Source: an uncultured Eubacteriales bacterium
GTDB lineage: Bacteria; Bacillota; Clostridia; Christensenellales; Pumilibacteraceae
Assembly (NCBI GenBank): GCA_900543755.1
Contig: UQSP01000003.1
Location: 2,747-66,746 of the forward strand
Length of the DNA stretch: 64,000 nt
Direction: 5' to 3'
Made by a program: the position numbers and the translations under genes
In this document: positions 1 through 64,000 of the stretch, piece by piece
How the letters are laid out: the number at the start of each line of letters is the position of its first letter
Position numbering within the stretch: position 1 is the first letter of the stretch
Notes under the pieces: model-generated
What the model was told of the DNA's origin: nothing
Databases searched by the model: none
Seen by the model: the letters and a program-made list of their open reading frames with translations, nothing else

Positions 1-324
1 CAGCGCTTTTTGCACGCTTTCGCCTTTTGCCGGCACACGCATTTTAAGCATATGCAGGCAGTTAAAGCCCGTAAGCACGCTTTTGTATGCGCCTTTATCG
101 GGTACGTTTTCGTATTTCGCGCTGACGGAAAACGAAGCCGTTTTAAGCGCCGATTCCTTGAACCCTGCGGCTTTTAACGCCGTTTTAAGCGTTTCGGTGG
201 CTTGCGCGCACTTTTCCGAGCTTTTTCCGTAGTCGGCGTCAAACCGCTCCATACGCACGTTGATTTCCGCCGTGTCGGGGGCTTTTTTTATTTTTCCCAC
301 GCCTTTTACGCAAACTGTGGCCAT
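1..324 (-). CDS. SIMPL domain (DUF541) protein, N-terminal part; the gene runs off the window start
   Basis: The minus-strand ORF starts at ATG 324 behind an AAGGAGG RBS. The translation MATVCVKGVGKIKKAPDTAEINVRMERFDADYGKSSEKCAQATETLKTALKAAGF...FSVSAKYE fits the SIMPL/DUF541 pattern (PD.A.I.V, then L..L...G, then T..FSV.P.YE). There is no stop codon before the window edge. Confidence 0.45.
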   Translation of the reverse strand, partial: MATVCVKGVGKIKKAPDTAEINVRMERFDADYGKSSEKCAQATETLKTALKAAGFKESALKTASFSVSAKYENVPDKGAYKSVLTGFNCLHMLKMRVPAKGESVQKAL

Positions 325-729
325 ATTATTTTTTCCTCCTTAAAATTCGTTTTGCCCGATGATTGTATCATATTTGTTTTACGGGTGTCAACATTCCGTC
401 TGCTTTATTGCGGCACGGGGCGGCAACTCCGAATACCTGCGGAAACAGAAAAAAAGGGAAACGCTACCGTAACGGTTAAAAATACGGGTGTGTATGCAAA
501 TTAAAAAACCGCTTTGCAAAAACCAACGGGGCGGTTTATAGTAAAAGGATAACGATACTTTAAAAGCACTGTACGGAAAAAATATCGATAAGGATTAAAA
601 GCATTTTAAACCGTCTTAGCAGGGGGGGATGGCGTTATTTTAATTATCAAAGAGAGCGTAAAAAGCACAGTTATTTAAAATCGATTTTTTTATTCAAAAA
701 GAATTTTCAACGGGGAAAAATTTTAAAAC

Positions 730-1228
730 CTAAAATCCTGCCGTGTAACCCTATGTAAAGGGGGGAAGCAGGGTGCAAAAGAAATTCATAAAAGCAAAAA
801 CCCTTTGCAAAGGGAAAGCGGCAAAAACGGGAAGTGCTGGGGTGCTGTCTATAAAGCCCAAAAAACCAACCGTTTAAAAAACTTGCAAAGGGAAAGCGGC
901 AACGAGAAAGTATTTGGGAAAAAATCCTGATAACCCAGTTAAGAGAAAGCGCAAGGAGGGAGGGGGTCGCGAAACTTTCTATAAAAGCAAAAAACCTTAC
1001 CGATTAGAAAAAGACTGTTAAAAACCCTTTGCAAAGGGAAAGCGGCAAAAACGGGAAGTGCTCGGGTGCTGTCTATAAACCTCAAAAAACCTGCCGTGTA
1101 AAAAAACCTGTTAAGGGAAAGCGGCAAAGAGAAAGTATTTGGGAAAAAATCTTGATAACCAAGTTAAGAGAATGCGCAAGGAGGGAGGGGGTCGCGAAAC
1201 TTTCTATAAAAGCAAAAAACCGCTCCGC
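730..1228. repeat. About 223-bp tandem direct repeat, roughly 2.3 copies, downstream of rpsT
   Basis: Copy 1 (~803-1006) and copy 2 (~1026-1228) are about 90% identical, and a degenerate partial copy lies at 730-800. Each unit has two GGGAAAGCGGCAA boxes, the perfect palindrome CCCTTTGCAAAGGG and a G-rich AAGGAGGGAGGGGGTC block. Confidence 0.8.
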
Positions 1229-1250
1229 TTTGTTAAGATGCGGAACGGTT
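1206..1250 (-). terminator. Rho-independent terminator of rpsT
   Basis: A hairpin AACCGCTCCGC...GCGGAACGGTT (11-bp stem, one mismatch) is followed on the minus strand by TTTTTTGCTTTT, and it sits 38 nt after the rpsT stop. Confidence 0.6.
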
Positions 1251-1287
1251 TTAATTACTATACAAGAAAAATTATACCGAAAAGGAA

Positions 1288-1824
1288 TTATTCGGCGGAT
1301 TCTTCTTTTGCGGCCTTTTTGGCAGTTTTCTTTGCGGGCTTAGCCTCTTCGTCCTTGGATTCTTTTTTTGCGGCGGCTTTTTTGGTCGTCTTTTTAGCTG
1401 CGGCCTTTTCCGCTTCCTTGGCGGCTTCCAAAGCGGCTTTCTTTTCCGCGTTTTTCTTTGCAAGCTCCTGTCTTGCGGCCTCGCGCGCTTCCTGAGCGGC
1501 TTTAGCCTTTTCGGCGGCGATGGTCTTGTTGTCCTTTTTGATTACGACAGCCTTTTTACCGCTCTTGATATCGGCGATGCGTTTAGCAATCCCCGATTTT
1601 TTGTTGGCGGCGGTGTTCTTGTGCATGATGCCCTTGGTAACCGCTTTGTCAAGCACGGACATGGTTTCGGGAAGAAGTCTTTCCGCTTCCTCTATATTGT
1701 TGGTATCGATGGCGGCGTTAATTTTTTTAACGGCGTTTTTCACCAGGGTAAGCTGAACCCTGTTGTCGGAATTCTTTTTTTCGTTGACGAGTACGCGCTT
1801 TTTCGCGGATTTGATATTAGGCAC
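1288..1824 (-). CDS. rpsT: 30S ribosomal protein S20 with a ~90-aa Lys/Ala/Glu-rich C-terminal extension
   Basis: Residues 1-87 (MPNIKSAKKRVLVNEKK...GIMHKNTAANKKS...) match the S20 family. The remaining ~91 residues are low-complexity KKAAAKK/AEKAKAA repeats resembling a histone H1 tail. Canonical S20 is only ~87 aa. Confidence 0.85.
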   Translation of the reverse strand: MPNIKSAKKRVLVNEKKNSDNRVQLTLVKNAVKKINAAIDTNNIEEAERLLPETMSVLDKAVTKGIMHKNTAANKKSGIAKRIADIKSGKKAVVIKKDNKTIAAEKAKAAQEAREAARQELAKKNAEKKAALEAAKEAEKAAAKKTTKKAAAKKESKDEEAKPAKKTAKKAAKEESAE

Positions 1825-1974
1825 GGTAATTCTCCTTACAGTATAAATTCGATAATTTTAAGGCGACAAAAAACAAAGCTTGTCACCTTTAGCTAAAGTA
1901 TTTTAGCACATATAATTTTTAAAAGCAAGTTTTTTTCGGTATATTTTGGCGGTTTTGGCACAATATTCTTTATT

Positions 1975-2757
1975 ATGAAGCAATTTTATCCCCAAAACAG
2001 GACGGACCTTGCCGCCGAACTTATAAAAAGCAAAGTCACCCGTCTTAACGAACACGTCAGCCGTACAGACGTCGACATCGACGAAGAAACCTCCAAAAAA
2101 ATCGGGAAACCCGCCGGAAGATACACCACGGTGTTAAGCGACGCCGTCGCCAAGGGCGAACGCGAGTACTACGACCGAATTGTTTCCGCGCTTACTTCCG
2201 CCGTCAAGGATTATATCGATAAGCCGCGCGTAGTCATGATTGTGGGGCTGGGCAATCCCGGCATGACCGCGGACGCATTGGGCGCAAGCGTCGTAAAACG
2301 CATCAGGGTCACGCGCAACATCGAAAACTCCGACGGCAAAGGCGTGTGCACGTTGTGTCCCAACGTTCTGGGCGTAACGGGCATAGAAAGCTACGACATC
2401 GTAAAGGGCGCGGCGGAAAGGGTGCGCCCCGACCATATAGTGGTGGTGGATTCGCTTTGCGCCGCCGCCAGCGAGCGTCTTGCCGCAGCATTCCAGATTT
2501 CCGACGCGGGCATAACCCCGGGAAGCGGAGTAAGCAATTTCCGTTTCCGTATCGACCGCGAATCCATGGGGTGCAACGTAATTTCGGTGGGTGTTCCGCT
2601 TGTGGTTTACGCGCGCACGCTGATTAAAGAGGCGGCAGGCAACACCGTGGACGACGGGGCGGAGCTTATCGTCACGCCTAAAGACATCGACCTTATCGTG
2701 GAAGAGTGCGCTTTCATCATCGCGTCCGCGCTTAACGCCGCGCTAAGTAAGGCATAA
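1975..2757 (+). CDS. gpr: Spore germination protease GPR (peptidase A25)
   Basis: The N-terminal RTDLAAE motif and overall match to the GPR family support the call. It is divergent from rpsT, conserving the rpsT-gpr neighbourhood of Bacillus/Clostridium. A possible forespore-type promoter lies upstream (GTATA-17-CACAATA). Confidence 0.75.
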   Translation: MKQFYPQNRTDLAAELIKSKVTRLNEHVSRTDVDIDEETSKKIGKPAGRYTTVLSDAVAKGEREYYDRIVSALTSAVKDYIDKPRVVMIVGLGNPGMTADALGASVVKRIRVTRNIENSDGKGVCTLCPNVLGVTGIESYDIVKGAAERVRPDHIVVVDSLCAAASERLAAAFQISDAGITPGSGVSNFRFRIDRESMGCNVISVGVPLVVYARTLIKEAAGNTVDDGAELIVTPKDIDLIVEECAFIIASALNAALSKA

Positions 2758-3223
2758 TCCCGACAAGACCGGTTTTTGTTAACGGATTTTTATGTTTTAC
2801 GGTAAGTTTTATTTGAAGCTTATATTTTTCAATTAAGTTTATACGTGATATACGGTAAAGTCCGGCTTAGTCGATTTACGGAAAATTCATCGTTTTCTTA
2901 CGCTCAGGCGGGATTTAATTTGCCGTAAATCTTCAGGCTGTGTTTTTTCCGTAAAGGCGATTAAATTTAACACAAAAACAGCCTTTAAGCTTTGCCGTTG
3001 CCGTTACAAATTAACACTAAAAGCCGATGCGCTTTGTCGGGAAAAAATGCGGAATCCGTTTTTTTCTCGGCTATGTTAACGGCTTAATCCGATAGTGTTA
3101 AAATCATGTGCGCGGTTTGCGCGTGCGTGGGCGACGGCGCGTTAAAAAAACATATTAAATCGGAATGCCGGCAGTTGTTTTATTGTTAGAACGCGCGCGC
3201 CCGTTTCCGAATATAATGAGGGT

Positions 3224-3934
3224 ATGAGCGAGCAACCTATAGGAATATTCGACAGCGGCGTGGGCGGGCTGAAAATTCTTGCCGCATTAAGAAAAGTTCT
3301 GCCGCGGGAAAATTATATTTACGTTTTCGACCGCAGTCATTCGCCTTACGGCAACCGCAGCAACCGCTACATAAAAAAGCGCGCCGAAAAGGTAAGCGAA
3401 ATGCTGATTAAAGAAGGGGCGAAAACGGTGGTCGTTGCGTGCAACACCGCCACCAACGTGGGAATAACCCGTCTTCGGGAAAAGTTCGGCGTGCCTTTCG
3501 TGGGGGTGGAGCCGCCCCTAAAGCCTGCCGCCGCCGCGCACAAAGAGGGTAAAATTCTGGTGCTTTGCACCTGCCGTACCGCAGTGCAGGAAAAGTTTTT
3601 GCGGCTTAAGGAAAAATACGACGACGGAAGCGTTACCGTCATTCCCTTGCCCAATCTTGCGCGCGACATCGAAAACAATTTTACCTCGCTTAAAGACCTC
3701 AAGCCCGTCGTGGACGGTATTTTTTCTCCTTACGACGGCGACAACGTGGAAAGCGTGGTTTTGGGCTGCACGCATTACTATTACGTCAAAGACCTTATAG
3801 ACGCTCATTTCGGCGGTAAAGTCAAAATTTACGACGCGTGCGACGGAGTTGCAAGGCGGCTTAAGGACGTGCTGACCCAAAACGACCTGCCGGCGCAAAA
3901 AAACATAGGAAAAGTAAGATATATTTATATCTGA
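3224..3934 (+). CDS. murI: Glutamate racemase
   Basis: The sequence shows the IGIFDSGVGGL, ACNTAT and LGCTHY motifs of MurI. Confidence 0.9.
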   Translation: MSEQPIGIFDSGVGGLKILAALRKVLPRENYIYVFDRSHSPYGNRSNRYIKKRAEKVSEMLIKEGAKTVVVACNTATNVGITRLREKFGVPFVGVEPPLKPAAAAHKEGKILVLCTCRTAVQEKFLRLKEKYDDGSVTVIPLPNLARDIENNFTSLKDLKPVVDGIFSPYDGDNVESVVLGCTHYYYVKDLIDAHFGGKVKIYDACDGVARRLKDVLTQNDLPAQKNIGKVRYIYI

Positions 3935-4193
3935 GCGCGTTTATCCTTGTAAAATCCCGTCCCCGCGCAAGGGCTATACTTATTCTATATACTTGATTTC
4001 CTGAACCCTGAAATAAAGCTTTTTGCCCTGACTTCCGATAAAACCATAGAGGGGGAATACGCAAAAAAAGAAATATAAAACGATTCCGACGCTTTTCATT
4101 AAATAAAGGAAAGCGTTTTTTAAGTTTTTTCAAGCACGCTTTACAATTTTTATTTTCAGGTGTAAAATAGGCGTATCGGAGGCAAATTTACGT

Positions 4194-4679
4194 TTGAGTA
4201 AGATTTTACGTTGTTTTCCATATATCGCGTTTCCCGACAGCCGCGTGCTTATCCTGGGAAGTATGCCCAGCCTAAGGTCGCTTCAGCAAAATCAGTATTA
4301 CGCGCACCCGCAAAACAGATTCTGGCGGGTGATGTTCGCGTTGGCGGAGGAGGAGTACAGCGCCGATTACGAAATAAAAAAACAAGTGCTTAAAAAGCTT
4401 AAGGTCGCGCTGTGGGACAGCATCGGGCTTTGCGAAAGGGAAGGGTCCATGGACGCGGACATAAAAAACGAAACCCCCAACGATATCCGCGGGCTTTTGA
4501 AAAGCTATCCTTCGATAGAAAAAATTGCGGCAAACGGCGGGAAAAGCGCGGCTACGCTTAAAAAATTTTTTCCCGAAATAAAATTCACCGCATTGCCTTC
4601 CACCAGTCCTGCAAACGCGGCTTTTTCGTTAAGCCGTCTTATTTCGGTTTACGGCGAGTTCGTAAAAAGAGAGCCGTGA
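4194..4679 (+). CDS. DNA-deoxyinosine (hypoxanthine) glycosylase, UDG family 6
   Basis: A TTG start sits behind a GGAGG RBS. The signature LILGSMPS...QYYAHPQNRFW is characteristic of this family. Confidence 0.7.
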   Translation: MSKILRCFPYIAFPDSRVLILGSMPSLRSLQQNQYYAHPQNRFWRVMFALAEEEYSADYEIKKQVLKKLKVALWDSIGLCEREGSMDADIKNETPNDIRGLLKSYPSIEKIAANGGKSAATLKKFFPEIKFTALPSTSPANAAFSLSRLISVYGEFVKREP

Positions 4680-4815
4680 AAAAAATTACCTTAATTTTGT
4701 AACGTTTTTCTGTTGATTTTTTATACTTTTGGGATTATAATATTCAAACAATCGGCAATTAAACTTTTAATCGTGCCCTTTTTTTGCACAACTAAAATTA
4801 AGGAATAACAGGACA

Positions 4816-6408
4816 ATGGCGTCTGCGACCAAAAAAAATATAGACATGATCAACGGTCCGCTTCTTAAGAAGCTGATTGTTTTTTCCGTTCCGCTTATTC
4901 TTTCGGGCGTGCTGCAGCTATTGTTCAACGCCGCCGACGTCGTTGTTGTGGGACAGTTCGCGGGTACCGAATCGTTTGCCGGAGTCGGGTCTACGGGCTC
5001 GCTGGTCAATCTTATCACCAACCTCACAATCGGGCTTGCGGTGGGCGCAAACGTCGTTATGGCAAGGGCTATCGGCGCGCAAAGCAGGGAAAAGGCGAGT
5101 AAGATAGTACATACGTCCGTCATCGTGGCTGTTGCCGGCGGCGTTATCGTGGCGCTTATCGGATATTTTATGTCGGCAACCTTTCTCACGCTTATGAAAA
5201 CCGACCCCGAGGTTATAGATAAGGCTACGCTTTATCTCGAAATTTATTTTCTCGGCAGTCCCGCGTCCGTGCTGTACAATTTCGGCGCGTCGCTTTTAAG
5301 GGCGAAGGGCGACACCAAGCGTCCGCTGTATTTTCTGATTATCGCGGGCGTGATTAACGTGGTATTAAACCTGTTTTTCGTTATAGTGCTTAACATGGAC
5401 GTTGCGGGCGTCGCGGTCGCAACCGTTATTTCCCAGGCAGTTTCCGCAGTTCTGGTGGTTATATGCCTGATAAAAGATAAGGATTACTGCAAAATGTCTT
5501 TCCGCAAACTGCGCGTTCACGGCAAGGAATTTATCGAAATTCTGCGCGTGGGACTTCCTGCGGGAGTTTACAGCTCGCTTTTCTCGCTTTCCAACGTAAT
5601 AATTCAGTCCGCCGTCAACGGCTTCGGCAAGGCGGTCATGGCAGGTAACTCTGCCGGCAGTAACCTCGAGGGCTTCGTCTATATTTCGATGAACGCTTTT
5701 TATAACGCCGCCATAACTTTTACGGGACAGAACTACGGCGCCAGAAAATATGAAAGAATAAAACGCGTTTTTCTGGATTGCCTGCTTTTGGTCACGGTTG
5801 TCGGCGTGGTGCTGGGAGTCGTTTTCCTTTTGCTTTCCCGATTTCTTTCGTCTTTATATTCTCCCGACCCCGAGGTTATAAACTATTCGATTACAAGGCT
5901 TAAGGTCGATCTTCCGCTGTATTTCACCTGCGGAGTCATGGAAGTGCTGGTGGGTGTACTTCGCGGCATGGGATATTCAATAGTCCCCATGATTATTTCG
6001 TTTCTGGGCGCCTGCGTGTTCCGTATCGTATGGGTTTTTACGGTTTTCGAAACCTGGCACTTCCTTTGGGTGCTTTACGTGTCCTATCCCGTCAGCTGGG
6101 TTCTTACTTCTGCGGCGCACCTGATCACTTATCTCGTGTGCTACCGTAAAATCATGAGGAAAGCGGCCGCAGGTTACGCGGATTTCCGCCTTGCCGCAGA
6201 CAGCGAAGAATCCGAAATCCTCGATGAAGTAGCGCTTACGGACGCCGCTTCGGGTGATTCGCCCGAAGAAACCGCCGCAGCCATTTCCGAAGCGGAACTT
6301 TCCGAAACCTCCGCTTCCGACGCCTCTTTGCCCGACGGCAACCGTGAATTGCTTTCCGAATCTGAAAAAACCGCAGACGGCAACGACGGCACGCGTTTGG
6401 CGGGCTGA
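4816..6408 (+). CDS. MATE family efflux transporter with an ~80-aa acidic Ser/Glu/Asp-rich C-terminal tail
   Basis: The N-terminus MINGPLLKKLIVFSVPLILSGVLQLLFNAADVVVVG and 12 predicted transmembrane segments are typical of NorM/MATE. The tail after residue ~450 is low complexity (SEESEILDEVALTDAASGDSPEE...). Confidence 0.85.
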   Translation: MASATKKNIDMINGPLLKKLIVFSVPLILSGVLQLLFNAADVVVVGQFAGTESFAGVGSTGSLVNLITNLTIGLAVGANVVMARAIGAQSREKASKIVHTSVIVAVAGGVIVALIGYFMSATFLTLMKTDPEVIDKATLYLEIYFLGSPASVLYNFGASLLRAKGDTKRPLYFLIIAGVINVVLNLFFVIVLNMDVAGVAVATVISQAVSAVLVVICLIKDKDYCKMSFRKLRVHGKEFIEILRVGLPAGVYSSLFSLSNVIIQSAVNGFGKAVMAGNSAGSNLEGFVYISMNAFYNAAITFTGQNYGARKYERIKRVFLDCLLLVTVVGVVLGVVFLLLSRFLSSLYSPDPEVINYSITRLKVDLPLYFTCGVMEVLVGVLRGMGYSIVPMIISFLGACVFRIVWVFTVFETWHFLWVLYVSYPVSWVLTSAAHLITYLVCYRKIMRKAAAGYADFRLAADSEESEILDEVALTDAASGDSPEETAAAISEAELSETSASDASLPDGNRELLSESEKTADGNDGTRLAG

Positions 6409-6610
6409 GCCGCGCCCCGTTTTTCGTAAAGATATAACTTTTCCTAGGTTTTCGGCATAACGCCGTAAATAAACCTTCAACGGCTTAAAGCTTTATGTCG
6501 CGCTTTTATTAAGTTTTATTGCGAAATTATTTAATAAAATCCTTAAAATTTTAATCCCGAATTTTTGTCGCAGAAATTTTTCTTGCGGCGCGAAAAACAT
6601 AATAACGACG

Positions 6611-6653
6611 CAAAAACAAAGACAGCTTGATATTACATCAAGCTGTCTTTGTT
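6611..6653. terminator. Bidirectional intrinsic terminator
   Basis: A 13-bp perfect hairpin AAAGACAGCTTGAT/ATCAAGCTGTCTTT is flanked by an A-run upstream and a T-run downstream. It lies between the convergent MATE gene and the tRNA. Confidence 0.7.
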
Positions 6654-6689
6654 ACGGGCGCGCAAAGGGCTTAATGCCCTTTATGCTAT

Positions 6690-6766
<77 letters not shown>

Positions 6767-6994
6767 TTATAAACTGATTAGAAGTGATGCACGAACCTGC
6801 GCTGTCACGCTTCGGGTTATACTCGCTACGCTCGTGCTGCGTAGGAGCCTCGGCAAGCTACCGACTTACTCTGTCCCGCGTTATAAACTGATTAGAAGTG
6901 ATGCACGAGTCTGCGCTGTCGCGCTTCGGGTTATACTCGCTGCGCTCGTGCTGCGTAGGAGCCTCGGCAAGCTGCCGACTTACTCTGTCCCGCG
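6767..6994 (-). repeat. Two tandem 114-bp degenerate tRNA-Met-like copies (pseudo-tRNA units) immediately upstream of the tRNA on its strand
   Basis: Units 6767-6880 and 6881-6994 are about 95% identical. On the minus strand each starts CGCGGGACAGAG...GGTAGCTTG, has a 24-nt hairpin (CTACGCAGCACGAGCGTAG) where the CAT anticodon would be, keeps TATAACCCGAAG and a GGTTCG T-loop remnant, and lacks a 3' acceptor strand. Confidence 0.75.
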
Positions 6995-7332
6995 ATATAA
7001 ATAACTAAAGGTTACTATCGGGACCTTTATTATATCACTTATTTCACGGCTTGTCAATACTTTTATATGAAAAAACCGTTTATAATATTCGCCGTCGGGT
7101 ATTTTAGCCTAAAATTTCGACAAAAACCCGCCAAAAACGTCAAAAACCGTAAAAAAACACTGTTCGGGAACAATCGGACAATCAATTTAAAGGGCAATAA
7201 AAACCGTCGGAATGCTTTTTAAAGCTGTAAATTTCATATAAACAACAGCGGTTAAGGGCTGAAACGCGACTGCCTGTTTATGGCGGGAAGCGGTATTTTT
7301 CACAAAAAAAGCCGTAATTTTATAAAAAAGCG

Positions 7333-7361
7333 TTGACAAGCCAAATTTATTGTGTTACAAT
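7333..7361 (+). promoter_or_regulatory. Sigma-A type promoter of the ilv-leu operon
   Basis: TTGACA (7333-7338), a 17-nt spacer, then TACAAT (7356-7361). Confidence 0.7.
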
Positions 7362-7368
7362 ACCGACA

Positions 7369-7705
7369 TATATCGTTAAATGCAACGACGGAAACAGCGG
7401 AATTCGTAAGGCTAAGTTTCAGAGAGCCGGCAAAAGGGTGCAAGTCGGTACTTACTGCGAAATATCCCATCTCATTCCCGAGCAGGCGGCGCGAAAGCCG
7501 TAAGGACAACAACCTTCAGGCAAGTAGTTTCGCACGGTGACAACCGTTATAAGTCATAAGGAGTTCCCTTGCTGAGCAGGACCGAAGTTTGTTATCGGTC
7601 AATTCGGGTGGTAACGCGGCGGATTTAAGAAAAGTCGGTCGTCCCGAGGCGGCAAGGCTTTTTTTGTTTATCGGGGGTTTCCTGATTTAACGGGCACAGC
7701 ATTTT
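7369..7705 (+). promoter_or_regulatory. T-box riboswitch leader, possibly Leu-responsive
   Basis: A ~340-nt leader carries an AGAGAG box and the conserved T-box sequence AATTCGGGTGGTAACGCGGCGG (7601-7622), followed by the T-run at 7649-7655. A candidate specifier CUU-A lies in TACTTACTG. The leader precedes the BCAA biosynthesis genes. Confidence 0.7.
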
Positions 7706-7721
7706 CACGGAGGCCGAACAA

Positions 7722-8219
7722 ATGACCAACAGATACGTTTTATCCATACTCGTCAAAAACCATTCGGGCGTATTAAGGCGCGTAAGCAGTCTGTTCGCGC
7801 GGCGCGGTTACAATATAGAAAGTCTGTCGGTGGGCGTTACTCAGGATACGGACGTCAGCCGTATTACCGTAGTGGTAAGAGGGGATGAGTATATAATCGA
7901 CCAGATAAAAAAACAGGTTTCCAAGCTTGTCGAAGTGATAAAAATCGAGCTTCTTGACGATGACGAGGCCGTTTACCGCGAGCTTATGCTTATCAAGGTA
8001 AAAACCACAAAGGCCACCCGTGCGGAAATTCTGGAAATTGCGGATATTTTCCGCGCGCACATTGTAGACGTCAGCATATCCGCGCTGGTGCTGGAGGCTA
8101 CGGGCGACAACAAAAAGCTTGCCGCGCTGATAAGAATGCTTCAGCCGTTCACGGTTCTGGAAATAGTGCGCACGGGGCTTGCCGCGATTAACCGCGGTCC
8201 CGTATGTCTTAAGGACTGA
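7722..8219 (+). CDS. ilvN: Acetolactate synthase small (regulatory) subunit
   Basis: The ACT domain and the sequence YVLSILVKNHSGVLRRVSSLFARRGYNIESLSVG are typical of IlvH/IlvN. Confidence 0.9.
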   Translation: MTNRYVLSILVKNHSGVLRRVSSLFARRGYNIESLSVGVTQDTDVSRITVVVRGDEYIIDQIKKQVSKLVEVIKIELLDDDEAVYRELMLIKVKTTKATRAEILEIADIFRAHIVDVSISALVLEATGDNKKLAALIRMLQPFTVLEIVRTGLAAINRGPVCLKD

Positions 8220-8311
8220 AAAACCTTTTTTACTACGGCAACGGGTAAAGCACTAAGCCCGCGTCCGTAAGAGAAGAAGACGGCATCATCGATTGGTATA
8301 TAATCTTATTA

Positions 8312-8374
8312 TTAATGGGCTGAAGTAAAACAATTATCAAATTGTTAATGGGTTGAAGTAAAACAATTATCAAA
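8312..8374. repeat. 33-bp direct repeat x2 containing an operator-like palindrome
   Basis: TTAATGGG(C/T)TGAAGTAAAACAATTATCAAA occurs twice. The unit junction forms the inverted repeat AACAATT-ATCA-AATTGTT. It lies between ilvN and ilvC, downstream of a TATATAAT box. Confidence 0.7.
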
Positions 8375-8467
8375 AAGGGCAGAAAACGATTGCCGCGATA
8401 AACAAGGAAGCGCGGACGGAAAAAAGTCCGCCGCGGCGTAAAAAGCGCGGCAAACGATAAAAAATAA

Positions 8468-9505
<1,038 letters not shown>

Positions 9506-9713
9506 TTTCGGGATATATCGGCGGCGAATATCTGACAGCACTTTTTATTACCTTATAAAGAAAAGGATATTCGGCGCATAAATCGGAATATAATTAAAAT
9601 CAGGGCGGAGGCTGACGCGACGTGCTTTCCGCCCTGAAAAAAATTAAGTACGGGTCGGATTGGCCGGATTGTTCTGCTTACTATCTGTCCGACAAAAAAG
9701 GAGTAGTTTTTTT

Positions 9714-11255
9714 ATGTCCGCACGCATTAAAATATTCGACACCACATTAAGGGACGGCGAGCAGTCGCCCGGCTGCAGCATGAACATGAGCGAAAAACTC
9801 CGCATGGCGGAGCAGCTTGACGCTTTGGGCGTGGACGTCATCGAGGCGGGCTTCGCAATCGCGTCGCCGGGGGATTTCCAGGCGGTCAAAAGCATTGCCG
9901 GCGTCGTCAAAAACGCGACGGTGGCTTCGCTTGCGCGCGCGCTCGACAAGGACATAGAAGTCGCTTACGAGGCGGTTAAGGACGCCGTCAAGCCGCGTAT
10001 TCACGTTTTTCTGGCGACCAGCGACATACATATGGAATACAAGCTTAAAATGACGCGCGAAGAGGTGCTTAAGCGCACTTATGACGCTGTGTCTTACGCC
10101 AAATCGCTGTGCGACGACATCGAGTTTTCCGCCGAGGACGCTTCGAGAAGCGACCCCGACTTTCTGTGCAAGGTGCTGGGGGAGGCGATTAAAGCGGGCG
10201 CGACTACGGTCAATATTCCCGATACGGTGGGTTATGCCGTGCCCGACGAATACGGCGAGCTTATTTCCTACATTATTAAAAACGTCAAGGGAATAGAAAA
10301 AGTCGACGTATCGGTGCACTGTCACAACGACCTCGGCATGGCGACGGCAAACAGTCTTGCCGCGGTAAAGGCGGGCGCCACTCAGGTCGAGTGTACCGTC
10401 AACGGCATAGGCGAACGCGCGGGCAACACGGCGCTTGAGGAAGTGGTCATGGCGCTTTACACGCGCAAAAACTTTTTCGACGCGGAATGCGGCGTGGACA
10501 CCACTCAGATATTTAAATCCAGCAAACTTTTAAGCATGATTACGGGCGTAAAAGTCCAGCCCAACAAGGCGATTGTGGGCGAAAACGCTTTCGCGCACGA
10601 GGCGGGCATACATCAGCACGGCGTGCTTGCCAACAAAAAGACTTACGAGATAATGACTCCCGAGTCGATAGGCCTTACCGAGAACAAAATGGTCTTAGGA
10701 AAGCACTCGGGTAAGCACGCGCTTTCCGACAGACTGCGCTCTTTGGGACTTACGGTCACCGACGAAGCGCTTGCCGAGATTTTCGACGAGTTCAAAAAGC
10801 TTGCGGACAGACAAAAAAGCGTTTCCGACCGCGATATCGAGGCGCTTGTGCACAAAAAATCGGTTTCCGTACCCGAAAGTTACAAGCTGGACCGCTTTGT
10901 AATCAACGTGGGCAACACCATTACCACCACTTCGGCGGTAAAGCTGGATTGCCCCGACGGACAGAAGCGCGAGGTGGTAACCTCTTCGGCGTTCGGCCCC
11001 ATCGACGCCAGCTACAAGGCGATTAACGATATCGTGGGCGGCGAAAGCTTCGAGCTTGTCGACTTCCTCATCGATTCGGTGACGGGCGGCACGGACGCTC
11101 AGGGCGCGGTTACCGTCAAAATCAAATCCGAAGGCAACGTTTACAACGGTCACGCCGTCAGCCTTGACATCGTCAACGCGGCGGTCATGGCTTACGTATC
11201 GGCGATAAACAACATGATTTACGACAAAAATCTGGTTAAAGGCGGAAATAATTGA
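9714..11255 (+). CDS. leuA: 2-isopropylmalate synthase
   Basis: The likely start is the ATG at 9714 behind an AAAAAAGGAG RBS. The ORF in the supplied track begins 54 nt earlier at 9660. IKIFDTTLRDGEQSPG, the HCHNDLGMATAN motif and a C-terminal LeuA-dimer domain support the call. Confidence 0.9.
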   Translation: MSARIKIFDTTLRDGEQSPGCSMNMSEKLRMAEQLDALGVDVIEAGFAIASPGDFQAVKSIAGVVKNATVASLARALDKDIEVAYEAVKDAVKPRIHVFLATSDIHMEYKLKMTREEVLKRTYDAVSYAKSLCDDIEFSAEDASRSDPDFLCKVLGEAIKAGATTVNIPDTVGYAVPDEYGELISYIIKNVKGIEKVDVSVHCHNDLGMATANSLAAVKAGATQVECTVNGIGERAGNTALEEVVMALYTRKNFFDAECGVDTTQIFKSSKLLSMITGVKVQPNKAIVGENAFAHEAGIHQHGVLANKKTYEIMTPESIGLTENKMVLGKHSGKHALSDRLRSLGLTVTDEALAEIFDEFKKLADRQKSVSDRDIEALVHKKSVSVPESYKLDRFVINVGNTITTTSAVKLDCPDGQKREVVTSSAFGPIDASYKAINDIVGGESFELVDFLIDSVTGGTDAQGAVTVKIKSEGNVYNGHAVSLDIVNAAVMAYVSAINNMIYDKNLVKGGNN

Positions 11256-12832
11256 GAAACAAAAAACTGACAATTCTGGATTCGACGCTGCGCGACGGCG
11301 CTCAAGGGGAGAGCATCTCCTTTTCGGTACGCGACAAAATCGCCGTGTGCCGCACGCTGGACGAGCTGGGCGTCGATTATATCGAGGCGGGCAATCCCGC
11401 GTCCAACCCTAAAGACGCCGAGTTTTTCCGCGAAGTAAAAAACCTTGAGTTCAAAAACGCGAAACTTACGGCTTTCGGCTCCACGCGCCGCCGCGGAGTA
11501 ACCGCACAGCAAGACCCGGGCGTAAAGGCTCTTCTTGCCGCGGATACCCCTGCAGTGTCGGTTTTCGGCAAAAGCTGGGACTTTCACGCGACGGAAATAC
11601 TGCGCGTCACGCTTGAAGAAAATCTCGAGATGATTTACGACACGGTTAACTACCTTACCGAATGCGGCAAGGAAGTCATTTTCGACGCGGAGCACTTTTT
11701 CGACGGTTATAAAAACAATCCCGACTACGCGATAAAGGCGATAAAGGCGGCGGAAGAAGCGGGCGCGGCGGCGGTGTGTCTGTGCGACACCAACGGCGGC
11801 TGTTTCCCCGACGAAATCGAAAAAATCGTGCGCGCGGCGGTGGACGCATTAAGTATTCCCGTGGGCATTCACACCCATGACGACGCGGGAATGGCGGTTG
11901 CCAATTCCGTTGTGGCGGTGCTGTGCGGCGCTACGCAGGTGCAGGGTACGCTTATCGGTTTCGGCGAGCGGTGCGGCAACGCAAACCTCAGCACCATTGC
12001 GGCGGATTTACAGTTAAAGCGCGGTTACGATTGCTTCCCCGAAGAAAACATGAAAAACCTCACGCTTTACTGCCGCAGGATTGCCGAGATTGCAAACGTT
12101 CGGCTTAACCGCGGTATGCCTTACGTGGGCGAATCGGCTTTCGCGCACAAGGCGGGTATGCACATCGACGGAGTAAGCAAAGCCTCTTTCAGTTTCGAGC
12201 ACGTTTCCCCCGATTCCGTGGGCAACACCCGCCGCTTCCTCATGAGCGAGGTCGCAGGAAGAAGCACTATTCTCGACAAGGTGCGCAAGGTGGACCCCTC
12301 CGTCACGAAAGACAGCCCCGTGACGGCGGAAATCGTAGCCAAAATCAAGGAAATGGAGTTTTTCGGCTATCAGTTCGAGGGGGCGGACGCCAGTTTCGAG
12401 CTGCTTATAAGAAAATCGCTGGGCGCGTACAAGCCTTTCTTCACTCTGGAAAAATTCAAAACCATAGGCGAGCAGATTTCCGGCGAGGATTTTTCGCCCG
12501 CGACGGCAGTGGTCAAAGTAAGCGTGGACGGCACCAGCGAAATCAGCGCGGCGGAAGGCAACGGCCCCGTCAACGCTCTCGATGTGGCTTTGCGTAAAGC
12601 GCTGGAAAGGTTTTATCCCTCGCTTAAGGAATTCGCCCTTACAGACTACAAGGTGCGTATCCTGGACAGCAAGGAAACCAGCTCCGCCAAAACGCGCGTA
12701 CTTATCGAGTCGGGCGACGGCAAAGACATCTTTACCACCGTGGGCGTGTCGCGCGACATCATAGAGGCGTCCCTTACCGCGCTTAAAGACGCGATAGAGT
12801 ACAAGCTTATCAAGGACGGCGTAACGCCGTGA
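11252..12832 (+). CDS. cimA: (R)-citramalate synthase, Geobacter/Leptospira type (TIGR00977-like)
   Basis: A TTG start overlaps the leuA stop. [53 protein letters not shown] and the tail [25 protein letters not shown] closely follow the characterised CimA family rather than LeuA. Confidence 0.75.
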   Translation: [526 protein letters not shown]

Positions 12833-13148
12833 CGGCTAAAAAAAGTTTTTTATCAGGAAAACCGCTTTAAGGTAAGCCGCTTTGCCATTATTTTTAAACG
12901 GCGCGGCGATTAAGCTTTGATAAGCGGAAACAAAAGTAAACGCCTTAACCCGTCTGCCGTTACGCAAGCCGCCGTAAAAAAAGCCGCACTGCGGTAAACG
13001 CGGGATTACGGTCCGCGCCGACAAAACGAAAAACGCGGAAGAAAACCCCGAAAAGGCTCAGCCTCAGGCGAAAAAAGAGAGGCAAAAACGCCGACGGAAT
13101 TACAAATAACGCAAAAATCAAACTTTCTTTAAGGAGATTGTATATTTT

Positions 13149-14408
13149 ATGGGAATGACAATGACGCAAAAGATACTTGCCGCGCACGCGGGACTGGATT
13201 CGGTCAAAGCCGGCCAGCTCATAGAGGCTAAGCTTGACCTGGTTCTGGGCAACGACATCACAAGCCCCGTGGCAATCAAGGAATTTGCTCGCTTTAACTG
13301 CGACAAAGTGTTCGACCGCGACAAAATCGCGCTGGTGCCCGACCACTTTACCCCCAACAAGGACATTAAAGCCGCCGAGCAATGCAAGCTTATTCGCGAG
13401 TTCGCCGGCAAAATGGACATTACCAACTATTTCGAAATAGGCGAGGTGGGTATCGAGCACGCTTTGCTGCCCGAAAAAGGACTTGTGGTTGCGGGCGACG
13501 CGGTTATCGGCGCGGATTCGCACACCTGCACTTACGGCGCTTTGGGTGCGTTCAGCACGGGCGTGGGCTCCACCGACATGGCGGCCGCTATGGCTACGGG
13601 CAAGGCGTGGTTCAAAGTTCCCTCCGCGCTCAAGTTCAACCTTACGGGCAAGCTTAACGGCTATGCGTCCGGAAAAGACGTAATACTGCATATCATCGGC
13701 ATGATAGGCGTGGACGGCGCGCTTTATAAAAGCATGGAGTTTTCGGGCGAGGGACTTAAAAGCCTTTCCATGGACGACCGTCTTTGCATGGCTAACATGG
13801 CGATAGAGGCGGGCGGCAAAAACGGCATTTTCGACGTGGACGAAAAGACCATCGAGTATATCAAAGAACACTCGACCAAGGATTACACCGTCTATAAGGC
13901 GGACGCCGACGCCGAGTACGAAAAGGTTTACGACGTGGATTTAAGCAAAATCCGTCCCACCGTATCCTTCCCGCACCTTCCCGACAACACGCGCACCATC
14001 GACGAGGTGGGCGACGTCAAAATCGACCAGGTCGTCATCGGCAGCTGCACCAACGGCAGAATAGAGGACCTCAGGGTTGCCGCGTCCATACTCAAGGACA
14101 GACACGTCGCTAAAGGCGTGCGCTGCATAATCATTCCCGGCACTCAGAAAATTTATCTTCAGGCGATTCACGAAGGACTTGTGGACATCTTCGTAAACGC
14201 GGGCGCGATATTCTCCATGCCCACCTGCGGACCGTGCCTCGGCGGACACATGGGCATACTCGCAAAAGGCGAGCGCGCCGTGTCCACCACCAACCGCAAT
14301 TTCGTGGGAAGAATGGGTCACCCCGAGTCGGAGGTTTATCTGGCTTCTCCCGCAGTCGCCGCAGCAAGCGCGGTCACGGGTAAAATTCAGAACCCCGAAA
14401 CGCTGTAA
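13149..14408 (+). CDS. leuC: 3-isopropylmalate dehydratase large subunit
   Basis: Aconitase-family motifs are present ([29 protein letters not shown]). It is the short ~419-aa form. Confidence 0.95.
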
Positions 14409-14432
14409 TAAGTCACAGGAGGATTTTTATCA

Positions 14433-14924
14433 ATGAACGCTAAAGGTACGGTTTTCAAATACAAGGACAACGTCGACACCGACGTGATAATTCCCGCAAG
14501 ATACCTCAACACTTCCGACCCCAATGAGCTTGCAAAGCACTGCATGGAGGACATCGACGCGGATTTCGTAAGTAAGGTCAAACAAGGCGACATCATCGTC
14601 GCGGACAAAAACTTCGGCTGCGGCTCCTCGCGCGAGCACGCTCCCATCGCGATAAAGGCGTCGGGCGTGTCCTGCGTAATCGCCAGCACGTTTGCGCGCA
14701 TTTTCTACCGCAACGCCATTAACATCGGGCTTCCCATCGTCGAGTGTCCCGAGGCGGTCAAGGGCATAAACGCGGGCGACGTGGTTTCCGTGGACTTTTC
14801 GACAGGCATAATTACCGACGAAACCAACGGCAAAAAGTTCAAAGGCGAGCCCTATCCCGAATTCATGCAGAAGATTATCGCGGCGGGCGGCCTCGTCAAC
14901 TACATCAAAACGCAAAAAAACTGA
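14433..14924 (+). CDS. leuD: 3-isopropylmalate dehydratase small subunit
   Basis: The aconitase swivel domain contains [10 protein letters not shown]. Confidence 0.95.
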
Positions 14925-15361
14925 CGCGTCGGCTTTTTTTTCGGAAACAGTCGCAACGAAATCCGACCTTAAAACGATAAACCTTTAATAACCGATTGTC
15001 TTAAGTCCCTTCGGAAAACAGGACGGAGAAAGCGGCGCAACTGTCTTTGTATTAATATTAAGACCGGAAAAAGCGGCGTAACAACACCTTTTCTTGTTGA
15101 ACCCGGGGCAGGGAAAAACGACGCAATCAAACCCGACAAAATGCTGAGCCGCAAACAGAAATGCCCGACTAAAAAGGCTGAAGCGAAAAACGGTTTTTCT
15201 TAAACAAACGGTTAAATTTGAAAAATATCAGCTTGGCGTCAGCTTATTAAACGGGTAATTCTCAGAAAGGTTTGTTAAAAAGCGGGTTTAAGGGCGGCTT
15301 CAGCGCGTTACGCAAATAAAAAAACAAATAAATTCCTAAATATAAAGGAGCTTTCAGAAAA

Positions 15362-16429
15362 ATGAAATACAACATTGTCACGGTACCCGGCGACGGAATA
15401 GGTCCGGATATAATCAACGAGGCGATAAAAACTCTTAACCGCGTGGGCGAGATTTACGGTCACGAATTTAATTTTACCGAAAAACTCGCGGGCGGCATTG
15501 CAATCGACACCGTGGGCTGTCCGCTTCCTCAGGACACGATTGACGCGTGCAAGGCGTCCGACTCGGTGCTGCTGGGCGCGGTGGGCGGACCCAAGTGGGA
15601 TCACCTGGGCGGCAACGACCGTCCCGAAAAGGCGCTGCTGGGACTTAGAGGAGAGCTTAAGCTTTTTGCAAATCTCCGTCCCGCACTGCTTCACAAACAG
15701 CTTAAAAACGCCTGCCCCTTAAAGCCCGAAATCATCGGCGACAGTCTGGATATTTTGATCGTAAGAGAGCTTACAAGCGGCATTTACTTCGGTAAGCGCG
15801 GAAGAGTAAAAGAGGACGATTCGGCGTTCGACACCATGTATTATTCGGTCAAGGAAATCGAGCGCGTCCTGCGCGTGGGCTTCGATGCGGCGATGAAGAG
15901 AAACAAAAAGGTGTGCGTGGTGGACAAGGCCAATATTCTGGAAACCTCGCGCCTTTGGAGAGAGGTTACGGCGCGCGTGGCTAAGGATTATCCCGAAGTC
16001 GAATATTCGCACCTTTACGTGGACAACTGCTCCATGCAGCTTATCCGCAATCCTCACCAGTTCGACGTAATCATCACCACCAATATGTTCGGCGACATTC
16101 TCTCGGACGAGGCAAGTATGCTTACCGGCTCCATCGGTATGCTGGCGTCCGCGTCTTTGGGCGAAACCAAGCTTGGCATGTACGAGCCTATTCACGGCTC
16201 CGCGCCCGACATCGCGGGCAAGAACCTCGCTAACCCCATCGCCACCATTCTTTCCGCGGCGATGATGCTGAGGTATTCGTTCGACCTCGAAAAAGAGGCG
16301 TGCGCCATCGAAAAAGCGGTGGACGAGGTGCTTGACAAGGGTTACCGCACCGCCGATATTTACAGCGAAGGCATGACTAAAGTGGGCACCGTGGAAATGG
16401 GCAAACTTATTACCGACGCCATAAAATAA
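15362..16429 (+). CDS. leuB: 3-isopropylmalate dehydrogenase
   Basis: Isocitrate/isopropylmalate dehydrogenase family, with NMFGDILSDEASMLTGSIGML. Confidence 0.95.
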   Translation: MKYNIVTVPGDGIGPDIINEAIKTLNRVGEIYGHEFNFTEKLAGGIAIDTVGCPLPQDTIDACKASDSVLLGAVGGPKWDHLGGNDRPEKALLGLRGELKLFANLRPALLHKQLKNACPLKPEIIGDSLDILIVRELTSGIYFGKRGRVKEDDSAFDTMYYSVKEIERVLRVGFDAAMKRNKKVCVVDKANILETSRLWREVTARVAKDYPEVEYSHLYVDNCSMQLIRNPHQFDVIITTNMFGDILSDEASMLTGSIGMLASASLGETKLGMYEPIHGSAPDIAGKNLANPIATILSAAMMLRYSFDLEKEACAIEKAVDEVLDKGYRTADIYSEGMTKVGTVEMGKLITDAIK

Positions 16430-16497
16430 AGTTTTTCTCTAAATAGCAGTCTTTCGATTAAGATAAAGGTCTTTTGCGTAAAAGATTTTTAAGAAGA

Positions 16498-16553
16498 ACG
16501 TCTTAAGGTGTCGACAAAAACAAAAAACGTCTTAAGGTGTCGACAAAAACAAG
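16498..16553. repeat. 29-bp direct repeat x2 in the leuB-ilvE spacer
   Basis: AACGTCTTAAGGTGTCGACAAAAACAA occurs twice, each copy holding the palindromic hexamers CTTAAG and GTCGAC. The surrounding 250 bp also carries four AGTCTTT motifs. Confidence 0.7.
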
Positions 16554-16779
16554 TTTTTATCGGGAAGCAGTCTTTTTCCCCGAAAATAGCGGTTTTTATC
16601 GGTAAAAATTTTTCTTGACGGAACAAAGTTTTAAAAAATTTCTCCGACAAAAGGAAGTCTTTTATCAATAAGTCTTTCGGGGACAAAAACATCCTGCGTT
16701 TCAGAATACTTTTTCGGCCGGGCGACCGCCGCGGCAATAAACAAAGTGCGGAAAATTTTATAAAAAAGAGGCAAAAATC

Positions 16780-17664
16780 ATGCAGTACATCTATCTAAAC
16801 GGAGAATTTGTGGAAAGCGACAACGCCAAAGTTTCGGTTTTCGACCACGGCGTGCTTTACGGCGACGGCGTTTTCGAGGGGATACGCGCTTACTCCGGCA
16901 GAGTTTTCCGCCTTAAGGAGCATATCGACCGCATTTTCGCGGCGGCAAAAGCCATTGCTCTTGATATCCCCATGAGCAAAGCAGAACTTGCGGAAGTGGT
17001 CAAAAAGACCTGCGCCGTAAACAACCTCAAGGACTGCTACATCCGTCTTGTGGTGACTCGCGGCAAGGGTGACCTTGGACTTTCCCCCTCAAACTGCGAT
17101 AAACCCACGGTATTCTGCATTGCGGCGGGCATCAAGCTTTACACCGCCGAGCAGTACGAAAAGGGCATGGCGGTAATCACCTCCGTTCAGCGCAGAAACA
17201 AGGCGACTATCGTCGACCCGCAGATAAAGTCGCTTAACTATCTCAACAACATTCTCGCCAAAATCGAGGCTAACCGCGCGGGCGCGGCGGAAGCGCTTAT
17301 GCTTAACCACGACGGCATAGTTACCGAATGTACGGGCGACAATATCTTTATCGTCAAAGACGGTGTGATTTACACTCCTCCCGTTTACGTGGGAATCCTG
17401 GACGGAATCACGCGCCGCACCGTCATCGAGGTTGCCGCGAAAATAGGCGTGCCGCTTAAGGAAACCGAGTTCACTTTGTTCAACGTTTACAACGCCGACG
17501 AGTGCTTTCTTACGGGTACCGCCGCCGAGGCGATTGCAGTTACTTCCGTGGACGGAAGAAAGATAGGCGAGGGCGTCTGCGGTCCTGTGACAAGGAAAAT
17601 TCTGGACGCTTTCCAGAAAGCCGCGCGCTCAGGCGAGTACGGCGACGAGATAATCTATAAGTAA
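16780..17664 (+). CDS. ilvE: Branched-chain amino acid aminotransferase (class IV)
   Basis: 294 aa, aminotransferase class IV fold, located inside the ilv-leu cluster. Confidence 0.85.
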   Translation: MQYIYLNGEFVESDNAKVSVFDHGVLYGDGVFEGIRAYSGRVFRLKEHIDRIFAAAKAIALDIPMSKAELAEVVKKTCAVNNLKDCYIRLVVTRGKGDLGLSPSNCDKPTVFCIAAGIKLYTAEQYEKGMAVITSVQRRNKATIVDPQIKSLNYLNNILAKIEANRAGAAEALMLNHDGIVTECTGDNIFIVKDGVIYTPPVYVGILDGITRRTVIEVAAKIGVPLKETEFTLFNVYNADECFLTGTAAEAIAVTSVDGRKIGEGVCGPVTRKILDAFQKAARSGEYGDEIIYK

Positions 17665-17835
17665 GACGGGATAATCCGTAAACAAAAAGATTTCGTCAAG
17701 CAACAAGGCTTCGTCTGCGCTTTTACGATAAAACGGGTACGGACGGAAAAAACACTATAACATTAAGTCAGCCGCGGCGAAAAAGCGGAATAACCGCTTT
17801 AAGCCCGAACGGCACTGAAAACGGAGTTTACGACA

Positions 17836-19494
17836 ATGAAAAGCGACAACGTAAAAACAGGAATAGACAAGGCCGCTCACCGCTCGCTTATGAAGGCGCT
17901 GGGCTGGACGGACGAAGAGATTAAAAAGCCCATTATCGGCATAGTAAGCGCGCAAAGCGAGATTGTGCCCGGGCATATGCACCTTAACACCATCGTTACG
18001 GCGGTTAAGGAAGGCGTTTACGCCGCGGGCGGTATGCCCGTAGTCGTCCCTGCAATCGGCGTGTGCGACGGCATTGCCATGGGGCACGAGGGCATGAAAT
18101 ATTCGCTTGTCACGCGCGAGCTTATTGCCGACTCGGTGGAGTGTATGGCAAAGGCTCACGCATTCGACGCGCTCGTTCTGGTGCCCAACTGCGATAAAAT
18201 AGTGCCCGGCATGGTCATGGGCGCGCTCAGGGTCAACGTTCCTTCCATTGTGGTCAGCGGCGGCCCCATGCTCAACGGCTTTGCGTGCGGCAAAAAGATT
18301 TCCCTTTCGGATATGTTTGAGGCGGCAGGCGCGGTCACAAGCGGAAAAATGACCATGCAGCAGCTTCACGAGTACGAGGACAACGCTTGTCCCACCTGCG
18401 GCTCCTGCAGCGGTATGTTTACAGCCAACAGCATGAACTGCGTCATGGAGGCGGCGGGCTTCGCGCTTAAGGGCAACGGTACGGTTCCCGCGGTGTATTC
18501 GCAAAGGATAAGACTTGCAAAAGAAACGGGCGCGGCGATAATGCGCGTGCTTAGTGACGGTATCCGTCCGCGCGATATATTCACTACCGACGCGTTCAAA
18601 AACATCATCGCCGTGGATATGGCGCTGGGGTGCAGTACCAATACGGCTTTGCATCTTCCCGCGCTGGCGCACGAGGCAGGAATACCGCTTCCGCTTTCGT
18701 TTTTCAACGAGATAAGCGAAAAGGTGCCCAATCTTTGTAAGCTTGCGCCTGCAGGCAAACACTTCATGAGCGACCTTTACTACGCGGGCGGCGTTTACGC
18801 GGTCATGAAGGAACTGCTTGACGCGGGCCTCATCGACGGCAGTCTTAAAACCGTTACGGGCAAAACGGTCGCGGAAAACATTGCGGATGCGGTTGTTACC
18901 GACCCCGAAGTAATCCGTCCCGTATCCGATCCGTATTCAGCAAGCGGCGGTCTTGCGGTACTGTTCGGCAATCTCGCGCCCGACGGCTGCGTGGTAAAAC
19001 GCAGTGCCGTTGCGCCCGAAATGCTGGTTAACCGCAGCAGAGCGCGCGTATTCGACAGCGAGGACGACTCCATTAAAGCCATTCTGGGCGGTAAGATTAA
19101 GCCCGGCGACATTGTGGTAATCCGTTACGAGGGGCCTAAAGGCGGTCCCGGTATGCGCGAAATGCTTATGCCCACTGCGTCCATCGCGGGCATGGGGCTT
19201 GATAAGTCCGTCGCGCTTATCACCGACGGCAGATTTTCGGGCGCCACGCGCGGGGCAAGCATCGGCCACGTTTCTCCCGAAGCTGCGGAGGGCGGCCCCA
19301 TCGGTCTTGTCAAAGACGGCGACATCATTTCCATCGACATGAACAAGTATTCCATAACGCTGGAAGTCAGCGACGAAGAGCTTGATAAGCGCAGAAAGGA
19401 GCAAAAGCCGCCCGTCAAAAACCTCAGCGGATACCTAAAGCGTTACGCCGCGCTGGTCACTTCCGCCGACAAGGGCGCGGTCTTTAAAGACTGA
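17836..19494 (+). CDS. ilvD: Dihydroxy-acid dehydratase
   Basis: IlvD/EDD family motifs [13 protein letters not shown] and the Cys cluster [10 protein letters not shown]. Confidence 0.95.
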
Positions 19495-20008
19495 AGCGGC
19501 TTAAGCCGAGCGGGAAATATTTTATTAATCGGTGGTCCTGACGGATCCAGGGTTTGATTAGCGGTAAATTGTGAATAAAAAAATCTTTCTTCAGCGTAAA
19601 AGGTAAAAAAACAACTTTTTTTACCGTAAATCGGGGGAGGGAGAGCAAACAAAAAAATCCTACACCGTCATAAAAAAAGAAAAAAAACGTTCTTTGCCCT
19701 CATAAAAAAGTCAGAAATTTTTTTACTTAATATCGGGACAGAGCGGAAAAATCTTTTGCCGCTTAAAAAAACGGGAAAGGCAAAACGTGCTTTACCGCAA
19801 AACGTAAAGACGGCAGACAAAATCTTACGCAGCCATAGAAACGCGGTAAGAAAGCCTTTTTACTTCAGTCCGGGAGCGTAAAGATTTTTTAACCCATAAA
19901 AAAGCGATAGCGGCAAAAAGCTTTCATTGACGGCAATCGGGGAGAAAAAAAGTAAAACTTCCGCCCCCAAGCGGCGGACAAAAAAATAAAGCACAAGGAA
20001 AAGCGGAA

Positions 20009-21685
20009 ATGACAGGAGCGGAAATTATAATCAATTGTCTTTTGGAACAGGGCGTGGATACCGTTTTCGGATATCCGGGCGGAACCATTCTCAACGTGTA
20101 CGACGCGCTTTACAAAAGCGGCAGGATACATCACTATCTTACCGCGCACGAGCAGGGCGCCGCGCACGCCGCGGACGGATATGCGCGCGCCACGGGTAAA
20201 GTGGGCGTGTGCTTTGCGACCAGCGGACCGGGTGCTACTAACCTCGTCACGGGCATAGCCACGGCGTACATGGATTCTTCGCCCGTGGTCGCCATTACCT
20301 GCAACGTCGCGGGCAACCTTCTGGGACGGGACTCCTTTCAGGAGGTGGACATTACGGGTATAACGATGCCCATCACCAAGCACAACTATATTGTGCCTAA
20401 CGTCAATAAACTTGCGGACATTATCCGCGAGGCGTTTTATATCGCAAACAGCGGCAGAAAAGGTCCGGTTTTAATCGACATTCCCAAAGACGTGACGGCG
20501 GCGGAATGCGATTACACGCCCGTAGCGCCGCGCACATACACGGCTACGGCAAACGTTACGGACGCGGAAATAGAAAAGGCGGCAAAATTAATCAACTCCG
20601 CCGAGCGTCCCTTTATCGTCAGCGGCGGCGGCGTAATCGCGTCGGGGGCGGAAGAGGAGATAAAAAAACTTGCCGAAAAGCTTGACTGCCCCGTTGCCTG
20701 CACGTTTATGGGCATCGGCAGTTACGACACAACCGCGCCCGAATACACGGGCATGATAGGCATGCACGGCACCAAGGCGTCGAATATCGGCGTAAACACT
20801 TCCGACGTGCTTATCGCCGTGGGCGTAAGGTTTTCGGACAGGGTTATTTCCGATGCCAGCAAGTTTGCTAAAGGCGCAAAGATAATTCATATCGACATCG
20901 ACCCTGCGGAAATCAGCAAAAACGTCAAGTGTGCCATGTCGCTTACGGGCGACGCCAAAGTCGCGCTGGAAAAACTTTTGCCGCATCTTCATCAAAAGAA
21001 ATCCGACGAGTGGCTTAACCATATCGAAAGCCTTAAAAAGGAATTCCCCAAGATGGATTTAAGTCCCTCAGCGCCCATAAATCCCGAATATATCCTGGAA
21101 AAACTGAACGAAGTTACCCGCGGCGACGCGATAATCGTGACCGAAGTGGGACAGCATCAGATGTGGGCGGGACAGTTCTGTACGTTCAAAAAACCTCGCA
21201 CTTTCCTTTCAAGCGGCGGACTGGGCACAATGGGCTTCGGTACGGGCGCGGCGATGGGCGCGCAGGTGGGCATGCCGAATAAGCGCGTTATTTCCATTGC
21301 GGGCGACGGCTGCTTCCGCATGAACTGCAACGAGCTTTGCACCATTCAGCACTACAATATTCCCGTAATCATAATCGTCATGAACAACGGCACTCTTGGC
21401 ATGGTGCGCCAGTGGCAGACGCTTTTCTACGGCGGCAGATACTCCGAAACCACGCTTGACCGCGGCCCCGACTTCAAAAAGCTGGCGGAAGCGTATTTCG
21501 TGGACGGGTATTCGGTTTATACAAAAGCGGATTTCGACGACGCCATTAAGTCCGCGTTAAGCAAAAACGCGCCCGCCGTCATCGACGCGCATATCGACAC
21601 CGACGAGTTCGTTCTGCCCATGGTCAGCCCCGGTAAGCCCATATCAGACATCCTGACCGAAAACGTCAAAAAAGCAAAGAAGTAA
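20009..21685 (+). CDS. ilvB: Acetolactate synthase large (catalytic) subunit
   Basis: ThDP enzyme with GYPGG..L, HEQGAAHAADGYARATG and GTMGFG. A 514-bp A-rich spacer separates it from ilvD. Confidence 0.95.
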   Translation: MTGAEIIINCLLEQGVDTVFGYPGGTILNVYDALYKSGRIHHYLTAHEQGAAHAADGYARATGKVGVCFATSGPGATNLVTGIATAYMDSSPVVAITCNVAGNLLGRDSFQEVDITGITMPITKHNYIVPNVNKLADIIREAFYIANSGRKGPVLIDIPKDVTAAECDYTPVAPRTYTATANVTDAEIEKAAKLINSAERPFIVSGGGVIASGAEEEIKKLAEKLDCPVACTFMGIGSYDTTAPEYTGMIGMHGTKASNIGVNTSDVLIAVGVRFSDRVISDASKFAKGAKIIHIDIDPAEISKNVKCAMSLTGDAKVALEKLLPHLHQKKSDEWLNHIESLKKEFPKMDLSPSAPINPEYILEKLNEVTRGDAIIVTEVGQHQMWAGQFCTFKKPRTFLSSGGLGTMGFGTGAAMGAQVGMPNKRVISIAGDGCFRMNCNELCTIQHYNIPVIIIVMNNGTLGMVRQWQTLFYGGRYSETTLDRGPDFKKLAEAYFVDGYSVYTKADFDDAIKSALSKNAPAVIDAHIDTDEFVLPMVSPGKPISDILTENVKKAKK

Positions 21686-22134
21686 TCGGTTTTTTTCGGC
21701 TGATTAGGCGTAAAGCCTGTCTGACAGAAGCGGCAGTTTCATCCGCGCCCGCAAAAGCCTGACAGATTAATTTTTGTCGGACTCCACAGACGGAAAAAGT
21801 GTTTTAACGGGAATTAAAATATGCGGCGATAAGATATGCTGAAAATTTTTTAATCCCGAAACGGCGGTTGTTTCTTTAAAACTCGGAATTTATGCCGCGC
21901 AACGGGTAAAAGACGGGCAAAAACGGGAATAACAGCCGCGTAAATTCAAAATCAAACAGTGTTCATGTTTTGCCGAAGAAACAATTTGTGCTCCTCGGCA
22001 AAATTTATACTTTTTTACAAAGGGTTAATTTTAAGAAAGCTTTTTTGCATTTGTTTAACGTGGGAAAAGACGGCTTGGTGTAAGGAAAAGACAAAAGTAA
22101 AAGCATTTTATTTTTTAACAAGAGGGGGGGGGAC

Positions 22135-23434
22135 AATGAACAACGGTGATATAAGACAAAAAATCGCGTTTCCCGATTATGACGTAGTCGTGGCGGGCGC
22201 GGGACTTGCGGGCGTCGCCGCAGCGATTGGCGCCGCAAGAGAGGGTATGCGCGTGCTTGTCGTCGAGCGTTACGGTTTTGCGGGCGGCATGGCGACCGGT
22301 GCGCTTGTAAATCCCTTTATGAATTATTTCGAAAGCGGAGCAAACGGAAAGCTTGTCAACAAAGGACTGTTTGAGACGTTTCGAAAAGATATGCAGGCTT
22401 TGGGGGCGACGAAATGTGCGGAAAAACGCGGCTGCCACGCTTTTAACGACGAGCTTCTTAAAATCGTGCTGGACCGTGAAATGGCGAAAAACGGCGTGGA
22501 CGTACTGTATCACGCGCTTTTAAGCGACGTATCGGTTAAAGACGGAAAAATAAATTTTGTAACCGTTTCCACGATTTCGGGTAATTTCGACTTAAAGGCG
22601 AAATTTTTTATCGACGCCACGGGCAATGCCGACCTTACTGCTTTTGCGGGGCTTGAATTCAAGCTGGGAAGGGAAAACGACAATCGGGTTCAGCCGATGA
22701 CGCTTTGTTTCAGGCTTTCGGGCGTGGACGAAAGCAAGCTGGATGTGCGTCTTATAAACGAAAAATACGCGCAAATGCGTCGCGAAGGCCGTATCAAAAA
22801 CAAGCGGGAAGACGTGCTTTTGTTCAATTTCCGCGACGTAGACTGCGGCGAGGGGCTTATTCACTTCAACACGACGCGTATTCTCGAAAAGAATCCCGTG
22901 TCGGCGCTTGACCGCAGCGCGGCGGAAATCGAAGCGCGTGAACAAGTTCTTGAAATGGTTGAGTTTCTTAAAAATAACTTCGAGTGCATGAAAAACGCCT
23001 ATCTTGTCAATATGGCGGCGGAAACGGGTATTCGCGAAAGCCGCCGCATAGTGGGAATGTACGAAATAACCGCTTCCGATATTGTTAACGCCCGTAAGTT
23101 CGACGATTCGATTGCGCGCGGCTCGTACGAAATAGACATTCACAGTCCCGACGGGACAGGAACGCATCACGTCAGGCTTAAAGAAGGGGAATATTATACC
23201 ATTCCCTATCGCGCCATGGTGCCCGTTGCCGCAGTAAACCTTCTTGCCGCGGGCAGACCGCTTTCCTCCACGCACGAGGCTCATGCGGCTTTCCGCGTTA
23301 TGCCCATCACCACCTGCATAGGCGAGGCGGCAGGCGTTGCGGCTGCCCTTGCCGTGAAAAAGGGAGTATCGGCCGCCTTGGTTCCCGTGCCGGAGCTGAG
23401 GGAAAAGTTGGTCGGTTACGGCGCGCTTATCTAG
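22135..23434 (+). CDS. FAD-dependent oxidoreductase (pfam12831-like)
   Basis: The likely start is the ATG at 22135 just after the G9 RBS tract. The ORF in the supplied track begins further upstream at 21959. A Rossmann dinucleotide-binding motif YDVVVAGAGLAGVAAAIGAAREG is present. Confidence 0.75.
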
Positions 23435-23685
23435 ATAAACGGCGGTTACGGCGCGCTGATCTGATTGAATTAGGTTTACGGCGCGTATTTTGCGGTTTAA
23501 GCGATTTTCGGCGCACGTTAATCAAAGGGTGATTTGTCGTTTAAGAAAAAATCGCAGTATAATCAAGCGCGTTTTGCGCTCCGACTGCGGGGCGTTGCAA
23601 AGCGAAAAAAGCTGAAGAATAAAAAAGGGAGTTGTCCGTGCGGGCAGCTCCCTTTCCGTTATGTTGTTTTTGTTTTAAATTCGGG

Positions 23686-24423
23686 TTATTTTTTGTAGGC
23701 GTTTTTATCGACGGGCTGGTCCGATATTACTTCGTCTATTTGCGAAACGTGGCAGAGATTGTGCCAGAACGACAGCCCGAATTTACTTGAGTCCGCAAGC
23801 AGCACGCTTTTTTTCGATTGCCGCATCATGACGGCGCGCACGTCGTCTTCCCCCACCGAGGTGTCGCAAAGATATCCGCCCGATGTTATTCCGCGGCAGG
23901 AAAAGAAACACACGTCGGCGTTGTAATTTTTTAAAAAAGCCAAAGCTTCCTCTCCGATAAGCCCGTAAGCCTCCGTTTTTACCGTGCCGCCCGTCATAAG
24001 GCATTTGACGTTTTCGGTTGCCAAAGCCTCGGCAAGGCGCAAGCCGTTGGTGATGACTATCACGTCTTTTTTGTCTTTAAGGAAAGGCGCAAGGTGAAGT
24101 ATGGTAGTGGAGTTGTCCGCCATGATGACGTCGCCGTCGTTTATAAGCCGCGCAGCCGTCATGGCGATTTTGGTTTTCTGCTCGTTCATGAGGTATTCTC
24201 TGCGCGCCAACGGCAGGCTTTTGTCCGCCGCGCGCGAGGACAGCATCACGCCGCCGTGAGTGCGTATCACAAGCCCCTCGGCGGCAAGCTGGGCAAGATC
24301 GCGCCTGACCGTGGGCTGACTGACGTAAAGAGTATCCGCAATCTTTTTTACGTCCGTGGGGGCGGAGGGCGACAGCATATTCAATAATTCCTGTTTTCTG
24401 TCGGACAACGGCATTTTTTTCAC
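23686..24423 (-). CDS. DeoR family transcriptional regulator
   Basis: An N-terminal HTH (TLYVSQPTVRRDLAQLAAEGLV) is joined to a DeoR C-terminal sugar-phosphate sensor domain. Confidence 0.85.
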   Translation of the reverse strand: MKKMPLSDRKQELLNMLSPSAPTDVKKIADTLYVSQPTVRRDLAQLAAEGLVIRTHGGVMLSSRAADKSLPLARREYLMNEQKTKIAMTAARLINDGDVIMADNSTTILHLAPFLKDKKDVIVITNGLRLAEALATENVKCLMTGGTVKTEAYGLIGEEALAFLKNYNADVCFFSCRGITSGGYLCDTSVGEDDVRAVMMRQSKKSVLLADSSKFGLSFWHNLCHVSQIDEVISDQPVDKNAYKK

Positions 24424-24789
24424 CTCTTACAAACGGCGTTTTTATAATTATACATATTTTAATTGCGTTTTTCAACTCATCGGCAAAAAAACAGCCGAAA
24501 AATCTGTCCAAGGTCACGGTCGTTATGTTTGCCTGCGTTGGTTTCGTGTGCGCGATATTGACAAATATGCGTAATTAAACTATAATTATTTTCAACTTAC
24601 AGGGCTAAAAAAAAGTAAGCTGTCTAAGTCAAAAAAAAGGATTATTTATATCTTAGGCGCGGTACTGTTGTTCGGATAAAAAGGGGAATAAATATGCGGC
24701 AGATAAAAACCGCATCGACGGAAGAAAATCAAAGAAAACAGCCGCTTTTTTTAGGATATCGACAGCATAAATTTTAAGCAGGGGGGACA

Positions 24790-25500
24790 ATGAAGAACAA
24801 AACAGAAAAAGCTTTACCTGAAAATGTCTTAAAAGAAGGTTTAGGTAAAACGGATTTTAAAACCGATAAAGTCTGCGCGGATGCGGAAAATCTTTCTCCG
24901 TCTGAGGGAAAGATTGATTTAAGAAAAAACGCACCGACGGATAAAAATCACGATTGCGAAAATAAGAAAAATTGCTTTCGCGCTTGTTTGTATCCCTCTG
25001 TCGTCGCAGTTACGGGGATTACGGTTGCCTTTATCAGGGCGGGGTTCTTTATCGCGCAGTACGCGGGCGGCGCTTTCGACTATTTTACAACGCTTATTTC
25101 GGACATTCTGTTGCTGTTCCTGTTCGGCGCATTGGCGGTGGGCGGTGTGATTATAGCGATTTTCTGCTTTTTGTCGGGGAAAAAAGAAAGCCGCATGAGC
25201 GGACTTGTTTCGCTTATATTGCCGCTTGTTTTGTTCGTTTCCGTCGTAATTTCGGTTTTGCAGGTTTACTTCATGCACGTCATTCCGCCGTCCGTTTCTT
25301 ACGGCTACAGCAAAATAGACTTGTACTGTGTGCTGTTCTTTCGCGTTACGGGCGTGGCGCGCACTCCCGAGGCATATGAACTATACGATTTTAAGAACGC
25401 TTATTATTTTGACTCGATATTTGTTGCCGCGGTTTTGTGCGCCGCTTTCGTCGCGTTCAAGTTAGTGCGCGCGCGTAAAAAAATCCACGGCAACCGCTGA
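24790..25500 (+). CDS. Hypothetical membrane protein
   Basis: A good RBS, a ~70-aa polar N-terminus, then 4-5 hydrophobic helices. No recognisable family. Confidence 0.5.
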   Translation: MKNKTEKALPENVLKEGLGKTDFKTDKVCADAENLSPSEGKIDLRKNAPTDKNHDCENKKNCFRACLYPSVVAVTGITVAFIRAGFFIAQYAGGAFDYFTTLISDILLLFLFGALAVGGVIIAIFCFLSGKKESRMSGLVSLILPLVLFVSVVISVLQVYFMHVIPPSVSYGYSKIDLYCVLFFRVTGVARTPEAYELYDFKNAYYFDSIFVAAVLCAAFVAFKLVRARKKIHGNR

Positions 25501-25540
25501 AAGAAGTCAAATAATCCAAGGCAACCGCTGAAAGAAAATT

Positions 25541-25577
25541 AAAAAGCACGGAGTTAAGCGCGCTCCGTGCTTTTTTG
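25541..25577. terminator. Bidirectional intrinsic terminator
   Basis: GCACGGAG-TTAAGCGCG-CTCCGTGC is followed by TTTTTT and preceded by AAAAA. It sits between convergent genes (the membrane protein and clpB). Confidence 0.8.
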
Positions 25578-25801
25578 TGCCGTTATCGTTTTGCGGCGTG
25601 GTTGTTTTTAGTTTTAATAACGTAATTTGTTTTTACGCTCCTGAATTAGCCGATAAAAACAGGGAAAGGCGTTGAAGATTTCGGGATTAACGGTTGTTAC
25701 GCAAAAAGTATGCGTTATAAAAAGTTTGTTTTTTATAAAGACGGCTTACTTTTGCGCAATAAACCGCGTCCTTGTATGCGCCCGCGTAAATCAGGGGGAA
25801 T

Positions 25802-28414
25802 TTACTCGGTTTTGCCGTTTGTTACGGTGACGGTAAGGTCGCCGTTTTCTTCGTCCACGGTCAGCACGCTGTCGGGTTTAAGGTCGGATTCCAGAATCTT
25901 TTTGGCAAGCAAGGTTTCCACTTTGCCCGTAAGGTATCTTTTAAGCGGACGCGCGCCGTAAACGGGGTCGTAGCCGTGCTCCATGATAAACTCTTTGGCT
26001 TTGTCCGTGACAAACAGGTCAAGCCGTCTGTCCGCCATGCGCTCCTTCAGCGAGCGGAGAAGAATGTCGATGATGCCCGTAATGTTGGATTTCGTAAGGG
26101 GTTTATAGAACACGATTTCGTCCAGTCTGTTTAAGAATTCGGGACGGAAGGACTGCTTTAACAGTGCGTTTACTTTTTCTTTGGCGTCCTCGTTTATCTC
26201 GCCCGTTTTTTCGTCGATGCCCTCTAAGATGTAGCTTGACCCGAGGTTGGAAGTCAGGATAAGAACGGTGTTCTTAAAGTCCACGGTTCTGCCCTGAGAG
26301 TCGGTCACTCTGCCGTCGTCCAGCACCTGCAAAAGAATGTTGAATACGTCGGGATGGGCTTTTTCTATCTCGTCGAACAGCACGACCGAATAGGGTTTGC
26401 GCCTTACCGCCTCGGTAAGCTGACCGCCCTCTTCGTAGCCGACGTATCCCGGAGGCGCGCCTATAAGACGGGAGACGGAAAACTTTTCCATGTACTCGGA
26501 CATGTCTATGCGGATAAGGTTGTGCTCGTCGTCGAACAGACACTCTGCAAGTGCCTTTGCAAGCTCGGTTTTGCCTACGCCCGTGGGGCCCAGGAACATA
26601 AAGCTGCCTATGGGGCGGCCGGGGTCGGCAATGCCCGCACGGGAACGCATTATCGCTTCGCTTACTTTTGTAACCGCCTCGTCCTGGCCGATGACGCGCT
26701 TATGAAGAATGTCCGCAAGGTGTAAAATCTTTTCGCGCTCGCCCTCCATAAGTTTAGAAAGCGGTATTCCCGTCCAGCGGGACACGACTTTGGCGATTTC
26801 TTCCTCCGTAACGGTGTCGCGCAGCAGCGAGTTCTGATTTTGTCCGCCTTCCGTCTGAGCTTTTTCCAGTTTTTTGGTAAGCTCGGGGAGAGTGGAGTAT
26901 TTCAGCTTTGCCGCGTGTTCGTAGTCGGCCGCGCGTTGCGCCCGTTCGATTTCCGCGTTTACGCGCTCGATTTCCGATTTAAGGTCGGACACGGCGTGAA
27001 TGTTCTGCTTTTCGTTGTCCCAGCGCGCTTTCATCGCGTCGAATTTCGCCCTTAAGTCCGCGCATTCCTTTTGAATTTCCTTAAGCCGCGCCGCGCTTAA
27101 CGAGTCTTTTTCCTTCTTTAAGGCGGTTTCCTCGATTTCAAGCTGCATAATCTTACGCGAAATTTCGTCCATTTCCGTGGGCATGGAGTCGATTTCCGTC
27201 CTTATCATCGCGCACGCTTCGTCCACAAGGTCGATTGCCTTGTCGGGAAGAAAACGGTCGGTGATGTAGCGGTTGGAAAGCGTGGCGGCTGCGACAAGCG
27301 CACCGTCGTGAATGGTTACGCCGTGATACACCTCGTAGCGGTCTTTAAGCCCTCTCAGTATGGAAACGGTGTCCTCGACCGAAGGTTCGTCCACCGTTAC
27401 GGGCTGGAAACGGCGCTCGAGTGCGGCGTCCTTTTCGATATATTTGCGGTATTCGTCCAAGGTGGTTGCGCCTATGCAGTGCAGTTCGCCGCGCGCCAGA
27501 AGCGGTTTAAGCAGGTTGCCCGCGTCCATCGCGCCGTCGGATTTACCCGCGCCCACTATGGTGTGCAGCTCGTCGATGAACATTATGATTTTGCCTTCGC
27601 TCTTTTTGACTTCGCCCAGCACCGCTTTAAGACGCTCCTCAAATTCGCCGCGGAATTTCGCGCCCGCGATAAGCGCGCCCATGTCCAGCGCGAATATGGT
27701 CTTGTCTTTAAGTCCCTCGGGCACGTCGCCGCGTACTATACGCTGGGCAAGCCCTTCGGCTATGGCGGTTTTGCCCACGCCCGGTTCGCCTATAAGCACG
27801 GGGTTGTTCTTTGTCTTGCGCGAAAGTATGCGTATGACGTTTCTTATCTCGTTGTCCCTGCCGATGACGGGGTCGAGTTTTCCCGATTTCGCCCTCTCCA
27901 CAAGGTCAAAGCCGTATTTTCCCAGCGCGTCGTAGCTCGATTCGGGATTGTCGGAAGTAACTCTGGCGGTCTTTACCTTTTTAAGCTCTGCGGTAAAGGC
28001 CTCTTTGGTAATGCCGTGCGCGCGGAATATTCCCTTTATTCCTTCGTCCGCATAGTCGAATATCGAAAGCATGATATGCTCGACGGACGTGTACTCGTCC
28101 TTCATTCCCGCAGCCAGCTTTTCCGCGGCGGCAAGAATTTTGTCCGTAAGGGGCGAAACGTAAACCTTATCCGGCTCCCGTCCCGAACCCGAAACCGCGG
28201 GAATTTTGCGTATAAGGGTGTCCGTTTCCGACAGAATCGCGTCGGGAGATTTACCCATTTTCTTGAAAAGCTGTCCTATAAGTCCGTTTTCCTGATCGAC
28301 AAGCGCGTACAAAAGATGCTCCGGGCAGATTTGTACGTTATTGTTTTCTATCGCGATGTTCTGCGCGGACTGTATCGCTTCCATCGCTTTTTGCGTCAGT
28401 TTGTTGGTATTCAT
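25802..28414 (-). CDS. clpB: ATP-dependent chaperone ClpB
   Basis: 870 aa with two AAA+ modules ([16 protein letters not shown]), a Clp N-domain and a middle coiled coil. Confidence 0.97.
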
Positions 28415-28453
28415 AATTGCGTTTATCCTCCTTTTTAAGTCTTTTGCCGCGTC

Positions 28454-29104
28454 TTATATGATAAGCATACCGCCGTTAAGCGCGTCGAGATAGTCGTTTT
28501 CGATTTCCGTAGCCGCAGCGCCCGATAGCCGCTTTTTCATCAGCCGGTCAAACGTGCGGACGTAATCGGTTATCGCGCGGCTCAGTTCTACTTGACCGTA
28601 AAGCGTGTTCCGCGGCACCTTAAGCGTGCGCGTCCAGCGGGTTTCGTCCAGCGTGTAATTTATTTCCGCGCCTTCGAAGTAACGCGCTACGTAAAGCTCT
28701 TCCAGCCTTGTCCACAGCGCGAAAAACTCGGTAAGACGGTTAAGAAGCTGCGGCGACTGCGTGCGGAAGTTGACCTTAAGCTCTCCCACCGTGCCGCTCT
28801 GAGCCCTGTAAAGCTCCACTTCATACCTGATGGTGGGGCGGTAGCGGTACTCAAGCGCGCTTTTTATGCTAAGCGTGTTGTCGTGCTGCTGGTAATATAC
28901 CTGCTGTCCCGTAAGCTGCTTGAATAAATCCTCTATGCCGTGAAAAATGTCGTTTATCCGCTTTTCGGGCGTCGTCACCGACACGTACTCGGCAAGAATT
29001 TCGTTGATGAGGTTAGACCTGTTTGTGTTTTCCTCTTCCGCCAGTTTGTCTATGGCGTTTATCACGTCCTCGGCAAGAATCAGACTGTACATGTTTTTTT
29101 TCAT
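28454..29104 (-). CDS. Ribbon-helix-helix (CopG/Arc/MetJ-like) domain protein with a ~170-aa C-terminal domain of unknown function, cotranscribed with clpB
   Basis: The N-terminus SLILAEDVINAIDKLAEEENTNRSNLINEILAEYV has the beta-strand/helix/helix pattern of RHH DNA-binding domains. Its stop is 37 bp before the clpB RBS on the same strand. The gene starts behind an AAGGAGG RBS. Confidence 0.5.
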   Translation of the reverse strand: MKKNMYSLILAEDVINAIDKLAEEENTNRSNLINEILAEYVSVTTPEKRINDIFHGIEDLFKQLTGQQVYYQQHDNTLSIKSALEYRYRPTIRYEVELYRAQSGTVGELKVNFRTQSPQLLNRLTEFFALWTRLEELYVARYFEGAEINYTLDETRWTRTLKVPRNTLYGQVELSRAITDYVRTFDRLMKKRLSGAAATEIENDYLDALNGGMLII

Positions 29105-29165
29105 TTTTTTTTGCCGCCTCCTTTACTCAAAGCGTTCGTTTTTTTCTTTTGTTCGTTTACTTTTC

Positions 29166-29365
29166 GGTTTTTTCTCCGTAAACCTCCGTGAAAAGTCCGT
29201 TATCGGTTTTGCTTCGTAAGCCTCCGTGAAAAGCCCGTTATCGGTTTTTTCTCCGTAAGCCTCCGTGAAAAGTCCGTTATCGGTTTTGCTTCGTGAGCCT
29301 CCGTGAAAAGCCCGTTATCGGTTTTTTCTCCGTAAGCCTCCGCGAAAAGCCTTTTTCGCGTTAAG
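29166..29365. repeat. Tandem array of a 76-bp unit (two alternating 38-bp subunits), about 2.5 copies, in the promoter region of the RHH-clpB operon
   Basis: Subunit A is TCCGTAA(A/G)CCTCCGTGAAAAGTCCGTTATCGGTTTTGCT and subunit B is TCGT(A/G)AGCCTCCGTGAAAAGCCCGTTATCGGTTTTTTC. The pattern is A-B-A-B-A'. The array starts 60 bp upstream of the RHH gene start codon. Confidence 0.85.
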
Positions 29366-29694
29366 TTCGTTTCGTCCCGAGTTTGCGCTTAAATCGGCTT
29401 TGGTCTTTGTCGTTGTTTCCCGCCCGAATTAGTATGCTCATCCCGGCCGTCCGCTAAACTCGTAACCGAATTTATATATATTATAGCACGGATTTTCAGA
29501 AATGCAACTTTTTTACAAATATTTATATAAAATTTAATACAAATTTAAAATAATGATTGTTTTAAGCGGTTTTTGGCAGGTGACAGTCATAATTTGATTG
29601 AATTAATCAATTTTCTCGGCAATAGTTGATTAAAACGCGCGTTTAAGATATAATTAAGCCAAAGAAAAACAACGAAAACGGGAGGACTACGGAC

Positions 29695-30714
29695 ATGAAA
29701 GCCGCTGTTTTTTACGGTAAAGGCGATTTAAGAGTGGAGGAGGCGGTTACACCCGTCGCGGGTAAAGGCGAAATTCTGGTAAGGGTGCGCGCCTGCGGTG
29801 TGTGCGGCACGGACGTACATATATTTTCGGGCGACGAGGGCGCGGCAAAAACCACTCCGCCCGTCATTCTGGGACACGAGTTCGCTGGTGAAGTGGAAGA
29901 AACGGGGGAAGGAGTCACCGAATTTAAAAAGGGCGACAGGGTATGCGTAGACCCCAACGTGCTGTGCGGCGAGTGTCATTACTGCAAAAGCGCATTGGGC
30001 CACTTCTGCGAGCATATGCAGGGTATAGGCACCACCGTTAACGGAGGTTTTGCCGAGTACGTTGCCGTACCCGCGAAACAGGCTTACAAGCTGGATGACG
30101 GCACTTCTTTCGAGGAAGGCGCGATGACCGAGCCCGTTGCGTGCTGTCTGCACGGCATAGATATGTGCAACATCCGTCCCGGCGACGACGTTGCGGTTAT
30201 CGGCGGCGGAATGATAGGACTTATCATGCTTCAGCTGGCGCGGCTTAAAGGTGCGGCGCGCGTTGTGCTTATCGAGCCCGTTAAAGAAAAGCGGGAAAAG
30301 GCCCTTTCTTTGGGCGCTTACATGACCGTGGACCCCGTAAAAGAGGACGTCGCGGCGGCGATAGAGCGCGCAAAAACAAAAAGGCTTTCGTGCGTTATAG
30401 AGTGCGTGGGGCTTACTTCCACGATAGAGCAGGCAATAGAAATCGCGGGTAACGCGGCTACCGTCATGATGTTCGGGCTGACAAAGCCGGACGCGGAAAT
30501 AAGGGTAAAGCCTTTTACGGTTTTCAAAAAAGAAATCGTGCTTAAGTCCTCGTTCATCAATCCCTATACTCAGGGACGCGCGCTTAACCTCATTAACTCA
30601 AAAGCTCTGGACGTAAGCAGTATGGTTGCAAACGTCGTTCCGCTTGAAAAACTGAAAGAGGTTTTGTCGGACGCGTCGATGCGCGCAAAAGGCAAATTCA
30701 TCGTCCGTCCGTAA
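29695..30714 (+). CDS. Zinc-dependent alcohol/polyol dehydrogenase (MDR family; threonine/sorbitol dehydrogenase-like)
   Basis: GHEFAGEV, the structural-zinc Cys box CGECHYC and a GGGMIGL NAD-binding site are present. An imperfect palindrome TTGATTGAATTAATCAA lies upstream. Confidence 0.85.
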   Translation: MKAAVFYGKGDLRVEEAVTPVAGKGEILVRVRACGVCGTDVHIFSGDEGAAKTTPPVILGHEFAGEVEETGEGVTEFKKGDRVCVDPNVLCGECHYCKSALGHFCEHMQGIGTTVNGGFAEYVAVPAKQAYKLDDGTSFEEGAMTEPVACCLHGIDMCNIRPGDDVAVIGGGMIGLIMLQLARLKGAARVVLIEPVKEKREKALSLGAYMTVDPVKEDVAAAIERAKTKRLSCVIECVGLTSTIEQAIEIAGNAATVMMFGLTKPDAEIRVKPFTVFKKEIVLKSSFINPYTQGRALNLINSKALDVSSMVANVVPLEKLKEVLSDASMRAKGKFIVRP

Positions 30715-30935
30715 GGCTTTAAATAATAAACAACCCCATTTCAGCCGCGGCAAAAGAATTTCTACGCAAAAAAATGCGCTTAAAGTAAGCATAAAAAGTC
30801 TTTTCTTCAGGCGGTTAAAAACCGTTTCGTTCCGCTTAATGAAAGGATAAAGCGGCAATAACTCGGTTTAAAGCAAAATTTTTATCGTGCGACGGCAGCA
30901 CGCTTTATTTACAGAGAAAAGGAGCAGTTAAAAAC

Positions 30936-31595
30936 ATGAAAAACACGCAAGCGGTACTTTTCGACATGGACGGCGTTATACTGGACAGCGAGCCTTTGCA
31001 TACGGTGGCGCGGGCGCGGCTGTTTAGCAAACTGGGTATTCCTCTCGATGCCGAAAAACAAATCGTGCTGGGCGCAAGAAAATACGATTATTGGCAGGAG
31101 TTTTCGGTAAAATTCGCGCTTTCCGATACTCCCGAACAGCTTATTGCGCGCGAGTTCCGCGAAATTCTTGCGCTTATCAAGGAAAGAAAGGTGCCCGAAA
31201 GCCTTTATCTCACAAAATTGTTAAAGTTTCTGAATGACAACAAAGTTAAGGCGGCGGTGGGTTCGGCTTCGTCGCGCGAGTACGTGGAGGGCGTGCTTGA
31301 GTATCTTGAAATAGACGGATATTTTTCCGCGATTGTGTGCGGCGACGAGGTCAGGCGGCCCAAGCCTTTTCCCGATACCTATCTTACCGCCGCGGATAAA
31401 TTGGGCGCAGAGCCGAATCGGTGTTTCGTGGTGGAGGACTCGCGCACGGGCAGTCTTGCGGCTGAAGCCGCAAATATTCCTTGCATTGGGTACAAGGGCA
31501 CTCAAACCGCGTTGAAGACGGATTTTTCCGCCTGCAAGTATGTGGTTTCCGATATGCGCGAGATTATCGGTATTCTGGAAAAAGAAAATCTGTAA
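30936..31595 (+). CDS. HAD-IA family hydrolase (beta-phosphoglucomutase/phosphatase-like)
   Basis: The FDMDGVILDSE motif I and the HAD core are present. Confidence 0.8.
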   Translation: MKNTQAVLFDMDGVILDSEPLHTVARARLFSKLGIPLDAEKQIVLGARKYDYWQEFSVKFALSDTPEQLIAREFREILALIKERKVPESLYLTKLLKFLNDNKVKAAVGSASSREYVEGVLEYLEIDGYFSAIVCGDEVRRPKPFPDTYLTAADKLGAEPNRCFVVEDSRTGSLAAEAANIPCIGYKGTQTALKTDFSACKYVVSDMREIIGILEKENL

Positions 31596-31921
31596 GCCTT
31601 ATCACGGGGGCAGGCATGACGGGGAATTACTTTATAAAACAAGAGAAGTTTTTTCCGCAGTTTTATAGAAAGAAAAATTTCGTTTATTTTTTCGACGGAT
31701 TGATTATTAAAGGCTTTACGGCGTTTCGCGCGTAAGAAATAAGAGTAAAAACAAAAAACCATATAATCGGCGTCAAGTAAAATTCACCTTAAAAAGCGGT
31801 TTTTATAAAAAAAGCCGTTTTTTTTGTATTTTCGGCGGATAAAAAAAGGTATTTGGTATTGACAAAAAGATTTATACCGTGTTAAAATAAACACAGCAAA
31901 TTTAATAGGAGAATGTAATTT

Positions 31922-32299
31922 ATGAGTTCGGGAAAAACTCTTTACTTTTTTATAAGGCATATCGGCAACATGATTACGGCAAGCGGTACAAAAAGGATAG
32001 GTTACGCGCTTGCAAACATTCTGCTGATGGGCTTAGGCGTGGCGTCGGCTTACGGTTTCGCTCATTTTATCAACACTTTGGGCGATATTAATTTTTTCGC
32101 AAGCATTATGTTGCTTATTTTTCTTGCGGCGTTTACAATATTCTTTTTCATTCAGGGTTTTCTGGCGCAGGCGATTCTGGTCGTCGTCGCTTTTATAGGC
32201 ATGTTCCCCGCCGAAGAGCGAGGCGGCAACATTGTTTCCTTTATAATCGCGCTTTTGTCTCTTGCCGCGCTTATCGTCGTTTTGGTAATAGTGCTTTAG
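31922..32299 (+). CDS. Small hypothetical membrane protein
   Basis: 125 aa with three hydrophobic helices. A TTGACA-17-TGTTAAAAT promoter lies upstream and a terminator at 32617-32658 follows. Confidence 0.4.
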   Translation: MSSGKTLYFFIRHIGNMITASGTKRIGYALANILLMGLGVASAYGFAHFINTLGDINFFASIMLLIFLAAFTIFFFIQGFLAQAILVVVAFIGMFPAEERGGNIVSFIIALLSLAALIVVLVIVL

Positions 32300-32616
32300 T
32301 CAACGGGTAAGCTTATTGCGAATAATTGCTTTAAAGTTTATTAAAAGCTTAAAATAATCAGTTTGCAAAGATAAAGCCGGGATTTTGCGGCTTACAGCGA
32401 TAAAGCCGAGAAGTGCGCGCCCTTGTAACGGGGGACGCGGCTATGGAATTGGTTTGACTGAAAAGGCGCCATAAACGCATTGTGCCTGAATTTATTAAAC
32501 ATATAAAAAACCGACGCTGTCCGTCGGCTTTAGCAAAACGTCGGCTTTTGAGTTTTAAGGGTTAAAAAAAGACGCGGCAATAATTTCGGGTAGTGAAATT
32601 TATTGCAAAAAACAAC

Positions 32617-32658
32617 CGTGACAGAGATACGCATTGTATCTTTATCACGGTTTTTTCT
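32617..32658. terminator. Bidirectional terminator
   Basis: A 15-bp imperfect hairpin CCGTGACAGAGATAC/GTATCTTTATCACGG is flanked by an A-run and a T-run. It is directly 3' of tRNA-Pro on the minus strand. Confidence 0.6.
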
Positions 32659-32659
32659 T

Positions 32660-32735
32660 GGTCGGAGTGACGGGATTTGAACCCACGACCTCATGGTCCC
32701 GAACCATGCGCGCTACCATCTGCGCTACACCCCGT
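32660..32735 (-). tRNA. tRNA-Pro (CGG)
   Basis: The reverse complement CGGGGTGTAGCGCAGATGGTAGCGCGCATGGTTCGGGACCATGAGGTCGTGGGTTCAAATCCCGTCACTCCGACCA has anticodon loop TTCGGGA and forms a clean cloverleaf. Confidence 0.9.
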
Positions 32736-33095
32736 TGATTTTCCCTTTTGCGGGCACATAGAAGTATAATAAAACTTGCGGTTTTTGTCAAGGCTTTAAT
32801 GCGAATTGACGGAAAAATTGCCTTTCCTCTTGCTTTAAGTTTATGTATAAAGCCGATTGGCGATAAGGAAAAAGGGGACAAACGTTTTTCTTTGCGCAAG
32901 CATTGCATCTTTGTTCTTTAAGCAAAAGGACAAAATTAACCAAGCCGCTTGCGCCCTGCTTTGAAAGCGTAAGGGCGGACACACGGGAACAAGTAAGCTA
33001 ATGCGGACATTTCGGATTTTATCCTGAAAATGCGGTTTGACTGCCGTTTAACATTGTGTTATAATTTTACTGTAAAAACATCGGAGCCGTATCTT

Positions 33096-33596
33096 ATGAA
33101 CATTGAATTTGTAAAAGTGCAAAAGGAAGACTTTGCCGCGCTGGAAAAGCTGGCGGCAAGGCTTTGGCATTCGGCTTTCGATAATCTTATCGGACCCGAA
33201 CAAGCCGATTATATGCTGGAAAAATTCCAGTCGGCGCCCGCTTTCAGCCGTCAGACGGAAGAGGAGGGGTACGAGTATTATTTTATAGTATGCGACGGCG
33301 TTACCGCAGGTTACACCGGGATTGCCGCCAAAAAAGGGGAGAGAGGGCTTTTCCTTTCCAAACTCTATCTCGCGCCCGAGTTTAAGGGTAAGGGGCTTGG
33401 CAAAGCCGCGCTTGAGGAAGTGGCAGGCTGCGCAAAAAAACTCAAACTCGGATATGTGTATCTTACCGTCAACAAGGGCAACGAACGCGCCATAAAAGTC
33501 TATGAAAAATTCGGATTCATAAAAACCGATTCGATTGTCACGGATATAGGAAACGGTTACGTAATGGACGATTACGTTTACAGGCTTGACGTATAG
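33096..33596 (+). CDS. GNAT family N-acetyltransferase
   Basis: The acetyl-CoA binding motif KGKGLGKAALEEV is present. The likely start is the ATG at 33096 behind a GGAG RBS. The ORF in the supplied track begins at 33030 without a good RBS. A TTGACT-17-TATAAT promoter lies at 33037-33065. Confidence 0.8.
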   Translation: MNIEFVKVQKEDFAALEKLAARLWHSAFDNLIGPEQADYMLEKFQSAPAFSRQTEEEGYEYYFIVCDGVTAGYTGIAAKKGERGLFLSKLYLAPEFKGKGLGKAALEEVAGCAKKLKLGYVYLTVNKGNERAIKVYEKFGFIKTDSIVTDIGNGYVMDDYVYRLDV

Positions 33597-33751
33597 GGGA
33601 CTTTCGCTGTTTTTTACCCCTTATTCCGCTTTGACGATGTTCGACGTTATCAGACATTTTTCGACAAAATTACAGTTGACGGGGGATTGTGTTTTACGGT
33701 GTAAAATGCTATAATTTATAAGTCAACGGACGTAAAAGGAAGAATCGTGAA

Positions 33752-33940
33752 ATGAGGGATCAAAGCGGGTTCCTAATAAGAAGCGTTTACCGTATTCTTA
33801 TGCAGGAGGAAAAGGAAAACAACGTCGACTTCAAGCTTAATTACGAGTACTTCGATAAAATTCAGGAACGCGTCTTTAAATCGCGCTGCTGTTTTTATTG
33901 CAGATTAAACCACGGGCATCGTCAGAATCAGTCAACATAA
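33752..33940 (+). CDS. Possible small Cys/His-rich protein (62 aa)
   Basis: It has its own TTGACG...TATAAT-like promoter and an AGGAAG RBS. The C-terminus is CCFYCRLNHGH. No family is recognised. Confidence 0.25.
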   Translation: MRDQSGFLIRSVYRILMQEEKENNVDFKLNYEYFDKIQERVFKSRCCFYCRLNHGHRQNQST

Positions 33941-34101
33941 TTTTTCTTGTTTTATCGTTTTTTCTTTCGTTTGTTTGTAAAGCCTTGACTCTTTTTCGAC
34001 GATATCGTTTGACAAACCTGAGGTGATTGTGTTATAAATATAAGGCCGTATGGCGCGACGGGGCTTTTCCCGTCTTGCCACGGCTTATTTCGCTCTTTTT
34101 T

Positions 34102-34192
34102 GGAGAGATGGCAGAGCGGTTGAATGCGCACGATTCGAAATCGTGTTACGGCTGATACCCGTACGGGGGTTCGAATCCCCCTCTCTCCGCCA
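34102..34192 (+). tRNA. tRNA-Ser (CGA)
   Basis: GGAGAGATGGCAGAGCGGTTGAATGCGCACGATTCGAAATCGTG... has a long variable arm and anticodon loop TTCGAAA, and ends CGCCA. A TTGACA-17-TTATAA promoter lies about 70 bp upstream. Confidence 0.9.
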
Positions 34193-34286
34193 AACAGAGT
34201 CGCGATCGAACCCGCGGCTCTGTTATTTTTGTATTAAGGGGGTTGCCGGAATCATAATCGATACCGAAGTATATGTTCCTCAATTG

Positions 34287-35328
34287 TCAGACTTCTACTT
34301 GACGCAGAAAAGAGATGAACACGGTTTTTGGTGAATTGTCAAACCAAGTGCAACACTTTTTGAGAAAAAGTTCAAATAAATCTTGTGGTTTTTGGAAATT
34401 TAATATCTTTTTCGGTCTGGCGTTAATTAACGCCAGATTTTTTTCGAGCGTTTTCGGAGAAACGCGAGAAAGATTATGTCCCTTAGGGTAGAATTCTCTC
34501 AATAATCCGTTTAGGTTCTCGTTCGTTCCTTTTTGCCAAGCACAATATGGATCGGCAAAGTACATTTGGCAATTCAATGCGCTTTCTATTTCTCGCCGGT
34601 TAGCAAACTCCGAACCCCTATCACAAGTAATTGTTTTTACTGCTCCTTTCGGTAGTTGAGATAATGCAGTAATAACAGCCTTTGCAAGTGTACTGCCTTT
34701 CCTGTCAGGTAACTTTATCGCTATGTAAAACCGAGTTTTTCTTTCTGCAAGGGTGGCAAAACAAGCGCTTGTTTTGCCGCGCCCTGAAACTACCGTATCT
34801 GCTTCCCAATGCCCAAATTCCTTACGTTTATATACGCTTTTATCCCTTTTCCGTATAGATTTACCAGTGGCAAATCGCCCGCCGTTCCCAAGTCTTTTAC
34901 GAGTTTTTCCTTTCTTTCTCAACACTTTGAGAATCCCTTTTGCTACGTAGCCTTCATACAACCAACGGTATATCGTTTTATGACAAGGCATTTTTAATTC
35001 GCATGGCGTATTTGCGATTTGCTCAGGCGACCACGTTGCTTGCAGTTTTTCTGTTATGTATTCAACTAGCTTTTCATTCCCGAACATACCACGATGACAA
35101 AAACGACGCCTAAACAAATACTTTTTATGCGCAGTGTGGGGATAGTAGGTGTTGTATTCGTATCTATTTGTATAGTTTCTTGCAATCTCGCGCGAGATTG
35201 AGCTGGGGCTACGCCCTAAAAGTTTTGCAATTTTGCGAAACTTAGTCCTTCCGTATAGTGTTTTCGTAGACAAGTTCGTTCTTCTATGGTAAAATGGCGG
35301 TAGCAGTTCATATATTTCTCCTTGTTGT
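34287..35328 (-). pseudogene. IS30 transposase, apparently frameshifted near its N-terminus
   Basis: A good RBS plus ATG at 35328 gives MNCYRHFTIEERTCLRKHYTEGLSFAKLQNF followed by a stop. The +1 frame continues ...TKFRKIAKLLGRSPSSISREIARN (the HTH) into the 328-aa DDE ORF. A single-nucleotide indel in GTTTCGCAAAATTG would restore a full-length protein. Confidence 0.6.
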
Positions 35329-35415
35329 TTTTTGTCCGGTAAACTTATTATAACATAGATTTATATGAACTGTCATTTTTTTTGTAAGGTGTTGCACTTG
35401 ATAGTATAATTCACC
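34330..35415 (-). mobile_element. IS30-family insertion sequence (~1.09 kb) with imperfect terminal inverted repeats
   Basis: The left inverted repeat GGTGAATTGTCAAACCAAGTGCAACAC (34330..) matches the right one GGTGAATTATACTATCAAGTGCAACAC (reverse complement ending 35415). It encodes a DDE transposase with HWEADTV, DRGSEF and YFADPYCAWQKGTNEN motifs. It sits 138 bp downstream of tRNA-Ser. Confidence 0.75.
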
Positions 35416-35491
35416 ATAAATCGGAAAGAAAAACTCTTACGGACAGATTGTCTTTGACTGTTGTCAAGGAAAAGGAATAATTTAACTGCTT

Positions 35492-36130
35492 ATGAAATAT
35501 AAAGGAATAATTTTCGATCTCGACGGAGTGCTGGTGCATACAGATAAATATCATTATCTGGCATGGAAGCAGATAGCCGATCGTCTTGGTATATATTTTG
35601 ATGAGAAAATAAACAACAAGCTGCGCGGAGTTTCGCGCATGGCCAGCCTTGAAATCATTCTTGAAGGAAGCACGAAAAAATTTTCTGACGAGCAAAAACA
35701 AAAACTTGCCGAAGAAAAAAACTCTGTTTACAGACAGTATCTTGAAGGACTTACGCAAAGAGATCTTGGGGAGGGCGTGCTTCAAACTCTTGACAAATTA
35801 AAAACAATGGGGCTTAAACTTGCTGTGGGCAGCAGCTCACGCAATGCCGTATTGATATTAAAAAAGACCTGTATCTATGGTTTTTTTGACGCTGTATCGG
35901 ATGGCAATAATATTGTAAAACCCAAGCCTGATCCGGAGGTGTTCATAAAAGCAGCTGATATGCTCGGTCTTTTGTGCGGACAATGCCTTGTAGTGGAGGA
36001 TGCCGTTTCCGGAGCGCTTGCCGCAACGGCGGCAAATATGGATTGCGCCGCCATAGGCGATGCCGCAAAGCATAAGATAGCAACTTATAATATTGAGAAC
36101 TTTTATCAACTGGTGGAAATAGTTTCTTAG
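35492..36130 (+). CDS. HAD-IA hydrolase, beta-phosphoglucomutase-like
   Basis: IIFDLDGVLVHTD motif I and the PgmB-like core are present. GC content is markedly lower than in the flanking DNA. Confidence 0.75.
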   Translation: MKYKGIIFDLDGVLVHTDKYHYLAWKQIADRLGIYFDEKINNKLRGVSRMASLEIILEGSTKKFSDEQKQKLAEEKNSVYRQYLEGLTQRDLGEGVLQTLDKLKTMGLKLAVGSSSRNAVLILKKTCIYGFFDAVSDGNNIVKPKPDPEVFIKAADMLGLLCGQCLVVEDAVSGALAATAANMDCAAIGDAAKHKIATYNIENFYQLVEIVS

Positions 36131-36205
36131 GAAATAATACGGAGAGAAAGGAGTTATGAAGGAGTTTGGACAGGTAGTGTTATCGATGATAATATTCTTT
36201 ATTCC

Positions 36206-36601
36206 GTGAATAACCGCCTTAAAGAACGTAAAATTACGAGAAATCCTGAAGGTATAAAGTATGCCGAAAAAATCAAAATAAGTGGGGTAATGGACGATTA
36301 TGTATCGTTCGTACTTGAACATCAGCTTAAAGACAGGGTTGTATGGCATAAAATCTGTGAGGTTTTCTCGACTCGTGAAGATATTGACGATGAGGGCTGG
36401 CGCGGAGAATATTTCGGAAAACTCATGCGCGGAGCGGTGTATGCGTATCGCTATACCCGGGATGAAGAGCTGTACGATATTTTGACGGCGACCGTTGAAG
36501 ATTTGTTGCCTCGACAGGACGAATATGGCAGGTTTTCTACATATACCGTTGAAAAGCCCTATGGTTATTACATTCATCGGGCATCGGAATCCGAAATTTG
36601 A
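36206..36601 (+). pseudogene. N-terminal fragment of a GH127/DUF1680-like glycoside hydrolase
   Basis: 131 aa ending in a premature stop. The GEYFGKLMRGAVYAYRYTRDEELYDIL pattern resembles the N-terminal helix of beta-L-arabinofuranosidase-like six-hairpin enzymes. It overlaps the next ORF. Confidence 0.3.
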
Positions 36602-37175
36602 TAACGATTTCCGCTTGCAATTAAAAAACAAAATTCTTACCCTTATCGACGAAAAAAATGCCGATACCTTTTTATTCGGCAGCAGAAGTGCTTTCGACGC
36701 TCTATGCCTTGACATAGTCACTGAAATAAAATTAATTCGTCCACATATAAAACGAGTTTATGTTCGGGCATCTTATCCGTTTATCGACGAAAGCTATAAA
36801 AAGTATCTTTTGGGTTTTTACGATGAAACATATATTCCCGATCAGGTAATATACGCCGGCAAAGCCGCTTATGTGGAACGTAACAAATATTTAATTGATA
36901 AAGCAGACGTCTGTATTTTTTATTATAACGAAAACTATCAACCGCCGCTTACGCTGTCAAAGAAGAAAAAAAAACTCTTATCAACAAAAAAGCGGGACAA
37001 AAATCGCATACGATTACGCCGTGCAAAAGAAGAAAGCAATTATAAACCTTTTCATGTGAAAATAAAATACTCTTCTGATTGCAGCGGGATATTTGCGTGT
37101 GTTTATCTTGATAAAAGGAGCAAAACTGTAAAAAGCTTAAAAAGTTTTGACTTTAACTATGCTCTTTATTTTTAA
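36495..37175 (+). CDS. SLOG-family protein (YpsA/YoqJ, DUF1273-like) with a Lys-rich C-terminal extension
   Basis: The core MVITFIGHRN...LFGSRSAFDALC...RASYPF...NKYLIDKADVCIFYY aligns loosely with B. subtilis YpsA. Translation may really begin at the internal Met at 36561. The region is low in GC. Confidence 0.35.
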   Translation: MKICCLDRTNMAGFLHIPLKSPMVITFIGHRNPKFDNDFRLQLKNKILTLIDEKNADTFLFGSRSAFDALCLDIVTEIKLIRPHIKRVYVRASYPFIDESYKKYLLGFYDETYIPDQVIYAGKAAYVERNKYLIDKADVCIFYYNENYQPPLTLSKKKKKLLSTKKRDKNRIRLRRAKEESNYKPFHVKIKYSSDCSGIFACVYLDKRSKTVKSLKSFDFNYALYF

Positions 37176-37559
37176 TTAACTCCAATGCCGTGCGTGGTGG
37201 TGAAAGACGCGCGTTCAAGGCAAAGCATTTTAAGTCGTTGTATGTTCTATACGCAAGTGTTGTGTACGCAATGCAAGCGCATGGTTGACTTGCGCATTAA
37301 GGGCGATGCTGCGCGATTCGGGGTAAAACGCTGTTCTGTACGCGACAAATAGTGATTTTAGTGCCCAACGACAAAAGCGCGAATGAAAGAAGCGTTTATA
37401 AGCGTCTTTTCTATAATTTAAATAACAGTACGCTTAAAAGAGGCGTCATTTTTTATTTTTAAAGCGGATTAAACGCGTCGGGCGGGCGAAATGCGTCAAC
37501 GGTTTTCTGAAAGTTTCGAAAAAAAATAATAATTTACATAAAAAATTTTTCGAAAAATA

Positions 37560-37588
37560 TTGACAAGGAGGAGAAAGACGTGTATAAT
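37560..37588 (+). promoter_or_regulatory. Sigma-A promoter for the glycan locus
   Basis: TTGACA, a 17-nt spacer, then TATAAT, 33 bp upstream of the RBS of the 37621 gene. Confidence 0.65.
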
Positions 37589-37620
37589 CTAATTACATAA
37601 ACAATCGGAGGAGAATAAAA

Positions 37621-40188
37621 ATGGGGAAAAAATCTAAATTGTTTGCCGTTTTGATGACTCTTTTGCTTATAGTTGCGGCGGTGGGATTTGTCGCCTGCGA
37701 CGGAGGGAAGGTAACCAAGTACACGGTTGCGTTCCAAAGCAACGGAGGCAGTCAAGTGGCAAGTGTTACGCTTGCGGAGGGAGAGGTATTAAACGAACCT
37801 ACCGCGCCCACGCGTGACGGATACGAGTTTGACGGCTGGTATAAGGACGCCGCGCTTACCGAAAGAATGACGTTCCCTTTCACCATGGGCAAGGAGAGTT
37901 TCAATCTTTACGCCAAATGGAAAAAGGGTGATTACACAATTACTTTCGACAGCAACGGCGGCACGGAAATTTCCGCAATTTCGTCGCCTGCTTTCGATAA
38001 GGTAGAGGAGCCTGACGCTCCCACGAAAGCCGACCGCGTGTTTGCGGGCTGGTTCACGGACGAGGAATGCACCGTTCCTTTTGATTTCGTCATGCCTAAC
38101 CGTGACCTTACGGTATATGCGCGCTGGCTTAAGCTGGAAGAAAAGACTGCTTTCGAGTTTAATTCCGGCTGGATAAGCGGCGATCGTACGGCATACACTC
38201 TCACCGAAGAGGACGGAGTGACCACGATAACCGCGCTTGCCGATAAAGGCACATATTCTTACGTGGGAATAAAGATTCCTTACAACGTTAAAAATTACGG
38301 CGCGTTTGTGTTTACGTTTACGGGCACCGCGGACGAAGAGGTGCTTATCAAGTGCCAGAACGGCGGAGTAACCACCGTTGAGACCCGCGTCGCCATGAAC
38401 GGAAAGGAAAATCAGACATACGTCTGGACGGTTAAACCCGAAAACCTGACCGACGGCCGGGCGGCAATGGACTTTTACCTGTTCCTGCGTCCGGGCCTTG
38501 AGGGCGAAGGCGCAACCATTGCAATAAAAAGCCTTAAGCTTTACCGCGTGCTGGGCGAAGACGACCCCTATCAGTCCGCTTTGTTCTTTGAGACCAACGG
38601 CGGCACGGCGGTAAGCCCCATATTTGCCGAAACGGGAGCCACTATTACCGCGCCCGCAGATGAGCCCGTTAAAGCCGGTTACGATTTCGAAGCGTGGTAT
38701 GCAGGTGCAGACCTTACTACGCCTTACGTTTTCGGCACCATGCCCGAAGGCAAGACTTTCGTTTACGCGAAGTATGCGCCCAAAAACGAAGTAACTCTTA
38801 CTTTTGAAACCAACGGCGGCACGGCGGTAGAGCCTCTTACGTTGCCTGCAACGGCGCCCATCGACGCACAGTACATACCTACTACAACTAAAGACGGCGT
38901 CATTTTCGATGCGTGGTACTTCGAACCCACGTTCGAAACCAAGTTTGACTTCAAGTTCATGCCCGCTGAAAGCAAGACGCTTTATGCGCGTTGGGGCGTG
39001 CTGGAGGAAACTTCCAAAATCGAACTTTCCACCGAGATTGCTTCCGCAACCGGTTACACCATGACCGACAACGGCGACGGAACCACTACCGTTTCCATAG
39101 CTGCGGGCAAGTCCACTTATCAGATGTTTACTTCTTATCTCGAGCTTAACGCGAAAGACTACACGTATTTCAGAATCACGTTTACGGGTACCGAAGGCAA
39201 GAAGATACTGTTCAAAACCCAGAACGGCGGAGTAAAAGCTACCGAAGTTAAAGTCGACATGACGGGTGAGGAGCAGACTTACTTGTGGAAAGTGGCTCCC
39301 GAAAGCCTTCCCGACGGAACGGCAGGCGCGATGAACTTCTATATGTGCCTTGACCCCGGTACCAAACACGACGTGGCACCCGACCCCGCAATCAGCGTTA
39401 CCGTTACTTCCATAGAGCTTTTGCGTCTTAAGACTGAAGGCGCAAATGACAGCTACGCCGTGCATTTCATGGCTGACGGCGGCCTTGTGGACGACAAAGC
39501 GGTTCCCACTGCTTTCTATGAAGCGGGCGAAACGCTTGCGCTTCCTGTTCCCGAAAAAGTAGGACATACGTTTGACGGCTGGTATACCGATCCCGAGCTT
39601 ACCGAAGCTTTCGCGGAAACGACCATGCCCGAAAGAAACATTATCCTTTACGCTAAATATACCGCTACCGCAGAGCCTTTTGCATTAAGCAAGGAAAACT
39701 GGACGGTCGTTGACCCCGAGTCGACTTCTTACGCGGTAACCGCGGTGGAAGAGGGCGCTAAGGTTAATTTTGACCACACCAACAACGGCGGCTGGGATAA
39801 TTACAATTCCGGCGCATGCTACAACGTCACCGACCATCCCATTGAAAACACTAAACTCACCCTTTCTATTGACCTTGTGAAAGCCAACTATGCGTCCAAG
39901 GAAACAAGACCCGGCATCGTTATCGAGGTTTACCTTTATAAAGCCGAGGATAATTATACTTTCAACGGCAATCAGTTCAAGACTACTGCGTTCCCCACGG
40001 AGGGCGGCTCGGTAGATATCGAAATCGACCTTGTCAATCCCAAGGGAGCAAACGCAGCCCAGAAGCAGTACCTCAGCGAAATGCTCGAGGACGGAAACTT
40101 CGGCATAATGGTCATCATCATGTGCGGTTTCGATAAAGCGGATTACGGCAACGGTAATTTCATCATTACCGAAGCGGTGTTCAGTTAA
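37621..40188 (+). CDS. Surface lipoprotein with five Listeria-Bacteroides (Flg_new) repeats alternating with three copies of an unassigned ~140-aa module
   Basis: It has a lipobox signal peptide (LLIVAAVGFVAC). The Flg_new motifs have the form GYEFDGWYKD...LYAKW. The unassigned modules have the form (F/R)ITFTGT..K.L.K.QNGGV...V.M.G..QTY.W.V.PE.L.DG.A.M.FY..L.PG....I.L. Confidence 0.8.
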   Translation: MGKKSKLFAVLMTLLLIVAAVGFVACDGGKVTKYTVAFQSNGGSQVASVTLAEGEVLNEPTAPTRDGYEFDGWYKDAALTERMTFPFTMGKESFNLYAKWKKGDYTITFDSNGGTEISAISSPAFDKVEEPDAPTKADRVFAGWFTDEECTVPFDFVMPNRDLTVYARWLKLEEKTAFEFNSGWISGDRTAYTLTEEDGVTTITALADKGTYSYVGIKIPYNVKNYGAFVFTFTGTADEEVLIKCQNGGVTTVETRVAMNGKENQTYVWTVKPENLTDGRAAMDFYLFLRPGLEGEGATIAIKSLKLYRVLGEDDPYQSALFFETNGGTAVSPIFAETGATITAPADEPVKAGYDFEAWYAGADLTTPYVFGTMPEGKTFVYAKYAPKNEVTLTFETNGGTAVEPLTLPATAPIDAQYIPTTTKDGVIFDAWYFEPTFETKFDFKFMPAESKTLYARWGVLEETSKIELSTEIASATGYTMTDNGDGTTTVSIAAGKSTYQMFTSYLELNAKDYTYFRITFTGTEGKKILFKTQNGGVKATEVKVDMTGEEQTYLWKVAPESLPDGTAGAMNFYMCLDPGTKHDVAPDPAISVTVTSIELLRLKTEGANDSYAVHFMADGGLVDDKAVPTAFYEAGETLALPVPEKVGHTFDGWYTDPELTEAFAETTMPERNIILYAKYTATAEPFALSKENWTVVDPESTSYAVTAVEEGAKVNFDHTNNGGWDNYNSGACYNVTDHPIENTKLTLSIDLVKANYASKETRPGIVIEVYLYKAEDNYTFNGNQFKTTAFPTEGGSVDIEIDLVNPKGANAAQKQYLSEMLEDGNFGIMVIIMCGFDKADYGNGNFIITEAVFS

Positions 40189-40200
40189 GGAGGAGTCAAT

Positions 40201-41136
40201 ATGAAAAAAAGTTTGATTTCCATACTGGTTTTGATTATGGTTTTAAGTTCGGTTTTTATGCTTGCTTGTAAAGAACCTACCGAAGAAGTAATTCCCGCTC
40301 CTGCCCCCGAAGGGGTTGAGGCGGAGTCGCTTGGCGAATACGGCAAGGTGACGCTTTCTTTCGGTGCGTTCAGCGACATTCACTTCAGCAGCGTTTGCGA
40401 CAAACAAGTCAAAGAATATTATCCCAAAGCGCTTGCCGACATCATGAAGCAGACGGGCAACCGTCTCAGCGCCGTAACCGTTTCGGGTGACTTTTCCGAA
40501 GGTTTCGCCGCCGATTACGACACTCTCATTCAGTATACGATAGCGCGCGTGGGTGACGAAGTTCCCCTTATCGCGTCTTACGGCAACCACGAGGGCAACG
40601 GCAAACACTTCCAGTACGAGGCAAAGTTCGGTAAACCCGTGGACAACGTGACGGTGGTAAACGGCTACAACTTCATTTGCGTGGGCGCTCATTCGGGCGA
40701 TACCTACACGGAGGAACAGGCTGAATGGCTGGACGAGCAGCTTGCAACCATGACCGCCGCCGACCCCGATAAGCCCGTGTTCATTCTCATTCACCATCCC
40801 GTGAAAGGTACGCATGACGATTGGACGCAGGTTAACGGAAATCCCGAGCTTCAGTCTACGCTGGTAAAATATCCTCAGGCGTTCGTGCTTTGCGGACATC
40901 AGCATCAGCCGTTCAGCGCGGATTCGCTTTGGAAAGGCGAGTACATTTCCTTCCGTAACTCTTATCTTCGCAACGAGACCGAAGGACAGTACGCCATTAT
41001 CCGCGTTACCGACCTTAACTATGTAGTCATCAAAAAGTATTCCATTAAGCCCGGCGACATTGCTCCTACTTATATGGGCGACGATTACGTCATTAATCTC
41101 AACGAGTTTTACGACTCTAAGGAAGATGCAGCCTGA
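40201..41136 (+). CDS. Calcineurin-like metallophosphoesterase lipoprotein
   Basis: It has a lipobox (FMLAC). Metallophosphoesterase motifs are present: DIHF, GDF.E, GNHE, HHP and GHQH. Confidence 0.8.
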   Translation: MKKSLISILVLIMVLSSVFMLACKEPTEEVIPAPAPEGVEAESLGEYGKVTLSFGAFSDIHFSSVCDKQVKEYYPKALADIMKQTGNRLSAVTVSGDFSEGFAADYDTLIQYTIARVGDEVPLIASYGNHEGNGKHFQYEAKFGKPVDNVTVVNGYNFICVGAHSGDTYTEEQAEWLDEQLATMTAADPDKPVFILIHHPVKGTHDDWTQVNGNPELQSTLVKYPQAFVLCGHQHQPFSADSLWKGEYISFRNSYLRNETEGQYAIIRVTDLNYVVIKKYSIKPGDIAPTYMGDDYVINLNEFYDSKEDAA

Positions 41137-41175
41137 CGCTTGCGTTTTTAGCCCGTTTGTAGTATAATTTTCAAC

Positions 41176-42159
41176 ATGAAAGTAACCATTTCAGACATAG
41201 CCAAAATTGCAAAATGCTCCGTCAGCACGGTGTCAAAGGCACTGTCCGACTCATCTGACCTCAATGTTAAAACCAAAGAGGAAATTCTGAAGTATGCGGT
41301 GGAGCTAGGGTACAATTTCTCCCGTAAAAAAGCAAATGCAAAGGGAAAAATAGCGGCGTTTGTGCAAAGCACCAAATTGGATACCATCAGGTTCGAGTAT
41401 CAGATGCTGTTCAATTTTAACCTTATTGCCGGCAGAAACGGTTACGATGTGGAAATTATTCAGAAAAACACGTCCGATCACCTTTGGGAATACCGCCATG
41501 AAACGGAGGGCAAGGATTACGCGGGGGTTTTCTTACTGCGCACCAGCGATATAGAGCGTGTCAGGGAAGATATTATGAAAAGCTCTTTGCCGATAGTGGC
41601 GTTCGACCAGGAATTCGACCGGGAAAACGCCGCGTCGGTGGGCTGCGACAACGCTTGCGGCATTAAACTTGCAGTGCAGCACCTTGTGGCGCTGGGGCAC
41701 AAAAAAATCGCGTTCTACGGCGGCTCGCCGACGGCGCTTGTGTCGATTGAAAGGAAAAAAAGTTTCATTCTTTCCATGCGCGCAAACGATATTCCCGTTT
41801 ATCCCGAGCTCATCGCGGAAAGCAACTTTTCCCAGAATTTCGCGCCGTACATAATTCCCGACTTTATAGAAAACGGCGCTACGGCAATAGTGTGCGCATC
41901 CGACCTTCTTGCCAAATACGCCGTGGACGAAATCGTCAGAAACGGACTTAGCGTGCCAAACGATATCTCCGTCGTGGGCTTCGACAACGTACCCATAGCC
42001 GAGGAAGTCGGTCTTACTACCGTAAACCAGAACATTGCGGAAATAGGAAAAAGCGCGTTTTATCTTCTCGACAACCTCATCAACGGCGTTCCCGTAAACA
42101 GACTTACTTTCAGGCCTCGGCTTGTCGTAAGGCAATCTACCTCAAAGCTCTTACCTTAA
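41176..42159 (+). CDS. LacI family transcriptional regulator
   Basis: An N-terminal HTH (MKVTISDIAKIAKCSVSTVSKAL) is joined to a periplasmic-binding-protein-like sugar sensor domain. Confidence 0.85.
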   Translation: MKVTISDIAKIAKCSVSTVSKALSDSSDLNVKTKEEILKYAVELGYNFSRKKANAKGKIAAFVQSTKLDTIRFEYQMLFNFNLIAGRNGYDVEIIQKNTSDHLWEYRHETEGKDYAGVFLLRTSDIERVREDIMKSSLPIVAFDQEFDRENAASVGCDNACGIKLAVQHLVALGHKKIAFYGGSPTALVSIERKKSFILSMRANDIPVYPELIAESNFSQNFAPYIIPDFIENGATAIVCASDLLAKYAVDEIVRNGLSVPNDISVVGFDNVPIAEEVGLTTVNQNIAEIGKSAFYLLDNLINGVPVNRLTFRPRLVVRQSTSKLLP

Positions 42160-42206
42160 AGGCGCCATACAGGGTTATCGACCTTAAAGCTTCATATTTC
42201 TTACGT

Positions 42207-42434
42207 TTTACACGTAATCAAGACATTCATTCTTCTTCATACTCCTTATTTTTGTCATCGGGCGACGGGACGCATTATGTCCGGTTGTCCTTTGACGTTT
42301 TAAAATCCGCGACTGAGTTTGTTTTTATGCCGCGGATTTTTATTATTTTTTTTGCTTGGGTAACTATTAAATCATCTCGTTGCTTTTAAGGTGCCCGCGA
42401 GCGTTAAAAATAAGCCGCGCGGTTAAAAACAATG
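42207..42434. repeat. Copy 1 of a ~210-bp intergenic repeat that is also present at 59405-59620
   Basis: The two copies are about 95% identical over ~205 bp. Each contains an internal bidirectional terminator AAAATCCGCG-N18-CGCGGATTTT, the small hairpin GGGACGCATTATGTCC and CCGCGAGCG...GCCGCGCGG. On the minus strand each ends in ATAAGGAGTATGAAGAAG. Confidence 0.85.
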
Positions 42435-42664
42435 TGAGAGAAAGAAGAGGAGAGAGTTTAAATTGGGCAGAGAAAAAAAGAAACGATGCGGAGGGCAAAG
42501 GCGATGCAAATTGCTGATTCGTTCGGGGGGAAGGCGGCTAGCTTATTACAATGTCGGCGCAGCGTTATTCAAATATGGATAAAAAAAGCTTATGATGCAT
42601 TACAATAAGAGTTTTATGCGACAAATCAAACAGTATTATGATCCGATATGAAAAATTAAGCATC

Positions 42665-43612
42665 TCAGTAAATTATTCTTAATGTTATGTCCTGCGCGTA
42701 GTCGCCGAAGTTTTTGCCGAAGATGTTTATTCCGCCGCAGTGAACGGCGTCGTGTTTAACGCCTATTTTAACCGAAACGTACGGGCTGTCATAAAGGGCT
42801 AAATTTTTAAGATTAACGTAGCTCATGAAAGCGTTGTTCATGGTGGTGCCGCTGTCGGTGACATGCCAGTTGGTAAGAGTGCCGTACTGGGTATGCGTGC
42901 TGGGCCAGTAGGGAGGGTTAAACTGACCCCTGCGACCGCCGAAGTCCCCGGGACAGGTCCATGTTCCTATTTCAACGTCGTTAATCCAGACGGTTATGTC
43001 GGATTTAAAGTCGTTGTTGTAAAGAGGCGCCTCGGAGCATGCTTCGAAAGAAAGCTCTATGCGCTTGATTTCCTGTTTGGCGTCGCGCGGGGGCGCGCTT
43101 ATGCGGTATTCCACCAATCCTTTGGAAAACCAGATCAGCGCGGCTTCAAACCGTCTGGGCGAAAAGAAAAGCGAAGTGTCGTCGTCAAGTCCTATGCGCT
43201 CTTCTTTGCTTACCATTCCGCATGGGGCGACAATGTTTTCGTACGTCGAAAACGAGCCTATGGGAATATTATGTTCTATTTTCAAGGCGTGTTCGTGCCG
43301 CATTTCCAATAGCTGATCGAAAAGCGTAATCTGGATGGCATCGCAACTGCGGTAACAGGTTCGGGTTTTCCCGGTGGTCGTGCAGGTTGTCCCCGTAAAC
43401 AGAAGACCAGCGTTTTCCAGTAAATTTATGTTAAGCGCGGTACTGGATATGGGCTGCTTAAGCGTAAGCGCGATTTCTTTGACGCTCATGCTGGAGAACA
43501 ACAAAAGTTTCAGTATATCTATTCTGACGGGAGAAGACAAGGCTTTTGCAAGGTTTAAAATCTTCTCTTCGTCGTCCAGCGTCAGATTTATCGGATAAAG
43601 CATAGGCAACAT
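42665..43612 (-). CDS. ArsR/SmtB-type winged-HTH regulator fused to a ~200-aa uncharacterised C-terminal domain
   Basis: The N-terminus SSPVRIDILKLLLFSSMSVKEIALTLKQPISSTALNINLLENAGLL is a typical ArsR HTH. The C-terminal domain (...FGGRRGQFNPPYWPSTHTQYGTLTNWHV...) has no family I can assign. Confidence 0.6.
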   Translation of the reverse strand: MLPMLYPINLTLDDEEKILNLAKALSSPVRIDILKLLLFSSMSVKEIALTLKQPISSTALNINLLENAGLLFTGTTCTTTGKTRTCYRSCDAIQITLFDQLLEMRHEHALKIEHNIPIGSFSTYENIVAPCGMVSKEERIGLDDDTSLFFSPRRFEAALIWFSKGLVEYRISAPPRDAKQEIKRIELSFEACSEAPLYNNDFKSDITVWINDVEIGTWTCPGDFGGRRGQFNPPYWPSTHTQYGTLTNWHVTDSGTTMNNAFMSYVNLKNLALYDSPYVSVKIGVKHDAVHCGGINIFGKNFGDYAQDITLRIIY

Positions 43613-43931
43613 TCCCCCTTTTATTCTCCGATTATATCAGCATGCACGGTATCTTGTCAACGAACTTTTTCAGCATTTTTGAATTTCTGTATACAACAAT
43701 ATGTAAAAAAATGGAAAAGTTAAAAATTATTATATCTGCAAAACTAAAAAATTCAGAATTTTGCCGATTTTATAAATAGTAAAAATTTTGATTGATAAGG
43801 GATTCCATAAATTTTAATTGTTGTATAATTTTTTCAAGGCAAAATTATGGAAACGTATTGTCATATCATTTACTTGTATTTATAATATTGTTATATTTCA
43901 ATTTTTGAACACTATAGAGGAACTTTTTAAG

Positions 43932-45668
43932 ATGAGAGACGATTTTCCGCAGCCGCAATCGAAAAGGAGGAAGTGGCAGACTCTTAACGGACAATGGGAG
44001 TTTGCTTTCGGCGACGAAACCGCCGGATTTAATCCTTTTGGAAATGATGCTTATCCTTTGTCTATAAACGTGCCTTTCGCTTACCAGTGCGAATTAAGCG
44101 GAATAGGGGATAAGAACGTGCACGAAAACGTTTGGTACAGAAGGAATTTCGTTTTAAGTCCTATGCTTAGGGAGTGTAAGGGCGTAGTGCTTAAATTTCT
44201 TGCCTGCGATTACGCCTGCACCGTATGGCTTAACGGCAGGTTTGTTTTGACGCACGAAGGTGGTTATGACGCTTTTTCCGCAGACGTTACAAAATATCTT
44301 GTTCCGGGGGAGCAGATTATAGTCGTAAAAGTTACGGACAGTTTGTCTAAGACCCAGCCCCGCGGCAAACAAACCTGGCTGGATCGGTCGCAGCGGTGCT
44401 GGTACCTGCCCACGACCGGAATTTGGCAAAGCGTATGGCTGGAAGGAAACAACGGCGATTACATAGAAAATTATCGCATATCTCCCGATCCGGACAGGTT
44501 GACGGTTACGCTGGATTTATATACGGCTTACGGCAATGCTGACGGGTTAAGCGCAACTGTAATTTCGCCTTCAAGAGAAAAATACACCTTAAACTGCGAA
44601 GCAATCGGAACGGCGCACAAGCTTACGCTGGACGTAAAGCGGCCTGACCCGATTGACGGCGTGCATCTGTGGTCGCCCGAAAATCCCGTAATTTACGGGC
44701 TGAGCATAACGCTTAAAAAACAGGACGAAATTCTGGACGAGGTGGAAACTTACTTTGCCTTTCGCAGCGTTTACGTCAAAGGCGACAAAATATATCTAAA
44801 TCACAAGCCTTTAACAATGAAACTTGTGCTGGACCAGGGTTACTGGGCGGACGGAGGGATGACCGCACCCGATGCGGAAGCGTTTAAACGAGACATTACC
44901 CTTGCCAAGAAGATGGGCTTCAACGGAGCGCGCAAGCATCAGAAGGCGGAGGATCCCTATTTTTACTACTATGCCGATATGCTGGGATTTCTGGTATGGG
45001 CGGAAACTCCGAGCTGTTACGAGTTTTCCGTTAAATCCGTAAAGGCTCTTACTTCGGCGCATGCAAGACTTATTGAAAAAGTGTACAATCATCCGTCGGT
45101 AATAGCTTACGTACCGCTGAACGAAAGTTGGGGCACGGGTGAAATTCTTTATGACAAGCGGCAAAAAGCATTTGCAAAGTCGCTTTACCATCTTACCAAA
45201 GCCATGGACGACACAAGGCTGGTGATTACCAACGACGGATGGGAAAATGTCGAAGCAACCGACGTGGTGACGGTCCACGATTACTCCAAGTACGGGGAAA
45301 ACTTCTCCGAAAAATACCGCGCGCCGAAAAACGATCTTTATCCCATGTGGAAAAGGCTTATGGCGTTCGGCGAGAATTTGCCCGACCTGCCCGTAATGCT
45401 ATCCGAATACGGCGGAATCACCGTTTCAAAGGACGGCGGATGGGGGTACAGCGGGGCGGAAAAGGGGGAGGAGGATTTCCTCAAAAGGTTTGAAAAGCTT
45501 AACGAAAACGCTTTCAGCGGTGTGTTCTGCGGGGTGTGTTACACTCAGCTTACAGACGTGGAAAAGGAAACCAACGGGCTTCTGGACGAGCGGCACAATC
45601 CCAAATATTCCGTCAGCGCTATAAGAGAAATTATGGATAAATTCGACGAAAAGGAGAAGATATTATGA
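43932..45668 (+). CDS. Glycoside hydrolase family 2 protein
   Basis: The likely start is the ATG at 43932 behind an AGAGGA RBS. The ORF in the supplied track begins at 43818. The GH2 N-terminal sugar-binding domain (NVWYRRNF...VWLNGRFVLTHEGGYDAFSADVT) and a downstream TIM-barrel region are present. Confidence 0.7.
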   Translation: MRDDFPQPQSKRRKWQTLNGQWEFAFGDETAGFNPFGNDAYPLSINVPFAYQCELSGIGDKNVHENVWYRRNFVLSPMLRECKGVVLKFLACDYACTVWLNGRFVLTHEGGYDAFSADVTKYLVPGEQIIVVKVTDSLSKTQPRGKQTWLDRSQRCWYLPTTGIWQSVWLEGNNGDYIENYRISPDPDRLTVTLDLYTAYGNADGLSATVISPSREKYTLNCEAIGTAHKLTLDVKRPDPIDGVHLWSPENPVIYGLSITLKKQDEILDEVETYFAFRSVYVKGDKIYLNHKPLTMKLVLDQGYWADGGMTAPDAEAFKRDITLAKKMGFNGARKHQKAEDPYFYYYADMLGFLVWAETPSCYEFSVKSVKALTSAHARLIEKVYNHPSVIAYVPLNESWGTGEILYDKRQKAFAKSLYHLTKAMDDTRLVITNDGWENVEATDVVTVHDYSKYGENFSEKYRAPKNDLYPMWKRLMAFGENLPDLPVMLSEYGGITVSKDGGWGYSGAEKGEEDFLKRFEKLNENAFSGVFCGVCYTQLTDVEKETNGLLDERHNPKYSVSAIREIMDKFDEKEKIL

Positions 45669-47554
45669 AAAAAATAGTTTGTTTTCTGCTTGCTTTATTG
45701 CTTTTCACGCCTCTTCTCACGGCGTGCGGGGGCGGTTCAAGCAACAATATTCAGTTCTGGGTATACGGCTCTTCCGACCAGCTGGATATGTACACGCGCG
45801 TTACCGACGCTTTCAACGATTCGTACGGTAAAGATCACGGCATTAAGGTGGATATCAGCCAAAAACCCAACGGCAGCTACGGTCAGACGGTTCAGGTGTC
45901 TTCCACAAGCTCTTCGGGGCCCGACGTGTTTCTGGTTGCCGAGGCGGAGTTCAAATCCTGGATTATAGGTCAGTATTTCTGTCCCATTCAGGAATACGTG
46001 GATAAGATCACCGATATCAGCTTAGGCGATATTATGCCTACCACGGTTAACAGATTGCGTTACAACGTGGAAACAAACACTTCTCACGTTGACGATCCGT
46101 TATACGGATTGCCGCTGGACACTCAACCCACCGCGCTTTACTACAACCGTACGATGTTCGAAAAAGCCGGCATTATCGAAATAAGCGTGGATGAAAATAA
46201 TCTCGACGCGTGGAATGCAGGCGAAATTGCGGATAACAACGGCAAAATGAAAAGCGACTTCCCCGCGCTTAACGGTATTACCGTGCCCAAAAAAGGCTAT
46301 TATCGCAGCGTCAATCCCTACTACTACGACGGCGACCGCACCCGCGGCTGGATAAAACCCGATTTCGAAAACGGCGAAGTTGCCGTGTTCAACAATCGTA
46401 TAGCCATGAACTGGGATGAGGTTGAAGACCTTGCCATGCTGTTTTCGGGGAGATATAACCCCAAAGCCGGCGAGGAAAATAAAGCCGATCCCGTCACAGA
46501 ATTCGGCACACAGTACGGTTATTTTACGGAGTGGTGGTTCAACTACGGCTGGTCGGTGGGCGGCGACTGTCTTAACGACCTAACGGGCAGCGGCGAATGG
46601 AACTTCTCGCTTCTCGACCCCAATCCCAATTACGTCGTCATGGACGGCACTTTTACGGGAAGGACGGGTACGGTTTACAACGAAGGCGAAACAATAAGCT
46701 TTATTGATAAAATGAATATTCTTTCCGTGGACGGAAAGGACGAAGTGCTTGTGCCAGACGATTACGGTGATTACTATCACGCCGACGAGTCTTTGGGTAA
46801 AGCGGGCATTTGGGAAGGAATTCAGGCGGGCCTTGATGCCGGCGTGCTCAGTCAGCTGCCTTCGACCCGCGACGCTTTCAGCCGTTATCTCAAGCTGGGC
46901 GCCAAAAGCAACGCGGTAATCGACGGCGAAAACGGTCTGGACATTTCCCCCAACCCCTCGACTTTCTCCGCGCGTACTTCCATGAACTATTTCTTCTCGG
47001 GTAATCTTGCGATACTGGCGCAGTCCTCCGTTTACATGGCGGACTTGTCGGAAGAAGCAAAGGCTCGCGGCTTTTCCTGGGACGTAGCGCCTCTTGTCGT
47101 TTATAAGGAATACGAAGATCCTTCCGACCCCGACTGCGACACCGTAAAAGCCCAGGGCAAACAGGCCGGACACAGCAATTCGCTGTCTATGGTCGTGCGC
47201 ACGGGTTCGGAAAAAAAGGATGACGCAGTGCGCTTTATGATGTGGATGGCAAGCGAGGAAGGCCAGCGCATACGTGCGTCCATAGGCTTTTTCCCCAATC
47301 AGAAGTCTTTGCTGCCCGAAGTAGAGTTCAAAAAAGGCGTCGCGCCCGGCAATGTCCGCGTGTTCAGCGAAGCGCTGGAATTTCAGGGCCCGGGCGACTG
47401 GTGGTATATGCCCGATCACGTATGGGTGGAGAAGTGGTGCGTTGACCTTAATGCCGAGGTAAGAAACGGCCTTATGACTTACGAAGAGTGGTATTCGCCC
47501 GCTATCAAGAGGACTAACGAATGGTTACAGCAGTACAAAAAATACAGCAGATAA
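45665..47554 (+). CDS. Carbohydrate ABC transporter substrate-binding lipoprotein (long form, 629 aa)
   Basis: It has a lipobox (LLTACGG) and the SBP family 1 fold. It overlaps the upstream stop by 4 nt. Confidence 0.8.
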   Translation: MKKIVCFLLALLLFTPLLTACGGGSSNNIQFWVYGSSDQLDMYTRVTDAFNDSYGKDHGIKVDISQKPNGSYGQTVQVSSTSSSGPDVFLVAEAEFKSWIIGQYFCPIQEYVDKITDISLGDIMPTTVNRLRYNVETNTSHVDDPLYGLPLDTQPTALYYNRTMFEKAGIIEISVDENNLDAWNAGEIADNNGKMKSDFPALNGITVPKKGYYRSVNPYYYDGDRTRGWIKPDFENGEVAVFNNRIAMNWDEVEDLAMLFSGRYNPKAGEENKADPVTEFGTQYGYFTEWWFNYGWSVGGDCLNDLTGSGEWNFSLLDPNPNYVVMDGTFTGRTGTVYNEGETISFIDKMNILSVDGKDEVLVPDDYGDYYHADESLGKAGIWEGIQAGLDAGVLSQLPSTRDAFSRYLKLGAKSNAVIDGENGLDISPNPSTFSARTSMNYFFSGNLAILAQSSVYMADLSEEAKARGFSWDVAPLVVYKEYEDPSDPDCDTVKAQGKQAGHSNSLSMVVRTGSEKKDDAVRFMMWMASEEGQRIRASIGFFPNQKSLLPEVEFKKGVAPGNVRVFSEALEFQGPGDWWYMPDHVWVEKWCVDLNAEVRNGLMTYEEWYSPAIKRTNEWLQQYKKYSR

Positions 47555-47565
47555 GGAATTGAAAA

Positions 47566-48513
47566 ATGGATTGCTACGGTAAGTATTTGCACGTTAGAAG
47601 CGACGCGGAGAAAAAGGCGCGGAGAAGAAAAATACTTCGGCGGAATCTCATCGCCACAGCAATGGCATCTCCGCCGTTCATAGGTTTTTTGCTGTTCACC
47701 ACGTTGCCCATGATAATTTCGCTTGCAATTTCATTTACGGAATTGCATTCTTACAACCTGTCTCTTGCAAAGTTCACTGGGTTCGGCAATTACGTCGAAG
47801 TTTTAAGATCCGATATGCTTTGGACGGCTGTGCTGAACACGCTTTATTACTGTCTGTCCGTTCCGCTTAATCTGTGTCTTGCGCTGTTTATCGCAAACGT
47901 GCTTACGCGTAAAATCGTATGCGGAAAAGCGGTGCGCGTCATACTGTTCATTCCGCAGGTGTGTTCTTCCGTTGCGGTTACGCTTATGTGGCAATGGATT
48001 TTCGAGGACAATTACGGCGTCATAAACACGGTTTTAAGCGCGCTTAACATCCCCAAAATTCACTTTATGACGGATAAAAACTGGTTTATGCCCGCGGTGC
48101 TCACCATAAGTCTGTGGCAAAACGGAACCAACGTGGTTTTGCTTGAGGCGGCGTTCGTCAATATCAATAAGTCGCTTCAGGAGGCGGCGCGCATTGACGG
48201 CGCAAGCGAAAGACGCGTATTCTGGCGTGTTACGCTTCCCGGACTTACGCCCACGGTTTTCTACATGGTTACCATGAACCTCATCACCGCGCTTCAGGAA
48301 CAAACCGTGATGCAGATCATCACCACCAACGGCGTGGGGCCGGGTTACAGGGCGCTTACGCTTGTGTATTACATTTACCGGATGGCGTTTACTTACACTT
48401 CTACCATGGGTATGGGCATGGCGTGCGCCTTAAGCTGGATAGTCGCGCTTATAATTATCATAATTATGCGCATAAATTTCAAGCTTGGACAGAAATGGGT
48501 TTGTTACGATTGA
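47566..48513 (+). CDS. Sugar ABC transporter permease (MalF/UgpA type)
   Basis: Six predicted TM helices and the EAA-like loop in the ABC transmembrane type-1 domain. Confidence 0.85.
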   Translation: MDCYGKYLHVRSDAEKKARRRKILRRNLIATAMASPPFIGFLLFTTLPMIISLAISFTELHSYNLSLAKFTGFGNYVEVLRSDMLWTAVLNTLYYCLSVPLNLCLALFIANVLTRKIVCGKAVRVILFIPQVCSSVAVTLMWQWIFEDNYGVINTVLSALNIPKIHFMTDKNWFMPAVLTISLWQNGTNVVLLEAAFVNINKSLQEAARIDGASERRVFWRVTLPGLTPTVFYMVTMNLITALQEQTVMQIITTNGVGPGYRALTLVYYIYRMAFTYTSTMGMGMACALSWIVALIIIIIMRINFKLGQKWVCYD

Positions 48514-48526
48514 GGAGGCAACTGAA

Positions 48527-49414
48527 ATGAAAAACGATGTTTTCCTGAACGATGCGGCGTTCGTACCCGCAAAAAAGAAAAGGAATCCGCTTATAGGCTC
48601 TCATATCATAATTCTGTTTGCCGTCCTGTTTGTGCTTCTGCCCACCTACATAATGCTTATTACCTCTTTTACTTCCGCGATAGAGGCTAATAACGCGGCT
48701 TTCCGCTGGTGGCCGGAATCCGGACTTACTTTAAGCGGCTACATAAAGGCGTTTACGCGTAAAACGGCGGGCAATTCGCTTTTGCGCTCCTTCGGCAACA
48801 CCATGTGGATTTATATGCCCGCTACGATTGTGGGTGTGTTTGTAAGTTCCATGGCGGCGTTCGCGTTTGCAAAACTGGATTTTTACCTTAAAAAGCCGAT
48901 GTTCGCCATACTTCTTGCGTCGCTTACGCTTCCCAATTGCATCGGTATAATAGCTTCTTTTCTTATGTTTGACGCGATAGGCTGGATAAATACCGCTTTG
49001 CCGCTCATGATACCCAGAATGCTTGGAAGCGTGGGCGTGGTTTTCTTCCTAAGGCAGTATTTTATGGGAATCCCCGATGACCTTGTGGGCGCGGCAAGCA
49101 TCGACGGACTGGGCGAAATAGGGGTTTATTTCAAAATCATGCTGCCTATCGCCGTACCCGCGCTGATTTCGCAGTTTATTCTTAACTTCATCATAGGTTA
49201 CAACGATTATCTTCCTCCGCTTCTGTATCTGCAAAACGCAAAAATGTACACTCTTCAGATTTCGCTTGCTTTTTTCGCCGAGGCTTACGTTCAGGACTGG
49301 CCGCTCAGAATGGCCGGTTGCGTCATATCCATGGTACCTCTCATCGTTCTTTATCTGATTTCCCAAAAATACATTCTCAAGGGCGTTGCTATTTCTTCGG
49401 GACTTAAAGGTTAA
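48527..49414 (+). CDS. Sugar ABC transporter permease (MalG/UgpE type)
   Basis: The likely start is the ATG at 48527 behind a GAGGAGG RBS. The ORF in the supplied track begins at 48485. The permease core has a conserved DDLVGAASIDGLGEIGVYFKIMLP motif. Confidence 0.85.
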   Translation: MKNDVFLNDAAFVPAKKKRNPLIGSHIIILFAVLFVLLPTYIMLITSFTSAIEANNAAFRWWPESGLTLSGYIKAFTRKTAGNSLLRSFGNTMWIYMPATIVGVFVSSMAAFAFAKLDFYLKKPMFAILLASLTLPNCIGIIASFLMFDAIGWINTALPLMIPRMLGSVGVVFFLRQYFMGIPDDLVGAASIDGLGEIGVYFKIMLPIAVPALISQFILNFIIGYNDYLPPLLYLQNAKMYTLQISLAFFAEAYVQDWPLRMAGCVISMVPLIVLYLISQKYILKGVAISSGLKG

Positions 49415-49442
49415 AAAGATACTGAAAAAAAAGGAGAAATTT

Positions 49443-51509
49443 ATGAAAAAATTCCATTTGCTTGTTTGCCTTACGGTGTGCGCGGTCATTTGCTTTTCGC
49501 TTATCGGCTGCGGCGGAAACTCCGGCTTCAGGCTGTCCTACGCCGACGGCATGAATCTTTCCGAGGGGTACGACACCGATTTATTGTACAAAAACAATTC
49601 CGATTTCTGGGGTGGCGACAGCGGCGTCATCTATGTCAGTAAGGAGCAAAGCGAGGAGTACGGCGGCTATTTTTACCAGTATATGTCCGAGTGCGCCGGG
49701 GTAGCCAACGTAATTCCTTCCACCGAAAACGGCGAAACTCCGCCGCTTGAGCACAATGATAAAGGCCCCGCGGTTTATACTTCGCATGTTATGCTTACCC
49801 GCTCCAAAGATCTCAACGACTGGGAAGTGTGCGGCGCCGTGGACAACGGTATGGCGCTTTACGTCGACAAAAACGAGTGGCTGCAAAACGCGCTTTGGGC
49901 ACCCGAGTGCGTTTACGATGAAGTTTCCGGTAAATATTTTTTGTATTTTTCGGCGCGCTCGCAAAAAAACAACGACGAGTTGCGTGCTTTGGGCGCGGTG
50001 TATTCCGACGCCGATGAAAACGACGCGGCGACCAAATGGGACCGCTTTTACCTTGGTATTGCCGTTTCCGACACTCCGGTGGGTCCTTTCAGGCTGGTCA
50101 GTAGCGAAAACGTTTACGGCGACGCTGACGCCGTAAATAAAAACGGCGAAGTCGTTACCGCTATCAATCCCGCTTTTATGCTGGATAAGGAATGCGACGA
50201 ATTGTTCTATACCGACGAGTTCAAAGCAGCGTCTGACTTTAAACAAAAGGACGAAAATTTCGCCGCGATAGACATTCATCCGTTTTTCGATGAAAACGGC
50301 GACTTTTACGTTTATTTCGTTAAGCACGTAAGTTCCGGTAACGTGGAAGGCAATACCATATGGGGAATGAAGATGAAGGACATGATTACGCCCGACTATT
50401 CCACCATAACCATGCTTGCGGCAAACTCCTATCACCGCACGGATATCGCAAATGCAGTGGGTACGGCGGGCAAAACTTTCGTGCGCGTGGAATATAAGGG
50501 TTCTACTTACAACGACCCCGCCTATCCCAGGCACTTGTCAAGTTCTTACGTCCGATACACGACTTACGCCGACGGCAGCGAGCAGGAAAACAACGAGATT
50601 TCGGACGGCGCGGTAGTGGAGGCGCCGCAAATGATCACCTCCCGCGACAAGGACGGCAAAACAGTTTACATTCTGGCATATTCGCCGCGCGGCGTGGGAA
50701 ATTATCAGTACGACGTGAAATTCGCGTATTCCTACAGTCCTTTGGGCAATTTTATAAAACCCACCGAAAAACAGGGCGCTACCATTCTCGGGGTGGATTC
50801 TTCAAACAATTTTATGTCCAACCTTGGGCATGTGCAGTTCCTTAAGGTGGACGGTCAGGACTGGCTGGTGCATTGGGAATGGCCTGCTCCTTTCGCGGGT
50901 AAAGACGCGGGACGTCTGTATGCGCTTGACTCGATAAGCTGGCAGTACGAGGAAAGCCTGGGATTCGATATTCCCGTGTCAAACGGTCCCACGGCTTCGC
51001 TTCAGCCGCTTCCTTCGGTATATTCGGGGTACCGTAACGTAGCGGATAAAGCAAAGGTCAGCGCTACCAACGTAGTCGGCGACAGCGAAAAGTACGTCAA
51101 CGACGGGATGGCGGTGACGATGCCGAGGAACGCGGACAAGGAACTGCGCGTAAAAAACAAGACTACCGTTACGCTGGAGTTTGACGAGCCCGTTTCGATA
51201 CGCGGTCTGCTTATTTATAATTCTTACTCATACGCTTCCGCTTTTAAAAACGTTTCGGAAATAGAATTCTCTCTAGCGGAAAAGCCCGTCTGGCACAACG
51301 GCGACGAAAAATACTGCTTTATATTTGATCTTCCTTTCAACGTAGAGGATTATGCTGTCGGCATAGGCGCGATTCAGCCGGGATCGGCGGCGGTGGCCAC
51401 ATTCAACGAGATCAAGGTTAACAAAATAAAAATCACTTTTGACGCGGACGACAAACTGGGTAGCGGAGACGAACTCCGGATTTCCGAGATTACGGTACTC
51501 GGGAAATAA
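49443..51509 (+). CDS. Secreted lipoprotein glycoside hydrolase, GH43-like five-bladed propeller plus a C-terminal discoidin (F5/8 type C) domain
   Basis: It has a lipobox (FSLIGCGG). ALWAPECVYD (a WAPE motif) and FDENGDFYVYF are propeller-type. The C-terminal ~150 aa are CBM32-like. Confidence 0.45.
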   Translation: MKKFHLLVCLTVCAVICFSLIGCGGNSGFRLSYADGMNLSEGYDTDLLYKNNSDFWGGDSGVIYVSKEQSEEYGGYFYQYMSECAGVANVIPSTENGETPPLEHNDKGPAVYTSHVMLTRSKDLNDWEVCGAVDNGMALYVDKNEWLQNALWAPECVYDEVSGKYFLYFSARSQKNNDELRALGAVYSDADENDAATKWDRFYLGIAVSDTPVGPFRLVSSENVYGDADAVNKNGEVVTAINPAFMLDKECDELFYTDEFKAASDFKQKDENFAAIDIHPFFDENGDFYVYFVKHVSSGNVEGNTIWGMKMKDMITPDYSTITMLAANSYHRTDIANAVGTAGKTFVRVEYKGSTYNDPAYPRHLSSSYVRYTTYADGSEQENNEISDGAVVEAPQMITSRDKDGKTVYILAYSPRGVGNYQYDVKFAYSYSPLGNFIKPTEKQGATILGVDSSNNFMSNLGHVQFLKVDGQDWLVHWEWPAPFAGKDAGRLYALDSISWQYEESLGFDIPVSNGPTASLQPLPSVYSGYRNVADKAKVSATNVVGDSEKYVNDGMAVTMPRNADKELRVKNKTTVTLEFDEPVSIRGLLIYNSYSYASAFKNVSEIEFSLAEKPVWHNGDEKYCFIFDLPFNVEDYAVGIGAIQPGSAAVATFNEIKVNKIKITFDADDKLGSGDELRISEITVLGK

Positions 51510-51530
51510 TCGAAAGGGGGAGATGAAAAT

Positions 51531-54500
51531 ATGAAAAAAGAGAAATCGGGAAACAAAGAAAAACGCTTTTCGCCGTATAAGGCCATGGCGGTCGCGGTTA
51601 TCGGAATTCTCATGATATTCGCTCCCGTCGTTGCGGGCTGCGCGAAAAACTTTAACGACGCAGAGCCCTACGACATGACATACGAAAAACCCTTTTCATC
51701 CGCAACCGACGACTTCATGAAGATTGACGGCGTGCTGGATGAGGAAGAATGGCAGGGGCAGAACAAAATGGTGCACTCTTCCGACGGCATAACTTTGTCC
51801 GCCACGACGGTATTTACCCAAAAAGGACTGTACATCGGGCTAGAGGCGCTGGACGACAATATACAGTGGTATATAAGGTCGGCTTTCGATACCAATTCCT
51901 CGTTCGAGGTTCAACTGGTTAAAGAGGGAGAGCCCACTTACGACGTTAACAACGGCTGGGAATTTCATCCCACTCGTAACAGGAATTTCAGTATTGACGC
52001 AAAAACTTCGCGTTCTTACCGTGAAACGCCTTATACTGCCGCGTCAAAAGTCGACGGCGAGCTTAACAGCGGTAACACACGTTCGCTTTCTGCGGAGATT
52101 TTTGTCACGTGGGAGGACATGAACTATACTCAGGAAGAGCTTAACGAAAACGGCTGTCCCGACGTAATCAGAATGTATGTTTCCTACCGCAAGGTAATAG
52201 GAGAAAACAGCGGAGACAACAAGGATATCATTCCTTCGTTCATGCAAAAGCACCGTTTTGACACTTATTTCAAATTCGGTGCGCAGGGACTTAAAACCGT
52301 TTATTCCTCTTCGGTTATGGGTAATGCGGACAACGGCGTCGCGGCGTCCGACTGCTGGAGCATTGACGACGCTGCCGTAACGGCGGAAACCGAAGAAAAC
52401 CGCACTCAGGTGCTTTGGTTCAGACAAGGTTATTCTTCCGACTTTATTGCGGAAACGGATGTGAAGATCCACGTTCCTTCCGACGGTTATTATCCTTCGG
52501 CGGGACTGATTGGCTTGGCCGGGCAAGATGTGCTGAACGTTTACACGGTTGATGGGCGCGACATTACCGATAACGCGGCGGGTAGCAGGAAAATACTGCT
52601 GAACACAGCAAGAAAAACTGACGGACTGCAGTGGCTGGGCGACGTAAGATTAAGCGCAACGGTGGAGGAAACCTATTCTTCCGATACCGTCAAACTTAAA
52701 ATAATCAAGCGCGGCGGTCAGTTTTATTATTTCTATAACGACATATACTGGGACAGCGAGTATATAGATACGCTGTCAGGAAAAGTTTATGCTGGACTGT
52801 ACACCAACGACGGCGCGACTTTTACCAATTACTCTTTCACCGATTATTCGGATAAAACCCGGCAGCTTGACGAAATTCTTTCGGAATACGTTTATTTCGT
52901 GTCGGTACCCGGCGTAACCGCGCGCGGAAACGTTCAGTCCGATAAGCTTGCCGTCAAAAAAGGCGATTCCGTCACTCTGACAGTTTCGCCCGCGTCCAAT
53001 TATTTCCTCACCGCCATAACAAATAACGGCGCGGACATTTACGACGATGTGGCCGCGGGACTTTCCGACGGTAAATACACGTTTGTGCCTTCCGCAGACG
53101 TATCTGTCGACGCAACTTTCACTTCGTTTCCCTCAGAGGCGGCAGTCGACGTGCTTATCCCCGTACGAGGGACTGAAAACGCTGAACCCGTTTTGTCCGC
53201 CAAGTACGTAATAACCTGTGACAACAGGACTATGTACTACACGGGTGAAAACAACAGCCGCGGCAACGTTGTCGTAACTCTGCCCAAAGCGGGAAGCTAC
53301 GAGGTAGGAGGCAGATCGATAACCGTCAGTGGTAATTATGCCGTCAGGATTTCGGCGGAGGGCTATCACGACGTAACCGCTTCGTTCACGCTTAACGATT
53401 CCACCGTGTCTACGTCTATCGACGGAGAAGAGGAAAGCGTCGCGGAAGACAAGGCGTTCACCATGACCGTAAACGCCATAAAAGTCCGTTACGGTACGGT
53501 TACCGTAAACGGCGTTAAAGTAGAAGGCTCGGGCACGCTTTTGTACAACGAAGAAACCGACAACTACTATAGTTCCGCTTCCAACGTCAATCAGTACTTT
53601 ACCTCCGCGGTCGCCTCCGAATACGTGGCGCGCGCAAACATTTCATTTTCGCAGATGGTAAATCAGGGTACCGACCCCGTCGCGGGCATTGGCATTACTT
53701 CGGGCGCAAAGACGATAGTGCTTAAAAGCTGCCGTTGGGAGGAAAACCGTCTGTGCATCGCGATCGGCGACAGCGGCACCACCACGTCGTACGAAATCGC
53801 CGTTACGGACTTTACTCACGATATCGGCGAATCGTCGGGAACTCTTGAGTTTACCGTCGTAAGATATGACAACATAATCTATATTTTCAACAGCGACGGC
53901 AAGCTTAAGGTGTACCTTGACGAAAACGGCGTGCACACCGTAAACGGCTGCTTCGTTCAGGTGGGCGCGGACAGAGTTGACAGCATAAACTCCGACCTCG
54001 GGATTTTCTTCGACGCGGGCGACGAAAACGCCGTGGGCATGGTCAAATACGGCACTACGGGTTCCGTCGAATGGGATATCGACTTCCGGAAAGAGGGCGC
54101 ATATGACGCTGTTTCGGGCGGAACGTTTACTTTTGAAACCGAAACCGAGGATTATTCTGCCAAGGTCGAGGGACTTAAGGTGGGCGACGGGTTCGCGCTT
54201 GACAGTACCGTCCGCATTGAAATCAAAGCCGCAGATCCCAATAAAGCCGTAAAAACCCTTAAGCTTTCCTATAACGACGGAGAGGATTACAAGGAAATTC
54301 AGGGAATATACAACGCCGATACATTCAGCACCGTATTCGAGTTCGTTTACGACAACGCATATACCGTAACCGTAAGCGAGTACATCGATCTTATTGCCTT
54401 TACGGGCACCGTTTCGGCGCCCGACGGTACCGACTTTACCCTTGTAATCATAGAGGCGGAAGGCGTGGGCGCGTTTGAAAACAAGGTCAATGCCGACGGC

Positions 54501-57500
54501 GAATTTACCGTAATGCTGCCCGAAGGAACTTATAATTTCCGATTCTCGGCGGACGGACTTGTTGCATACCTTTCCGATAAAGCCGTGGGCGACGGCAGCG
54601 CGGCGGAAGTTACGCTTGTTTCGGACATTTACGATTTTGACAACGTCGCTGAGGTAAACGGCATTACCGTAAACGCTACCGCTGATTCCGAAAACGGATT
54701 TGCCTTCCGTGCCGACGCAATGGACGGAAACCTGAATTATCTTCCCGCGGGTTGGCTTTATCTGCTGCCTAACACTGTCACGACGGACGACTTTATTTAT
54801 ACCGTGACTATGACTGACATCGAGCGTTTTGCGGGCATGGGTATCACTGACGGCGAGATTACGCTTTCCTTCCAGATAGTAAGCTGGGAGGGCGGCGGCC
54901 AGAATCTCGTGGTGGAAGCGGATTACACGGGTTATAACCGCAACACGCTTGAGGTGGAAATTCCCGTCAGTCCCAATACAAAAACCGATGCAACTTATAC
55001 GATCATCAAAACAGGCACCACGCTGACCGTTTGCGCGGGCAAGGGCGATAACGCGGTATGGATTGTGCGTATTACCCCCGATTCCTACGAGTTTAACGGC
55101 GGCAAAATAAAAGAGCGCGTGCTGAATAACATGACAAGCGCGCAGAGATTTGAAAAACAGAAACAGCTGCTGTCCGAATTCTTGGGCGAAGGCAAAGAAT
55201 ACATGGCCGTGCTGTATCGCAACGAATATACTCCCGATACCAAGGGCGGCTACGAATATTCGTTTGAAAAGCTTCAGACGATAACCGTGACAGGCACCGT
55301 GGCATTACCTTCGGGCGCCTTGGGAAATAAAGGCAAACTGGCGCTTTCTTCGGGCGGAGTGGAATACGTTTTCGATGTATCGGGCGAAGCTTTTTCGATA
55401 GAAGTGCCTGAAGGCACATACGACGTGATTTATAAATCGGAGGGCGCTTCCGCATATATTTTCGACAAGATTGTGGACGGAAACAGCGCGCTTGTAATCA
55501 CGGCGACTTCCGATTTGTACGAGATTGATTCTTCCGTAGCTATTAACGGAAAAGAGTATTTAAGTTACTGCTCAGGTTTAGACTTCCTTTCCTTGGAAAA
55601 ACGCGCCGACTCGCTGGACGGAACCCTGACTCTCGGCAATACTGCGGGTGCTTACGGACTGGTGATGCCCAACACTTCCACGGCGGAGGAGTATGAATTC
55701 TCCGTACGCATGACGGCGGACGCGGGCAACTCCAATATGGCGGGAATAGGAGTGACAAACGGAAGTTATGCGTTGTCCTTTCAGCTTTCTAACGGCGAAG
55801 CTAACGGGAAACGGTTGGTTATAGAACTTGCCGAAACCTGGTGCGGCAACGACTTCGTGTTATATTGCGAATCCGTTTCCACAGACAACGTGTGGAATGC
55901 CGCTACGGGAGTGGACGCCACTATTACTTTACGTCGTTTTGCTGACAAGTTAGAGGTTTACGTCGGCAGAAATACCGTTTCAAAAGTGCTTACGGTGACG
56001 GCGGACGGCTACGTGTTTGCGTCTGCAGGCTGGACGGTCAACAACGCTGACAGATTAAACGCGCACAACGCCGTTCTCAGCGGCTTCTTCGGCGATTCGG
56101 TAAGCCACGCGATGGTGCTTGCAAGCAATTATCTTGCGGCTGCACTTACATACGAATACGATTTTAAGTTTATCGAAAATCATGAATTAAGCGGAGAAAT
56201 TAACGTAAACGACGGCGACAAAGCCACACTTACGCTTATTTCGGAGCGCGGAATCGTCTATAGTTTTACCGGAATTAACGGCGCGTTTACCGTAAAAGTT
56301 CCTTACGGGAAATATTCTTACGCAATCGAATGTGACGGATATGCGCAAAAATCGGGCGAACTGGATTTCAGCGAAAGCAATACCCGGACGGAGCCCGTTA
56401 CGCTGGATCGTTACAGTGCCGCAGTCGATGTGGTGATGAAGGAGTCCGAGTCTGAGATTGTATTCGAGTGGGACGAAAATACTGTCGACATTGTGGATTA
56501 CAAGCTAGTGCTGAAAGGAGAAACTGATACCGTTCTTGCATCTACAAACGACGGCAGTCTTACCGCTCAGAACGGCAGGTTTACGTTCACGGTTTCCAAA
56601 ACCGACGGAAATTACGTGAAAAACGCGACTTATCAGGTAGTGGCAACGCCGATAAGCGGAGTTCTTCTCGAACCTTCCCCCGAAATGAAGGCGGAGGAAT
56701 TCGGCTACGGCTACATCAACGATTTTTCAAGCGAAGCGCTTTATCAAAGAGTAATCGTTACGGGTTCGGGCGTTACGACGTCATATTCGGGCGGACTGAT
56801 GCTCAGCGCGTCCGGTAAAGCCGAAGCTACCGTAAAATCGCTGCGTACAGTGGACACCGGCAACGTAAATTTTGTCAACATATTGGTTGCAGGCAACGGT
56901 GAGGCTACCGTCGCGGGCAAGACCGTTACGCTTGTGTCCGGCAAGACCGAATATGTCAATCTCACCCCCGCCGAGTATGGCAAGGGAGAATTTACGGTCG
57001 GCTTTACCGATTCATTGCTTATTAAATCCATTGCTACCGACGCTATTGACGAAAACAAGAGCAGTAAGTGGGTGGATAATTCGTCGGAAGGACAGGGCGC
57101 TGTTGTGCGCAACGAAGACGGAAGTTACAGTATTTTCGAGCCTGATATAGATTCCAGTCGTTACAGTTTTACGTCGCTTGCTATGCCCGCTTCCACAACT
57201 TTCACGCTATCTGCGCATGTGAAAGTCAATTCCTCCGAAAATGAAGCCAAAGGACAAATCGGCTTTACTCTTTCCGTTCCCGTTTACGACGGCAGTGCGA
57301 GCAGCGCCATATTATGGAACACCTGGAGCGACAATGTCATCATACTGTCATATAAGCCGGGCTGGAATGACATATATATAGGTAAGGGTAGCCCGTTATG
57401 GCTGATGAATGACGGTGACTATGCCTCGCTTGACAAAACAGATTTTGAAATGACGCTTACGCGTGACAACGAGCTTTTGTATCTGTTGATCGACGGCAAG

Positions 57501-59399
57501 CCGCTTGTATTTATCAATACAGATACCACGCCATTATGGAAGGTTTCCGATTCGGATAGAACTGATATACCGTTCAAGGGCGTTCCGGTTGCCGCAGGCT
57601 TCGGTATTCGCCATAGAATAGGATATAATTCTTCTCCCGTCGACAACGTGACTTTCTCCGATTATTCAGTTGTTCTTTCGGCGGAAAGCGATATGGTTAA
57701 ACTGACTTCGGTCGAGGTTACCGGCGCAGGCGAAAACCTTTCGATATATGCAGGCGCGGTCAATCCTGCAAATCTCATACGCACGGCGACCGACGGCGCT
57801 CAGCTTAATGCTTATGTTCCGGTAGGCATTACGGCCGTAGTATATGACGGCAAAAAGGCGCTGTTCATCGATGAAACCCTCGGCGCGGAAAACATAACGG
57901 GCGTTATGCAGGATGCCACTTATATGACGGGTAGCACCTATGCCGATCAAAAGGCATCTGCTCAAGGCGGCGGAACGTTCGAGGTACCTGCGTCGTTCGG
58001 ACAAAGCATGATTCTGCCTTCCACGGCCACCGTAAATCCGTTCGAGTTTACCGCGTACATTACGGCTAAAGATACCTCGGTAACTGAGGGAATGCAAGGA
58101 ATAAGCATTCAGAACGTAGATACGGGTAGCTATATTTCTTTCCAAAGCGCAAACTGGGAAGGTCAGGGCTCAAAAGTGATTATAGACGTCAAACGCAGTA
58201 CTGACAGCACCAACGACTACGTTCTTAACTGTGCAAGCCCCAATAAAATGATTTGGCACGGCGAAATGGAACTGTACTTCAAAATTTCCCGTACCGCGGA
58301 TAAAATAGTACTTTCCATAGGCCCCGACGGCAAAGAAATGAAAATACTTACCGTTACTAAGGACGGAATAACTTTTGCGGACGACTCTTGGACGGTGAAC
58401 AACTCCGAAAGAAAAGCCGCCAACGACCTTAAACTTCAGGAATTCTTCGGCCCCGACGTTATGCTTGCGGCGGGATACTCAAGTTACGACCGTCAAGGCA
58501 TAACTTCCGTTTATACCGCGCATTTCGAGGAAAAGACTCTGATAAGCGCCAGCGGCAACGTTATGGGCGGTACGGGCGAAGGAGTGGTCGAGTTTACCGC
58601 ATTAAGCGGAGCAATGTACGATGCTGCGGTGTCGGAAGGAATGTTCGCATTAAATCTGCCTGCCGGCGATTATAAAGCGCATTATACCGATAAAACCGAT
58701 TTCGCGCTTGCCGATTTGGTTACGCTGGACGAGGAAAACAAAACTGTCACTCTTACCGCTTATCCCAAAACCATGCTTGCTTCGTCCGGGACGGTCAACG
58801 GCATAACTTTGAATAGCGGTACGCTTACCGAAGAAGAAATTGCAGATTCCCGCGACGGCAGCTTCACACTTACCGATAACACATCTAACTTTTATTATAT
58901 GCCGGAGACGGTTACCTCGGGGGCGTATGAATATACTGTAACCATGGAAAACGTGTCCAATATGGCAGGCATGTCGCTTACCAACGGCAAAAGTATTCTT
59001 TCTTTCCAGATCGCCAATTGGGAAAAAGGCGGCGCAAGTGTAATCGTCGAATGCAGCGGCTTGTGGATGGGCAACGATTTTGTGCTTAACGTAGAAGGCT
59101 CCGTAAACAGCTATACTTCCGCTACTTTTACCGTCCGTCGCTACGCCGACAGCATTCAGCTTTATATCGGCTCAGGCGTCGACGCGATTAAAGTCCTTAC
59201 GATTACCTCTGACGGAAGCTTTGTGCTGGAGTCGTGTGCAACTCCCGTCGATCAAGGCAGATATGATACCTGCACGGCTAATCAGAAAAGCCAGCTTGCG
59301 GCGTTTTTCGGTTCGGGCGTTCAGCACATGGCGGGACTTGCGCGCAACAATGCCGATGCTCAATCCGTGACTTATACGGTTTTCTATACGCTGATTTAA
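51531..59399 (+). CDS. Giant (2622 aa) cell-surface lipoprotein with at least six internal ~280-aa repeat modules separated by carboxypeptidase-regulatory/Big-like beta-sandwich domains
   Basis: It has a lipobox (VVAGC). The recurring core is (F/M)AGMG(I/V)T(D/N)G...LSFQ(I/L)..WE.GG...V.E...W.GNDFVL...V..........T.TV.R.AD.....G, ending ...FFG....H.. Interspersed segments of the form TVTGTVALPSG...EGTYD resemble CarboxypepD_reg domains. Confidence 0.8.
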   Translation: MKKEKSGNKEKRFSPYKAMAVAVIGILMIFAPVVAGCAKNFNDAEPYDMTYEKPFSSATDDFMKIDGVLDEEEWQGQNKMVHSSDGITLSATTVFTQKGLYIGLEALDDNIQWYIRSAFDTNSSFEVQLVKEGEPTYDVNNGWEFHPTRNRNFSIDAKTSRSYRETPYTAASKVDGELNSGNTRSLSAEIFVTWEDMNYTQEELNENGCPDVIRMYVSYRKVIGENSGDNKDIIPSFMQKHRFDTYFKFGAQGLKTVYSSSVMGNADNGVAASDCWSIDDAAVTAETEENRTQVLWFRQGYSSDFIAETDVKIHVPSDGYYPSAGLIGLAGQDVLNVYTVDGRDITDNAAGSRKILLNTARKTDGLQWLGDVRLSATVEETYSSDTVKLKIIKRGGQFYYFYNDIYWDSEYIDTLSGKVYAGLYTNDGATFTNYSFTDYSDKTRQLDEILSEYVYFVSVPGVTARGNVQSDKLAVKKGDSVTLTVSPASNYFLTAITNNGADIYDDVAAGLSDGKYTFVPSADVSVDATFTSFPSEAAVDVLIPVRGTENAEPVLSAKYVITCDNRTMYYTGENNSRGNVVVTLPKAGSYEVGGRSITVSGNYAVRISAEGYHDVTASFTLNDSTVSTSIDGEEESVAEDKAFTMTVNAIKVRYGTVTVNGVKVEGSGTLLYNEETDNYYSSASNVNQYFTSAVASEYVARANISFSQMVNQGTDPVAGIGITSGAKTIVLKSCRWEENRLCIAIGDSGTTTSYEIAVTDFTHDIGESSGTLEFTVVRYDNIIYIFNSDGKLKVYLDENGVHTVNGCFVQVGADRVDSINSDLGIFFDAGDENAVGMVKYGTTGSVEWDIDFRKEGAYDAVSGGTFTFETETEDYSAKVEGLKVGDGFALDSTVRIEIKAADPNKAVKTLKLSYNDGEDYKEIQGIYNADTFSTVFEFVYDNAYTVTVSEYIDLIAFTGTVSAPDGTDFTLVIIEAEGVGAFENKVNADGEFTVMLPEGTYNFRFSADGLVAYLSDKAVGDGSAAEVTLVSDIYDFDNVAEVNGITVNATADSENGFAFRADAMDGNLNYLPAGWLYLLPNTVTTDDFIYTVTMTDIERFAGMGITDGEITLSFQIVSWEGGGQNLVVEADYTGYNRNTLEVEIPVSPNTKTDATYTIIKTGTTLTVCAGKGDNAVWIVRITPDSYEFNGGKIKERVLNNMTSAQRFEKQKQLLSEFLGEGKEYMAVLYRNEYTPDTKGGYEYSFEKLQTITVTGTVALPSGALGNKGKLALSSGGVEYVFDVSGEAFSIEVPEGTYDVIYKSEGASAYIFDKIVDGNSALVITATSDLYEIDSSVAINGKEYLSYCSGLDFLSLEKRADSLDGTLTLGNTAGAYGLVMPNTSTAEEYEFSVRMTADAGNSNMAGIGVTNGSYALSFQLSNGEANGKRLVIELAETWCGNDFVLYCESVSTDNVWNAATGVDATITLRRFADKLEVYVGRNTVSKVLTVTADGYVFASAGWTVNNADRLNAHNAVLSGFFGDSVSHAMVLASNYLAAALTYEYDFKFIENHELSGEINVNDGDKATLTLISERGIVYSFTGINGAFTVKVPYGKYSYAIECDGYAQKSGELDFSESNTRTEPVTLDRYSAAVDVVMKESESEIVFEWDENTVDIVDYKLVLKGETDTVLASTNDGSLTAQNGRFTFTVSKTDGNYVKNATYQVVATPISGVLLEPSPEMKAEEFGYGYINDFSSEALYQRVIVTGSGVTTSYSGGLMLSASGKAEATVKSLRTVDTGNVNFVNILVAGNGEATVAGKTVTLVSGKTEYVNLTPAEYGKGEFTVGFTDSLLIKSIATDAIDENKSSKWVDNSSEGQGAVVRNEDGSYSIFEPDIDSSRYSFTSLAMPASTTFTLSAHVKVNSSENEAKGQIGFTLSVPVYDGSASSAILWNTWSDNVIILSYKPGWNDIYIGKGSPLWLMNDGDYASLDKTDFEMTLTRDNELLYLLIDGKPLVFINTDTTPLWKVSDSDRTDIPFKGVPVAAGFGIRHRIGYNSSPVDNVTFSDYSVVLSAESDMVKLTSVEVTGAGENLSIYAGAVNPANLIRTATDGAQLNAYVPVGITAVVYDGKKALFIDETLGAENITGVMQDATYMTGSTYADQKASAQGGGTFEVPASFGQSMILPSTATVNPFEFTAYITAKDTSVTEGMQGISIQNVDTGSYISFQSANWEGQGSKVIIDVKRSTDSTNDYVLNCASPNKMIWHGEMELYFKISRTADKIVLSIGPDGKEMKILTVTKDGITFADDSWTVNNSERKAANDLKLQEFFGPDVMLAAGYSSYDRQGITSVYTAHFEEKTLISASGNVMGGTGEGVVEFTALSGAMYDAAVSEGMFALNLPAGDYKAHYTDKTDFALADLVTLDEENKTVTLTAYPKTMLASSGTVNGITLNSGTLTEEEIADSRDGSFTLTDNTSNFYYMPETVTSGAYEYTVTMENVSNMAGMSLTNGKSILSFQIANWEKGGASVIVECSGLWMGNDFVLNVEGSVNSYTSATFTVRRYADSIQLYIGSGVDAIKVLTITSDGSFVLESCATPVDQGRYDTCTANQKSQLAAFFGSGVQHMAGLARNNADAQSVTYTVFYTLI

Positions 59400-59404
59400 G
59401 CTTA

Positions 59405-59620
59405 TTTTGCTTCTTCATACTCCTTATTTTGTCATCGGACGACGGGACGCATTATGTCCGGTTGTCCTTTGACGTTTTAAAATCCGCGACTGAGTTTGTT
59501 TTTATGCCGCGGATTTTTATTATTTTTTTGCTTGGGTAATGACTAAATCATTTCGTTGCTTTTAAGGTGCCCGCGAGCGTTAAAAATAAGCCGCGCGGTT
59601 AAAGACAATGGGAAAGAAAG
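59405..59620. repeat. Copy 2 of the ~210-bp intergenic repeat
   Basis: See copy 1. It lies just after the stop of the giant gene and before the 3' end of the convergent 60062 gene. Confidence 0.85.
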
Positions 59621-60061
59621 CGCAAAGAAACTTAATTCAGATATTGACAAAAGAAATGTATATTTTCATAAATGCGTGAAATAAGGCGAAAACGCTTGTC
59701 CCGACAGTCAGGAGAAAGTTTTTTAGATAAGACTTACGGGGCTCGAAAGGGAAATGGTTTCATTTATAAAGCAGAGGAAAACGACAAAAAAGAGGCTGAA
59801 AAGAAATGGTGTTTTTAATTTATAAAGACAGGGGGACAAAAAAGTTTAATTTTCAAATACCGCAATGAATATAGCTATGAAAACATTATTATAGTATATA
59901 AGCCGAAAAAAAATTTACTTTTGTATAAAACGCGGCACAGGAAAATTATTGTATAAGGCGTTTCGTTTTGCTTTAAAAAATGCAAAAGCCCGTTCGGATA
60001 AATCGGGAACGGGCTTTTGCCGGAGTATGAAGAAATGTAGTCTATAGTCAAATTTAATTAA

Positions 60062-63000
60062 TCATTTAATCATGAAGATAATTTCGTTATCGGTTGTTTT
60101 CATTTCGTCAAAGGGAATCGCGATTCCGCCTTCGCGATAGGGATTATCGCGGGACGGGGAGAGGGTAATTCCGTTATAAATCGCTTTTCTTTCGTTGCCT
60201 TTTACGAATTTCACCGTGATATTTTTGCCTTTTGCGGTAAATCCGATTTCGTGTCCGTCGAATTTATCTGCGGGAAGAACGGGGTCCAGCACGAGTTTGT
60301 CTTTAAGGATTTTTACACCCAATACGTCGGCAAACAGTCTTGCAAGGTAAATTCCGCCTCCGCTGGAATAAACGCGCCAGCCGCTTCTGACGGGCACGGA
60401 GCCGTCGCGCAGTTTATCGAAGTTTTTGCGGTATTCGTATCTGTCGTTAAAAAGTCCCTCGGAGCTTGAGGAGTAGCAGTTGGATTGTCTGGGCATGGCG
60501 TTTCTGACGGTTTCTTTGATGTTTATCGGATTGACCGCCATAAGGCCCCACAGCGCGTCCTCGCTTCTTCCCAATACCGTCATTGCCTCGATGTATCTTA
60601 TATGCGCGTGTACGTACTGAAGGCTTATTTCTCTGCCTACGTTTGCCGCCTGTTCGGCGCGGACGAATATTTTGCTTACGCCGCCTTCGTATCTTGCGGG
60701 TCTGTCCATAAGGCGAACGCCGTCCGGACAGCGCAGATGCTCATCGATAAGCTGCACGTTTTTGTCGGCAAGATTTTTATCGGCCATTCGGGCGATAATG
60801 CTTCGGGTAAGGGGCAGAAGTCTTAGGTGGATTCCGCTTGTTTCGTCAAGAGGGTGAAGCATACAGCGCACGTTTTGTTCGTCCATGTAACCGAATCCGG
60901 CGATGACCCCGTCTTTTACAAGGTCTTTGTCGAAGGAGTTTTTGATGCGTTTTGCAAAATCGGAACACTTGTTTTTAAGGCTTTCGTCGGGAAGAATGCT
61001 TGCAAGGGAAGTAAGCGTCTGGTAGGCAAGCGCCATCGTCCACGAAGAAATGAGGTTTTGCTTTAGAAATGCGTTGACGGGCTGTAAAGTATCGTCCCAG
61101 TCGCCGCCCGCGTAAGTGATAAGTCCGCTGTCGCCGATAAATCTGTTCTCTATGCTGTGGAGCGACTTTTCTACCAGACGGGAGAGGGGAAGAACTCCGC
61201 CTTGTTTCAATTCTATGTTTTCGCTTAAAAAGCCGTAATCGTGCGTGGCGGCAAGGTAATCTGCAAGCGCCTTAAGCGGCCAGAACACTATGTCGCCGTG
61301 GCAGTCGTCCGCCGCGAAAGGATACTCGTCAAACATGAACCACTGGGGCCATTCGCCCTCCGCGTTCTGGTAACGGAACACTCTGGCAAGGATTTTCTTT
61401 ACCGTCGGGAAATGTCCGAAAGTAAGGAAGAACTCCACGGGACCCTGGCAAACGTCGCGGGTGCCCCATGCGGCGCCGCCCGTTTGTTCCAATCCGTGGG
61501 GGGAAGCGTAATGTACCAGACAGTCGTGCGCGTACCAACGCAGGATAAGGTTGAGTTTAGAGGTGTATTCGTCGTTGGGGCTGATGTGCGCCTTAAGCAA
61601 AAGACGGTCGTAGAACTCGAAGAAAAGCTCTTTTTCCTTTGCGAAATCGGCAAATTCGGCTTTTGCGGACTTTTTCTCGTCACCCGCTATCGCCATACGG
61701 AAAGAGTCGCCGCTTAATTTTACCGAAAGCAGAGTTTCGTTTCTGGATTTTCCGTCGGCAAAGAATATCGAGTCGTCGCCTTGTATTATGTCGCGGTCGA
61801 AAACCGCCTCGTAATTAAGCTCGGGGCAGAAGGAAGTTGCGGGACCCGAGGCGGGTTTGAAGCGCAGCACGTTGCCCTCGCGGCTTAAAAGAATTTTTCC
61901 GGCGTCTTCGCCCATGACGCACTGCATGGTAAGCATAAAGTCGTATTGCTTTTTGTTAAGAGAAGTTACTTCAACGTTGATAAAAGGCTTGTCAAAGCTG
62001 TTGAATACGCGTATTTCCACGACGTCGCCGGGTAACTTGTACAAGTAACGGCAGTAATTAAGCCCTATTTCGAAAAGGCCTGCCGTACCCAGGCGGCGGT
62101 ATTTTCCGTCAAGCTTGACGTAAACGCGCACGCCTTCCGTCCACTGAGTGTCCAAAAACCCGCGCGAAACCGAAAACAGCTTGTGGAACGACGTGTTTCC
62201 TATAATGGTCTGCGAGCATATCATGCCGTACATATAAGAGGTGTTGCTCATTACGTTTTCGGGCAGAGAATCGGGGTCAAAGCCGCTTATGGATATATGA
62301 CCGTGCGGACGCTGAACCGCGCCTTCTTTGTCAAGAGTCGCAACGTAAGCGCCATCCTCGGTAAAAAAGGAGTAAAGTTTTCCTTTTTCGCGTTCCTCCT
62401 CGGTTTTTACGGGATACAGCGCGGCTGTTTCTTCCTCGGTAAAGTTTTCGCTGATAAGGACGTCGCCTATTTCGTCCGAATATTTTACGGGCTTATGAGT
62501 TGTGCATTCAAAATCTTCTAAAGCCGCGTAATCCTCTTCGATGCCTGAGGGCATTCCTCCCTCCGCGGCTACGGGAAGGTCGTCGCAGGTTTTGAAGTAA
62601 AACGCGAAAGTCCTGTCCTTTCCCGGCACGAATTTTTCGGTGCTTAATGCGATAAAAGGCATTTCGTACTGGTGTACATAACAGGGGAGCTGTTTGTCGA
62701 TAAGCGCGGGCTTGTTTGTGACGCGGTATTCGCTGCCGAAAAACTGCAGCCCGTCGGTGCTGTATCCCGTTGCTTTAATTCCCAGCGTGCCCGCTGTCAG
62801 CACGGGGTGACGGCCGCCCATGTTCTGACGGGAAGAGATTACAAAGCCGTAAACGTCGTCTTTAACGGTGTGACCGAGGTATTGCGCCGAATACAGCTCG
62901 TTGTTTCTTACGAAACCCTTGTCGCCCACGCCGATGTCCTGAGTGCAGAGGACGTCGATTTCCTTGTCGCCGCTTGTATAAAGCGTATAATACCAGGCGT

Positions 63001-63334
63001 AATCGTCGCATCTCAAGGTAAGACGGTAGTCGGTTTCGCCCGCGCGGCCTTCGTAAACGGCGCCTTTGTCGCATACTCCGAAATTGCTTAATCCTTTGCC
63101 GTTAAGACGGAAAACGCGCGTAATTACGCCGTTGTCGTATTCTCTGATATAAATTCCGCCAATCGCGCCGTTAGCGCAGTCAGCGACGAAACCGGTGTAC
63201 ATCACGCCGTTTCGGATTATTTCCTTGACGTCGCCCGTGGGCAAAAGCGAAATTTTCAAATCTTTTCCCAAGACAAACTCATCCGAAAAAGTATGCAGCT
63301 CTTTAAAATTATCCATAAAAAACTCCTGCAGCAA
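60062..63334 (-). CDS. Large cytoplasmic glycoside hydrolase/phosphorylase-like protein ((alpha/alpha)6-barrel, GH94/GH149-like)
   Basis: 1090 aa with no signal peptide. YAGGDWDDTLQP resembles the GDWND catalytic motif of GH94-type phosphorylases. GGAAWGTRDVCQGP and EWPQWF are also present. The family assignment is tentative. Confidence 0.35.
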   Translation of the reverse strand: MLQEFFMDNFKELHTFSDEFVLGKDLKISLLPTGDVKEIIRNGVMYTGFVADCANGAIGGIYIREYDNGVITRVFRLNGKGLSNFGVCDKGAVYEGRAGETDYRLTLRCDDYAWYYTLYTSGDKEIDVLCTQDIGVGDKGFVRNNELYSAQYLGHTVKDDVYGFVISSRQNMGGRHPVLTAGTLGIKATGYSTDGLQFFGSEYRVTNKPALIDKQLPCYVHQYEMPFIALSTEKFVPGKDRTFAFYFKTCDDLPVAAEGGMPSGIEEDYAALEDFECTTHKPVKYSDEIGDVLISENFTEEETAALYPVKTEEEREKGKLYSFFTEDGAYVATLDKEGAVQRPHGHISISGFDPDSLPENVMSNTSYMYGMICSQTIIGNTSFHKLFSVSRGFLDTQWTEGVRVYVKLDGKYRRLGTAGLFEIGLNYCRYLYKLPGDVVEIRVFNSFDKPFINVEVTSLNKKQYDFMLTMQCVMGEDAGKILLSREGNVLRFKPASGPATSFCPELNYEAVFDRDIIQGDDSIFFADGKSRNETLLSVKLSGDSFRMAIAGDEKKSAKAEFADFAKEKELFFEFYDRLLLKAHISPNDEYTSKLNLILRWYAHDCLVHYASPHGLEQTGGAAWGTRDVCQGPVEFFLTFGHFPTVKKILARVFRYQNAEGEWPQWFMFDEYPFAADDCHGDIVFWPLKALADYLAATHDYGFLSENIELKQGGVLPLSRLVEKSLHSIENRFIGDSGLITYAGGDWDDTLQPVNAFLKQNLISSWTMALAYQTLTSLASILPDESLKNKCSDFAKRIKNSFDKDLVKDGVIAGFGYMDEQNVRCMLHPLDETSGIHLRLLPLTRSIIARMADKNLADKNVQLIDEHLRCPDGVRLMDRPARYEGGVSKIFVRAEQAANVGREISLQYVHAHIRYIEAMTVLGRSEDALWGLMAVNPINIKETVRNAMPRQSNCYSSSSEGLFNDRYEYRKNFDKLRDGSVPVRSGWRVYSSGGGIYLARLFADVLGVKILKDKLVLDPVLPADKFDGHEIGFTAKGKNITVKFVKGNERKAIYNGITLSPSRDNPYREGGIAIPFDEMKTTDNEIIFMIK

Positions 63335-63430
63335 AAATATGTTTTATTGTTATATTGTTCAGAATTTGCGGTTTTAATATTACGGGCCGTAAGAGCGAAA
63401 CTTACAGCCCGTTAAAAAGCGTTCAGATTT

Positions 63431-64000
63431 TTATTTCATGAATACAAGTTCGTGGATGACGATTGTGTATTCCTCGGTGACTGACGACCCGGGTGAGGGG
63501 AAAATCAGGAAGCGCATCTCGGGACCCTCGGTAAGGTTGTCTGCGGTAAAGCCGCTCCATTCCCAGGTCTTTTGTTCTCCCGTGCCGGCGTTAAGAGTTT
63601 CTTCGTCTGTGCTCGTTTCGATTGCGGCGCTTGCGCCTTCAAGTTTCATTTTGAACGTTACGCCCTCGGGTGCGGTGAATACTACCTTGATTTTGGTAAA
63701 GTTTTTAAGATTACCGCTTATCTTGGTGGAAACGTATTCCCATTCGGCTTTGGTGGTGGGTACCGTCAAAGTGGTGGCGCCGTTGTCGACAAGTATGCTT
63801 ATGTTGCCGTCGTTAGCCTTAAAGCCGGAATTGATGTTGAACGTTTCGCTTGTGCCGTCGTAAACAAGGGGCAGAGAAACCGAACCCTTTTCGTTTACCA
63901 CAAGTTCGGGATTGGGAGCAAGGTCGGAAAAATAAATTTCGGTAAACGTGATTTCCGCGCTGTAGTCCTTGGTTCCCGGGCCCGCGATAAAGGTAAGTTT
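63431..64000 (-). CDS. C-terminal part of a protein carrying the same ~140-aa module found in the 37621 lipoprotein; the gene continues past the window end
   Basis: KIKVVFTAPEGVTFKMKLEGASAAIE....KTWEWSGFTADNLTEGPEMRFLIFPSPG....IVIHELVF parallels RITFTGTEGKKILFKTQNGGV...QTYLWKVAPESLPDGTAGAMNFYMCLDPG...VTSIELL. The ORF stays open to position 64000. Confidence 0.6.
   Translation of the reverse strand, partial: KLTFIAGPGTKDYSAEITFTEIYFSDLAPNPELVVNEKGSVSLPLVYDGTSETFNINSGFKANDGNISILVDNGATTLTVPTTKAEWEYVSTKISGNLKNFTKIKVVFTAPEGVTFKMKLEGASAAIETSTDEETLNAGTGEQKTWEWSGFTADNLTEGPEMRFLIFPSPGSSVTEEYTIVIHELVFMK

Follow-up and report, generated by a model that had tools for sequence, protein, structure and literature searches.

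A 17.2-kb glycan-utilisation cassette in an uncultured Eubacteriales bacterium probably behaves as an integrase-free genomic island, moved by homologous recombination between the two direct copies of a repeat, R, that bound it. The locus is present or absent within each of two lineages and 96–99% identical between them, and its borders consist of nothing more than a 205-bp repeat. The glycans, dietary or host-derived, that a gut strain can use depend on accessory carbohydrate-utilisation loci; in Bacteroides such loci travel on integrase-bearing conjugative elements, and knowledge for uncultured gut Clostridia is far thinner. Islands of the kind described here would escape mobile-element finders keyed to integrases, transposases or tRNA att sites, and short-read assemblies systematically break at them.

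Architecture of the repeat pair and the cassette

The stretch analysed (the window) comprises 64,000 nt of contig UQSP01000003.1 in assembly GCA_900543755.1 (positions 2,747 to 66,746, forward strand; GTDB lineage Bacteria; Bacillota; Clostridia; Christensenellales; Pumilibacteraceae). Repeat search, MAFFT and blastn align 42232–42444 with 59410–59620 in direct orientation at 95.3% identity; the alignment covers 213 nt and contains two 1-nt indels in homopolymers. Conservation is strongest in a core of ~205 bp (42231–42434 and 59409–59612), and the two cores start 17,177 bp apart. An earlier sequence-only reading had placed near-identical direct repeats of ~210 bp at 42207–42434 and 59405–59620; the orientation and ~95% identity stand, but the first interval includes ~24 unrepeated nt. 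Homology of contigs L001 and L041 from a second lineage (see below) begins exactly at 42226, the left edge of R_A. R_B starts ~10 nt past the stop codon of the 2622-aa gene, and its left border, TTATTTTGCTTCTTCAT, is characteristic of that copy. The features are as follows.

41176–42159, + strand: LacI-family regulator, left flank of the insertion site
42226–42444 (core 42231–42434), + strand: repeat copy R_A, left cassette boundary (repeat search, MAFFT, blastn)
42260–42290, + strand: hairpin 3 in R_A, imperfect palindrome GGGCGACgGGACG-CATTA-TGTCCgGTTGTCC (-17.3 kcal/mol, z -4.2)
42302–42353, + strand: terminator-like hairpin in R_A (arms 42302–42311 and 42331–42340, then a T-run)
42665–43603, - strand: ArsR/SmtB-type HTH regulator, 312 aa, first cassette gene (profile/homology searches)
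43932–45668, + strand: GH2 glycoside hydrolase
45665–49414, + strand: sugar ABC transporter (solute-binding protein 45665–47554; permeases 47566–48513 and 48527–49414)
49443–51509, + strand: 688-aa lipoprotein with a weak GH43-like match (PDB 4qqs, E 1e-4)
51531–59399, + strand: 2622-aa surface protein with CarboxypepD_reg-like repeats, last cassette gene
59398–59620 (core 59409–59612), + strand: repeat copy R_B, right cassette boundary (MAFFT, blastn)
59437–59467, + strand: hairpin 3 in R_B, same palindrome as in R_A
59479–59529, + strand: terminator-like hairpin in R_B, counterpart of that in R_A
60062–63316, - strand: GH94/SOGP-type glycoside phosphorylase, right flank of the insertion site

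Both copies sit between convergent gene pairs, as the sequence-only reading had it: R_A between the LacI and HTH regulator genes, and R_B between the genes for the 2622-aa protein and the phosphorylase. Sub-patterns of R of 29 and 35 nt occur exactly twice each in the window, where shuffles expect none. Sensitive blastn found no further, diverged copy in the 64 kb, and outside the repeat the A flanks align with the B flanks no better than shuffled sequence does. Judged by the comparison of the two lineages, R is native to the intergenic region that follows the GH94 phosphorylase gene; it occupies that position in both, and it lies at the distal end of a variable island beginning at tRNA-Ser(CGA).

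The predicted gene content (ArsR-fusion regulator, GH2, sugar ABC transporter, GH43-like gene and giant lipoprotein) is recovered, with the regulator of ArsR/SmtB type and the giant gene encoding the 2622-aa surface protein. All seven ORFs were assigned or searched (Pfam, NCBIfam, PHROGs and PDB sequences), and the cassette contains no integrase, excisionase or transposase detectable in this way; the 688-aa and 2622-aa proteins are weakly annotated, the former having no family match in Pfam, NCBIfam or PHROG. We considered a hidden recombinase as the identity of the 312-aa protein adjoining R_A and rejected it, as the protein is an ArsR-type HTH regulator with 1379 homologues of ~310 aa, called transcription factors by their sources. 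The sole insertion sequence, an IS30-like gene (34287–35273), lies 7 kb outside the cassette, and no IS copies occur at the cassette ends. Coding potential of R itself was likewise rejected: 1-nt indels shift the frames and break the small ORFs, so that none is conserved between the copies.

Occupied and empty sites in two lineages

In the species of the window, at least five independent metagenome contigs (L012, L013, L014, L038 and L039, plus one further place) read LacI, one repeat, GH94, without the 17.2-kb cassette. They have the order ...Flg_new-metallophos-LacI-R-GH94... and are 98–99% identical to both window flanks; LacI directly adjoins the single repeat, and this repeat is a hybrid with A-type left and B-type right flanks. 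These contigs come from different samples and assemblers and reach 107 kb. The arrangement with the cassette is found in at least 10 long contigs from different samples; short contigs end inside R, the behaviour to be expected of a sequence present twice. Samples with the occupied allele include ERZ28641041, ERZ28595314 and ERZ28615261. Excision of the cassette between the repeats, or their marking of the boundaries of an inserted module, had been suggested from the window alone, and these conspecific contigs, which lack the 17-kb block and keep one hybrid repeat, bear the suggestion out. Relatives without the block, proposed as a check, thus exist within the species, and the second lineage adds both occupied and empty sites. 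Amplification, suggested alongside excision, finds no counterpart: the junction expected of a tandem or circular form (giant gene, R, regulator) is absent from every contig fetched.

In a tree of the left flank, cassette-less L014 nests among cassette-bearing strains, and the other cassette-less alleles branch separately. No outgroup was found that polarises gain versus loss in this species: even the closest GH94 relatives share just 59% and 55% identity and are followed by unrelated genes (a rubrerythrin-like gene; a LacI gene only 25% identical). The presence/absence alleles and their hybrid repeats are seen directly in the contigs compared, and they fit deletion and ancestral absence alike.

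Among the members of the second lineage (L001, L026, L040–42 and L053–62) is MAG BRZ_LK bin19, the GTDB representative. Synteny with the window holds on both sides (left, tRNA-Ser; right, 96aa-GlpP-GH3-fumarase...), and the right flank of this lineage is only 83–87% identical to the window over ~9.5 kb. Its cassette segment, corresponding to window positions 42226–59557, is 98.8% identical; in another haplotype the part compared (49846–59557) is 96.4–96.8% identical. Homology runs from the left edge of R_A to a point inside R_B, and the cassette lies at the orthologous repeat, adjoining a decayed GH94 remnant that is 70% identical to window 60060–60343. Four contigs have empty sites (L058, L059, L061 and L062) that read LRR, 540 nt, a single R'(1–156), GH94 remnant, 96aa, and this single R' overlaps both junctions of the occupied allele. 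On this comparison, the cassette has passed between two species despite an identity of only ~85% in their flanking core genes, because the related species keeps an orthologous R.

Two other interpretations of the LRR arrangement were discarded. L001 (LRR-R-cassette) is not a chimeric MAG contig, as L026, L027, L041 and L053–62 reproduce it; nor is the arrangement a second insertion locus of the same species, as its flanks are the orthologous region of the ~85%-identical lineage.

Crossover positions and competing explanations

Nine fixed differences between the lineages serve to map crossovers within R. In L041, of the second lineage, each of the two copies bounding the cassette is a chimera of native and donor repeat, one the reciprocal of the other: at column 61 the near copy has the native state and at columns 91–167 the donor state, and the far copy is the exact converse; on their left side these chimeras rest on one fixed and 3–4 supporting sites. 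This is as expected if an excised circle had integrated by a single crossover. The switch falls at columns 61–91 in L041, at 167–190 in L026 and to the left of 61 in L054; in L014 it is probably in the right third of R, as judged from window-typed SNPs that prove to be lineage-dependent. Few SNPs underlie this mapping, in which the crossover is not confined to one short core sequence. Since crossover points vary between lineages and the cassette contains no recombinase, homology-driven recombination is the best explanation.

Under this explanation, homologous recombination between R_A and R_B would delete the cassette and leave one hybrid R, and a cassette copy carrying R would be inserted by recombining with a resident single R. 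The second lineage, with its reciprocal chimeric repeats, shows gain by recombination at R. The donor was most likely an excised circle, entering by a single Campbell-type crossover; with the giant-R-regulator junction in no contig, it is the reciprocal chimeras that point to this circular intermediate. A vehicle for cell-to-cell transfer is presumed, and neither R nor the cassette matches anything in the plasmid, phage and viral-contig collections. RecA may act on R, but dependence on it should not be assumed, given that the best-studied analogue, the microcin H47 island, excises independently of RecA by an unexplained mechanism.

We hold a further proposal only tentatively, leaning slightly against it: that this is a self-contained, 'homology-addressed' island, which would form a circle by R x R recombination and re-insert by one crossover wherever R follows GH94, including in other species, with no dedicated recombinase, its traffic keeping R unusually similar between species. 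If so, glycan-utilisation genes of gut Firmicutes would have a portable attachment site in a plain intergenic terminator region. The locus is, in any case, a concrete natural case for how much interspecies gene flow is carried by plain homologous recombination at short repeats.

R contains two hairpins. The terminator-like one has a stem of 10–12 bp (AAAATCCGCG...CGCGGATTTT) and a loop of 15–19 nt, with an A-run on the 5' side and a long T-run on the 3' side; the size of the loop hides it from a simple terminator scan. Folding energies are -14 kcal/mol on the + strand (z -3.5) and -16.8 kcal/mol on the - strand (z -6.0). The bidirectional terminator previously ascribed to each copy corresponds to this hairpin, a putative Rho-independent terminator: the stem folds on both strands, but the T-run is convincing in the + direction only, the minus-strand tail having only 4 U, and the 15–19-nt loop is atypical. 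In the second lineage an A.C mismatch of this stem becomes G-C, with three further changes in the loop, and the internal G.G loop of hairpin 3 becomes a closed G-C pair. The interval of the L041 integration crossover falls within hairpin 3 and coincides with its palindrome, a possible protein-binding site.

It is unlikely, but worth weighing, that a host-encoded recombinase, or a RecA-independent activity like the one described for the H47 island, acts on the R palindrome (GGGCGACGGGACG-CATTA-TGTCCGGTTGTCC), which would make R a true attL/attR pair served by a borrowed host enzyme. Columns 61–91 of L041 do contain the left arm and loop of the palindrome, hairpin 3 is strongly structured, and, as H47 demonstrates, an island with long repeats and no recombinase of its own can move independently of RecA (PMC3191183, PMC5426353). 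The switches elsewhere in R (L026, 167–190; L054, left of 61; L014, probably the right third) argue against it, as does the lack of a recombinase in the cassette, and the IS30-like gene (34287–35273) is missing from many strains with the same alleles. Gene conversion after integration could blur the switch-point argument either way.

R might instead be conserved for a function of its own, as a shared terminator, a small RNA derived from a 3'-UTR or the relic of a leader that once preceded a minus-strand gene now lost, with recombination a side effect; this is quite improbable, although compatible with homology-driven movement. The two hairpins are well folded, changes between the lineages improve stems or fall in loops, and R(1–156) is 91% identical between lineages compared with 83–87% for neighbouring coding DNA. 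That excess is equally explained by repeated exchange of R during cassette traffic. Rfam gives no match at gathering score for the whole window or in E-value mode for the repeat (best 18 bits against a 50-bit threshold), and RNAalifold of eight R copies finds no covariation because the sequences are too similar. The 10- and 46-codon antisense ORFs expected after the minus-strand ribosome-binding site and ATG (AAGGAGTATGAAGAAG) are present; the relic leader proposed from them fares poorly, as the Shine-Dalgarno sequence AAGGAG is AAGAAA in the second lineage and the right two thirds of R_B are missing in one strain (L019). The native R' of the second lineage also lacks the last ~50 nt.

That R is a dispersed mobile or REP-like element or a MITE, landed independently at two sites with the cassette polymorphism incidental, is highly improbable. 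Three different left neighbours of R (LacI, the giant gene and LRR) and a 113-bp partial tandem duplication in one strain (L032) would suit such an element, but all contexts trace back to a single orthologous site, the one that follows GH94 or what remains of it. With only two copies and no diverged copy in the 64 kb, R has neither terminal inverted repeats nor a target-site duplication, only internal hairpins and AT-rich 8–9-mers, and it matches nothing in the viral, plasmid or phage collections. An R 22-mer hits a single contig across 185,579 GTDB species representatives, and each of three cassette-less assemblies likewise yields exactly one; the count, made in metagenome assemblies rather than complete genomes, is two copies for an occupied genome and one for an empty assembly. 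The dispersed REP-like or small-RNA family entertained by the sequence-only reading is contradicted by these counts and by the Rfam result; clearly, there are not dozens of copies, and the locus does vary in structure.

All of the evidence is drawn from metagenome assemblies, in which 200-bp repeats can be resolved wrongly, and SNP mosaics near contig ends (L003, L005 and L010) may be assembler mixtures. Several contigs have low coverage (5–8x) and assemblers do break at R, but there is next to no chance that the cassette-less contigs are false joins over a collapsed repeat, as the same join appears in SPAdes-, MEGAHIT- and Logan-type assemblies from at least five samples of one lineage and six of the other, the converse false join (giant-R-regulator) appears nowhere, the empty alleles have features of their own (a GTAGAC insertion, additional spacer units of 60 nt and a deletion of 240 nt), and cassette-less assemblies contain no second contig with the R 22-mer.

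Comparison with known mobile loci

Polysaccharide-utilisation loci of gut Bacteroides are carried on integrase-dependent islands or ICEs with tyrosine or serine recombinases, conjugation genes and short att cores, often in tRNA genes. The cassette resembles them in serving glycan utilisation as an accessory locus, in moving horizontally among gut bacteria and in being polymorphic in presence; recombinase, conjugation genes and short att cores are all absent here. In Campbell-type integration, as in RecA-mediated insertion of IS26 translocatable units, a circle with one copy recombines with a resident copy, which leaves the insert between two direct copies that are reciprocal chimeras. The shared sequence here is not an IS and encodes nothing, and there is no replicon or transposase.

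Neisseria minimal mobile elements are likewise cassettes without mobility genes, which strains and species acquire, lose and exchange by homologous recombination in conserved flanking DNA, with a defined 'empty' state and alternative occupants at each site (discussed in PMC1797815, PMC3787668). Their arms are two different conserved genes, used in a double crossover after natural transformation, whereas both arms here are copies of one sequence, so that intramolecular excision and single-crossover re-insertion are additionally possible.

The closest precedent is the microcin H47 island of Escherichia coli, a small island with long imperfect direct repeats (13 kb for H47, 17 kb here; PMC3191183, PMC5426353). 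Like the cassette, it encodes no integrase or excisionase, leaves empty sites with a hybrid repeat ('attC') in other strains, recombines in several different identity segments and uses a repeat that pre-exists in genomes without the island. Excision and integration of the H47 island were shown experimentally in cells and are RecA-independent (Azpiroz, Bascuas & Lavina 2011, PMC3191183; Azpiroz & Lavina 2017, PMC5426353), whereas movement here is read from metagenome sequence. The present case differs further in its cargo, a CAZyme/ABC-transporter locus of uncultured gut Clostridia; in a repeat that is identifiable as the native intergenic/terminator region downstream of GH94; and in the documented exchange across ~85%-identical lineages with reciprocal chimeric repeats.

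The repeat pair and its anatomy

The 17.2-kb sugar-utilisation cassette, which runs from an HTH regulator through a 'giant' 2622-aa gene, lies between two copies of an intergenic repeat of about 205 bp (R; left copy R_A, right copy R_B) in direct orientation, with a start-to-start distance of 17,177 bp. The near-identical direct repeats described in the sequence-only reading are real: 42232-42444 and 59410-59620 are 95.3% identical over 213 nt (MAFFT, blastn); the start given there for R_A, 42207, was about 24 nt too far left. A repeat search returned the pair as two adjoining families divided by 1-nt indels (42250-42352 and 59427-59529, 99%; 42338-42444 and 59514-59620, 90%). Sub-patterns of R of 29 and 35 nt each occur exactly twice in the window and never in shuffles, sensitive blastn found no third, diverged copy in the window, and the DNA of the two sites has no homology beyond the repeat. 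The neighbours of both copies and the hairpins are as follows.

41176-42159 (+), LacI, left of R_A
42260-42290, + strand reading, hairpin 3, an imperfect palindrome with 13-bp arms (-17.3 kcal/mol, z -4.2)
42302-42353, hairpin with a 10-12-bp stem and a 15-19-nt loop, AAAA before and TTTTTATTATTTTTTTT after (z -3.5 on +, -6.0 on -)
42665-43603 (-), HTH regulator, right of R_A
51531-59399 (+), 2622-aa gene, left of R_B
60062-63316 (-), GH94/SOGP-type phosphorylase, right of R_B

R is native sequence downstream of GH94 and is probably the transcription terminator of that region. Its GC-rich segment folds no better than shuffles; R gave no Rfam match, no covariation and no terminal inverted repeats, and there is no reading frame common to R_A and R_B. 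The antisense AAGGAGTATG, previously taken as a sign of a relic leader, is present in the window, but it is replaced by AAGAAATATG in a second lineage of relatives and is therefore not a conserved feature, which leaves that reading without support. Between the lineages, columns 1-156 of R are 91% identical, above the neighbouring coding DNA; the changes close one G.G internal loop and one A.C mismatch, and the others fall in loops. The raised similarity fits either repeated replacement of R during exchange or functional constraint on the hairpins.

The window also holds other repeats: five tandem units of 38/39 nt at 29164-29351, where two variants alternate to give a super-unit of 77 nt (87-97% matches), intergenic and upstream of the ORF at 29695-30714; a 225-nt tandem duplication at 796-1221 (1.9 copies, 93%); and, at 6743-7001, a tandem repeat of 114 nt (2.3 copies, 93%) that starts in or beside the tRNA at 6693-6766.

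Occupied and cassette-less alleles in two lineages

We scanned public collections (GTDB species representatives and a metagenome collection) with a 22-mer from R. It was found in one contig among the species representatives (L001, from MAG 'uncultured Clostridia bacterium' BRZ_LK bin19) and in three contigs of the metagenome collection (L012, L013 and L014), one per assembly; the source record of L013 is human gut metagenome. These three match the window at 98-99% over 37-42.4 kb and then continue straight to 59.4/59.7-64 kb, in the order LacI - single R - GH94, with the cassette absent. A look-up of one GH94 sequence variant found the same order on L038 (a 107-kb contig), L039 and one more place. 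The single R has a left flank of copy-A type and a right flank of copy-B type in all of these, and the proposed comparison with relatives lacking the 17-kb block yields conspecific contigs that keep one hybrid R. The suggestion that R belongs to a dispersed family is not supported, given two copies in the window and one 22-mer contig per cassette-less assembly. The occupied arrangement of the window recurs on at least ten long contigs from other samples, and where a short contig includes LacI, the regulator or GH94 it usually stops within R, as expected of a two-copy repeat. Neighbour-joining on 2 kb of left flank places L014 among cassette-bearing strains, with L013 and L038/39 branching apart; this tree, itself subject to recombination, suggests more than one event of cassette presence or absence. 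Cassette-less strains of the window's species may reflect either deletion or never having had the cassette, outgroups being too distant to tell.

In L001, R and the cassette are joined on the left not to LacI but to the gene of a leucine-rich-repeat (LRR) protein; a chimeric contig is ruled out by recurrence of the arrangement in L026 and L027. A look-up of one variant of the 2622-aa protein led to contigs with the whole unit (L041, 86 kb; L040, from the assembly of L001; L042), ordered LRR - R - regulator...giant - R'(1-156) - 96aa - GlpP - GH3 - fumarase, where R' is the native R of the second lineage. The 96aa-GlpP-GH3-fumarase block of the window's species is found on cassette-carrying contigs, about 21 kb past GH94 (L048 and L030 being linked as one scaffold, L052 and L032 as one contig); its gene order is conserved with L040/L041 over about 9.5 kb, at only 83-87% identity. 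On the left, window 33619-34192 aligns at 76% with cassette-less second-lineage contigs, both ending at tRNA-Ser(CGA), and the 284 nt directly 3' of R' (L041 18017-18300; about 9704-9987 in L053-L062) share 70% identity with the 3' end of GH94. With left, R-side and right markers shared, the two lineages are therefore syntenic, in the common order acetyltransferase - tRNA-Ser - variable island - R - (cassette - R) - GH94/remnant - ... - 96aa-GlpP-GH3. Their divergence places them well below the usual species boundary.

Against these diverged flanks (about 85% identical), the cassette is 96.4-98.8% identical between lineages, which means that precisely the unit bounded by R was recently exchanged by horizontal transfer. 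L041 696-18028 matches window 42226-59557 at 98.8% (96-100% in each 500-nt bin), with homology running from the left edge of R_A to inside R_B.

The second lineage has lost the GH94/SOGP locus. This beta-1,2-glucan-type locus of about 20 kb (two binding proteins, permeases, DUF5696, two PF10091 'glycoamylase' genes and a MalK-like ATPase) lies between GH94 and the 96aa-GlpP-GH3 genes in the window's species; the second lineage lacks all of it except for the GH94 remnant.

For the cassette gene adjoining R_A there is a weak winged-helix match of ArsR/SmtB type, and its protein family (1379 proteins detected, about 310 aa) carries transcription-factor names in the source records; a 688-aa lipoprotein has a weak GH43 match, and the other genes encode GH2, a sugar ABC transporter and the giant surface protein. 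The sole nearby transposase gene, which is IS30-like (rve domain; 34287-35273, -), lies 7 kb away from the cassette, directly after tRNA-Ser(CGA) (34102-34192), and is bounded by imperfect terminal inverted repeats of 48 nt (34322-34369 and 35376-35423); some strains have it and others do not (L001, L029 and L030), and several strains with the same alleles lack it. Neither R nor the cassette had a match in the plasmid, phage and viral-contig collections searched.

The interval from tRNA-Ser(CGA) to R_A is an island whose gene content varies by strain and lineage. Upstream of LRR, one second-lineage strain (L026 154-7879) has a gene resembling rolling-circle Rep (REP_ORF2-G2P), restriction-modification genes of DpnII type (two methyltransferases, Mrr_cat and DpnII) and a 756-aa uncharacterised protein; L055 and L056 have KilA-N, DEAD-box helicase and DUF3825 genes at this position. 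A second repeat-mediated indel near the cassette lies at window 36542-36673, where L015, otherwise 100% identical, has two 141-bp direct repeats (3577-3717 and 5358-5498, 94% identical) enclosing about 1.65 kb with small ORFs, an HTH_3 ORF among them. Only one repeat copy is present in the window; the 1.65 kb is missing, and its absence appears to join ORFs 36206-36601 and 36495-37175; L014 also lacks window 36260-37022.

Crossovers within the repeat

Among the matches listed for the second lineage's 96-aa protein, the cassette is absent at six of ten places. Four contigs (L058, L059, L061 and L062) have a single R'(1-156) in the LRR-96aa gap, whose left 694 nt correspond to the near junction of L041 and right 446 nt to the far junction, overlapping by 160 nt of R'; L055 and L056 have an additional 240-nt deletion. 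Alleles with and without the cassette, with hybrid single repeats, are thus present in two lineages.

Nine fixed differences separate native R' from the window copies. In one haplotype, L041, the two repeats are reciprocal chimeras: the near copy has the native state at column 61 and the window's state at 91-167, with an R_A-type right flank; in the far copy column 61 has the window's state and 91-167 the native one, with an R_B-type left border. Such a pattern is given by a giant-R-regulator circle recombining once with a resident R. Excision by R_A x R_B recombination would yield a circle with this junction, and one crossover with a resident R would set the cassette between reciprocally chimeric copies. 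A linear fragment would have to cross over twice within the same interval of about 30 nt to produce the L041 chimeras, and is less likely. A single fixed core site is argued against by switch points that differ among haplotypes, lying in the more diverged one at columns 167-190 (L026 near copy) and left of column 61 (L054 far copy).

Crossover points are variable and no recombinase is found among the cassette genes. We infer that the cassette reactions are RecA-type homologous recombination, that the excised circle is the transferred form and that it has a means of cell-to-cell transfer. The natural variants support the earlier proposal of repeat-driven excision or module boundaries.

Further rearrangements show that the R site is recombination-prone. 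In one cassette-bearing strain (L019, at 13529) 319 bp are deleted (window 59470-59788): some of the spacer, together with the right-hand two thirds of R_B, where the terminator-like hairpin lies. Another (L032 11370-11487, copy-A position) has a 113-bp partial tandem duplication, R1-119 then R7-220, whose junction ATTTTGCTTCTTCAT is identical to the window's left border of R_B; that border may derive from a similar tandem junction. SNP haplotypes inside R are mosaic among copies and strains, of which copies at contig ends could reflect assembler mixing. The R-GH94 spacer holds a unit of about 60 nt (..TAATAAATGCGG.CAGGACGGCGAAAACGCT..CCGACAG..), with one copy in the window (about 59650-59710) and two to three in cassette-less L012 and L013 (L013 5115-5238 and 5413-5460).

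Comparison with known systems

Neither the cassette nor R has the defining features of integrase-type islands and ICEs, IS-bounded units, REP/MITE families or known RNA families. The architecture is that of the 13-kb microcin H47 island of E. coli, which has extensive imperfect direct repeats at its ends and lacks a recombinase, with hybrid 'attC' sites in other strains and recombination spread over several segments of identity (PMC3191183); that island is excised independently of RecA, by an unexplained mechanism (PMC5426353). Another parallel is with the minimal mobile elements of Neisseria, whose movement relies on homologous recombination between conserved flanking sequences (PMC1797815, PMC3787668); unlike in those elements, both arms here are copies of one sequence. 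We file the cassette as a recombinase-less island bounded by long direct repeats, here in uncultured human-gut Clostridia and with glycan-utilisation cargo. The mechanism is conventional in principle; natural variants document the case unusually well, and the comparative evidence for between-species exchange is unusually clean. Islands bounded in this way are a blind spot of mobile-element detection.
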